Part shown: piece by piece, positions 1 through 64,000 of the stretch
Numbering within the stretch: position 1 is the first letter of the stretch
Layout of the letters: every line of letters begins with the position of its first letter
Assembly: GCF_022539665.2 (NCBI RefSeq)
Contig: NC_081333.1
Coordinates: 186,001 to 250,000, forward strand
Source of the DNA: Daphnia carinata
Lineage: Eukaryota
DNA length: 64,000 bases
Direction of reading: 5' to 3'
Position numbers and translations under genes: made by a program
Notes under the pieces: generated by a model
What the model was told of the DNA's origin: nothing
The model's input: only the letters and a program-made list of their open reading frames with translations
Databases searched by the model: none

Positions 1-274
1 TAATTATTTAATATAGCAAAAATCTCAACCGAAACTCAAAATCACATTTTCAGTAAATGTCGGTACATGATCATCGATACATCGAAATAGGCCCGACTAT
101 TCAAGTCCGATTTTTCGGACAAAAAAACAAAATGCGTTTAGTCTTGAATAACTCATTAACTATAAATACTAAATCAAACGAAATCAATTTCCGACACATC
201 GTTAAATTTGAACAAAATGGAATCAAAAAAGGTTTTAGGGAAACTATATTAAACTTAGAATAATTTAAAAACAA

Positions 275-3200
275 ATAGCCTTCTCACTTTTGTTAAAATC
301 AGCAAAACATAAAATCTCATGAAATTGCATTAAACTCCACCAAAATAACCGGTATTGAACGCTGATTCAGAATATAGCATTAGTTTTTCGATTAGTGGTG
401 CGGTTTGTGAATAAAACGCAATTAAAGTGATTTTTGTTTGTTTATCGTCGCGGGCACCATCTATTAGCGGAAGTATGATCAAAATAAGCTTCGATGCTGG
501 AAATGTCAATAAAACTGGGATAAGTAACAAACTATAAGTCGCACATAATAAACATATTGGTTTTCATGATCCTCATTAAATTCTCAATCACAACCATGTA
601 TTTAAAAGAATTTCTAAATTTTCGACAAAACTGAAAAAGTAGGAAGGCTATAGCCTTCTCACTTTTGTTAAAATCAGCAAAACATAAAATCTCATGAAAT
701 TGGATTAAACTCCACAAAAAATAACCGGCATTGAACGCTGATTCAGAATATAGCATTAGTTTTTCGATTAGTGGTGTGGTTTCTGAATGAAACGCAATTA
801 AAGTGATTTTTGTTTGTTTACCGTCGCGGGCACCATCTATTAGCGGAAGTATGATCAAAATAAGCTTCGATGCTGGAAATGTCAATAAAACTGGGATAAG
901 TAACAAACTATAAGTCGAACATAATAACAATATTGGTTTTCATGATCCTCATTAAATTCTCAATCAAAACCAGGTATTTAAAAGGATTTATAAATTTTTG
1001 CCAAAACTGAAAAAGTAGGAAGGCTATAGCCTTCTCACTTTTGTTAAAATCAGCAAAACATAAAATCTCATGAAATTGGATTAAACTCCACAAAAAATAA
1101 CCGGCATTGAACGCTGATTCAGAATATAGCATTAGTTTTTCGATTAGTGGTGTGGTTTCTGAATGAAACGCAATTAAAGTGATTTTTGTTTGTTTACCGT
1201 CGCGGGCACCATCTATTAGCGGAAGTATGATCAAAATAAGCTTCGATGCTGGAAATGTCAATAAAACTGGGATAAGTAACAAACTATAAGTCGAACATAA
1301 TAACAATATTGGTTTTCATGATCCTCATTAAATTCTCAATCAAAACCAGGTATTTAAAAGGATTTCTAAATTTTTGCCAAAACTGAAAAAGTAGGAAGGC
1401 TATAGCCTTCTCACTTTTGTTAAAATCAGCAAAACATAAAATCTCATGAAATTGGATTAAACTCCACCAAAAATAACCGGCATTGAACGCTGATTCAGAA
1501 TATAGCATTAGTTTTTCGATTAGTGGTGCGGTTTGTGAATAAAACGCAATTAAAGGGATTTTTGTTTGTTTACCGCCGCCACCGCCATCTATTCGCGGAA
1601 ATATGATACTTATAAGCTGCGATGCTGAAAATGTCAATAAAACTGGGATAAGTAACAAACTATAAGTCGCACATAATAACAATATTGGTTTTCATGATCC
1701 TCATTAAATTCTCAATCAAAACCAGGTATTTAAAAGGATTTCTAAATTTTTGCAAAAACTGAAAAAGTAGGAAGGCTATAGCCTTCTCACTTTTGTTAAA
1801 ATCAGCAAAACATAAAATCTCATGAAATTGGATTAAACTCCACAAAAAAATAACCGGCATTGAACGCTGATTCAGAATATAGCATTAGTTTTTCGATTAG
1901 TGGTGTGGTTTCTGAATAAAACGCAATTAAAGTGATTTTTATTTGTTTACCGTCGCGGGCACCATCTATTAGCGGAAGTATGATCAAAATAAGCTTCGAT
2001 GCTGGAAATGTCAATAAAACTGGGATAAGTAACAAACTATAAGTCGAACATAATAACAATATTGGTTTTCATGATCCTCATTAAATTCTCAATCAAAACC
2101 AGGTATTTAAAAGGATTTCTAAATTTTTGCCAAAACTGAAAAAGTAGGAAGGCTATAGCCTTCTCACTTTTGTTAAAATCAGCAAAACATAAAATCTCAT
2201 GAAATTGGATTAAACTCCACAAAAAATAACCGGCATTGAACGCTGATTCAGAATATAGCATTAGTTTTTCGATTAGTGGTGTGGTTTCTGAATAAAACGC
2301 AATTAAAGTGATTTTTATTTGTTTACCGTCGCGGGCACCATCTATTAGCGGAAGTATGATCAAAATAAGCTTCGATGCTGGAAATGTCAATAAAACTGGG
2401 ATAAGTAACAAACTATAAGTCGCACATAATAAAAATATTGGTTTTTATGATCCTCATTAAATTATCAATCAAAACCAGGTATTTAAAAGGATTTCTAAAT
2501 TTTCGCCAAAACTGAAAAAGTAGGAAAGCTATAGCCTTCTCAAATTTGTAAAAATCAGCAAAACATAAAATTTCATGAAATTGGATTAAACTCCACAAGA
2601 AATAACCGGCATTGAACGCTGATTCAGAATATAGCATTAGTTTTTCGATTAGTGGTGTAGTTTCTGAATAAAACGCAATTAAAGTGATTTTTGTTTGTTT
2701 ACCGTCGCCGGCACCATCTATTAGCGGAAGTATGATACTTATAAGCTGCGATGCTGGAAATGTCAATAAAACTGGGATAAGTAACAAGCTATAAGTCGCA
2801 CATAATAACAATATTGGTTTTCATGATCCTCATTAAATTATCAATCAAAACCAGGTATTTAAAAGGATTTCTAAATTTTCGCCAAAACTGAAAAAGTAGG
2901 AAGGCTATAGCCTTCTCAAATTTGTAAAAATCAGCAAAACATAAAATCTCATGAAATTGGATTAAACTCCACAAGAAATAACCGGCATTGAACGCTGATT
3001 CAGAATATAGCATTAGTTTTTCGATTAGTGGTGTAGTTTCTGAATAAAACGCAATTAAAGTGATTTTTGTTTGTCTACCGTCGCCGGCACCATCTATTAG
3101 CGGAAGTATGATACTTATAAGCTGCGATGCTGGAAATGTCAATAAAACTGGGATAAGTAACAAACTATAAGTCGCATATAATAACAATATTGGTTTTCAT

Positions 3201-3675
3201 GATTCTCATTAAATTCTCAATCACAACCATGTATTTAAAAGAATTTCTAAATTTTCGACAAAACTGAAAAAGTAGGAAAGCTATAGCCTTCTCACTTTTG
3301 TTAAAATCAGCAAAACATAAAATCTCATGAAATTGGATTAAACTCCACCAAAAATAACCGGCATTGAACGCTGATTCAGAATATAGCATTAGTTTTTCGA
3401 TTAGTGGTGCGGTTTCTGAATGAAACGCAATTAAAGTGATTTTTTTTGTTTACCGTCGCGGGCACCATCTATTAGCGGAAGTATGATCAAAATAAGCTTC
3501 GATGCTGGAAATGTCAATAAAACTGGGATAAGTAACAAACTATAAGTCGCACATAATAACAATATTGGTTTTCATGATCCTCATTGAATTCTGATTGAAA
3601 AACCATGTATTTTAATGGATTTCTAAATTTTCGCCAAAACTGAAAAAGTAGGAAGGCTATTGCCTTCTCACTTTT
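275..3675. repeat. Tandem satellite, ~9 copies of a 376-bp unit
   Basis: The string ATTGGTTTTCATGATCCTCATTAAATT recurs every 376-377 bp. Each unit contains the near-palindrome GAAGGCTATAGCCTTC. The ORF track shows the same translation repeating at that period. Confidence 0.97.
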
Positions 3676-4130
3676 TCATTTTTGGCTAAATTTTAAATTT
3701 CGCTTAAAACACAATATTTAGATTTAGAATTGAATGCTTATCACGGAAATCCAATTTATTTTCCAATGGGACACATGGTTTTTTAATTAAACGTAAAAAA
3801 CAAAGTTTTTTTTTATAACATAAGTCACTTAGTCGGGCTTATTTTAGTCGGGCTTAAAAAAATTTATGCAATTTCATTAAGTCAATCGTTTTTTAAATAC
3901 ATCGATTATTTGATGCGATGCTAGCGCACCAGTAGGGTATAGCGCTAGCGCTATGCAGCTGAAACAGTCGGTGCATTTCCAAAATGGTTGATGTTATGAA
4001 AAAAATAGTAATTTTCTCGGAATCAGCATTCATTTTTAAGTATATTCTGTTATATTTAAACAATTTCGATGAATCTTAGGTTTTGCACAAAAAATTTTTA
4101 AGCCCGACTAAATAAGCCCAACTTTTCTTA
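3660..4130. mobile_element. Dispersed palindromic repeat (non-autonomous TE/MITE-like) flanking the satellite
   Basis: Inverted motifs AGTCGGGCTTATTTTAGTCGGGCTTAA (~3830) and TAAGCCCGACTAAATAAGCCC (~4099), plus TAGCGCACCAGTAGGGTATAGCGCTA. The same modules occur at 8.7-9.7 kb and 46 kb. Confidence 0.65.
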
Positions 4131-4513
4131 TTTTTTAGTTTTTTACTGTTCCCTTTATTGTTACTAGAAAACAATAGAAATGTGCACACAGCAACAAGAT
4201 AGCCTCATTTTTTACGTATTTTATTTTTATTTTAAACCCGTGTAGTAAAATTAACATGTATGGATATGGATTGGCTACATATTAAGGCAATGTTGTGTAA
4301 ATATGAATAAAAACAAATGGGGAGCGAGTAAATATCTCGATGATTAGATGGCCAACTGCGGTTCCATCCAGCGAGATGATTGTAGAAGATGGTGTTGGAT
4401 CATACAGCTGCCTGGTACGCAAGTCTGCTGTAGAAGAGTTCAAGGAGAAACAGGCATAGTTCCAGTGCAATAGCTTTATGTGTAACAGCTCACTTTAATG
4501 ATTACGTATTCTA

Positions 4514-4979
4514 TTAACTGTAATAAATAAAAGGTATTTCATCGGGTCCATACTGGTACTCTTGATCGGGACGCGTGGGTCTTTTGGCAAACCCCTGGTT
4601 GTTTCCATCCGGTATGTTCACGGGTCGACTTCCATAATCGTACGGACGTCCTAATTGTTTAAAATCATTACCGCATAAATGGCGCAGCTTTAACCAATTT
4701 CCTTTGAACTTGTCAAAGATAAGTTATGTAAGATAATTATGTTTGAATTACTGATTTTATAAACGCGCTTGTAAAACGTAGCGTCGACGACGTGGCCCCG
4801 TTCAATGTCCAAAACGGCCAATGCCTGAAAGGCCACCAACAAAACCATCACTCGCCACTAGTATTTTAGATGAAAGAGGAACACAGTTACTTGAAAACGT
4901 AAAAACAGCAGAAACTGCACAAATCAAGCATCTCATTGGTCAATGAGCATTTGACTATTCTTACCTTAAACTCTGACAT
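4514..4979 (-). CDS. Small secreted protein, 3 exons, ending ...EYQYGPDEIPFIYYS*
   Basis: MSEFK|WRVMVLLVAFQALAVLDIERGHVVDATFYKRVYKI|RRPYDYG...YYS* with GT-AG junctions. Clear paralog at 12065-12500. Confidence 0.85.
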
Positions 4980-6181
4980 ATTACAAACCATTATCTGAGC
5001 ACTCCCAAGATTGATATGCCAGGCCAAGAGGGTGAAGGCTTACTGCTGACCCGGACATCCATAGGCTGATTTTTATAAGGAACTTCTACATGCGTAGGAA
5101 GTGGAAAGCAGTAGAGACCTAAACAAGGAAAAATCGTTATCAAGGCAACCATTGAAATATTTGCATCCATGCAAGAAATTGCCACAAAAAATCTTTCAGA
5201 TGATTCAGATCATTCAGATGGCGCAACAATAATACATAGAACCCGTCCCACCATACACATAGACTTTGGCAATCAGCGTTGACTGCCTATATTTTTTCGA
5301 AATAGATCACTGCCAATTAAAAACTGTGTGCGGTTGGGACACCTGTGTGATTTCATGACACCGGATACGATGTCGTAGTGTGCCCTGTTGCTTAAACATT
5401 TACGTGCGTTTGTGTAGCATGAATCCTATTGCCAGTTTTACTAGCCAACAGTGCTTCTGCCATCAATTCACATGCTGAATGCTGATTCTCAATTGTTACC
5501 GGTTCCATGTGATTACACTGAAGGCAACAATGACAAAGACTATACATTTCTGCTAATCGGAAGATTTGAATAAATTATGTTCAGTACGAAAGTTTAAGGT
5601 AGCACGAAGCTATGTCCTATTACGCAGAACAGCCAAGTTGGTCTGCAAAACAAAACATGCAAAAACAACTTACTACAGCCGACTGACGTAGGCAACCTGT
5701 ACTCTGCCTCTAACTGGGCGGTAATGGCTCAGACAGAAGGATGGGCGATCAAAAATCACCTGGGGTTATGTAAGGAAAAATTGAAAACTAGAAAACAACG
5801 TTCGATTAGGCCACAACCGAACCGTGACAACCTACGAAAGGGCAGACCTTGAACCTCAAACGGCATACCAAATATACTTGTTTAAATATATGCACGCAGG
5901 CTTGTGTGAGAGTGAACGGCATCCAAACAGAAGGCCAAGCGAAGCTAAATAAGGAAACGAAAACCATATGTAAGAAAACACCGAATGAATGTACAGTATA
6001 ACAATGTATTGTTTAAAAAATTCCGAGCAAAACGTATCGATTAAACGTTAAAAGAAAACCAGTAAAAATAGATAAATGCAAATGAGAAACATAATTATGG
6101 TGTGAAGCGATGTCGTTTCCAAGCTCGTGTAGAGAAAAAATCTTCCTTATAAAAACGGTGCTGCAACAATCAGCGAGTCAT

Positions 6182-6664
6182 TTACCGTCCATACCCGTAA
6201 CCTCTACTCAACAAACAACGAAACAAACGTGAGTCCATGTTCAATACAAGTTCCAGCAATCGAAATTTTTACCCGTATCCGTAAGGTCTTCGGTAACCAT
6301 GATGGTGATGATGATAATGGCCATAGCCATGGCCATGACCGTAACCGTAACCGTATCCAGGGTAGCCGTAAGCACTACCCAGGGCGGATCCAAGCAAAAA
6401 TCCGAGTCCGAATTGACGTTTAGGGCGTGCTTCTGATACAATCGGCTCACCAGCGACTAATCCTGGATTGACTGGAACTCCGGCATCAGCTTCCAATGGC
6501 ACGACTTGAACGTTCTGTTGGGCAACGCTATACGCCACCACCGACAAAACAACCTTTATAAACAGCACAGTTTCAAAACATTAGTCCACGTTTGATTCTC
6601 TTTTGAAATTGTAAGAATATGAAATAGAAAAAACACTTACCAAAACGAATAGAAGGCGAGACAT
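6182..6664 (-). CDS. Secreted Gly/Tyr/His-rich prepro-peptide, 3 exons
   Basis: MSRLLFVL|VVLSVVAYSVAQ...RPKR-QFGLGFLLGSALG...HHHHH...YG|GYGYGR*. TATA-like TATAAAA at ~6731-6737. Confidence 0.9.
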
Positions 6665-7345
6665 GTTGTGGCCGCGCTTCCTTTGCTTCCAATCGCCCAA
6701 CTGCGATACGATGCACCTGGCCTTTCAGGCTTTTATACCTGGTTGCTCAGAGCCCGCAAGGTACGTACCCCTAATACATCTTGTCTAAAGCAATAGCTTA
6801 CCTGTACGTGAGGTCGTTCAGGACGTGGTACGATGCATTTTTCTGCCAACTAGCGTGGAAATAAAAAAGTCAGCTAAGAACCCGTGGGCTATTTTTTTTT
6901 TTCCAGCATTTTCCATGCCGGCCGAACATTCACACACTGTGAAGTCATGAGGAAGCAATATTGAAATGGCTAGGCTGCTTCTTTTCGTGGTGATGGCGCA
7001 GAAAAGCTACAAACAAAGACGCCAGGGTCACCTTGAACTTGCCCACAAACCCTGTCCAGCGCTCCATCTCTTATATAACGTCAACGATAACACACTGCAT
7101 TTCTTTTTATTACTTTCTCAAGCATTCTTTTTGCAATAAAATCGCGTTTTTCTCTCGGATTTAACGACTGTCTATTAAATTAGAAACAGGGTGCGAAGAG
7201 TCGATTGCAATGGCAAAAGAATTCAAGCGCAAATAACAAAGAAAGTGAAAGAAGTTGCAACGGGGAGAAGAAAATTATTCGTCACGTATAGTGACTTCAA
7301 ACCGTAATCGATAGCATCTCGTACGTTTTTTTCATGAATTTCTTC

Positions 7346-7822
7346 TTAACCGTAGTAACCGTGACCTCTGTTCAGAAAAATATATGAATATCCCCACCGA
7401 AGGCTGGAGCTAGTCTGCAATATAATCACCCGTATCCATGGTATCCTCCGTAACCTCCATATCCATGGTATCCACCATATCCACCGTACCCTCCATAACC
7501 GCCGTATCCTCCATAATAAGGACGACGGAGTGCTGCTCCAACCAACAATCCGGCAAGGAAGGGTCGATGGCGTTTAGGCCGCCCGTCGTTGATGGCAGTA
7601 ACCGACGGGCGAAATGAATTTCCTCCTTCGTCTTCTATTGGAACAATTTCGTCACTGTCCAGACTGGAGCAGAAAGCGGCCAGAAACGTGGACAACAAGA
7701 TGACCTTTTTTGTAAAGCAATACGTCAAAACCGATCGCATATATCAATATGAATTCCAAGTAGACGATTAGAATTAGACTTAAATGTAAAAGAATTACCA
7801 AAACTAAGAGACGGCTGGACAT
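7346..7822 (-). CDS. Secreted GGY-repeat prepro-peptide, 3 exons
   Basis: MSSRLLVL|VILLSTFLAAFCSS...RPKR-HRPFLAGLLVGAALRRPYY(GGY)n|GHGYYG*. TATATAA at ~7890. Confidence 0.9.
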
Positions 7823-8629
7823 TTTGTCGTCTTTACAACTTCACTTGTCTATCGTCAAAGTGCGATGCCGTTGACGCGCCTGACTGGGTTTATATACGCG
7901 ATCGTTGGGGTACGGATGACTAGCAAAAAAAACCAAACAAAACAAATGTGCAGTGAAGTAACACTTGTCATCTTGTATACCTTTTAAATGCTTTCAATAG
8001 TAACGTCAAGTACCTAACATTACAAAGCATATACTACATAGACACATAGGTTTACGCAAGAGAACCGTAAATCATCAACGGTCCATTTAAATCTTAAGCC
8101 ATGACGAAGCTGGTCTGTACTTGCCGTAGTACCGGATGGACATTTTGTATGATTTTTTGTTCCATACAGTATGATGCTGATGAAAGATTCTTCAAATAAA
8201 CATCCTGAGGGATAAGGGACTTTCCCTTTTATTTGTTGAAGATTTGGGAAAACCCCAATAAGGTTCCATCCTCCTCGTAGCCATCGGCAACAGTATAGCA
8301 GTTCCGGGTCATCGAACTCAGGATGGTTGTCACGCACATGACCCACTTTTGCCAATTATTATCGTGTATCATCATTGACCGCAGTGTGCATAGAGTTGAT
8401 TTGATCGAATGTGACATATAACAACACTTGTTATTAAAGAAGTTTTCGTATCCAATCATTTATTGGTCACACCTTTGGATAAGTACATGCCATTTAAAGT
8501 TGTGGCCAAATATTTTGTTATGCACGTACAATCTTGCAATTGTGTGCGGAAGAGGTAAATCGACACTAGGAATCTAATGCACATTGCATCCGGAATAAGG
8601 AATAACGCCAAAGATGCCTCTATTTTATT

Positions 8630-9670
8630 GGGATGTTCATTTTCGTGTTCCTTGTTAGATTTTGCATCTAAACCGTATCTACTTATCTAGATTTAACGAT
8701 AAAATATTTAAATAGGAAAAGTCGGGCTTATTTTGTCGGGCTTAACATTTCTATCGCACGCACTTTTATATTTTAAATTACTCAAAAACCATAAACTCTA
8801 CGTAAAAACAAAGGTCATTTTCGTGTTCCTTGTTAAATTTTGAATCTTATTCATATATAGTTATCTAGATTTAATGATGCTATTTTTTAAATAGAAAAAT
8901 AAATAAAAATTTTTAAGCCCGACTAAATAAATAAACCCGACTTCTTTTGTTTTTTAGGTTTAATTGGAAAACTATGAGGCCAATTGAAATATAGACTGGA
9001 TTTTCGCGAATAGCATGCAATTCTGCATCGAAATCATATATTTATAGCCAAATTTGAAATTTGGCCAAAATTGAAAAAGTGGGAAGGCCTTCTCACTTTT
9101 GTCAAAATCGGTCAAAATCGAAATCTCTTAGAATTTCATGAAAATCACACGACATAGTCAAAATTAAACGCTGATTTCGATTATGTTAGTGGTTTCTTCG
9201 CTAAGCCGGCCGTTTTCAAAATAAACTAAAAAAAATGTGAAAAGTCGGGCTTATTTTGACGCTCGGCCGACAAAAAATAAGCCCGACTTTTTTGTTTTTT
9301 AATTTTTATTCAAAAACGACAAGGCTAATTGAAAAATAAACTAGATATTCGTAATTGGCATTCAATTCTGCATCGAATACATGTTAAAACACATGCCAAA
9401 TTTGAAATTTGGCCAAAAATGAAAAAATGGCAAGGCTATATAGTCTTCTCACTTTTAGCAAAATCGGCGAAAAACGAAATTTCTTGGAATTCGAGAAAAA
9501 TCACACGGTATAGTCAAAATTGAACGCTGAGTTCAATTATGTTCGTGGTTTTCTCATGAAACCAGCAATTTTCAAAATAAACTAAAAAAAATGTGCTATT
9601 TTGGCATTGCAATACATCGAAGCGAACAATTTATTAGCGCGCCAGTACGCTATAGCGCTAGATGACACAT
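8630..9670. mobile_element. Dispersed copy of the palindromic repeat family related to the satellite
   Basis: AAGTCGGGCTTATTTT and AAATAAGCCCGACTT inverted motifs (8720, 8915, 9241-9290). AAAAAGTGGGAAGGCCTTCTCACTTTTG and AACGCTGATT blocks match the satellite unit. TAGCGCGCCAGTACGCTATAGCGCTA at ~9635. Confidence 0.75.
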
Positions 9671-9844
9671 CATAGTTCTTTACCAAACAATAAAATCTAC
9701 GTAAAAACAAATTTTAAAAATGTACACCTATATACGTCCCAAACGTCGGAAGCCAATGCAACTGTTCAAAAAACAAAAAGAAACAATCAAATTCTGACCA
9801 ACGACTGTGTGGATTAACAAACTCTCTGTTTACTTTTGTGTAAA

Positions 9845-10359
9845 TTAGCTGTGATAGATGTGAAAGTGGTCCGGATGCTCGTAGTCAAATTTCATGTGCC
9901 TTCGAGGGTTATGTTGGTAGATGGGTCTTGCATTTATCACCTCCGGTCGTCTGGGAACGCGAATCCGATAGCGTAAGGTGCTTAAATCAGCAGTGTCGCC
10001 AATGTAAGCATGATAGCGCACAGGTCGCCCTACTATTGCAACAACGGTGACAATGGCGTGCAACAAAAATAACAAACATAACAATGGAATCATTTTTTGC
10101 TTACCGAAAGGCTGCCTGATTGGATTTCTAGTAAATGAAGGACGATTAAAGTGAGCCCTGTAAACGGTGGCGCTAGCGTTCAGTTGACGGCGTCGACGTC
10201 CAGCCTCAACTGGTGAGGCAACCAGCAACAACACGACACACAGGAAGAGGATCGACTAATTGAAAGCACAAAGGGCACATAGGTTTCAATTACATAACAC
10301 ACAAGATGTATGCAATCAACAACAAACTGCGATCGTCTTACCAAATGATGGAGCTTCAT
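9845..10359 (-). CDS. Small secreted Arg-rich protein, probably 3 exons, ending ...DYEHPDHFHIYHS*
   Basis: MKLHHL|SILFLCVVLLLVASPVEAG-RRRR-QLN... with a probable in-frame intron GTAAGC...AGTAG at ~10031-10103. The C-terminus resembles the genes at 4514 and 12065. Confidence 0.8.
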
Positions 10360-12064
10360 CGGATAATTCAGTAAAAGAAAATTCAATGCTGAAGTACAGT
10401 GTATCGGGAGCTCGCAATACTATATGAAGCTGGCCTGAAAGCTGAACACAGGTTTAAATAGTAAAGGACAGTGCGTTCGAATTGAAATAACAGGTGCGTT
10501 TTGGAATGATCAACGAAGATCCAGAATCACGTGACTCCCGGACGGCATGCTCAATCGGTGAAACTAGCAATGTCATTCTATAGATATCTAGAACTACAAA
10601 AAGAAAAATACTATAGCGCAGTTATTTAGATAGAAAGACGTGATTGGCGTACGTGAATAACAACGAATTTTCTTTTCTTAATATTGTGAAAGCTGAATAC
10701 GCACGGCATGTTTGCATCCGTCACGTGTGCCTCTAGTGACGCAAAACATTGGCCTCCCTGTTCCTACGTCAGCTTCCGTATTCAATTATCATCTTGCATC
10801 GAATGGTCTTGTCAATAAAAACAACACTAAGAAATGCCAGTCAGGTTGGTGGACATACGCTCGACAATCAATGGGCGTTGGCAGCAGAAAAGAGTGCGGA
10901 CAAACTCTTTCATCAGAACGGCCTTGATCAGTTAACGACTTGACAGGTTCATTATAAAATTTCGCCACGATCAGTGGGTGGTTGCGAATGCCTGCATAGA
11001 AATGATACAGTAACATAACCAAAAAAATATACATAAAGGATTGGGATAAGGAACGAGTTTACGACCTCGTTGTTTAATCAATTGCCTTAAAACTATCATG
11101 ATGTGCCCTTCACATAGGATTTAATAAACCTTGATATTATTCCTTGGCCTACAAGGAATTGTACGTGGTAAAAATTTCCAGTTGCGTCATTCTTCTTGCT
11201 GGGCAGATGATATGCCGTGATTAGCATGCTCACCGAGTGCTGGTTATAGACTGCTGATGTTTTTTATGACAACTAGGTAACGGAAAGCAAAGTCATACGC
11301 AAGCTTACGTAAGCTCGTACATTCCATGATGAATCCGGATTGTCGCAGACCGATGGACTTTTTCAGAACGACCATCAGCGGGAAAAGTGGGTCGATTGAC
11401 AGTCTTCTGATCGTTCAGTTCTCATTTCAAAAGAATTTTTGAATATTTTGTATTATATTATGCACAATTCATATTTGCATGCCAACATACGAATGGCGTT
11501 GTCGTTAGAGAAGTGTTACATCACCAATTAAACGCCGCCGACAGAGTGGGATATGAGAAAATTGGTTTTTCCTTCTTCCCAAACCCATCTCAACATCGAT
11601 CATGACGAAGCAGAGGAAGATGTTCGTCTTCTTTTGATGAGTTCATGAAAAGACTCGCCCTTTTTTAATGAGTCATTATTCCTGCAAGCCCTTAACAGAT
11701 GCCTTTGGTCCTTGCAAGAAACCCAACTTTGTTTCCCATGCGTGATCCAACACTGAAAATGACTTTCTAATCGAAAAACCTCGGTGAAAGCCTTGACGTT
11801 GTATATGTCCCGATACAAATATAAACAATACACACGTATTAGTACAGCATTATTTTTTCAGATTAAAAGCCTTTAAAGAGTTGATTTTGTACGTGGCTTG
11901 ATTGAATTTTATAGAGAGAAACTAGTATGGCAGTGTGGTTCAGTTGATTATGTGTCTCATGATGGCTCGAACTGACCCTGAAATCAAGGGATCAAACAAT
12001 GTTACTTGAAGTTTGTTTAGACTAACGCTACGTTGATGTACCTTTCATAGTGCGGGTACACAAA

Positions 12065-12500
12065 TCAACTGTAGAATATGAAAGGTATTTCGTCAGGACC
12101 GTATTGGTATTCTTCGGGGCGAAAGTGTCCTTTTATAAAGCCGCGATTGGGAATGCTATCGTAATGCCCACCTTTGTAATCGAACGGTCTGCCTATAGAC
12201 AAAAAGCAAATTTTAAAAGTTAAGTTGCCCAATCAACTGGGTTTTTACGTACGTTTAAAAAGGGTTTGTAAAACGGAAGCATCAACCGCGTGACTATTCG
12301 GCGTGTCCATAACGGCTAGCGCCTGTAAGGACATTAGCAGGACAAACAGTCGCCACTGGAAGTTGTCGCATCGGAGAACCATAACAAATCAAACAGCGAG
12401 GGGCACCATTAACTTATTCGATTATCACCAACACTTGTTAAGTTGAATGAATTAGTGAATGAGGATAGCATACCTGGAATTTGGAGGGACGAAAACTCAT
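12065..12500 (-). CDS. Small secreted protein, paralog of 4514-4979
   Basis: MSFRPSKFQ|WRLFVLLMSLQALAVMDTPNSHAVDASVLQTLFK|RRPFDYKGGHYD...RPEEYQYGPDEIPFIFYS*. Absent from the ORF track because the exons are short. Confidence 0.85.
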
Positions 12501-14020
12501 TTAAGAACGTTGATACGTTGCGTGATTCTATCGGAAAGACTGAGGAAGAACTGCAGCTGTGAAACTCGTAGATGAAACATGTTGGTTTGTAGGGGGGTCT
12601 CCTGGTCCCACAAAGGAAGAGTATAATAGGAGAAAACAAGGAAAAAATATCATCCCGACAGCTTTCACTTTGCTGCGTATAAGACTAGGTCGAATAGATT
12701 AAAGATGCCAGAGAAATATATCCATATTTGGTAATTATTTCATTTGTTCTATACGCTTGTAACTAATCCATTCTCAATTTAGACTGTTTTGATCATTGCA
12801 AAGTTTCTGCCTATTTCGCCATACCGGAACTAAACAAAAATATAGAACTTTTTTTTTGCGAAACTGAAATCCCGTCTGGAATAATAATCACTTTGTTCTG
12901 GTATTGAGCGTCTATGCTGAATAATGATAGGTGACTGCCTTGCGTGCGAAATAACCTCAAGGACTTGATACCCACCTGTTCTATTTCAATTCACCCTGGC
13001 CATTGATTTTATATCATGGTGTCGGTCTCAATTTTCAAATCAATTTCAAGTTTAATATAACTGCTTTGTGTCCATCGGTTTTATGGCCGTGTCGTTAGCG
13101 ATTGATGCCGACCTGCCGAATGACGCATGAGACAATGGTGGACACGCGAAGATGGCATCTGGAAGGTCACATTGACATTGGATGCGGAGTTTTTGTGCGA
13201 TTTGCTTTTGGCGTCAGGTATTTGTTTTCCCTTCACACATGTTAGTTCCTGGTCGGCGTATATATAAGTCGTAAAGCATTTAAATCATTCCTTTGCGAGA
13301 AATGTAGATTGCCATGACGATGCTTGTATGCGTGACGGGCGATGACTGATGTTCTGCGGGAATGAACGAATCTCTTGGCCAAAGACTAACATCCATTTTG
13401 CCATTTTTGCGTGTGGGATTCAATTACATAGCAGTTTGAAAATGCACAGTTTCTTAGAACGTTTTGGCTCATTTGAAACTATGTAGGCTAGTGTGGGAAA
13501 AACCCAAACTGTTTTAGGTGCATTTAGACTTCTTGGTTCCATTACCTGTTGGTAGGCGACAACCGTGTCCCTTACTTGCATTTAGCCGTTTTAAGAAGGA
13601 CCGTCAAGGCCCTAAGAAATCCAGAGCTAATGAAAAGGTCATCGAGTACAAAAACGACAACCACCTTTAAATGACCTGTGGTGCCTACGTGATGGTCGAT
13701 TGTCATCCGGACCTCGGCCATCCATTTCATTTACGAATTTATCTTTTAAAAATGCAGTTAGTAAAGATGACGAGGCTATATAAGAAGAGCGGTTTTTTTT
13801 TATTTTAAAAAAGGGCATAGCCTTTATTTATTTCGTTTTGTACGTCAGAATCAATCAACGTGTTTCTTATGTGCGTAAAAGGGGATTGGAAAGCAGATTT
13901 GCGAAAATCTGATTTGTTTTTTTTGGGGGGGGGGAGGGAAGACAAATAATTAACGGATCGTACTTGTAACGGCAACATACTGATGCAAAGATACACTTAA
14001 TATCGACATCGTGATAGGAG

Positions 14021-14613
14021 TTAACCATAGTAGGAACCACCGTAGTATCCCTGGTTTCCGTATGAGCCGTAGCCACCTGGACGGCCACCGTAATTGCTAT
14101 ATCCGTGATTATATCCAGAATATCCCTGGTTGTATCCACCATAACCACCGGGACGTCCACCGTAGCCTCCGTAATTTCCGTAACCTTGATGGCCATAACC
14201 TCCGTACTGATGTCCTATTATTTCGATAAACAATGGGAATAAAACGGTCAGTGCTTCACAATGCAAAGTCTTGTTTAATGTGAGTTCCAAACTATGGCAA
14301 TATACATCTGGAGCACTTAATCATTAAAGCAATGCAATTCTATCAAATGTAACTAAGGTATTTATCTAATGCAATAAATCTTAACGCAAATACCGTAACC
14401 GTAGCCGGGAGAGCCCAAAGCTGCTCCCAGAATGGCGTTGACAAGTTGGCGACGTTCACGAGCGCCTTCAGCGACGCTGACGAGGGCCAAAACGGCAACC
14501 AGGACGCACAGACTCAACTGTTGTTTTTCCAGTCAGCCAATTGCGAAATACATTAGCATAAGCATTAAGATAATAAAACAAATTATTTATCTTACCAGGA
14601 TGCGACGGCTCAT
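14021..14613 (-). CDS. Secreted Gly/Tyr-rich prepro-peptide, 3 exons
   Basis: MSRRIL|LSLCVLVAVLALVSVAEGA-RERR-QLVNAILGAALGSPGYGY|GHQYGGY...GGSYYG*. TATAAAAA at ~14686. Confidence 0.9.
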
Positions 14614-15660
14614 GATGTTTGTACAGCGACTGTCTATCAGGATTGACGACTGTCAACTGATGTCTAACAGCCATCGTCCGAGGGCTTTTTATACTTTAGA
14701 AAAGCCAAGGCAATGGCCTCGTATAACATTAGAAAAGGAAAAAAAAAAACGGACAATCTCACCCGCGTGATCGTAAACAACACACACACACACACACAGT
14801 ATATATGCGAGGTGTGTGGGTATGCTAAGAATTGTTAGGAAAAAACTCTTTGTCGGCTCATGGCTTTCATAGGGAAGCCCAAGGCAGCCTCGAGTCTTTA
14901 TTTTTCTCAGTGGTAACTGATTTTTTTTAAAAGTTGAGTTTGATATTTTTAAGGATTTATTCCCTGTACCATCTTTCATCTAATAATGACACGACGTGCG
15001 ATGGGAAATCTCTCGTCCCTTGTTTTTGGTGTACATGTCCTCTTGTGATCACGTCGGGATTCGAGAGAATTCTGCAGCACCTAGCAACAGGGTGTTTTCA
15101 ACCTTCGTCGATGAGAAGACACCAAAGATAAAGGTACAACGTCTTTCAAGTGTAACGCAACAACAAACGAGGAAGTATAGCCCTGGGAATATCGAATCAA
15201 GTTGCATGTGGTCGCCAATGAGGTTGAATAAACCTTCGCTATCAACGCTATTTTGATAGCACCGCCGTACCAATTTCATTTGAAACGAAGGTGCAAAGAC
15301 GCGGAAATCATTCGACCGCCGGTTGCTGGTACAATCATAATCAATCACCTTGTTGTTTATACACTTAATTTTTCGTGTGCTTGTTCGGCCATAGCCGGCG
15401 GATGGCACCGCAGCAATGCAACCAGGTATTTCAGCTATGCACACACAACATTCTACCTTGAATAATGCACGAAGCGATGCACACAATTCAAGTCCAAATT
15501 CTTTTGTATTGCGAAATGATTTACATTGTTTTAAAGTTAAATGCACTCAACATATTCCCCGTGAACCAAAATGCAAACAAGTTGAAGACGCGTCATTGCT
15601 TCCATCGCCATCAGCTGTGGCCACGTCTTCGCCCTCAGCTTGGGATGTTGGACGACTGGT

Positions 15661-16937
15661 CTAATCTGCATTCATTGAACGATAATAATGGTGAGCCACA
15701 GCAGACCAGTCGATCGGGTATCTACCACGGCTTGATGTAACACCGAAGTCTTGTTGTTTCACTGCGGACGATTCAGCACCCGCATCGACGGGGACAGTAG
15801 GAGCCTCAGCTTCCGTTTTCGGAGGTGCGTTTCCGCTCAAAAGTTCAGAATAATAAGCCGGATAGCTATTGCCAAAATCGGCCAAATCAGGGATAGAATC
15901 AGGAGCGTCGGAATCGCCTCTGTCTCGAGTTTGAAGAGGACGGTATCCTTTTTTGTTTTTGAAACATTTATGCATTGAATAAATGATTAGGTTTCCAATC
16001 AAAACGTCCTTAGATAAAGGATTATGTACCTGTTGACATTACACCGTAGCCTGGTGCCACAGGATAATAAGGACCAGCACCGGGAACGTAAGTTCCAGGC
16101 ATGTAAGTACCAGCTGTTGGAACGTAAGCTCCGGGCCCGTAAACAGCACCAGGCATGTAAGCCCCAGCTCCGGAAACGTAAGCCCCTGGAACATAAGCGC
16201 CACCCATGTTATTGTATCCAACACCTGTGCAAATGGGTTAGCGAAATCTCTTTCAATCATCAAAGTTTCTTATGGCAGGGGCTTGTTTAACGTCTGCCAA
16301 CTTTAACGTGTTTACCTGTTGTGTAGGGATAGCCATTGCCAGCGTAATTGGCGATACCACTGGCCAAAAGTGTTCCCACTCCAGCTGCTAATGCGTTGGT
16401 CACGAATCCACTTCCTGTTGATTCGTGTTTCTCTTCATTTCTATCATCGAACATCAACTGCTGGTCGTTTACATCGTGTTCGATTCCCCATCCACCTGTT
16501 GCTTCCTGATGCGGTGCTTGCCAGTCTTCACCATTGGCACTGGGTTGAGCCTCAACAATCACAAGCGTTGAAATCAGCGACAACTAAATGGAGCGAGAAC
16601 AGATGAAAAACAAAAGACGGGAGTGATCAAAGGGGGAAAATGAACAGAACACGACAACTAATCAGAGTAAGAGGAAAGGTAAGGAAAATGGCGTGGTAGG
16701 CGTTGAAGCGCAACTTTGGTTGCCACTACTCCAATGGATGACGTGACATTTAAAAATGACAAGGGCAAAGGAGGGAACCACCTGAGGACATGGGGCGTTT
16801 TAAAGTCATAAACAAGTCAAGAAGCAGGATTTGCTGACATAGATGAAATAGATTGTAACTTCTACGGGTTGTTATGTGCTATCTTTTACCAGTAACGCAG
16901 TTGAGGAGAAGTGTCGAATGGTAGAGAGGAGCTGCAT
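15661..16937 (-). CDS. Secreted protein with GAYVPG/GTYMPG repeats and an acidic tail (3' end uncertain)
   Basis: Probable exon 1 MQLLSTIRHFSSTALL, then LSLISTLVIVEAQ..., hydrophobic ALAAGVGTLLASGIA, a YVPG-repeat exon (16030-16223) and an acidic exon (DRGDSDAPD...). Confidence 0.75.
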
Positions 16938-18269
16938 CCTGTCACGTTCGTTGACCTCAGTCGACTGGCAAAGTTCTATTCTGTTTTTTCGCCCTTTGTT
17001 GACCTCACGTTGGTCTGTGTACCTGTCCGCTAGTGGTGTGGACAAATGAACGTGTCGCTCATTCTTTATATCGCTAGGCTAAGGTACAACGACCTCTTTA
17101 TTGGAAAGTGTGTCTCTTTTCTTTTTCCTCCACCAGCAGGAAATGGAGCAATCCATTTTCCATCAACAACCTCCATCTCTGCGTTGGTGAAAATGTATTC
17201 TATTGAGGGGCTGCCGGCTTGTCCGGGTTGTTCAAAACCATGCCTGTTCGACGTGGACAGGTTCTGGCTGACTGTAGCTCTACGTCACTTTGGCAAACAA
17301 ACGTTTTGCAATCAAGATGGAGGTAATCTGGAAACGACAACAGAACAAACAAGAGAAATGTGTCGCATTAAAACTGTTGGATGGCATCTGAACAAGGTGA
17401 TTCTCTTGTGTTTTCTATAGGCAAGGCTATAAGTGCAAAACTGCGATATCTTCGTTGATTGACAGGTGGCAGATTAGAATCACCTGTATTTGAAGCACGT
17501 GAACAACTAAGACGAAAGATTCCACTTGGATTCCTGGTTGCTGTTTGGCCCCGCTATATTTTGTTCTTCTGCCAATGTAATGGCTATCCATCACAATGGA
17601 AAAGGATATGCGAATGTCTATAGCACAAAGATGGGCATCTAGAGATTTTCGAACTTTGCCTTTCCTACGAAACATTTTCAAAGCTCTTAACATCGAATTG
17701 AAGGTCATGGTTGTTTCTCCTACCTGATCTACGATGAAAAATATATTTTCGGAGAAACTGCTGTTTTTTCTTATTTAAATGCCGGTGACAACAGAGGTAA
17801 ATGCTACTTCCTTGTTTGAAGGTTATTGAATTTCAAAAGTGGCCTGTTTTTCTTTCACTTTTTGTTTTTTTTAATTTATGCACCATTTATCAAGAGGCAG
17901 TTGGCCAATGCTACTCAATTCGTTGTCGACTTACATCAGCATAAACAGCCAGAACTTCCGCTTGTTATCTTTCTACACATACTGGCCACTATATTCTTTT
18001 CACGGTGATTTCGAAAATGGGATGCTGCATTTATTTTTAGCTGCAGTTATAGTTAATGGAGTGAAAGAGTGCGGATGCATTTAGAATGTTTCATTGTGTA
18101 ATCGACATGAAAGGTAGACGCTACATGGTGGATTTATAAAAATAAAAACTGCGAGTGATGAAAACGAGAAAAGATATACAAAGCAACGCTGATGATCCAT
18201 CAACCGTTAAGGATTGCAACAGCTTGCTCTATTTAGCTGTGATGATGTTGCAGAGGAACGTGACTCTCG

Positions 18270-18747
18270 CTATCGTTCCTTAAACAAACAGAAATTAATG
18301 CAATCATAAAAACTTGAACGTGAATGATGTCAGCTCAATGAAGAGAGACACTGTACCTTTCGTGATGGCCACCAACTGGGCAGCCACCAATGCCTTTGAT
18401 GATCTCCGTGGACATTTCCATAGCCATAGTATGGTGGCCGATGACCTATCAATCTATTCATCTAATCAAAAGATCGAAGTGCAAATTTTATTGTGTCTAT
18501 ACCGAAACCGTGGTGTTGGCCTGTCAAGGCACTTTCAATGATCACGCCCAAGAAACGCTGGGGTTCACGTTTATGGCGAATAACCGATCCTTCAACGCTG
18601 GATGACATTAAGGAAAGCACAATTCCTAAAAGAACAATTGCCAACCTCCACTATGAATAAGAAAAATAAGCAAAATGATTAGGTAATATGTTATTCCATC
18701 CCTAAACGAGTGAGTTCAGTGTTTACCAAACGGAAGGAGTGAATCAT
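18270..18747 (-). CDS. Secreted prepro-peptide, 4 exons; C-terminal reading frame ambiguous
   Basis: MIHSFRL|WRLAIVLLGIVLSLMSSSVEGSVI-RHKR-EPQRFLGVIIESALTGQHHGF|GHRPPYYGYG...RHWWLPSWWPSRK|ER*. Confidence 0.8.
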
Positions 18748-19383
18748 TGTTTGGGGTCGATCAGGAACGTCTTACGTGCGTATCACAATTGCGACTGAGT
18801 AGAGGCTGAGCTGTTCGATGACTTTCTAGGAACAGGAAACAAAAGGTTAGGTTGCCTCTCTTTAAGGCTTTCCATTCGCCTCTTTTAAAGTCGATTGGCG
18901 GAGGTTACACGGTTCAACTTCAAACAGTTCAGAGTTATATGGGTTGAGATTTATTGGGGGGTGACTAACCTTCAACTAGCATCTTCTTCCTCATTCCAAT
19001 AACAAAACAAAGGAAGGCACAGGTACTCATTTTGTTGGGGGTTTCCAACCCCCCGCGTTTTAAATCACACAACACAAGTTGAAGAAAATGCGGATGGAAT
19101 ATGTGCTGAGGTCAGTGTGTGTATTGGATGGATCAATGAACCCGCAAATGTTGAATCCCCCAACTTTTGAGATGGGAAAGTGAGATATAAATAGCCTGCC
19201 CTAAAAATAGCCGAAAGATAAATGCATGAACTGGTAAGGCGTCCCTGGGCCGGTACAAACCGGATCAAGGAAATTGAAATGGACTGCACGATCGTGCAAC
19301 AAAGATAAATTGATTCGGGATTGTGAAACGGATGTGGAAAGGAAACGAAGCTACAGATATAGGGCCAATCAATCAATTGTCCA

Positions 19384-19952
19384 TCAATGATGGCCATGAT
19401 GATATCCGTGTCCATGCTCGTGGTGTCCGTGTCCACCACTGTGGTGTCTGCACAAAGAATTGAATAACAAAATTACGAAAATGTAAGTCAATTCAATATT
19501 ATTTTCTCTTGAAATGTCAAACGAATTTTACCCTCCATGGTGGCCACCGAAGCCAAAGCCATGCCCATGTCCGTGTCCATGCCCGTGTCCATATCCGTGC
19601 CCGTGTTCGTAATGACCGTGACTGCCATGCCCATGGTAAGATGGAAGATGGCCTACTGTTCCCAATAATACAGCAATTCAAGAACAAGTGACAACGCAAA
19701 GGCAAATATCAATGCAGATACATACTGTAATGCCTAGAACCGTGTCGTTGTCCAGGAAGTGCACTTCCAAGCAGAGCGCCCATTAATCCTCCATGAACGA
19801 CTTGCGATTCCCGTTTGGGACTACTTGCCTCATTGTCAACGGCCAATGCAATAGCAACCAAACACAACTGAAATCAATTGACAGCAAGATGTTAGAATAA
19901 TTGAGTTTGGTAGAGGGTTGTGAGTTCTTACCAGGTAAAATGACCTATTCAT
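19384..19952 (-). CDS. Secreted Gly/His-rich protein, 4 exons
   Basis: MNRSFYL|LCLVAIALAVDNEASSPKRESQVVHGGLMGALLGSALPG...|(HG)n|...HGYHHGHH*. TATAAAT at ~20060. Confidence 0.88.
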
Positions 19953-20465
19953 TTTGAGAGAGGAGGTGCCCCTAAAAACAGTGCGGCAGGTAAGACCCGA
20001 GTACAACGACCCCAACTTGTCGAAAACAACTGGCTCAAATCTTGAATGAACCTATGCAATTTATACGGTCGCTTTCAGTCCGCCTTTGAAACGTTGAACA
20101 AAAGCGAGGGATTGGTGCATCGAGTGATAAACATCAACCCTCGTACGTACCCTGTGAATTGGCAAGTTCAACAGAGGTCTTTGCTCTAGTTTGCCTTGTT
20201 GTTTGCTGTGGCAATCTCAATAACCCAGGAAAACGAAATGGATCCTGTGTAAAGGACAGCAATATTCATTGTGTATTTAACCTCGACGTATAAGTCAGCA
20301 CACAACTCTCTTGTTAACTAGGCAAATAACGATTTCAAACGATAAGCTAAACAAGACGATTGGCGAACATGACAGGGTTACCTATCGCAGTGGTACCAGT
20401 GTTGGTATATCTACCATATCCTTTGACTGTCTGCAAATGTTTTGAGAGCATGATTATGGAAGATG

Positions 20466-21368
20466 TTAAAGAATATGATGACCGTGGCCGTGATTGCCAT
20501 GCCCGTGCCCACCAACACCGTGTCCGCCTGTTCCATGACTTCCAGTTCCACCGTGTCCGTGAGTTACGTGCCCTGTGGATGTTGCCCCGTGAATGTGCCC
20601 ACCAGTTCCATGTCCCCCAATTCCAGCGTGTCCGTAACCACCTCCGTGCCCAGCTGATCCTGTTCCGTGAACGTGGCTGCTAGTTCCGTGGCTTCCAGTT
20701 CCACCGTGTCCATGACCGGTGCCATGACCAGTCGATCCTGTTCCGTGGACGTGAGTGCCAGCTCCGTGCCCACCTGATCCGTAGCCATGTGTTCCTTGTC
20801 CGTGTCCACTACTTGCGTGAATGCCAGTCCCTAATGATCCTAATCCATGTCCGTGTCCTCCACTTAGCCCATGTCCATGTCCGCCTGAGCTTTGGCCGTG
20901 CCCGTGTCCGCCGTAGCTGCCGTGACCACCGTGGTGTGCGCCATGATGGCTGCCGTAACCGGGATAACCACCGTAGAAACCCCCGACAGGCCTGTGGCCA
21001 TGATGGCCATAACTTCCCAAACCAGCCGCATAAAGAGGTGAATAGCCTGGCACTTGTCCATCGGAAAAATGAAAGATTAACACCGCAAGGCCATCGACGT
21101 GCTAACCACTAGATCGCCTTACCGTAACCAGGAATACCACTCTGCCCAGTGAGGACACCTTGCAATAACGCGCCCAGCAATTGCGGCTGACGTTTGATAC
21201 GTGCCCCGTTCTCCGCAACATTCGCTGATAACGTCATTAACGGCAATGTTAATGCAATAAGGAAACCAAACTAAAAAAAAATGGTCTGTTATTTTCTGAA
21301 ATCTGAGCTGATAAAAAAGAGAACATCGTCAGTTGAGAACTTACCATCATACAAAGAGGGCCGTTCAT
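20466..21368 (-). CDS. Secreted Gly/His/Thr-rich protein, at least 3 exons
   Basis: MNGPLCMM|FGFLIALTLPLMTLSANVAENGA-RIKR-QPQLLGALLQGVLTG...|long GHG/HGTG repeat exon. CATATAAA at ~21460. Confidence 0.88.
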
Positions 21369-21703
21369 TTTGGGCAGGTCAGTGGAGCGTACACTGGGTA
21401 TACAGACCTCGCTTAAAACTAACGCACAACTAGTTCAATTTTCTCGAGGGCTGTGCCAGTTTATATGGGGGTCTCGTCAACCAAAGGTCGCTTCCTTTGC
21501 AAAATAAAAAGGTTCATCCGACCTCGTCTGTAGCAGAAAACGGTGCGATAAAAATCAACGCGCACTCAAGCCCCAACGAAGGTCCACTTAACATACCAAT
21601 AAACAAAACTCCGTTTATTTGCATTTGCAGTCAACGCTGATTGATTTGAACATTTTCTTTTTTTTTTTGCAAGATAACTGTGTAAGCATTAAACAAAAAA
21701 ACA

Positions 21704-21986
21704 TCAGCCCATTGTCCGCCGAAGAACTGCCCAGATGGATGCCACAAGTCCGAGGAGTCCGAACGTCCGTTCACTAGGTCGATCTGTTGGTATCGACGTT
21801 TCCTGATCAGCGACGACAACAACATCTCCCTTTGCGTCAGTAACTACGACCAACAGCAACATTAGCAGACCTAAGACTGCCTAAGAATATAAGAGGATCC
21901 ATTAGCGAAAGAGACTGTACAAAATCAAATGGATGTTCCAAAAAAACCGTTATGTCTACCTGGCAATGGAAGAGACGTCGGAGCAT
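21704..21986 (-). CDS. 67-aa prepro-peptide with a predicted amidated amphipathic mature peptide, 2 exons
   Basis: Exon 1 (21960-21986) is MLRRLFHCQ followed by GT. Exon 2 (21704-21880) is AVLGLLMLLLVVVTDAKGDVVVVADQETSIPTDRPSERTFGLLGLVASIWAVLRRTMG*. TATAAAAA at ~22056. Confidence 0.8.
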
Positions 21987-22665
21987 GGCGTTCGTTAAAT
22001 GTCCAACAGACAGAGGAGTTGGCGGTTGAATGCGGACAGCGGACTGATGTCTTGTTTTTATACGGCAAACATGCTAGCGTGCAATATCAACTCTTAATAT
22101 TGACGATACCAATGACGGTCTAACTAAAAAAAAAAAAAAAAACCGAAAGAAAGACATAACAAACCGCGACCTGACGATGGGTGTTGCTGAACGTACGCGA
22201 TAGTCAGCGAATAACTGTAAAATGTAGCCGATGCCAAGAAAACACAAAGGGCGTGTATATGGCCGGCTTTGTGTTTGCTTGCGGTTCCGTTGTTTTCTCG
22301 AATTGTTAGTACGAGAAGAAATCTGTTGAAGATGATGGAATGGCCTGTGCGTAGGGCTGATAGCTAGTACGTTTTCGGTAATTTGAGGAAGCCGAATAAC
22401 TGTTGTTAATTGATGTAATAGATACGTCTAGTGTAGTTCCATTCGATTAGAACTCTAATCAATTCAAATTAGATTGAGCCATCATGAATTTGTGTATTGT
22501 CATCAGCTAGATTCTCTATTCGACGTTTGCTTTCTTGAAATTCAAACGTGTGCGCATAGTTTTGATTTGTTGCAGAATAATAAAGATAAAATTATAAATA
22601 TCAAGAGTAAAGATAGTGCTGCTATGTGGTAATGCAAATGAGCGAATGGATGTCTTTGTTCACAC

Positions 22666-23484
22666 CTAGCCGTGATAATAATAGCGTCTGTGCCCACCGT
22701 GGTAATACTGGGGGCGATACTGCGGCCGGTATTGATAGCCATAATTATATTGCGGACGATATCCGTAATGAGGTTGGGCATAATAACCGCCGTAGTTGTA
22801 CTGAGGATATTCATCGTAATACGCGCTGAAATATCCAACAAAGGGTTATTCATTAAGCTCGTCTAAACAAAGAATAGCGTGATAAAAAATACCATTACCT
22901 GGATCTGTCGTTGTCCCAGCTGGATGACCAGCTTGATCTAGAAGCCCGGGATCGGCTGGACCGATAACTTGAGCGTGAGCGTGAGCTGGAACTCGATCGT
23001 CTTCTGGACCGGTCGTCGTCGAAAAGCCTAGCAAGAGCTACCCGTTTGGCTCTGAACGAATCAATTTCGATCAAGAACTGATCTGTCCCGTCATCTTTCG
23101 ATGAAATGATGTCTTTTTCACTTTGATCTATCGAGGGTTTTAGTGGAGGCAAAGCAGTCGCACTCGATCTGTAAGAAGCATTCGTTTTCTGTTATACTTT
23201 GATCTGCATGGTGTAAATGATTAAAAATTGTTCTTACACCGGAGGATTGAATTGAATTTCATCGAAACCAATCGGTCCGTACATCCATCTGGCTGCTACG
23301 TTATCGTTCTCATCGTCAAATGAGCCCTCAACGAACGGGACCCATTCTCCACCGTCTGTTCCATTGACGGCCGTTGTTAGAACAGGTAACCACAATCCAA
23401 CCTGAATGCAAAGAAGTTCATGTAACATCAAAAATGAGTAGAAAAATGTCATTTTACCAGGTAGAAAATTAAACGAGGTAACAT
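22666..23484 (-). CDS. Secreted protein with an acidic pro-region, a Ser/Arg tract and a Tyr-rich tail, 4 exons
   Basis: MLPRLIFYL|VGLWLPVLTTAVNG...|...RAKR-VALARLFDDDRSRRRSSSSSRSRSS...|AYYDEYPQYNYGGYY...RPQYRPQY...YYYHG*. Confidence 0.85.
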
Positions 23485-25504
23485 CGTCGACGTTGTCTTT
23501 CTCGCCAACTGCCAACAATGAATGCTACGAACGAAATGTGATGCACAAGACAAACTCCTGTTCATCTATATAACGAGCATTGTTGCAGGCCCGTTTACAG
23601 CAAACGGCCTACATACATTAGTCAGGGGAAAAACCTAATAAGGAAATGCTTACGGAAGGGACAAAAGAAATCCCCCGGCCAAATGGCCAAGTAATAAATT
23701 ATTCTATTTAAAATATAGATTTTAAAAAAAAAGACCTTAAATCATAGGCTTCCGGATGCATTGTTGTAGTCTTCACGTCCGTGCTCATCGTCCATTGAAA
23801 GAAGGTGACAGGTGCACCTGTGCAGGTACACTGAATCTGACGATCGCAAGTTCCGTTTTTATACGTGGTGGAATGGGCTCCTGATTCCAACGTGAAGGCA
23901 ACTTCAAAAGAAAAAAAAATTAGAAACAACAGTTTCATTATCGATAAAAGACGTTTAAGATACTTGAAGGACCACCACGGCCATGTGTCTCGTTTTTATT
24001 TTTATGTCAATGGGGCGGAAGAGATGGCCCCTTCATGGGGAAGGGTTTCCTTTTTGTCCTTTGTCTTGGCGTGTCTGAAAGGCACCTTCAAAAGTTCAGT
24101 GACATCACAATAGCTCCCCCTTTCCATCAAAATTTAACGGACAAAAAAAAAAAAACTCCCCCCAAAAATTTCAAGTCCTGATTTAGCGTGAATCACAAGC
24201 TTAATCCGACTATCTCATTTCGTGTTTTCAAAATTCGTGACAACATGAAAGAATCAGTCAGAAAAAACGTCACCCCGCCCCTACGTGTTAATTATACACA
24301 ATATTATACGTTGATCCACACATCAAATAGTAGACAATGATGCGTGGCAAATTCAAAAACCTACAATTAATGATTATACACGTAGGAAAAGCAACTGAGA
24401 TTGACCGACTGTAGTTCAAGGAACTTTGAAGATCAACGACGCCCTTTGGCGCTTTGCCAGTTGCTTCGCTTAGATGGTTACATAAAACAAGGACGCATGT
24501 CTTTCCCTTTTTTGCCCATCTAACTGAGAAGAAAAAAAAAATGAATAATATATTTGAAAAGAAAAGGGGGAAATAAAGCCACCCATAGATAACATGCAAG
24601 AACAGCCTGGCTTTTCTATGTTGTTGTGATCGTCAAGCCGGCCAATTTCACCTTCCAGGCTTGTAAGCAAACGTGCGGGATGAATGACTCTTGTCGTGCT
24701 GGAGCTGTCTTCCCTTCAATGCTTACATTCAGCTATGAAAGAAATACGACAAGCAAGGGGAGTGAATCTACACCTTTAAAAAATTGGATGTCAGAATTCA
24801 CGATAAGACTGTCACGCTCTGTGGTTTCCATTCACGACGACCAACAAAGCCCATCACCTTGTGGGACTTGTTAACTTTTTTTGGCTAAAAAACAATCGCA
24901 ATGGAAAAGCATCGTCATAAATATGGTCTGACCAACGAGGACAAAGCCACTCTTTATTTATTGCACGCTATAGAAAAATGGGGACTGAGTAAAATCGAAA
25001 CTAGATATTATAATGATTATATTAACTCGTCTCCTTAACATCGAGGAAGACGGTGATTAACTCAACGAGCTAGAGAGAGCGTGAATTTCACGTTGGGCGT
25101 GTGAGAACAACAACAACGTGAAGGTGTAACCTTGAACCAACTACCACAAATGAAAGTGATCATTGGTCTCATCCCTTTTCTCTGTGCCGGTGATCTACCG
25201 GAATGGATGTGAACGCGAATGTTGAGTGCATTTCTAAGTAATTCACCTATACGAAAAAAGCTCTCTTCATATTTTCAGTTGACACGGCGACGGAATGTTT
25301 CTCCCGATGTATTTCCATTTTTTGAAAAACATAAACAACCAAAGGCAATTACCGAAATTCAAAGCCACGCTTCCTTTCCGAAAAAACAAACAAAAGAATA
25401 ACGTGATACGAACCGTCAAAAACGTACAAGAAAAATAAAACACGACACTCTCGGACAAAGCTTACGTTCAAATAGGGGATGGCCAAACAGTCTGACCAAT
25501 CCAC

Positions 25505-26097
25505 CTAATGATGTTTCAAGTGCATTGGCTGTTTATGCTGGACAGGTAGGGCTCGATAACGGCCGTATTTAGGGGCAGCTGGTTGGACACCAAACGACTG
25601 AGATTGCTGGTAAAGTTGTTGATAAATGGCAGCGAATGGATCCTGAGGCTTCGCTTGTCCGACGAAACTCGGCTGGGCAACGATCACTTGGCCGTCGTTC
25701 ATAGGCTGGGCAGATCCGCTGAGCAGGGCGGCTAGTTGTTCTCGAGTGACTAGGATACCGTACGGCCTCTGTTGTTCCTGGAATTGTGGTTCACTCAAAC
25801 CCCAGAAAGGTCTTCCGTAATAGGGTCCTACCGGCCTGTTGGGACGATGGCCAGAACCAGGCGGACGGTGTTGTCCTGAATCGATCGATAAACATGTTGC
25901 ATTTTAGCTCAAAAAGAAATCAAAGAGGACCATCCTTTTTAGTTAGAATCTGTACCCCCAGGATAACCGCCTTGTTGGGGATAACCAGGGTATGCGCCTG
26001 GATACCCTCCCTGTACTGGATAACCGCCTCCTGGATAACCTCCACCTGGATAACCCCCACCAGGATAACCCCCACCCGGATAACCTCCACCCGCGTA

Positions 26098-26169
<72 letters not shown>

Positions 26170-38729: not shown

Positions 38730-40162
38730 TTATTGCTGTTGGTTGGTGAAATCAATTTCGCCACCACTGGCTGGACTGGAATCGGCGGAAGGAGCAGAGG
38801 CTTCGACGGAAGCCGCATCAGCGACCGCAGTGCCGTTGGACTTTTGTCCTTCACGCCATCCTAGGTAATTGCTGCCGTAACCACTTTCTGCAGCCAATTT
38901 TCGAAATGAGCAAATAAAAGACATCGTTAATAACAGAGTCACATCAGTGAAAAAATACATGTTTTCATTTGATTAATTGCACGTGAAAAAGGGAATCGCA
39001 TGGAGGACGTGTTGCAATTTTGTGTTTTACATACCAACGCTAAGGCTGTTGTATCCTGAGTGCCCATACGCGACTTGTTGTCCGCCGCCAACATTGTTTC
39101 CATACAGTCCCGTATTGTAGCCAGTGTTTCCGTAGCCGGTGTTCGTGCCGTAGCCGCTATGGCCTCCGTATCCAGTATTGATTCCAGTGTTTGTGCCGTA
39201 CCCAGTATTTGTTGCATATCCAGTGTTGCTTCCGTATCCAATGTTTGTTCCATAGCCGGTATTGGTTCCATAACCTGCGTTCGATCCGTATCCCGTGTTT
39301 ATTCCGGATCCCGTACCGTAGCCGGTGCTGCCGAAGCCAGTGTTGCTGAAGCCTGTGTTGCCGTAGCCAGTGTTGCTGGAGCCAGTGTTGCCGTAGCCGG
39401 TGTTGCCGAAGCCGGTGTTGTCGAAGCCAGTGTTGCTGGAGCCGGTGTTGCCGTAGCCCGTGTTGCCGTAACCGCTCTGACCGTAGTTGATGTTTTGGCC
39501 GTATCCGGCATTGACTCCTGGAGTTTGGTAACCACTTCCGCCATATCCTGATACAAACGCGATAGGAATACCAATCAATTATTTAATAATTTCCCTTTAT
39601 AATTTCTTCAATCATTCCCAAGAGTTAAATAATGAATGATTAAAGAAAAACTCATTACCACCAGCAGCGTTGTTGGCATGGTGCCCAGTGTTTTGATGGC
39701 CAAGCTGTTGGTGAGTGGTAAGACTGCTACTTTGCTGTTGATGGCTGCTGCTCTGTTGTTGGTAAACTGTACTGCTCTGTAATTGACCTATCCGCCAAAA
39801 CAATGGTTTGTTTTAAAATAAAATTCAATTATTTCAAAATGAATTGGATTCTCTCATTACTTGTTTGGTGACCGTAATTGGGACGATAACGCTCGTCAAC
39901 CTTTTCACCTTCAGCCAATTCGCCTACAGGTGCCACAGCATGCAGCACCTCCGGTGATACAACGATGGGAGCCTCATCTTCCGGGTACGGCATGGCAACG
40001 GCCAACGCCAACATCAATAACTATCGATACAACATGTTGGAATGAAACTCAAACCTTTCAAGATTTCCACGATAAACGTGAGACATTTTAAATCACAAAT
40101 GAAATTTGAAAACAAAGAAAAATTCTGTGAAAATGACTTACCGTAAACACGAAGCGAAACAT
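38730..40162 (-). CDS. Secreted protein with [10 protein letters not shown] repeats, 5 exons
   Basis: [23 protein letters not shown]...|Q/S/H-rich exon|(NTGYG)n exon|ESGYGSNY...QQQ*. TATAAAT at ~40261. Confidence 0.88.
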
Positions 40163-41190
40163 TTTGCCTAGGACTATGGAGAGCTTCTCTTCCGGCGGAT
40201 GATGTGATCGCCTGGACGGTTGGTGTGCGGATGTATGTAACTCGGTTTGGATGGTGCCGTATTTATAGTCAAACCGACTGTACCGAGCGATGGGAACAAA
40301 GCAACAGCGAAGGTCGATCCGGCATATAGGTAAGAAGAACTTAATGACCTGTGTGTGTGTGTGAAGAATAAGGAAAACAACCGAAGCTATGGGAAAAACC
40401 CAACACCTCTTGTGGGGTGTTATGCTGCCTATTGAGCAAAGTATGCACTAAAAAAACAGATGGGGAGGGGAGAAAAACCAAAACGATATATGCACTTGGC
40501 TAGTAAGAAAAAAGAAAAACATTTTGAGGTGTTAGCGTACCTGGGCTTATTCACGTGGGGGAATGGCCATCACGATACACGGGACAGCCTGAGGAATTTT
40601 TTGGTCGGTTATGTGAGCCGGGTTTTCCTCGATGACGACATGATTAGCATGATCATCAAATATGGCTCTCGATCAAGACATTTTCAGTGATAATGGGTTT
40701 ATCCTGTGTCAATAAATGGGTGGAAAACTGCGACATCACGGGCCCCTATGAAATTCACACGAAAGAAACTCACTATTAAATAGGTAGAGTCGAGCTGTTT
40801 TACGTCTGACCAAATTCAAACATATTTTCAGGAAGAGGTCTACGCAAACGAGTTATCAGGAATCACATACAGAATCTAGTCATGAACACGGTTGACTGCA
40901 CTCATTTGAGCTAAAGCATTGAAATCTAGATCAGTCCGCAGACAAACATGACGACGGAGATGACCTTGAATAATAGTGTCGACATCTGCCGCTAGGTTAC
41001 GGATGCCACGTACATTCATCTTGCATGTCCATAATAAAAGTCGTTTTATATTGTAACATTTTAAAAAATCATCTTTATTTCTTGACATAAGACTAAAACT
41101 AAAGTTAAAAAATAATGTTCACTGTTTCGTTTTCATATTTGCCGAAATAATTACACGGTTATAGCCATTAACTTACCTACCTGGCGGCCA

Positions 41191-42020
41191 TGTTGTAAAC
41201 AGTGTTTTGATTCCAGAAGTTACTGTATATAAAGGTTGAGAAAGCCATTTGTTGATGAGGTGGAGTAGCTAGTGACTAAGGAACCTTCCTTAGTACTATA
41301 GGCGGCTGAGTGTCGAATGAAAGGTGGCTGGATGACAGGTCTGATCGCTAAGTACCTTTCATTAGACATTCTAGTCATACAGCCGGCTTGAATCAGCGGT
41401 TGAGCCTACAGTATTGCATGTGTGTCGTGGTACAAATCATGGCGTTGGCTAGGTCTGGTACCGTCTGGATGGCCTAGTACGGAGTTAGGTACATAATTGT
41501 CGATGAGCATTTCCGTGAGGATGGTCCCCCATCCATTACCATGATATTCGTGAATGTGTACCCCAGTACATACGCATGGATATGTTGGTAAATCACGTGA
41601 CTATGTAAGGCAGTTGTACACGTTGGAGCAACGAGAGGAGAAGAAGAAAAAGAAGAAAAAGAAGAGGACCGTCCGTTAGAAGAGATCCAATATATCTAAT
41701 CCGCTAGGTTACAGATCCATCTGGGTCAAAAAACTGCTGATAGCCGGGGTGGGGATACCCGGTATTGAGGTTGGTTCCTGTGAGGCCTATCACGCAGACA
41801 CTACTGTGGACAACTCAACTGTTGCGATTCAAGTCACACTAGCTACTCCACCTTTTTTATTCTGTAAAGGAAATCTTTTTTATTCTGTAAACTTAATTGT
41901 TTCGATTCGAGTTACACTAACAAGTCCCTTCCCTCAATATTTTTCTTCGAATCAATATTTCAAAGTGGAATCCGGAAGTAACTATTGCTATATCAATTTT
42001 ATATTGGGGCATTTACAGCA
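41191..42020. mobile_element. Possible solo LTR (~830 bp)
   Basis: Begins TGTTGTAAA and ends TTTACAGCA (TG...CA, 8/9 inverted match). It has an internal purine run (GAAGAAGAAAAAGAAG) and a short internal duplication. No target-site duplication seen. Confidence 0.4.
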
Positions 42021-42731
42021 GAGTAGCTATGCATTTTGCTTTTCACATGTCCAGATGATCCTGTTTCTCTATCATTTGCCAAATGTCTTTTTCCTCAAAA
42101 TCAGATTATTACTGTTTAAAACGAGGCAATCAATAACTGCATACCAGACTGTTGTCTTATCAATAATAAACAGAGAGAACAAAGAGAAATTTCTTCTGGA
42201 AGTGACATTCTTCAAATTATTTCAGCATTAGGAATGTGAAAACAGAATCATCTTTAAATACAAAAAATCGCACTACACACATAAGAGAAAAAAAGCCAAT
42301 TATTTTTGCGGAAGATTGCAGGGTATAAACTGATATACTTGATGGAATATCCGCCTGTCTAGTCGATCCGGAAATGTACAAACGCACTACTTCTTTTTAT
42401 CTGATATGAACACGTCATTGCACCTGATCTATTGCCTACACTACGATATAGTATTACGAGTTCGTGAAACTCACATACTATGCTCCATTTCCAAACAGTC
42501 CAGTAAGAAATTATATCAAAATGGACATGTTAAAAGGCAGCACATTTTCTTACGTTCATTGTGACATGTGGGATCTAATATCCCAACAACCATTAGTTTT
42601 ATGTTTACGTAAAAGAAAAAAAAGATAGGATAAGGAAAGATTGAAAAATCGTCCAAAATATACAAGGGAACTATGTAAATATGCAGACGCCTTATATAAT
42701 AGTTAACATTTTTAACACAAAGGAATGCGTT

Positions 42732-45076
42732 TTAATTCGTTTCAGATCCACCGGGCGGCATTGTTTCGCCCGAAGGTCCATGATATCGATAGGAGTTTTT
42801 CCAAATTTCGGCGTATACCATGGCCGAATGAAATCTATAAAAGATGCAGAGCGGCAGCGTAATGCGCTGAACGATGGCCCAAGGCAGAAATCCGTAAAAA
42901 TTGAGCTGAACCGGATTAGCTTCGACTTTTTGCATTTCGAAAGTGTAGACGAGCCACAGGGTCATGTTGGTGATCAACAAAAAAGTGACGGACTGTCGGC
43001 CCGGCTTCTCCAAATCCTGCTCGGCTGTGTTCACAATGCGTCTCGACATGTCCGAGATGAAAACCGTCTGTACCGTCACTTCGATGACGGACAACAGGCC
43101 GTTGATGAACACTAAAGTGGGCGGTTCTTCCGTCGAACTGCCCAGCGCTCCTGCGATCATAGAAAAGGCGGCATACATAAAAATCCCCAAGGCAGAGATC
43201 CGTAACAAAATGTTGCCCAGCTCTTCCATGTGCTCCGAATGGAAATGCAAATGCCGGGCTCTGTATTTTAAAAATATATATATTTATATTAATTAAATAC
43301 AGACAAAATCATCTGTATTATGAAATGATTACCTGTATGCGCCTAACGCCATGGCGAAGATGGAAACGAGAAGCAAAGTGCAATGGGCCGCGTAGCCCAG
43401 GATGAGTCCCAGTCGTTTGAATTGGGGCATGGGCACAAAAATGAAGAATAAGACGAGACAGAGGAGCGAAGCTGTCAGGAAAAAGAGGCCGATAAAGAGT
43501 TCCTTCGAAGCTCCAACACAATCGACTCTTAATTGACGAGTTTTGCTGTTCCAGATCGATTCGTCTCTAACGCCTCGGTTGTTATCTTCCGTCTTGTACC
43601 TAAAAAAAATCGAAATGCTTAATCACGTTTTGAAATTTTTGTCAACGGATTGAAATACTTTGGGTTGAGGCCAATATGTTCCCAAATGACGTAAAGAACT
43701 GCAGCGCCAATGAGCGAATATTCAATGAGGAAAGGATAGAGGAACGGAGCAGCGTCCATGATGATGTTGCCCAGGAAAATGCGACGGCCACACGAGACAT
43801 TGCCCGTCAATTCCCACAAGCTAATTTCTTTTTTGCTCTTAACGGCTGCAACAGTCGGTGCGGCTGACGTCGCAACGCCGATGGGCGCATCGCCCAAAGT
43901 TTCATTCACTGTCCATTTGAAACACATTTAATTTTTAAACACTGATACAATTAAATACAGAACATTAATACCTACATCAAAAAGGGCAGAATTTCCTCCT
44001 TCGAAACTTTCATCGCTTCCGGCCGCAGCGGCTACAGCCTCGACAATGTGATGTAGGAAAGCGTTGGAAACGGATTCATAGCCATCGACAACCGGTTGGC
44101 TTTGCTGCAGTTGTTGGCTCCTGGCAATTTTATCATAATAATTATAATGACCATTGATTTCTTTCAACGATTCTCTAACCAACGTCCGAATCCAAACGCA
44201 AATGTTGGTGGCAACGCAATGCATCAATCCGAAACGGGCAATCACTTTGAATTTGTGAATGTTGAGCTGAAAAAAAAAAAATAATAATGAAAATGAACAG
44301 TTTTAAAAACGAATAGTTAATGCCATACCCTGGCAGACACGAAGATGAAGTACATTTGGAGGAAGACAAAGGCTGCGTGCAGAAGCGGATTGATGCCACG
44401 CAGCAGAGCGAAACAGGGCGAGTCGGGCGGCACTTCGAGAAAGGCACCGAATTCCAGCCCGTCATAAATCATAGTGCCCAGCCCGAAAGCCACAGCGCCG
44501 GCCCTTAAGAACAGGCTTCCATGGCTGTGCTCGTTATCGGAGACTTTAGTTTTCCTCGCCTTTCGACCGTTGGCAGCGCCGCCGGTGTTTGTTACAATGT
44601 CGCTGTTGCTGTTCATCGTGCTGTAGGAGACGATCTCGTTGGGCGAATCTCCTACGCTGAGGCCGAAATTCTGCGGCATCCATTGCTTCGTGGCGCTGCT
44701 TTTGCGTGACGATGGGTGTGGATTCTGACTGACGCCTTTCGACGAGTCGTCCATGTCGATCGGATCCGTTCGGCTGAATTTCCTGCGCTCGCCGCTGCTC
44801 TCGCCGCTGAATTGATTGAAGAATCGACGTAAAGGCGTCGGCGCAGAGACGATCTCGTTCTCGACCGACATGCTGGAATCGGGATTGCGCACAGCGTCGT
44901 AATCGCTGGTTTCATCTTCGGTGGTCGTCGTCGGATTGGCCATGTTCGATTCCCTCGATCGGCTTAATTTCTTCAAGCGTTTCTTCTCCTCTTGGCGTCT
45001 TTTCGATCGCAATAAATAGCCGAAGACGTACAGAAAGAACACGATCGACACGGCGTACAAGAAGGCGAAGAAAGTC
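42732..45076 (-). CDS. Otopetrin-family proton channel (OtopL-like), 5 exons seen; 5' exon(s) unresolved
   Basis: Family motifs HGSLFLRAGAVAFGLGTMIY, ARFGLMHCVATNICVW, PFLYPFLIEYSLI, VDCVGASK, KPGRQSVTFLLITN and LPLCIFYRFHS. Confidence 0.93.
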
Positions 45077-45999
45077 TGTGAAATTTGAAAAGCAAAAACA
45101 TTAATAACAATAGCCATCAGTCACTTGTTTGTAATGCATTTGCATGTGATTGCCACATGGGAAATTTGTAAGCGTCACCCTATGGCACAAATGTGCTGAC
45201 AGGGTAACGCCCTTATTATGTTCTCACGAATCGTATGCAGACGACTAAATTAAAGCTGAAAATGATATCATTTGAATAAAGAAAAAAGAATGTACCGTAC
45301 AGCCTAGAGGAATAACATTTTACCTCCCTGTAAAATTATGCATTTGGGATAAACTAAAAAAAAAGCCCCAAAAAAAAGAATGGCCCGAACACGTTCGCAA
45401 TTTCCAGGAAATTTCGCGCTCCTTTCAACTCCTTTTGAACGTAACATGCAACTGCGTTGCTTGTTGAATTGCTGGTATGCAAATAGCGACCCAAGCTATT
45501 TGGCTATACCGCAGGCTATTGTTTTTCTTTTTAAGGTTTGAGTTTAATTACGTAATGAACAGGTGTAGGTATTTTACTCAAAATAAAGTGCCCAACCAGG
45601 AATTGATACGGAATTTCACCGAACGTCTGGAACAAAAAAAAAGGAATTTAAAAGAGATGGTACACGTTGCAATATTTCAATAATGATGAATTACCTCTTT
45701 TGTTTTGCGCTGGGCGTTTCAGCTTACAACTCTTTCTCATCAGATAGGTATCTTTTTAGAATTAATTAATTTCACAACTACTTGAGATTCAATTATTTAA
45801 TGAGACAGTGGGCTATGACAGCCCACTGTTTTTCGAATCAAATTTTCTTTTTTGTTATTAGCCTTACAAAGAGGCCACGGACATGATTGCGTGTCACGAA
45901 GCAAATGGATTTGTACAGAGGCCTATGGGCTATGTAGGCAACAGTTCGTATAAAAAAGTAATAACGGCTAGTTTAAGGAGAAAAACACTTACATAATCG

Positions 46000-46712
46000 A
46001 GCTCAGAGTTCAATTTTGGATATGCCATGTGATTTTTTTCGAATTCGAAGGGATTTCGTTTTTTGCCTATTTTGACAAAAGTGAGAAGGGCTTCTCACTT
46101 TTTTCATTTTTGGCCAAATTTCAAATTCGACTTAAAATAGATGATTTCAATGTAGAATTGAATGGTAATCACGAAAATAAAGTTTATTTTTCAATTAGCC
46201 TCGTAGCTTTGGAAATAAACGAAGAAAATAAACGTGGGAAAATTGCCTCAAAAACCTGCAAAAACTGACACTCATTGGAATTCGTTAAAAACCACAGAGT
46301 ATATTCAAAATTGAATGTTGATTAAGGGAAAATTGTTATTTTTTTCACTTAGCCAATCGTTTTTCAAATACAGGGAATATTACCCAATGCTAGCGCGCCA
46401 GTACGCTTCAGTGCTGCGATGAGTAAAAAACAATTCTCTTGAAATTCACTGAAACTTGCCTATGATAAGCCAAATTTGACGCTGCTAACGAATGCAATAT
46501 TAGTGTACCCCTAAGTCGTGTCTATATCCTAGTTTCATTGATATTTCCAGAATCGAAACCTTTTTTACGATATTTCTGTTAATAGATGGCGCCGGCGACG
46601 GTAAACAAACAAAAATCACTTAAATTGCGTTTTATTCAGAAACCGCACCATTAGTCGAAAAACTAATGCTATATTCTGAATCAGCGTTCAACACTGGTTA
46701 TTTTTGGTGGGG
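46000..46712. mobile_element. Dispersed repeat-family copy containing an inverted satellite-unit segment
   Basis: Hairpin AAAAGTGAGAAG-GG-CTTCTCACTTTT (~46077). CTAGCGCGCCAGTACGC at ~46390. 46580-46710 is the reverse complement of part of the 376-bp unit. Confidence 0.8.
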
Positions 46713-47645
46713 CCAGACACAGTAGAATAAACTCATCGATAATTTAACTATTTATTTTGTAGATTTCAACATATGGTGGCACAACACACTTATTACACAC
46801 ACATTTATGCAACCACACACACTTGCTCGGTCTATGGTTGAGCTCATTATGGTTGCATCGGTTTTATGGCAAGGATTACTCTGCTGTTTAGGCCTTGGAG
46901 CCCTTGAATGGCCTTGAACTAGAAGCTGATGGGGAATGTCGAGGATAATTTATGGAATGTGGTTGATAGATGGCGTTTGCCGTGCTAGCGCACCACTATG
47001 CAGTCATGCAGTTAAGAAAAGGAAGTATCGTAGGTGGGATTGTGGGACTGGGACAGTTAATCGGGGTTAATTCTAAACGTGTTTGGATGACTACGTGTTT
47101 TTTTGTGACATTTCACACAGTCAACATTGTGTTTGAGAGGCAGAGAGTAGCCACAGAGTCGTGCGACAGAAAGATACAAAAAACATCAGCGAAAAACAAA
47201 CATCACATTAAAACGATATTAACATTTCATTCAGGGTGAGGCAAATAATTGATAACAACAGCAGCAAAGAGGAAGTTCTAAGAAGAGGAAGAAGCTAAAA
47301 AGTATAGAAAAACGCATAAAGTTATTCACGGACGTCCCCTTACCGCTGCGTAGTATCAGTCAAATGTGGAAGTTGACTTGTAATGTTAAAATTTGTCTCT
47401 GACGCCGTTTTCTCTCATTTTTTAAATCAGTTGTCTACAACCAAGATAACAAGGATTTTTAAAAATTATCTTCATTTGTTTTACCAGTAGTTGTTGAAAC
47501 AACTTTCTATATGCTGGCTTCGTACCATGCCACGAAGATTTCAACCAAAAACTGACAAAAATTCATGTTATTTTCTTTAACAGCTAGGAGCATCTTGGAG
47601 TTTTCCTAAGTTCTAACAAAGGACGCTGTTATTTCATCACCCATA

Positions 47646-49200
47646 ATGGAAGTAGATCGCAAATTATTTGCTGAAAAGCTTAAAGCTTCTAAAGATGGGC
47701 CTGATCAGCAAACACAAAGTGGTATGGGTTTTGGATTGAAGGTTCTGGAAAGCATTCAGCAGCAGATATTGCTGAGTTTATTCTTCATAGGCATGAGGGA
47801 AGTTTCCATTCCAATACTGTTAGAGGTTAAAATTTGCAAAGCAATATTATCTACCTTAAACTTTTTAAAACTATGTAACCTTTCTTTTAGGATTTCGTGA
47901 AAATGAAGTCATTCTCATAACCTGTTGAGAACCTGAAAGGGCTGTGGGAAATGAATCTGCAATTGATGTAATAGAGATGGAGAATTCTCACTTTGGTATA
48001 CAACAACCAAGCCATTCCTGTTATGACTGATTTGGCAATATGGCAATTAAAACTTAGCAGAGAAGAAGTGCAGGGCGTAGGTGTGCGACCGCAAAAATTG
48101 ACGATTATGAAACCTGGAACTGGGACGATAATCTATCCGACGAATATCACCCCTAGTAAAATCCACTAATTTGCCGTTAAGCAGCTTATCTAATCCTATT
48201 AATTTGGTTTCCTATGTCTTTGCTACTATGATTGTCCAACTTCCGTTTCAAGGTGAAGGTGGCACTATCAAAGTGTCTCGTGAAAACCAATCATGCTCAT
48301 TCGAAAACGCGCTGGACAGCAGCATATTGTTTTACCACATAATATTCGTGTCAAATGCCTCTTGTCAGATAGCAGAAATGGGAAGCGGTCGGGGGTGATG
48401 ATGATCTTCGATCTTCTCTATGCCAAACCTTCTACGTTGTTTCCCTCAACTACGTACTTGAAAGATTATATAGTTGAAAGTTGCATATAAAATTATATAG
48501 TTGAAGATTATATATTTATATTTTGCTAGAACTGATTCCAAGAGGCCCTGATCGCCTTTTGTCTGTTGCCTTGTTGTCTGCCACTACCGCATGAGCAAGG
48601 TTAATAATTTCATTAAATCATTATTCGTTTGTTTTACGCTTTAATCACCTTTCTTTTTGTAAGCAAACCAACGAATGGGATGCCCCTACGGATGTAATTT
48701 TTGCAAGAGTTCCATAGGAAAATCAATCTGTTGCAATCGTGCTCAAGAACAAATGCGCCACTATTCGCGCTTGCCCCATATGTTGCTGAATATGGGAAAT
48801 TACCAAGCAGCTACGGCCATACAAACCCAAAAAATTGGGAAATTACCAAGCCATACAAACCCATTTTGTCAGGTGATTCCCAGTTTGCAATAAATTTAAA
48901 GCAGGATAAAGGGTTGCCCAACAAAATAAGCATCCAACATCTGACTGATATTGATGTGCCGGTGTGCCAGTTTTCCTTGAATTGCAGTCTTTTAAATCTT
49001 AAATGTGTCAAAATTTGTTAAAAATGCTCCCAAGAGCTGTCCGAAAGCAGAAAATTCTCCATGTGTGAAGTATGGACAAATGTGGCACATCAGTAACTGT
49101 GAGGCACTTCAAGCTGAAAGCTCTCTGTTTTTTTTTACCAGAATTAGCTGATCTAATGTTATTACTCATGGACCTAAACCTTTTGATAGTAAAGTTTAAA
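47646..49200 (+). pseudogene. Degenerate 2OG-Fe(II) oxygenase-like gene (boundaries approximate)
   Basis: WQLKL...KLTIMKPG, then VFATMIVQLPFQGEGGTIKV...FYHIIF...MGSG/VMMIFDLL. This resembles the FGTLxxQLPSxxxGGxLxV...VTSGxRxxLxYNL core as I recall it. Frameshift at the G-run ~48391 and no HxD...H ligands seen. Confidence 0.55.
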
Positions 49201-49467
49201 CTTAATCTTGCGGGACTTTTTGATTTGTGGCACTGATGGATTTGCAAAGTTTAATTTCAAGGAAGATAATGGTATTAGCTTTCTATCTTAAGTTGTTTGT
49301 GAGCAGAATAATAGCCATTTTACTGTAAACCCGGATCGTCTGATTGAATAAACAAGAAGAGAAATGAGTGAAAAGAAATGTTTATTTATGTATCGAGGAC
49401 AAAACCTGCGACAGAGTAATTTTGTCACACCGAAGTGGATTAATCGAATGGTTACAAAAAACTCACC

Positions 49468-50502
49468 TTACATTCGGTAGAGTATCACATTGGTACGAAT
49501 CTCTTGCACAAATTTCAGTGAGTCATCGATGACATTTCTGACATCTCGAATTTTGTTCGCAGCGGCATTTTCGTTCATGTCATCAAGCAGATATATCCAC
49601 GACTTTAGATATACTTTCCAGTTTCGGGTAACTTGTGTGAACTTCCCGTGGCAAGTGGCATTTCTGCCTTCCATAGCGTCCTTCAGTATTAGCGCGGTAG
49701 ACCTTTGAGAATGACCTGTTCCGAAATAGTTCTTGTAATTTTTTTGCTCTTGTATTATGAGCTTCAAATTGGCGAACACGTCAATGTCAATTGACGTTCC
49801 TTTTTGTTTTGTACGTACCAAAAAGTTTCGAAGAGCAGGGCCTAGATGTCTTAGTAGGCAACTGTACAAAACGAGGCTTAGGCCGAATGCGGCGTTTTGA
49901 TCGTAGGTGCCACTATTACATGAAAACTTCTTATCATCGACAGCGTGTTTGTAATGACCGCTCATGAGGCGACTGTAAACAGCCTCTATGTCGGTGGCAC
50001 TGCATTCGTCTCCAACAATTCGGCAAAGTTTTACCAAAGCTTCAAAATGGGTTATCCAGTTTGTCTTTAATGCCTGGAGATTTAAATGGCATGTTTCATT
50101 TCTTGCATAGACAACGTTGCGGATCTCCACGCAGGATAGAGAAGAAACAAGAAAATGCCCGTTGTTGTTGTAGTTCATTAAGGTCTCCATTACGTCCGCA
50201 CAGTCGTAATTAATGGCCATCGGTGAAAGGATACGTTGTCGGCACAAGAACCGCCGCGCAGCCGGAGTGGCGTAGTAGGTCAAACAATAGAATAAGACCT
50301 CAGCTACGTATATGATGTTGTCATCACCCACTTGGGGTGAAACAGGCGGTCGTGCTACGGTCTGGGCTGTAGTCGCGCTTTTGGTCTCTTCTTCGGGTAT
50401 TTCAGTACGGAAAGTTCTTGTAATATTTCGAACTGGATGAATGTTTATTTTTACCATCTTGGATTCTTGTGAAAAACTCGTCAAGAGGCAAATAAATAAC
50501 AT
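49468..50502 (-). CDS. Protein with two tandem HEPN-like (Swt1-like) domains, candidate RNase; likely start at ATG 50457
   Basis: Uninterrupted 344-codon ORF with a ~146-aa internal duplication. Each repeat carries an R-x4-H motif: RNETCH (50086-50103) and RNATCH (49648-49665). Confidence 0.75.
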   Translation of the reverse strand: MLFICLLTSFSQESKMVKINIHPVRNITRTFRTEIPEEETKSATTAQTVARPPVSPQVGDDNIIYVAEVLFYCLTYYATPAARRFLCRQRILSPMAINYDCADVMETLMNYNNNGHFLVSSLSCVEIRNVVYARNETCHLNLQALKTNWITHFEALVKLCRIVGDECSATDIEAVYSRLMSGHYKHAVDDKKFSCNSGTYDQNAAFGLSLVLYSCLLRHLGPALRNFLVRTKQKGTSIDIDVFANLKLIIQEQKNYKNYFGTGHSQRSTALILKDAMEGRNATCHGKFTQVTRNWKVYLKSWIYLLDDMNENAAANKIRDVRNVIDDSLKFVQEIRTNVILYRM

Positions 50503-51542
50503 TATAAATTTTAATCATTATTGCAGCTTTATGTAAGAGGACGAATATCTCGTCCAAATCGCATGTCCAATCGTGGGTTTTCGACATAAAATCTTTTTTC
50601 ATATCATTTTTTGCTGCAAACTTAACACGGATTATTAATGTTCCAATTTTTAGAAATGTTGTTCAACCATGTTTAACCAACTTTTCTGAAAAGCAAAAAC
50701 AGAAAAGATCATTTAACGCATCCCTAATAGGGCTGGGCTATGGGTTACCTGAGATACCTGAGATCCTGTTTCAATTGCAAATTCGCGCATGCGCGTCGCG
50801 TTTCTTGCAATCTGGCAACGGTGCTACCCTGCTTTTAAGATTTCTTATTTTGATAAACATCGCCTGCTGAGGCTTGTACACACAGTCTGCTACCTCTGCT
50901 AACATTTTTAAAGTATTTTGTTTTTACCACAAAGGTTAAACTAAATAGTTAATAAAATAAAATTAGCTTTTATAACAGTTGTGAATTTAGTGATATATGG
51001 TTGATCGCGCAAGAATGTTCTAATAATAATTTTTTTTAAATAATAAGTTTTTATACTAGTAGCCTTTTTCCTTTATGAGTGACTACTCTAAAGCTAATTT
51101 AGAAAATTACCAAAATTAATTACAATGATTGACTGATGTTTTAGTTTATTGTTCTGTACAGCATACAAATATCGTATCAATTCAAATCCTTCACATATGT
51201 GAAAGCATTGGACAATTTGTTGTGAAATATTCCACCTACCAAACGCAAAACAACTGAATACAATCAGACAAGCATTGTACGATGTTTGTCTGGCAAATAA
51301 CAAAAGTAACTTGACCATTAAAATTGCTGTAGGTTTATTGGACTATGAAAACACATCAGGACCAACAAACCCGCATAAGACGATATACAAAGACTACAAC
51401 TATGCAAAGATAAGTACATAAATTCAAAATATACTAAGAAAAGCTTTTAACTGAGGAAAATGGTGAGTGGAACGGTGAAAACTGAGAAACTATCACATAG
51501 ACATTGGTATTTTCTGGAAGGTAAAGCAGAATATTTGCGATT

Positions 51543-53130
51543 TTACCATAAATCTGGATCGTCTTGAATCGGAACGTGACGGCGGAACTGGGCCTGAATG
51601 TTTTCGGGTAGCGAACTCATCTCTGCCATGTTCCGGAACAGACCAGGTGGCAAGAAACCAATCAAAAGCGGAGCGTGCTGCTCCAAGATTCTTCTTCTTT
51701 CCTCTGCGATTGCTTCGTCCTCGGCCTGTTGACGCAATTCTTCCATGCGGCGTTCTTCCTTCTTCTCAGCGAATTCCAATTTCTTCAGCTGACGTCGCTC
51801 TTCCAGTAAGGCCGCCTGCTCTTTCTGCAATTGCGTTAGATCCTTGTGCCTTCGTTCAGCGACCTCTCGTTCGGCCTTTTCCTCCATCGCGGCTTGCTCC
51901 AGCATCTATCAGAAAAATTCGAATGGTATCAAGCCCATTTTGCTAGGTATTAGGGAATCGCGAGTATGTTTACCCATAAACGTTCGTTAAGTTCTTCTTC
52001 TTTCTGCGCTTTCTTTTTCAGTTCAAGTTGGCGCAATTGTTCAGCCATATCTTCATTCCATTTGATTCTTTGGGCTTGAGTCATCTTCTCTAGTTCTTCA
52101 GCTTTTTTAGTTTCCAGCTCTTCCTTCTCTTCACAGCCATATTCAATCCATAACTCTTCTCGTTCACGGCGCCGGCGCTATGTATATTTCATTGAAAATT
52201 TTTTATTTTTTACGCATTGTTATTTATCATGTGGTTATTATGTACCTCTTCGACTTCCAAAGCTTTTTGAAGCCGATGGCGGATAGCAGCAAGTTTCTCG
52301 GCTTTCTCTTTCCTTTCTTGCTGCTGCATTTGACTCAATCGACGTCGTTGGAGTTGGCATTCTTCAATTAACCTATCTTCCTCCATTTCAATAAACTTCT
52401 GGATGGCTCTCCATTGGTTCTGCAATTTGATACAATGGTCTAATTCTTCTGCTAGGCGACGCTTCTTTCGCTCTCGGTCTTCTCGCTCTCTGGAATAAAA
52501 TTTTTTGTTTCAGGATAACTCATTACTTAAAACAGTGATTCCTCTTACTGTCGTTCTCTTCTCAGTTCAGCCATGAGAATTTCTTGCAGATAAATGTCAT
52601 CCAATTGCCGCTCTTCCAACATCTCAAGCTGCTTGGCAGCCCTGTATTGTTGGGCTTGATTCACCAGTTCTTGACAATACTTTTCCTTTTTCCACTTCTC
52701 ATACAGAAGTTTCCTAATTTCTAATTCATGATCCAATTTGAGCTGCTTTTCCATCTCTTCTCTTTCTTGCAATGTAATTTGCTAAAAAAAAATTTGTTTA
52801 TTAATTACAGTTTACTTAAAAGTAACAGCAAAATGAATGCAGATATTTACAGACCTTTTCCATCACCTTCAAGGATTCTTTTTCATCCAGTTGCTTCTTT
52901 CTCTCTTTCAGTATGTATGCCATTTTTAGTTTAGATTCTAGCTCTCTGATTTCTATGCTACTTTCAATAATTTTACGCCTTAACGGTAGACAAGACATAT
53001 TATGAGCATTGGGATGTGTGTTATTGCAAAATAACCACCTATACCTGAATGCTTCATTTTTAAGATCTTCGGCTGTAGCAGTTGATAGCTTCCGAGACAA
53101 ATACTTGTTCTGAGCATCCCTATGGCTCAT
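51543..53130 (-). CDS. MNS1: Meiosis-specific nuclear structural protein 1 (trichoplein/MNS1 coiled-coil family); start approximate
   Basis: Multi-exon E/K/R/Q coiled coil containing ESSIEIRELESKLKMAYILKER and the C-terminal EERRRILEQHAPLLIGFLPPGLF, both characteristic of MNS1. Confidence 0.85.
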
Positions 53131-53228
53131 CTGCAGTCTATCAAAGATATTCGCTTTTAAATGAGTGATGTGAATAGAAAAGTGGTAATCGAAACGTTCA
53201 AGATCATGTTATTTATACGCGGTTATTC

Positions 53229-53243
53229 GTTGCTATGGGTAAC
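53229..53243. promoter_or_regulatory. RFX X-box upstream of MNS1
   Basis: GTTGCTATGGGTAAC ~100 bp upstream of the MNS1 ORF, consistent with a ciliary gene. Confidence 0.7.
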
Positions 53244-53913
53244 CACCTAATGTTCAGGCTAAAGTCCAAACTAACGCGTTCTCTATAATGCGAAGAAAAA
53301 TATATTCTTGTATTTTTTTCTTAATTTTTAAATTCAGTTTTGGTTGAAAATTATTTTTATTACTTACTTTTTAAATCATCATTTATTAAAAACTGACTAA
53401 AGTATTTAATCAGAAAGAAAAGTGCGGACGTTTTCCTACAGATGGAGATAAAGCGTTCACCCCTGAAACGTGGAAATGAGACGTGGAAGGCATTGAATGC
53501 GTCCGTGACCGTCATAGCCTGAGGTTTCACGCTAATTGCTCTTTGTTGAATGTATTTGATAGATATTTGTTATAGAACTATTTAATTATGATGATTCTGA
53601 ATAAAAAACTGTTTTTTAACCAAACTCATTTCTGAATAGATAAGTAAATTAATAAAACCACGTATTATTTCCATAACTAGATGGCATTGCTCTTCTGCCA
53701 TCTGACGTGGCATTTGTGGCATAGCCTACGGGTATCGGTGTGATTCGAATCTGTCACCGGCTCCAGCTGTTTGGTCTGTATTTGCTTTCACATAGCTTTT
53801 CTTGAGTTCATCGTTTCCCCCCGCTTATTTCTCTCTCCCGCTGGACCCGGAGTTAGTCTCCTGTCATAGCTCCCCTTAACCATCAAATTAACCTAACGTA
53901 CTTAGCATATTAA

Positions 53914-55249
<1,336 letters not shown>

Positions 55250-55823
55250 AAATACTGAAAAGAAGAGCTTGATTGAGAGAAACAAGAAGACAAAACAAAC
55301 TCAAAATCTTAAGCGCCACAACAACAGCAACAAACAAAAAAAAATTGCAAAACGAAAGAAGTTATTAAAGAAATGGAGTGAAGTTTAAAATGTGCGGGTG
55401 AGGGAAACTTATACAACCAATATCATATTTCCTATATTGATAAAAAAAATAGATTTTTACGAGACTATATGAAAGAAAGATAGCAACAAAAGAAAACTCC
55501 TTTTCTCTCCCTTAATCCACTCCCTCCCTTTTCCAGGTGTGTGTTTGCGCGTTTGTGTGCGGATGAAAAGATAATCGTTGATATGAATTATACTTGGACA
55601 TTTTTTTTTACTATTTTGTTATTCTCATTGTTGGTCCAAACAAAAAAATACAACCTTTTGTTTTTCTCTTCTTTACAGAAAAAAAAATGGAAAATTGAAT
55701 TTAGTTCAATGAATTGCGTTTATATTGCGTGAGAATTAATTTAAGTCACAAATTGTAATGATAACAAAAATGTTCAAAAAAACATGTTATTCATGATTTA
55801 ATTAGTATCAGTTAAAAATGTGA

Positions 55824-56610
55824 TTATTGTCGTTCATTGACTGCAGAATTTGCGCCTTCATAGGAAGACGAATCCGAAGATGAACGATAAGGCCGCTGTT
55901 GGCTGCCGTAGCCGTACGGATTGAAAGCACCCTGACCGTACAGACTCTGTTGATTGTAGAGGCCGTATTGTCCGTAAGGGCTTTGTTGGCCGTACTGGCC
56001 GTAGAGTCCACTCTGCTGGCCGTAAAGACTCGCAGGAAAACCTCCTACAGAACCGAAACCTGCACCACCCAAACCTGGATAACTTCCAACTCCGTAACTA
56101 GGATATCCACCAGCCCCGTAAAGAGATCCACCACCGAATCCTTGCTGGCCATAACCGGCGCTGCCGAGAGCTCCTGGATAGGAGGCACCGAATCCACCCA
56201 GTCCAGCACCGCCGAACTGTTGCTGTCCGAAGCCTGGATAGCCAGTGACAGCCTGTTGGCCGTAAAGACTCTGCTGGTTGTAACCGATCGCTGCTTGGCT
56301 GCCGTAAAGCGATCCGGAAGAATAAGGTGAACTCAATCCACCGTAAGATGGAAATGCGGATGCCCCTCCGAATCCTCCTAGTCCCGTGCCGAAACCACTG
56401 CCACCTAAAATGCTTCCGAATCCGCCCAAAAGATTCCTCCCCGCAGGCTGTTGGTCACTACCAGCTGCTGACGGTTCCTCCGCTGACGCTGTGCTCCAAC
56501 ACACCGCCACAATCACCTAAATAAAACAAAGAAAATCGTTTAAAACTTTGGGTTTTTATGATTTATGATTAGATTTTCAATACCAAAATCCATCGAGTGA
56601 CGTATAACAT
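55824..56610 (-). CDS. Secreted Gly/Tyr/Gln-rich protein, 2 exons
   Basis: MLYVTRWIL|VIVAVCWSTASA...PAGR-NLLGGFGSILGG...(YGQQ) repeats. TATAAAA at ~56766. Confidence 0.9.
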
Positions 56611-58475
56611 GTTGGATGTCTTTTAGTTTATCTTTCGCACTGAAACTGTGTCACCTGGACGCACTTGTGTTCGGAAACGTAATGGGAGAAATCGAGCGTG
56701 TAACTGCGGGAGAAAGCTCGAAGATAGAACTCGACTGGTTCATCTATGCTGGTCGACAGACGAGGTTTTATACCTGGCAGTTTGTATACCTGGCGGAGGC
56801 ATCCTGCATTTCTTGTGCTTACACACATGTCCTTCGATTTTCGTTCGTGTGTGCATAATGTGCTCGCTCCCTCATGACTACAATATCGATAGCTCCCCTT
56901 TGTGCAAGAACAGTGTCTGTAAAGATTTACGTAATAACAACAACGACGTGGATACAACATCTTTGTGATTCTTCCACCTTCACCTTGAACCAAAAATGAA
57001 ATGACCGGTACTTTATTCTTTGGAGGAAGTCGTATTTTTTAATATTACAATCAAATAAATGAGAAATTCTGTGAACTGGAAGCAAAAGAATACAACAAAC
57101 TAGACAAAGGTCGGAATTGCGCACCGCACGCGATTGCGACTGTAAGTCAAACATATTCGAGATTTGACTTTCTAAAGGAAAGCTCTTTGATAGTTTTCGA
57201 AAAAGATCAGACTCCCTTTTTCAGGCGTCTGCAAAGGTGAAAGGACATTCAGGTGATCCATAGGAGAAAGTTAGGCTTAAAGAATTCGTTTTCCGTACCT
57301 GCCGTATGCAAATAAATGTTGAGTATAGGGTGGGTTCGCAAATGGGTTCCACAAGATGCTGTCAAAGACCTTGACCACATTTTTGAACGGATGTTCTATC
57401 ATCCACGTCATCAAATGTGCAAAGACATTAAGAAACACGCAACTTGATAGAATAATAATGGCGTTTAACGTTTCGCTCATTTGTTTGTGGAACGCAGCGG
57501 ATATGGGCGAGTTCCCGTCGTGACATTTAGCCTAAACACAATGTCATTATAAAAGCCAGTAGACCTTTGACTTTTTCGATTTCATTTCGCAAAAAAAAAA
57601 AAATGCCCTTATCGTTTGAAAAGACGAGCTTTCGGGAAAGCCAACGACCTCGCTCATAATGCGCAACGGGGAGCGTTCCCTCACAACATTTTGCTAATGA
57701 AAGCGATGACGATCTGTAGGTGAAATTAGTATGGAGGTTCCGAGACACAGATCGGGGTTAACGACAGCAGCTTTCTATTTATTCTGCACGTTGCAATATA
57801 CATGAAGTATAGCAAACGAGGAGAAAGTAGTCTCATATAGAGACAGACGCATGCTCTGTAACTCTCCTAGATATTTTCTATACAAAACTTAGAATTATTA
57901 CATCATCGAACGTTGGGGCGGCTTTAGTTTTAACCTGATATGAATTAACGTGCAAGAAGCACATCTTTTAATTCAAATATCTCAAAAACTATGAATCCCA
58001 CGTCAAAATGCAATGGATTTTTGTGATCCTTGTTGAATTTTGAATGAAATACGTAGCTTGCATGGTTCGCTAAAGTATTTTTAAGTTTTAGAACAAATTA
58101 AAATAAGCACGACTTTTTAAGCCCGACTTTTTAGTTAATTACAGTAAGGCCTTTTTGGATCAAAAATAAGGCTAAAATGTGGAATTGTTGGGAGGTAGAG
58201 TGCCATCAAATGCAGTGCAGGATCTCCATAGGCGTTTTGTAGGGACAAACGGCATTCCATATCATTGTGGCTTAGAAATAATACATCAAGATATACCGTT
58301 TGTTTTTCTTTTTTGTATATTTTCATTAGTATAAAATCAAGTGCGGTCTTACAAAAATAAGAAGGGCACGACGCTATCCGGGCTTTATCTTAAAGGTTAC
58401 GAAAAAGAGCAACAGCATTTTTTTTTACGTCAATTCATTTATAAATACAGATGGAAGACTGATGGTCCAAAGGGT

Positions 58476-59073
58476 TTAACCATAGTACGGCCTGTAAGAA
58501 CCAATCATGAATAAACGTTAATTTCTTTTCGTCATCGATAATTCGCTTATGTTTGCAATGTAATACTAACCCGCCGTAGCCGTAAGGTGCATAACCACCA
58601 TAGCCACCATAAGGATAAGACTGATAGCCATAGCCGCCGTAGCCACTGTAAGGCGCATATCCGCTGTATCCATAAAACGGAGGGTATCCTCCATATCTAT
58701 CACAAAAGAAAAAAAAAAGAAGTGCATCGTTTATGTGGACCTTTGATTCCTAGTGCAAATGCTAAGCATTGACAGTTCATATACGTACGTACCCATAATT
58801 AGCGGGATAGCCGTAAGCAGCTCCACCAATCAAACTTCCTAGAAGCCCTCCCAAATGTCTTCCTTGGGCTTCACCGCCACCTTCGGATCTCCCTGCTGCT
58901 CCTTGCTGTCCTTCATCGCAAGAAACGCCATTCCAAATAGCCGCCAACATCATCTTGAATTCAAAAACCCCGCGCCAAAATTTCAAAGAAAAAATAAGTT
59001 AGTGAGGAACTCAATGAATTGTTTTCATTTTTTTTACCAGCAAAACAGCGAAGAAAACAAACTGATTCTTCAT
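58476..59073 (-). CDS. Secreted Gly/Tyr-rich prepro-peptide, 4 exons
   Basis: MKNQFVFFAVLL|MMLAAIWNGVSC...AQGR-HLGGLLGSLIGGAAYG|YGGYPP...|PYYG*. TATAAAA at ~59186. Confidence 0.9.
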
Positions 59074-60690
59074 TTCTTTCCTTTTGATTCGTTCACAAAG
59101 AAAACGAGTCCAGGCCTCTACTGTTCACTTCTGTTCGTGTCGGAGTCGGAGAATGAATGCCGAGGGACCGCCAACAACAACACCGTTTTATACGCATCAA
59201 TAAGGTGCTAGTGTCCCAGGTGCGTGAGTGGCCTATGCGACCTTGAAGCGCACTGTCTGAACGCCGGTTACAACAATAAAAAGAAAACAAAAAAGATGCT
59301 GGTTGTAGCATAATGGGAAATGGTTAGCGTTTCTTCGAGAACGAAATGGATCTACCTTCACCTTGAACTCAATTCCTTTAGACAACTTCAACTAGGCGTA
59401 GATTTCTGTAGACTACGGCGGAAGTCTCGGTTTTTTATAACACGCTCGTATTAAAATCATGTTTTGATTAACAATGACAAGTCCTTTTTGTCATACGTTT
59501 AGCATAAAAGAAACGATTTTATCTAACATGAGATGTTTAAAGATTTTCTTTTAGACTCGTCACGCGATGAAATCATCACGAGGAAAGTTTTGCTGAACTG
59601 CTCACGAATGAAGTCATCCTCGCCAATTTCTTTTTTGTTTTTAGACATATGAAAAACCACGCCCCATTTCGTTCTTTATCACCTCCCAATAATTTTGCAA
59701 TTCTATTTTTTCTGTGTGTTTTTCATGGCGATATGCCCAATCAAGGACAGTAAAAAAAAAGACGCGTGATGTTGCGCTTCTGCTGTCACGGTATCAGGAC
59801 ATGCAAGCCGATGGTAGGAGAACCATGGCCTACATGTGAACCTTGCGACGGAATACAAAAGGGTGATACTTATCTAGGAAAACCCCAACAGGGTATAACA
59901 TAATCATGGGATATACAAATCCTTGTCTTTGTGTGGTTGAGAAGGAATAATGCACTGCATCACCACGCCTTGAGGACATCGGATGTCTGGGCTTCCTGCC
60001 TGCCGAAATTGAAGGCCACTTTAATATTAAATAGCACTAATTTTAAGTTTTGATAAACATCAATGAATCGGTCTACTGAATCGCAACGTTTAGTGCAATT
60101 CAACTGAATCCAAAATGAACTTTTTTCGCATAGACAATCGTGCTCCAATTTCTCTCTTACCGGCATGAATGTTCACTCTCACTATCACATTGTTTTTTTT
60201 TTACGTAACAATGCTGACGCATGATTTCTTTTTTTTTAATCCTAGAAGAGGTCGGCCAACACCACAACTCAAACTAGATCGTAAGAACTAAAAACAGCTG
60301 TCTCCCGCATTGCAGGTTTTAAATCAAACAAAAAACAAGTGTATGCATAACGAGATGGATTGAGAACGCAGCTTGAATCGATGATGGCTGTTTATTTTCT
60401 TATTCCTTTCTTTACGTGCTATTTTTTGGGAACGAGTGAGAAAATAAGACAATGATAACACATGTGGGTCATAGTGTACAATATATAGAAACTATATAGA
60501 AATTGAGGCGTGGTAAATTTCTGCGGCGCTTTAAAAATGCGAAATTGTTCAGTCATTATATCAGGTTTGAGTGGAACAATTGTTTCTTAATGACCATCAG
60601 GTGTAAAAAAAAAACGTTGCTAACGTTTTTCACTGCAGTCGTAAATAAATACATAAATCGGCAAACGATGTCGACTTGTGGGCACAAGTT

Positions 60691-61352
60691 CTAGAAGCCG
60701 TAGCCGAAACCTGGATAGCCGAACCCTCCTAGTCCGTAACCGAATCCGCCAAGTCCATATCCATATCCTCCCAATGGATACCTATATTCCATCACATAAA
60801 TCCAACAACATATTTATAACTGAATTAGTAGAATAATTTGAGGAAATTTTAAAACTTACCCGATGCCTCCGTACAAGGGATAAGAAGGCAGAGGTAAACC
60901 GTAGCCTAGAGGAAGTCCGTAACTAGGAATACCAAATCCATAACCTAATCCAGGATATCTATTTAACCACCAAAAACACGACATAAGGAAAAGGTAGAAT
61001 TAAAATAATCGATGGCAATTTTAATTACCCGATACCTCCACCGTACCCGAAACCTCCGAATCCATGTTTCTTATGGTGGGTCCTTGCCGTAGCGACGCCC
61101 GTTCCAGCGCTAGGACTTGCGGCAGCTGATTTGGCTGGAGCAGCAGCAGCTGCAGGCGCTGGATCTGCTGGCAAAGGAGACGATACAATCGGTGATATCA
61201 AACCAGCCGAGACCACCAACATCTACCGTCATGTTCCACACAACACATACACGAAAAAAAAATTAAGAACAAACATAAATTTGTGTTTTAAAGAACATAT
61301 TCCAATTGAGGGCGTCACAACTCACCAGGTACCAACAACACAAATTGGGCAT
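60691..61352 (-). CDS. Secreted Ala/Pro-rich plus Gly/Tyr/Leu/Phe-rich protein, 4 exons
   Basis: MPNLCCWYL|MLVVSAGLISPIVSS...ARTHHKKHGFGGFGYG|YPGLGYGFG...|YPLGGYGYGLGGFGY...GF*. Confidence 0.87.
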
Positions 61353-62291
61353 TTCCGTGCAGCGTTTATCTGAACTCTCGAACTTCTAAAAGACAACTGA
61401 TCGGGACGAACTCACCATTTGCTTCTTTTATGTTCTTGGGAGATCTCCCAATAGTTTTTTCAGCCGGTCAGTTTCAGCTTTCACTTTATAGTCTTTCTTT
61501 TTGGCTCGTAGGTGTAACAAACGGCATCATTTGGCAAGCCACAGGCAATTTAATTTTTAATAGACGCAACTTTTCCTTTTAAAAGGGCACGGCTATTTCA
61601 AGTTGAACGTGTGTCAATTGGAACACCCGAAATGAGAAAGAGGGTAAAGGGACGAGGTCATTAATGCATATCTGTCATGGATAGCCAAATTCAAGTGCTG
61701 CGAAACGTCAATGGGTGAACCTTGAACTGATTGTCTAAATGCAGAACAAACCCTAAAGATAAATGAACCTGCTGCTGTTAAATGATTTTTTAGAATAGAA
61801 AATGGATTACAAAATGCGTCGAATGAAATGGAGAGTTTTCTCAGTGCGAACTTTCAAATGATGACGAGTTGCTTGCAAATTCAGACGAGAAAATGTTAAA
61901 TAAAAAACGCCCAGAGCTTGGAAAACGAAGAAAGGGAAAGTTTTCTCTTTCCATGCCCTTTTTCGGAGATGAGATCAAATGCAAAGCGTAGTTAAACGAT
62001 GTTGGGAGACACATCCTGGTTTTCTCTTGCGTGGAAAAGAAAGTGGCGTTTGAACCAAAGGGCCACGACTATGTAATCGCCACCTAATGACGTAAACTGA
62101 AATGTCAATCAAACTAAATTTTTAATTTCAACGAACTTTAGTAGAAATACAAGAACAATGTAAAATTGCATTGAGACTGGTGAGACAATTGTCAGCAGAG
62201 AACATCAACTCCATGACAGCCTTTTTAAGTGTTGACAAATGGTCGTTGGTAAGGCAGGAAAATCATCAAAACAAGTGGATGCCTTTCTTTT

Positions 62292-63649
62292 TTAACGAGG
62301 AGAAAGAGCATGGCGTCCTCCGTCCACTGGTAGGGTGACACCAGTGATGAAACTAGCTTTGTCAGAAGCAAGAAACGCGATAGCTTCAGCGACTTCCTGA
62401 GCAAATCCCGGACGTCCTATTGGGTGCGTCTCTTGGCAACGACGAATAAACTGCAATGAGAAATATGTGGTTCGTAATACAGAAATGTTTAATGAGAAGT
62501 GTAAAAAAATGAAAGCATTTGTCGTACCTTCCTGTAGATGTCAGTTGTCATTCCACCTCGTTTTTGAAGTTCGGTCAATATCACACCGGGACTAGTTGGA
62601 AACAATGGAAAAAGAATTACTTTAAAACGTTCACGCCACTAAATGGACACAATTTATCTATCATACTTGACTGCATTAACCCGAACAAGTTTCCCAGCTA
62701 GTTCTGTAAGTAAATAAGACAAAAAAATAGAGTTGTTTAAGGTATGCAACCTCTTGCTGTGCAAAGTAGCTGCATACCCATTGCTACGGATTGCGTAAAT
62801 TGGTTGACTGCTGCTTTCGACATGTTGTAAGCCAATACATTGGTAAACTAAAAATTAAACATAAAAAAATGTTATCAACTGCATTGTATCAAATAACTGA
62901 TTGCTTTGAAAATTTGGCTATTCCCTCCTGTTTGAGATTTGTTGATACAAAAAAGCAACACCATCTATAGGCGTATTGCTAAATCAACTCACCGGACGAA
63001 TACCGTTGACACTTGATACGTTGACAATATTGCCACGAGAATTTATCAAATGGGGGACAGCCAGCATCGTTAATTGGTACATGGAACTGTAATGCATAAA
63101 GTTTCCAAAATGACAAAGATTTAATGAACCACGTGAGGCTTGGAGGAGCAAATAACGAGGCTTTACCGGACGTTAGTTTTCATCATTCGGTCCAACTGAT
63201 CTAACGACGTGCTTTCAATAGTACCCTGTTCCAAGATTCCGGCATTGTTTATAAGTACGTCAATCCGACCAAAGAAAGATAAAGTCGAGTGGAAAATTCG
63301 CCTTACATCTTCTTCATCAGTGAGATCACCTGCCAAGCACAAAATAAATCAGTGAATAATTTACAGAGAACAAGTCTCAGCATTAGATACCAAGTACTGT
63401 CTTGGGACGATTCCATGTCTCTTCGTAGCATTTCTCTGCCACCTGCGACAAGTTAGCATCATTCCTTCCTGTGAGAATCAAATGAGCACCTTGAAGAGCC
63501 ATCAAAGACGCAGTAGCAGCACCAATTCCTGAACTGGCCCCTGGTAATTAAAGCAACTAAAATTAATCAAAATGTTTTGTAAAAATTTCATTAAAGACAA
63601 TGGGCATACCTGTTATCAACACAACTTTATTCAGGAACATTGAAGGCAT
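62292..63649 (-). CDS. Classical short-chain dehydrogenase/reductase (FabG-like), multi-exon
   Basis: [26 protein letters not shown], catalytic YNMSK, RVNAVNPG and [12 protein letters not shown]. Confidence 0.95.
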
Positions 63650-64000
63650 TGTGGTGGTTGTGGTGAATTAATTTTAGGTATAAATTGAGATTTTAATCAT
63701 ATCAATTGCCAGTCGAAACCTGTTGCATAAAAAAAAAAAAATTTTCAGACATGTCAAGCCATCAACCCCAACTCTATGTTACTGCGTAATACAGTTTTAC
63801 TTAAACTGGATCGGTAAAACGATCCTTAACAAGCTTAAAAGGCATTGTTTTGACACAACGCATACGCTTAATATAGTGATTCAAGGTCACTTTACCCTTT
63901 ATATAAGAAGACATATCAAATGGCTAAAGTAAATTTATTGTTTTAAGAAAATGTTTTCTCGGAAAGAAATCAGTTACCTGTATTGAAATGTCATCGACAG

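Follow-up and report, generated by a model that had tools for sequence, protein, structure and literature searches.

Tandem arrays of genes for glycine-rich secreted proteins are already described: in Drosophila they encode Pfam-less, Gly/Pro-rich, cysteine-free products that were judged likely structural (PMC2932725), and the Daphnia set reported here is a lineage-restricted variant of this theme. As far as the available parts of that report describe the Drosophila arrays, both sets consist of clustered, co-oriented small genes with a signal peptide, are Pfam-less and Gly-rich, carry short tyrosine-centred motifs, have neighbours that align poorly and keep cysteine to the signal peptide (1 Cys in 2754 mature residues in Daphnia). 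Members of the Daphnia set have a conserved RX(K/R)R followed by a glycine zipper, a feature not mentioned in the available description of the Drosophila proteins, and the Pfam models GYR and YLP had no match in the scanned cluster exons. A further parallel is found in the CPR cuticular genes of Anopheles, where an intron splits the signal peptide in 86% of the genes that have introns, first exons measure 3-36 nt, a TATA box and INR occur in 93%, and mature Cys and Met amount to 0.03% and 0.4% (Cornman et al. 2008, PMC2259329). The Daphnia genes share the signal-peptide intron, the very short first exon, the TATA box, the tandem clustering and the near absence of mature Cys and Met; lacking the R&R chitin-binding domain, they are not CPR members.

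The mollusc shell-matrix proteins shematrin and prisilkin-39 and the barnacle prisilkin-39-like protein, the latter basic, rich in Gly/Tyr/Ser and found by shell proteomics, also resemble the Daphnia products as basic Gly/Tyr(/Ser)-rich framework proteins of chitin-mineral exoskeletons, and prisilkin-39 is described as chitin-binding (PMC4519255). RefSeq names the orthologues of one Daphnia gene (G02) after such shell-matrix proteins, although these names rest on automatic low-complexity similarity. None of these proteins is known to have a propeptide, an RX(K/R)R site or a zipper, which sets them apart by description. Beetle Gly/His-rich antifungal peptides such as holotricin-3 and tenecin-3 are secreted and cysteine-free; by description they resemble the tails of G08, G09 and G02 in Gly/His richness, and they are not known to have a glycine-zipper N-terminus. 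Glycine zippers of transmembrane segments follow the pattern (G/A/S)xxxGxxxG, whereas the Daphnia segment is 12-15 residues long and lies in a secreted, otherwise polar protein rather than in a membrane span. Finally, the NLP-29-cluster and CNC genes of C. elegans are clustered and encode basic, Gly/Tyr- or Gly/aromatic-rich products that the epidermis secretes into the cuticle (PMC2453101; PMC11993903).

The Daphnia genes lie in a 64,000-nucleotide stretch of the D. carinata genome (contig NC_081333.1, positions 186,001 to 250,000; hereafter the window). Between positions 4514 and 61352 of the window, 16 minus-strand genes could be modelled, all in frame and with GT-AG introns. An earlier note on this DNA had counted about 18, and a systematic scan for extra candidates added none. 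The co-orientation of the cluster held, as all 14 Gly+Tyr-dense ORFs of the window (at least 48% Gly+Tyr within one 25-residue stretch) are on the minus strand and inside gene models. Its contiguity did not, since at least six unrelated genes lie between members (two sulfotransferase-like genes, an otopetrin gene, a 348-aa ORF, a TPH coiled-coil gene and, on the plus strand, a TLC-domain gene of the TRAM/LAG1/CLN8 type). In all 16 genes the first coding exon is short (18-48 nt), ends in phase 0 and falls within the hydrophobic core of a signal-peptide-like N-terminus, as had been claimed. A TATA-like box precedes the ATG by 72-138 nt in 12 of the 16, and the second intron is in phase 1 in nine of the 13 genes with at least two introns. 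This architecture matches that of insect cuticular protein genes. Two models agree letter for letter with D. carinata RefSeq proteins, namely G02 with XP_057371895.1 ('shematrin-like protein 1') and G07 with XP_059350275.1 (LOC132087800 isoform X2). No family characterised before accounts for the whole set: RefSeq offers only the generic labels 'shematrin-like', 'prisilkin-39-like', 'LGE1-like' or 'uncharacterized', and a literature search on these genes found no study.

The combination of basic site, glycine zipper and low-complexity tail, which the earlier note had attributed to the whole cluster, is complete with RX[KR]R in five genes only. G02 (6182..6664; 3 exons, 108 aa) encodes a signal peptide, an acidic propeptide, RPKR followed by the zipper QFGLGFLLGSALGS (6374-6427), and a Gly/Tyr/His tail whose C-terminal GYGYGR sits on a 22-nt last exon. 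Its paralogue G03 (7346..7822; 3 exons, 106 aa), 84% identical to D. sinensis GHT06_012271, has RPKR-HRPFLAGLLVGAAL (7528-7581); RRPYYGG comes next, followed by a (GGY)n tail. G05 (14021..14613; 3 exons, 111 aa) has RERR-QLVNAILGAALGS (14410-14460), a phase-1 intron and a Gly/Tyr tail with a final G, G07 (18270..18747; 4 exons, 88 aa) has RHKR-EPQRFLGVIIESALTG (18519-18578) and then HRPPYYGYG, and in G09 (20466..21368; 3 exons, 252 aa) RIKR-QPQLLGALLQGVLTG (21145-21201) leads into a Gly/His-rich product of 217 aa. G08 (19384..19952; 4 exons, 116 aa) comes close: its zipper GGLMGALLGSAL (19754-19825) follows SPKR, a dibasic KR without RX[KR]R, and is followed by a Gly/His tail (28% His).

The remaining genes depart from this design. 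G11 (25505..27304; 5 exons, 483 aa) has an acidic Gln-rich region, GGYP repeats, a conserved C-terminal part and a four-glycine zipper VGGIIGSLIGGAVGG (26341-26385) without a basic site, and aligns with D. sinensis GHT06_012280 and D. magna A0A0P6E486 over every splice junction; its paralogue G12 (28464..30060; 4 exons, 458 aa) has a degenerate zipper position, LSSFLQGALADYS (29156-29194). A single Arg is the basic residue before the zipper in G14 (55824..56610; 2 exons, 239 aa), which reads GR-NLLGGFGSILGGSG (56394-56441) and then a Gly/Ser/Gln/Tyr tail (YGQQ), and in G15 (58477..59073; 4 exons, 112 aa, the last mini-exon predicted only), which reads GR-HLGGLLGSLIGGAA (58816-58863) with a Gly/Tyr/Pro tail ending in PYYG. 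G06 (16022..16937; 3 exons, 172 aa), with a first exon of 48 nt, has an acidic N-terminal part, the zipper-like LAAGVGTLLASGI (16353-16391) without a basic site, and a YVPG/YMPG tail.

No zipper is present in five genes. G01 (4514..4991; 3 exons, 89 aa) encodes a signal peptide and a product rich in Tyr, Arg and Pro that carries the motif RRPYDYG and lacks RX[KR]R; its first exon has 27 nt in phase 0, with 15 nt as a possible alternative, and a TATA box lies at -86. G04 (9845..10359; 3 exons, 117 aa) has a signal peptide and RRRR before a basic, Arg/Pro/His-rich product of 88 aa, and in G10 (22666..23484; 4 exons, 206 aa) an acidic N-terminal part is followed by RAKR, a stretch rich in Arg and Ser, and a Tyr-rich tail with YRPQY three times. 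G13 (39027..40162; 4 exons, 276 aa) has a signal peptide, a Gln/Ser-rich part and (NTGYG)n repeats, with DNA repeats of 15, 30 and 45 bp and no RX[KR]R. G16 (60691..61352; 4 exons, about 136 aa, its 3' end taken from ORF 60694-60813) has no basic site; its Ala/Pro-rich N-terminal part, with one AAPA motif, is followed by GYGLGGFG-type repeats.

The mature parts of all 16 proteins are of low complexity and rich in Gly, Tyr, His, Pro and Gln. Pooled, they hold 18.9% Gly, 9.0% Tyr and 23 Met, and every Cys of the models falls within the first 24 residues. All processing-site and zipper strings quoted in the earlier note, and the tail types GGY, GH, YVPG, GGYP, NTGYG and YGQQ, are present in the models. 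RX[KR]R occurs in seven genes (0.79 expected), a strict hydrophobic small-xxx-G-xxx-small zipper in five (0.37 expected) and R-P-x(0-2)-Y in 11 (1.76 expected), and none of 2000 shuffles attained these counts. A hydrophobic glycine-zipper segment of any form was seen in 10-11 of the 16, and the (G/A/S)xxxGxxxG pattern in hydrophobic context in G02, G08, G09, G11 and G15. C-terminal G or GR, claimed for six genes as an amidation signal, ends five, against 4.0 expected from tail composition, and is therefore not a signal; two of the apparent 'G*' ends (G02, G03) are splice donors ahead of 22-nt last exons, and amidation has no support beyond composition.

Based on these comparisons, the cluster proteins are likely building blocks of cuticle or carapace and less likely antimicrobial peptides. 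To the reading of all 16 as putative secreted, low-complexity Gly/Tyr/His-rich matrix proteins of cuticle or carapace we assign a probability of about 0.5. The epidermis would secrete them in the manner of cuticular proteins, and a furin-type convertase of the secretory pathway could remove a short, mostly acidic propeptide from G02, G03, G05, G07, G09 and possibly G08. The cut at RX(K/R)R would free a zipper N-terminus that drives self-association, the hydrophobic small-xxx-small segments packing with one another, and the Tyr/His-rich tails with their R-P-x-Y motifs might be cross-linked by dityrosine or quinone-histidine chemistry. Alternatively, the tails could bind chitin or mineral. The larger zipper proteins (G11, G12, G14, G15) would assemble with them as partners in this matrix. 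The Ala/Pro-rich stretch of G16 also fits this reading, being of the AAPA type, a named cuticular motif (PMC2259329). Weighing against it, short first exons are found outside cuticular genes as well, as the same paper states. Pfam scans of cluster exons also show no chitin-binding or other cuticular domain: in agreement with the Rebers-Riddiford consensus having been reported missing, Chitin_bind_4 had no match in 15 exons at E<=0.1 or in eight at E<=10. In addition, the small members resemble classical prepropeptides, with an acidic pro-part, a kept RX[KR]R and products of 45-60 aa, three Daphnia species share the GYGYGR terminus of G02, and the available parts of the literature gave no description of convertase processing as a feature of arthropod cuticular proteins.

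A different possibility, which we hold only tentatively, is that the run combines two or three genuine small families with unrelated low-complexity genes, alike through convergent composition and a general Daphnia plan for secreted-protein genes. By their profile matches, G02 and G03 are true paralogues (E from 1e-10 to 1e-12 against the 2111 ORFs of the window; the G03-family profile finds G02 at E=1e-10), as are G11 and G12 by phmmer (E=1e-17). Weaker links join G05, G07, G08, G09 and G15. The G02/G03-group profile matches G05 (E=0.036), and G09 has a profile match at E=0.042 and N-terminal relatives P0011, P0012, P0014 and P0017. When each of the 11 zipper exons was left out in turn, six ranked first among about 2100 ORFs (including G05, E=0.0012, and G08, E=0.024) and G02 ranked third. 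G03, G06, G12 and G14 were not recovered, which favours a mixed origin, as does all-against-all phmmer, linking only G02/G03/G05/G07/G08 and G11/G12/G15. G06 and G14 have, judged by eye, only a zipper-like stretch in common with the others, and the five zipper-less genes only the design. The claim of a diversified family thus stands for these subsets and not for all members. Against unrelated origins, strand, first-exon plan and intron phase are common to all 16 genes, the second intron shares its phase in most, R-P-x-Y extends to zipper-less members, and the failure of G03, a clear paralogue of G02, is due to bias correction on a low-complexity ORF. Furthermore, the zippers of G11 and G15 match reciprocally (E=5e-5 and 8e-5; 2111 ORFs), followed by G08 and G05, and for both queries the top non-self matches consist entirely of other members' zipper exons.

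We regard it as rather unlikely that the small RX(K/R)R members (G02, G03, G05, G07, G08, G09, perhaps G04) are putative host-defence peptides. A convertase would then free cationic Gly/Tyr/His-rich peptides of roughly 50-220 residues, whose N-terminal zipper inserts and oligomerises in microbial membranes, resembling nematode NLP/CNC peptides and the Gly/His-rich antifungal peptides known from beetles. Their layout is that of prepropeptides: G02 and G03 have acidic pro-parts (4 Asp+Glu vs 0 Lys+Arg; 7 vs 1), their predicted products hold no Asp/Glu, 3 Lys+Arg and 4-8 His, and Gln is the first residue past the site in G02, G04, G05 and G09. When 1.84 billion proteins were searched exhaustively by HMM, 17 small relatives came up, every named one from Daphnia, and on this basis the cluster proteins are restricted to Daphnia-type sequences. 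The furin-type site is strongly conserved: 24 of 25 relatives have RX[KR]R, whereas their pro-parts are variable; the products measure 45-60 aa, lack Asp/Glu in 19 of 24, hold 2-4 Lys+Arg in most and begin with Gln in 12 of 24. Such a tandemly diversified, lineage-restricted family, with a conserved terminus in G02, would suit host defence, and the antimicrobial role may be unfilled, as no antimicrobial peptide was reportedly recoverable from the D. pulex genome (PMC2685406). Yet zipper and gene plan are common to proteins of 240-480 aa (G11, G12, G14), unlikely peptides, and the match between the zippers of G15 (112 aa) and G11 (483 aa) connects the small members with proteins whose length exceeds that of typical peptides. 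Positive charge is weak, at 2-3 Lys+Arg per 53-82 residues in G02, G03 and G05 and one per 217 in G09, and the frequency of C-terminal Gly does not exceed that expected from composition. The nlp-29/caenacin likeness drawn in the earlier note holds for Gly/Tyr-rich composition; the nematode hallmark QWGYG occurs in none of the 16 models and, in the available parts of the accounts, the nematode peptides are reported without internal dibasic sites (PMC11993903) and no zipper is mentioned (PMC2453101; PMC11993903), so that the resemblance is compositional.

That the genes are neuropeptide-like hormone precursors with dibasic processing and amidation is very improbable: some members do have RX[KR]R, an N-terminal Gln and a C-terminal G/GR, but each yields one long low-complexity product of up to 217 aa rather than repeated short conserved cores, Gly endings occur at the composition-predicted rate, and titles and abstract openings of the papers listed for Daphnia neuropeptide-like proteins name no such Daphnia family. 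Two weak Pfam echoes of membrane-type segments were seen, both below curated cut-offs, namely Gly-zipper_Omp on G11 (E=0.026) and a PetC membrane anchor on G05 (E=0.005).

Sixteen genes (G01-G16, numbered by position) were assembled on the minus strand between positions 4514 and 61352 of the window, which has a G+C content of 32-45% and is eukaryotic in character with short GT-AG introns. Stop-to-stop ORFs were taken as the starting material, and candidate donors, acceptors and short ATG exons were then listed by coordinate. All introns of the resulting models are of the GT-AG type, 56-306 nt long and in frame. The models of G02 and G07 match the D. carinata RefSeq proteins XP_057371895.1 ('shematrin-like protein 1') and XP_059350275.1 ('uncharacterized protein LOC132087800 isoform X2') letter for letter, and the D. 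sinensis protein GHT06_012280 and the D. magna protein A0A0P6E486 align with G11 across every junction. External validation covers these three genes, the remaining 13 models being predictions only, and D. sinensis and D. magna proteins are 84-86% identical to other members of the cluster. A systematic scan of both strands of the window for a short phase-0 ATG exon, an intron and a hydrophobic continuation found 11 of the 16 genes again but added no convincing gene on either strand; the count is therefore 16, and not the approximately 18 proposed in the earlier note. The common orientation proposed there was borne out, as every ORF in which a 25-residue stretch reaches 48% Gly+Tyr (14 in total) lies within one of the minus-strand models.

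Each of the 16 genes begins with a short phase-0 first coding exon, in close agreement with the earlier description (18-48 nt here, 15-48 nt there), and the second intron is in phase 1 in 9 of the 13 genes that have at least two introns. A hydrophobic core is found at all 16 N-termini (mean Kyte-Doolittle value of at least 2.24 over ten residues), with signal-peptide cleavage sites placed by a crude rule rather than by SignalP. A TATA-like box lies 72-138 nt upstream in 12 of the 16 genes. Measured against cuticular-protein genes as described in PMC2259329, the cluster thus shows the signal-peptide intron and short first exon throughout and the TATA-like box in most members. Scanning 16 x 500 bp of promoter sequence with consensus strings gave no usable enrichment of FTZ-F1, kappaB, EcRE half-site, GATA or Grainyhead-type strings.

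Two apparent C-termini proved to be artefacts of raw translation. The 'G-stop' ends of the paralogues G02 (6182-6273) and G03 (7346-7430) are splice donors, GG/GTAA and GG/GTGA respectively, which are followed by 22-nt last exons that give the C-termini GYGYGR (G02) and GHGYYG (G03). The C-terminus of G02 is retained in three species. Where the earlier note counted six genes ending in G or GR, as in amidated peptides, such endings occur in 5 of 16 models against 4.0 expected from composition and are thus uninformative; the 'G-stops' of G02 and G03 are not termini at all. More generally, 'G-stop' ends in raw translation can be splice donors. RefSeq lists two isoforms for the G07 gene LOC132087800, of 106 and 88 aa (database relatives P0035 and P0008), and a further relative, P0033, resembles an intron-retained form. 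A predicted 101-nt intron of G11, its third, contains an (AG)32 microsatellite (26101-26165), which reads (CT)32 on the coding strand. The aligned proteins of D. sinensis and D. magna skip this stretch, placing it in the intron, where it would act as the polypyrimidine tract.

Gly makes up 18.9% of the pooled mature parts, Tyr 9.0% and His 4.8%. As in cuticular proteins, Cys and Met are rare (1 and 23, respectively, in 2754 pooled mature residues), and no Cys of the 16 models lies beyond residue 24. The tails are built on DNA tandem repeats of 15-78 bp. Three short motifs stand out against this composition. An RX[KR]R site, predicted to be cleaved by a furin-type convertase, occurs in 7 of 16 genes (G02, G03, G04, G05, G07, G09 and G10) against 0.79 expected, and none of 2000 shuffles reached this number. 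A strict glycine zipper, meaning a hydrophobic small-xxx-G-xxx-small segment, occurs in five genes (G02, G08, G09, G11 and G15) against 0.37 expected, again reached in 0 of 2000 shuffles, and a looser score finds the segment in 10-11 genes. The site and zipper design claimed for the whole cluster is thus real as an enrichment, but neither element in its strict form extends to even half of the genes. The third motif was absent from the earlier list: R-P-x(0-2)-Y is present in 11 of 16 genes (1.76 expected; 0 of 2000 shuffles reach 11) at 16 sites (1.9 expected), in forms such as RRPYY, RRPYGY, GRPGGY, HRPPYY and YRPQY. Examples are exon 3 of G01 (4514-4650) and the last exon of G10 (22666-22825), and zipper-less members carry it as well. 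In G01, G04, G07 and G11, an exon after a phase-1 intron opens, at its start or a few residues on, with an Arg/His-Arg-Pro stretch.

Whether these genes form one family or several was approached with profiles searched against the 2111 six-frame ORFs of the window. A profile of G03 and its relatives retrieved G02 at E=1e-10. The site and zipper alone retrieved G02 at 1e-12 and then the zipper exons of G05 (0.036) and G09 (0.042), with G08 next upon iteration (0.39, then 0.064). The zipper of G11 found the zipper exon of G15 at 4.8e-5 and the reverse search gave 8.2e-5, with G08, G02, G05 and G09 as the next matches. Whole-protein phmmer, with E values that refer to the 16 sequences only, linked G11 to G12 at 1e-17 and further connected G05-G07, G08-G07, G05-G03 and G05-G02. 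When each of 11 zipper segments was left out in turn, G05, G07, G08, G09, G11 and G15 were recovered at rank 1 (E 0.0012 to 1.2) and G02 at rank 3, but G03, G06, G12 and G14 were missed. The negative scores of G03 and G14 are probably due to the bias correction of HMMER, which penalises low-complexity ORFs. From these comparisons we read two clear paralogue pairs (G02/G03 and G11/G12) and a network of links, weak but not random, that spans about nine genes. In G06 and G14 a zipper-like stretch is seen by eye only, and no profile test links them to the others; G01, G04, G10, G13 and G16, in our reading, have no more in common than the gene plan, the composition and, in most of them, the R-P-x-Y motif. 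The notion of a diversified family is supported for subsets, but not for all members. G11 (26335-27177) and G12 (29156-29953) also have a Gln-rich region in common, with three acidic, helix-like 'D-L-P-x-E-V...Q' repeats recognised by eye. AlphaFold2 applied to exon 2 of G11 with six aligned sequences predicted helices in a weak model (mean pLDDT 38.2), and a complex prediction for four copies of the mature G02 peptide returned the verdict 'no answer'.

Relatives were found in Daphnia. In a word-indexed profile search, 25 of 5.8 billion proteins matched at E<=0.01, and those with a species name all belong to D. sinensis, D. carinata or D. pulex. Their annotations ('shematrin-like protein 1', 'transcriptional regulatory protein LGE1-like', 'prisilkin-39-like', 'uncharacterized', 'hypothetical') show that the genes carry borrowed names only. 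Searched exhaustively with HMMER, 1.84 billion cluster representatives yielded 19 matches at E<=0.001. Of these, 17 are 44-110 residues long and follow the same design; the other two, P0028 (2873 aa; Gly 2.6%, Cys 3.3%) and P0029 (2166 aa), were set aside as unrelated repeat proteins. The ESM Atlas held no usable match to exon 2 of G02 or to the D. magna orthologue of G11. RX[KR]R, mostly as RPKR, is present in 24 of the 25 relatives. On its N-terminal side lie 1-11 Asp+Glu and 0-2 Lys+Arg; on its C-terminal side, Asp and Glu are missing from 19 of 24 proteins and Cys from all. In an alignment of 21 sequences, the site (R51, K53, R54) and the zipper (G59, L61, G63) are invariant or nearly so, and the pro-part is variable. 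The arrangement is conserved as well, since the order G02, G03 ... G11 is mirrored by the D. sinensis locus tags 012270, 012271 and 012280. The cluster is thus real, non-random, conserved and restricted to Daphnia. Its defining, lineage-restricted module joins an RPKR-type site to a glycine zipper and a tail rich in Tyr and His. The genes have annotations, but our literature search found no study of them.

We favour the reading that the cluster encodes matrix proteins of the cuticle or carapace, to which we assign a probability of about one half, because gene plan and composition match those of insect cuticular genes and because Gly/Tyr/Ser-rich proteins are found in mineralised exoskeletons. 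In Anopheles CPR genes, as reported in PMC2259329, 86% of the intron-containing genes have a signal-peptide intron, first exons measure 3-36 nt, a TATA box plus INR occurs in 93%, and Cys and Met are scarce. The Daphnia genes are alike in plan and composition but differ in lacking the chitin-binding domain: in accordance with the earlier note, which saw no Rebers-Riddiford consensus, PF00379 was unmatched in 15 cluster exons at E<=0.1 and in 8 exons at E<=10. GYR (PF02756) and YLP (PF02757) were likewise unmatched in 8 tail-bearing exons at E<=10, in a search whose HMMER filters drop most weak matches, and the enriched R-P-x-Y motif is akin to theirs. For the cluster genes, all other Pfam matches were sub-threshold or compositional, Pentapeptide_2 on the NTGYG repeats of G13 being one example. 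Secreted proteins that are cysteine-free, Gly/Pro-rich and outside any Pfam family, encoded in tandem arrays and not alignable with each other, are reported from Drosophila, where they were taken as structural proteins of undetermined type (Cornman, PMC2932725), and the Daphnia cluster belongs to this kind. Tandem low-complexity secreted proteins have therefore been described before; new is the combination of an RX(K/R)R site, a glycine zipper and an R-P-x-Y/Tyr/His tail. Barnacle shell proteomics detected a basic, Gly/Tyr/Ser-rich prisilkin-39-like protein, in a paper that describes prisilkin-39 as chitin-binding (PMC4519255). The putative likeness of the Daphnia proteins to the mollusc proteins shematrin and prisilkin-39 is one of RefSeq names.

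As matrix proteins, the products could be processed in three steps. A convertase would take off the largely acidic pro-part and thereby uncover the glycine-zipper end; this end might then self-associate, and long proteins that bear a zipper, such as G11 and G15, might join in; and the Tyr/His-rich tails could afterwards be cross-linked or bind chitin or mineral. If the proteins are indeed structural, the module illustrates how a matrix free of cysteine may be nucleated once the propeptide is gone.

Alternatively, the small members could be antimicrobial peptides released from precursors, which we regard as rather unlikely. Their layout is that of antimicrobial-peptide precursors, and their products recall the NLP/CNC peptides of C. 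elegans, described as Gly/Tyr-rich, epidermal, clustered and secreted to the cuticle (PMC2453101, PMC11993903). However, the QWGYG motif that follows the signal peptide in the nematode proteins (PMC11993903) is missing from all 16 Daphnia models, and NLP/CNC peptides are reported in the same source without internal dibasic sites. The positive charge of the small-member products is weak, and the zipper also occurs in proteins of 240-480 residues. An immune-gene survey of D. pulex reported no antimicrobial peptide recovered (PMC2685406), a gap that the cluster would fill if defensive. Perhaps the RX(K/R)R/glycine-zipper genes are these missing antimicrobials, as cladoceran-specific, tandemly diversified, convertase-released and Gly/Tyr/His-rich peptides secreted to the cuticle, but we consider this fuller proposal doubtful. 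That the genes encode precursors of signalling peptides is very improbable. Daphnia is a leading model for research on host-parasite interactions and predator-induced plasticity, and the cuticle is involved in both.

The cluster is interrupted by at least six genes or ORFs of other kinds. Two tandem minus-strand paralogues (34092-35579 and 36380-37757) with similar N-terminal exons are sulfotransferase-like, on a weak match (E=9e-4) below the curated cut-off. An otopetrin gene lies on the minus strand at 42735-45120, two of its exons matching in Pfam at E=1e-58 and 2e-21. An open frame of 348 aa on the same strand (49471-50514) runs without interruption, has no Pfam family above the cut-off and shows two similar 'N-x-T-C-H' stretches by eye. 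It is followed by a minus-strand coiled-coil gene with a TPH domain in Pfam (51546-53208). Outside the genes, a satellite array at 275-3675 comprises 9.0 copies of a 376-bp unit (95% matches), each with a minus-strand ORF of 135 aa, probably without meaning, and a direct repeat with a period of 356 bp (1.9 copies, 79% matches) lies between G03 and G04 at 8919-9595. The last of the interrupting genes, at 54364-54819, is the sole plus-strand gene recognised in the window and encodes a TLC-domain protein of the TRAM/LAG1/CLN8 type according to Pfam.

Follow-up and report, generated by a model that had tools for sequence, protein, structure and literature searches.

Does the open reading frame at positions 49468–50502 on the minus strand of this Daphnia carinata DNA encode a ribonuclease that builds its active site from the two halves of a single chain? 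HEPN ribonucleases are central to bacterial immunity and, in animals, to RNase L and Ire1. The original prediction described the product as a single-chain protein with two HEPN domains and two Rx4H motifs, no attached sensor and a possible mobile or horizontal origin. We examined the gene within the window (the whole analyzed stretch of 64,000 nucleotides), together with its predicted structure and its relatives. The analysis suggests that this is an intact single-exon gene that probably encodes two tandem HEPN domains, predicted to pair intramolecularly as a pseudo-dimer in which the Rx4H motifs would together make up a single composite site for RNA cleavage.

The frame comprises 344 codons, from an ATG at 50502 to a TAA stop at 49470–49468, and looks coding: its codon log-odds is −0.001, compared with −0.18 to −0.26 for the remaining five frames and −0.24 ± 0.03 for the best frame of intergenic stretches. 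It was predicted to be one long exon, and the gene is indeed intronless in an intron-dense region; it forms one uninterrupted ORF, and the adjoining TPH-domain gene is broken into ORF pieces of ~230–390 bp. Translation probably starts at 50457, giving 329 residues, because the two closest relatives begin with ‘MV’, matching M16–V17 of the D. carinata protein in the alignment, and because the ATG context of M16 (TCCAAGATGG) is better than that of the first ATG (TTTATAATGT). At the other end, the C-termini of the closest relatives align within a few residues of the D. carinata stop. A GTAAG donor overlapping the stop, with possible bypass to a downstream exon, was considered and rejected because the C-terminus agrees with that of the closest relatives and the ORFs 3′ of the gene have no Pfam match. 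The gene-level features are as follows.

49468..50502, minus strand: whole ORF of 344 aa plus stop, read from the first ATG, coding-like in its own frame only.
49468..50457, minus strand: probable true coding sequence in a single exon, beginning at M16 and encoding 329 aa plus stop, placed by the start of the closest relatives and the ATG context.
49381..49386, minus strand: AATAAA, candidate polyadenylation signal 82–87 nt 3′ of the stop, read from the sequence.

Every peptide stretch quoted in the original prediction is present in the translation of this ORF. The motifs RNETCH (from residue 134) and RNATCH (from residue 280) show the stated spacing of 146 residues. The proposed internal duplication is likewise well supported: the local alignment of residues 61–200 with 201–344 scores 88, a value reached by 0 of 1000 shuffles (mean 28.0, SD 4.9, maximum 52), and the two halves share 28% identity in a MAFFT alignment. 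A third Rx4H, RLMSGH at residue 178, lies outside the conserved column. Together with the structural model described below, these landmarks give the following map of the chain.

50326..50457, minus strand: N-terminal region, residues 16–59, low-confidence and probably disordered, judged by pLDDT and variability in relatives.
49939..50325, minus strand: HEPN-like domain 1, residues 60–188, from the model and structure matches.
50203..50205, minus strand: conserved Asp100, start of helix 2 of domain 1, from its alignment column; lies in the predicted interface.
50086..50103, minus strand: Rx4H motif 1, RNETCH, residues 134–139, end of helix 3 of domain 1.
49513..49902, minus strand: HEPN-like domain 2, residues 201–330, from the model; Cas13 matches cover both domains.
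49780..49782, minus strand: conserved Asp241, start of helix 2 of domain 2; predicted contact with His139.
49648..49665, minus strand: Rx4H motif 2, RNATCH, residues 280–285, end of helix 3 of domain 2.

AlphaFold2 modeling on the family alignment yielded a mean pLDDT of 85.9 and a pTM of 0.81 for the whole chain; from the single sequence, AlphaFold returned a pLDDT of 34.9. Five helices are predicted in each half, spanning residues 60–88, 101–111, 124–138, 142–162 and 166–180 in domain 1 and residues 202–230, 242–255, 266–284, 288–308 and 312–330 in domain 2. Each Rx4H motif closes helix 3 and extends into the loop before helix 4, D100 and D241 mark the beginning of helix 2 in their respective halves, and helices 2 and 3 are separated by loops 112–123 and 256–265. 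This predicted layout agrees in each half with the HEPN description in section 7 of PMC3710099 (Anantharaman et al. 2013), namely a four-helix core with an Rx4-6H motif at the end of helix 3, an acidic residue on helix 2 adjacent to this motif and an insert between helices 2 and 3. Ahead of domain 1, pLDDT falls below 50 for residues 1–30 and to ~53–55 for residues 31–50, and this N-terminal region differs in length and sequence among relatives. Two HEPN-like domains and the disordered N-terminus fill the chain, consistent with the earlier claim that the protein carries no sensor or other extra domain.

A structure search with the model pointed to the HEPN fold that had been predicted: among 48,161 solved chains, the two ranked highest were a HEPN protein and Cas13a. 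The HEPN protein (1wwp_B; Z 8.2, rmsd 2.1 Å, 96/119 residues) superposes on domain 1, and LbuCas13a (5xwp_A; Z 8.0) aligns over 234 residues spanning model residues 59–336. Five of the top 20 matches extend over more than 180 residues (188–234): 5xwp_A, 7vti_A (Z 6.7) and 7os0_C (Z 6.4), all three named Cas13, and 9fcv_A (Z 7.1) and 8h4u_A (Z 6.4), which are entered not as Cas13 but as a ‘Cas nuclease-crRNA complex’ and a ‘riboendonuclease’, respectively. The yeast Swt1 C-terminal domain (4pqz_A; Z 6.1, 118/136 residues) and AbiF (8vz6_B; Z 5.8, 117 residues), both on domain 1, join these five within the top 30. Z values up to 8.2 fall in a range where helical bundles can match through a common arrangement, and many of the matches were unrelated helical hairpins of ~70 residues. 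Neither PDB nor BFVD yielded a Foldseek match to the whole model at E ≤ 0.001, and a further PDB structural comparison gave AVAST5 as its best match (Z 5.6, 59 residues), with AbiA at Z 4.0. Overall, a tandem HEPN fold is very likely.

Whether the two motifs face each other, as the original prediction required of a composite site, was addressed by docking one half against the other using ESMFold2 without alignments. The halves were predicted to dock with their motif ends touching, through a pseudo-symmetric interface as in Cas13. The ipSAE was 0.70 (median of 0.77, 0.70 and 0.70), and the best control reached 0.01; the 0.70 mark is attained by 51 of 78 solved complexes and by 2 of 108 mismatched pairs, and the score may reflect the predictor’s memory of solved HEPN dimers. 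The three runs shared at least 61% of contacts, with partner pLDDT of at least 78. The predicted interface places residues 64–79, 97–102 and 138–143 against residues 207–221, 239–244 and 284–289, so that each half contributes its helix 1, its Asp loop and the end that bears the motif. Predicted contacts include 138–284 (Cys138–Cys284), 139–241 (His139–Asp241) and 140–241.

An exhaustive phmmer search identified 77 relatives at E ≤ 1e-3, 36 of them at E ≤ 1e-10, the best at E 6e-65 with 42% identity over residues 27–324. Word-indexed homology searches (near lengths, longer proteins and a two-row repeat profile) found no relatives, and scanning the contigs of metagenomes and prokaryote genomes for the repeat-profile pattern likewise confirmed none. 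The family is extensive and evolves fast, comprising 77 clusters at 50% identity; in databases it is listed as ‘hypothetical protein’ across roughly 80 clusters, and it is without a Pfam model. Of the 30 relative clusters looked up, 8 carry an organism name, in every case a Daphnia species (pulex, magna or sinensis). On metagenome contigs, too, relatives have been annotated as one full-length ORF each.

A MAFFT alignment of all 78 proteins proved too mixed for use. In keeping with the expectation that the motif residues would be retained in relatives, the R and H are kept in both halves: R280 and H285 are invariant in 36/36 aligned two-domain proteins, and D100, R134, N135, H139 and D241 are each at least 90% conserved in the same 36-row alignment. 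Across 70 aligned domain copies, the commonest residues of the key columns are H (100%), R (97%), D (96%), W (73%) and N (71%). Two domains are present in 46 of the 78 proteins (query plus relatives). R and H occur together in both domains of 35 of these 46, in the second domain only of 9 and in the first only of 2, the other domain being truncated in both first-only proteins and in one of the nine second-only proteins. All 27 single-domain proteins keep R and H, and the His is present in every domain copy covering its column. The residue preceding the His is most commonly Cys (55/119 copies). It is Cys138/Cys284 in the D. carinata protein, with Asp/Arg or Asp/Ala pairs in other members. Both motifs carry Cys in 13 proteins, neither in 18 and one of the two in 12 (Fisher p 0.006); because this co-occurrence is confounded by relatedness, it is a hint only.

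We propose that the two halves would pack within one chain and bring the Rx4H motifs together as a single RNA-cutting site. Such a protein would act as a metal-independent endoribonuclease whose site could assemble without a partner or a guide. Because there is no sensor domain, control would have to come from expression, substrate choice or some inhibitor. The protein is probably an active RNase. Within the window it would be the only member of the lineage-specific Swt1/Ava_2192-type HEPN expansion of Daphnia. More tentatively, it may serve in defence against viral or transposon RNA, as proposed for that expansion in the 2013 survey (PMC3710099). Speaking against the proposal, a HEPN site that is assembled in advance and lacks a sensor would be expected to be toxic, and no means of controlling it can be seen. 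The gene also lies alone among neighbors of housekeeping type (TPH-domain, TLC/TRAM and otopetrin), with no immune cluster.

The alternative that fares best keeps the tandem HEPN fold and gives up the chemistry, making the protein an RNA-binding sensor, adaptor or regulator. Precedents exist in PMC3710099: there Swt1 is a ‘dyad of HEPN domains’ that is probably inactive and serves to sense RNA, and inactive HEPN expansions such as that of nematodes are suggested to act as receptors. Within the present family, the first-domain Arg is lost in 8 of the 46 two-domain relatives, so the full two-site chemistry is not always required. The D. carinata protein itself, however, keeps R, N, H and Asp in both domains, and the retention of both R and H pairs in 35/46 two-domain relatives, with a universal His, is the pattern expected for catalysis; PMC3710099 also calls the Daphnia version catalytically active. 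We consider a non-cutting role unlikely.

A second alternative concerns why the gene persists: it could be a selfish or recently acquired element, for example a toxin-type gene that arrived by horizontal transfer or retroposition, and kept by propagation rather than by host defence. Its lack of introns in an intron-dense region, the single full-length ORFs of its relatives on metagenome contigs, the size and rapid evolution of the family (77 clusters at 50% identity) and the lateral transfer from bacteria that PMC3710099 infers for the Daphnia version would all fit. Several observations speak against it. The gene is not bounded by terminal repeats, either inverted or direct, no transposase-like neighbor occurs among the scanned ORFs of the window, and the 64 kb window holds no second copy. 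Two minus-strand candidates for such a copy, at 59963–60172 and 60272–60391, were rejected as chance-level matches (tblastn E 0.38 and 3.1; domain HMM E 0.24 and 8.4). The prokaryote contig pattern scan found no bacterial or archaeal relative, and the named relatives are all Daphnia. The mobile or horizontal origin first suggested was not supported by our searches, which found neither flanking terminal repeats nor a bacterial relative. A selfish element appears improbable.

Sequence profiles bear on a third alternative, an unrelated duplicated helical bundle in which RNxxxH is kept for another purpose, for example Cys/His metal or ligand binding. Pfam searches with the whole protein and its halves at E ≤ 10 returned nothing but a spurious DUF4344 match, and none of the 77 relatives has a HEPN match at E ≤ 0.01. 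Sub-threshold Pfam HEPN matches occur in 4 of the 78 members (HEPN_Swt1, E 0.01 and 0.033; HEPN_RiboL-PSP, 0.032; HEPN_Cthe2314, 0.11), each covering that member’s RNxxxH. For PF18731, the Swt1-like HEPN family, the best relatives score 16.5 and 14.9 bits (P0025 and P0030) and the D. carinata protein itself has no match; because all scores lie below the gathering threshold of 27.5 bits, the protein is not filed as a PF18731 member by profile. PADLOC RTasHEPN matches residues 253–287 at E 0.04. The Pfam families shown for the nearest Atlas clusters are HEPN_DZIP3, HEPN_Swt1 (HEPN) or DUF4559 and none else, and UniRef gives the name ‘Apea-like HEPN domain-containing protein’ to one protein that clusters at 90% identity with relative P0008. 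PDB sequence searches with the protein and with two alignments, and an NCBIfam search, gave chance-level matches only. A fold other than HEPN would account for the failure of any curated HEPN profile to reach threshold, for structure-search Z scores that are modest for helical proteins and for Cys being the commonest residue before the His. It would leave unexplained why HEPN proteins occupy the top two of 48,161 places, with five long matches, Swt1 and AbiF in the top 30, why the motif position, conserved Asp and insert position agree with the published HEPN description (PMC3710099), and why the four sub-threshold HEPN matches all span the motif. We regard it as very improbable. An unexpressed relic or chance-preserved ORF without present function is hardly credible: the gene does stand as a lone copy between unrelated genes, but its ORF is intact and full-length, with all conserved family residues, ends matching those of the closest relatives and coding-like codon usage in its own frame only.

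Large invertebrate HEPN expansions have, in the parts of the literature consulted, only been catalogued and discussed by prediction, and no experimental study of the Daphnia expansion was found in the literature. The D. carinata protein is small and self-contained, with an active site predicted within one chain, and for these reasons it would make an easy first target for the function of such expansions. The family alignment and model also provide a handle for annotating the ~80 ‘hypothetical protein’ clusters.

Among known systems, the closest counterpart is the Daphnia expansion itself. The original prediction spoke of a candidate uncharacterised animal RNase; the family is not unknown, as a Daphnia expansion of Swt1-type HEPN domains has been in print since 2013 (PMC3710099). 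That survey describes catalytically active Swt1-family HEPN domains that have expanded to 46 copies in Daphnia and are predicted to be defensive endoRNases. Organism names and weak Swt1 matches indicate that the D. carinata protein probably belongs to this Swt1/Ava_2192-type expansion. The two have in common a stand-alone architecture with no fused domain, intact Rx4H, a large divergent family and Daphnia-named relatives, to which the weak HEPN_Swt1 matches in two members and the yeast Swt1 structural match can be added. A possible difference lies in domain number: the 2013 text refers to eukaryotic versions as ‘solos’, and a two-domain form with both motifs intact is not mentioned in the sections concerned. 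Because the survey had already foreseen such an enzyme in Daphnia, our finding refines current knowledge and does not overturn it.

The C-terminal dyad of Swt1 from yeast and animals (4pqz) likewise holds two HEPN domains in one chain, according to the table in PMC3710099. Swt1, however, has an N-terminal PIN nuclease and a HEPN part inactivated by motif loss, whereas the D. carinata protein has no PIN domain and keeps both motifs. Abi2, AbiF and AbiD are placed in the same Abi2/Swt1 branch by the 2013 classification (PMC3710099), and AbiF superposes on domain 1; AbiF-type proteins (8vz6) are nevertheless bacterial homodimers that bind non-coding RNA, and no sequence-level link to them was found. 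A DZIP3-like affiliation, also raised in the original prediction, did not hold: PF18738 has no match in the protein or its halves (E ≤ 10) or in the 77 relatives. DZIP3/hRUL138-like proteins (PMC9646362) do resemble the present family: they are animal HEPN proteins that have expanded, bear an RNxxxH-type motif and are presumed to be antiviral. Their expansions, as described there, are in molluscs and cnidarians, and NACHT, Death or TPR domains are usually attached to them; by profile comparison the D. carinata protein is not a member.

In its predicted way of working, the protein most resembles Cas13, in which HEPN1 and HEPN2 of one chain form the site by intramolecular dimerization (PMC12165695). 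Chains aligning over both model domains include three named Cas13. Cas13 proteins, in contrast, exceed it in size by a factor of two to three or more, carry crRNA-binding lobes and assemble their site only on target binding, whereas a protein of 329–344 aa leaves no space for a guide-binding lobe and lies in an animal locus without CRISPR context. A bolder and rather doubtful extension would see here a guide-free, sensor-free counterpart of a mini Cas13 core: a chain of ~330 residues with permanently paired active halves, whose dozens of divergent intronless branchiopod paralogues would serve as an RNA-targeting arsenal and whose His-adjacent residue pairs (Cys138/Cys284) might serve as a redox or specificity switch. 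The resemblance to Cas13 is one of mode of working, not of family membership.

The open reading frame (ORF) at 49468–50502 on the minus strand of the window most likely encodes a cytoplasmic endoribonuclease that stands alone, with tandem HEPN domains forming a composite site within one chain, and that is part of a crustacean lineage-specific expansion. The ORF comprises 344 codons (ATG 50502, stop 49470–49468), and its translation contains every peptide stretch quoted in the original prediction, including RNETCH from residue 134 and RNATCH from residue 280, at the proposed spacing of 146 residues. Codon log-odds, trained on neighbouring exons confirmed by Pfam, were −0.001 in this frame versus −0.18 to −0.26 in the five others and −0.24 ± 0.03 in the best frame of intergenic stretches. 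The ORF is unbroken, whereas the adjoining upstream TPH-domain gene on the same strand lies in ORF pieces of ~230–390 bp. The "MV" start of the two closest relatives aligns with M16–V17 (numbered from the first ATG), their C-terminal ends fall a few residues from the stop, the ATG at 50457 lies in the context TCCAAGATGG, and AATAAA lies 82–87 nt 3′ of the stop. We accordingly take the gene to be a CDS of one exon, 50457–49468 (minus strand, 329 aa), in agreement with the single long exon first proposed.

The stop sits within ATGTAAGGTGAGT (49455–49473, minus strand), which holds two consensus-like 5′ splice donors: one donor there would skip the stop, and a GTAAG donor overlaps it. Because relatives end at the same place, the stop-skipping donor is probably unused; use of the GTAAG donor is not needed for the gene model, and nothing downstream resembles a further exon. 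The neighbours are TPH-domain, TLC/TRAM and otopetrin genes; no terminal repeats were found flanking the gene, which is the sole copy in the 64 kb window. Two short collinear ORF fragments at 59963–60391 (minus strand), matching domain 2 at chance level by tblastn and domain HMM, may be remnants of a decayed relative or mean nothing. Other features of the window are as follows.

275–3675: 376-bp satellite, 9.0 copies at 95% identity, with a 135-aa stop-free minus-strand frame in nearly every unit; no Pfam match in the one unit scanned (535–939)
20466–21101, 39027–39578, 55824–56516 and 58435–58749, minus strand: long low-complexity ORFs rich in Gly/Tyr/Ser/His, of a kind found among cuticle or matrix-like structural proteins; no Pfam match in the one scanned (55827–56516)
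26305–27195 and 29120–30133, minus strand: paralogous acidic Gln-rich ORFs of ~300 aa sharing conserved blocks, no significant Pfam match in either; may be a small unannotated gene family beside the Gly/Tyr-rich genes
34092–34532 and 36380–36820, minus strand: tandemly duplicated exons with nearly identical protein sequences; one of the two, at 34 kb, was scanned and gave a weak, below-threshold sulfotransferase-domain match (E 9e-4)

The two halves of the HEPN protein are related beyond chance, bearing out the internal duplication first noted: residues 61–200 and 201–344 align locally with a score of 88, reached by 0 of 1000 shuffles (mean 28.0, SD 4.9, maximum 52), and share 28% identity (MAFFT). 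Word-indexed homology searches returned no relatives; when phmmer was run exhaustively against 1.84 billion representatives, it gave 77 at E ≤ 1e-3 (36 at ≤ 1e-10, 7 at ≤ 1e-30), the best at E 6e-65 with 42% identity over residues 27–324. Thirty of these clusters were looked up: all eight carrying an organism name are Daphnia (pulex, magna, sinensis), and the other 22 are Logan, ENA or JGI records without one. Many of the latter are full-length ORFs of 311–365 aa from ORF-based callers on short contigs, which suggests a generally intronless family. With a domain HMM made from 70 domain copies, 46 of the 78 proteins (query included) showed two domains, 27 showed one and 5 showed fragments only. 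First and second domains lie mostly apart in the domain-copy tree (7 label changes versus 23 in shuffles), which argues for a mainly old duplication; the two copies of one relative, P0020, are supported sisters, and those of another, P0060, pair at lower support (SH-aLRT 91). Two further relatives, P0007 (538 aa) and P0008 (461 aa), are lengthened at the N terminus by a long extension that opens with a hydrophobic Cys-rich segment, suggestive of membrane-anchored or secreted variants.

The motif Arg and His are conserved among relatives. R280 and H285 are invariant in a 36-row family alignment, in which conservation is 90% or higher at D100, R134, N135, H139 and D241; among 70 aligned domain copies, the commonest residues are H (100%), R (97%), D (96%) and N (71%), with a Trp ten residues past the motif His in 73%. 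In aligned columns, Arg and His are kept in both domains of 35 of the 46 two-domain proteins, in the second only in 9 (the first domain having lost Arg and kept His in 8, and being truncated in 1), in the first only in 2 (second domain truncated in both), and in 27 of 27 single-domain proteins. Co-variation is seen between the two positions preceding the putative catalytic His, which are predicted to be in contact across the pseudo-dyad: the pairs are Cys/Cys (13), Asp/Ala, Asp/Arg, Asn/Arg and His/Arg, a pattern confounded by relatedness.

AlphaFold gave a pLDDT of 34.9 from the single sequence, and a mean pLDDT of 85.9 with pTM 0.81 from the family alignment (A2). The latter model places five helices in each half:

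Domain 1 helices: 60–88, 101–111, 124–138, 142–162, 166–180
Domain 2 helices: 202–230, 242–255, 266–284, 288–308, 312–330
Rx4H motif, both domains: closes helix 3 and runs into the loop before helix 4
Conserved Asp, first in helix 2: D100 (domain 1), D241 (domain 2)
Loop between helices 2 and 3: present in both domains

This layout matches the HEPN description in the available text of PMC3710099 (section 7), a HEPN survey. Foldseek with the A2 model yielded no match at E ≤ 0.001 in PDB or BFVD, and a further structural comparison, pdb_via, peaked at Z 5.6 (AVAST5, 59 residues), with AbiA at Z 4.0. When 48,161 chains were searched without bias by VIA-align, HEPN-related structures recurred; the other rows are short helical hairpins.

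Selected VIA-align matches to the A2 model
Rank 1: 1wwp_B, cited as a HEPN protein in PMC3710099; Z 8.2, rmsd 2.1 Å, 96/119 aligned
Rank 2: 5xwp_A, LbuCas13a; Z 8.0, 234 aligned across both domains
Rank 7: 9fcv_A, titled "Cas nuclease-crRNA complex" with no mention of Cas13; Z 7.1, 198 aligned
Rank 13: 7vti_A, Cas13bt3; Z 6.7, 200 aligned
Rank 18: 8h4u_A, titled "riboendonuclease" with no mention of Cas13; Z 6.4, 213 aligned
Rank 19: 7os0_C, Cas13a; Z 6.4, 188 aligned
Rank 22: 4pqz_A, yeast Swt1 C-terminal domain; Z 6.1, 118/136 aligned
Rank 30: 8vz6_B, AbiF; Z 5.8, 117 aligned

Such Z values are modest for helical proteins, as the tool itself notes; what carries weight is the ranking, the coverage and the repeated appearance of a single superfamily.

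Run independently of A2, with the halves as separate chains, ESMFold2 scored their pairing at 0.70 (runs 0.77, 0.70, 0.70) versus 0.01 for the best control. Of 78 solved complexes, 51 attained the mark set by the paired halves, as did 2 of 108 mismatched pairs. Between runs, 61% or more of the contacts agreed, and the partner's pLDDT was 78 or higher. The predicted interface is pseudo-symmetric, joining helix 1 (64–79/207–221), the Asp loop (97–102/239–244) and the motif end (138–143/284–289), and includes contacts 138–284, 139–241 and 140–241. This arrangement would bring the two Rx4H motifs together, in the manner of HEPN dimers and Cas13, and the dual-HEPN reading is supported in its structural part; the pairing result may come partly from ESMFold2's memory of solved HEPN dimers.

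Sequence-profile evidence for HEPN is weak. No Pfam HEPN model reached threshold in the protein or any of its 77 relatives. The protein is not DZIP3-like, with no PF18738 match in it or in those relatives. Sub-threshold matches occur in 4 of the 78 members, each spanning that member's RNxxxH (HEPN_Swt1, E 0.01 and 0.033; HEPN_RiboL-PSP, 0.032; HEPN_Cthe2314, 0.11), and PADLOC RTasHEPN matches residues 253–287 at E 0.04. The Pfam families shown for the nearest Atlas clusters, whose scores of 0.85–0.90 make them leads only, are all HEPN (HEPN_DZIP3, HEPN_Swt1) or DUF4559, and one 90%-identity cluster mate of P0008 is named "Apea-like HEPN domain-containing protein" in UniRef.

Our literature search found one paper treating Daphnia HEPN proteins, PMC3710099, whose available text reports an expansion in Daphnia, to 46 copies, of catalytically active Swt1-family HEPN domains, infers that these came by lateral transfer from bacteria, calls eukaryotic Ava_2192-type versions "solos", predicts such expansions to be defensive endoRNases, and describes Swt1 itself as an inactive "dyad of HEPN domains". 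That Daphnia family is probably the one described here. The original prediction accordingly overrated the novelty of the protein, which is new as a member of a kind already known by prediction. The tandem-HEPN protein would cleave RNA, with activity controlled by expression or substrate, and would serve in defence. The DZIP3-like HEPN expansions of molluscs and cnidarians, as presented in the accessible part of PMC9646362, are a parallel case in a different family. In Cas13, HEPN1 and HEPN2 dimerise inside one chain (PMC12165695, available text), as the two HEPN units of the Daphnia protein are predicted to do.
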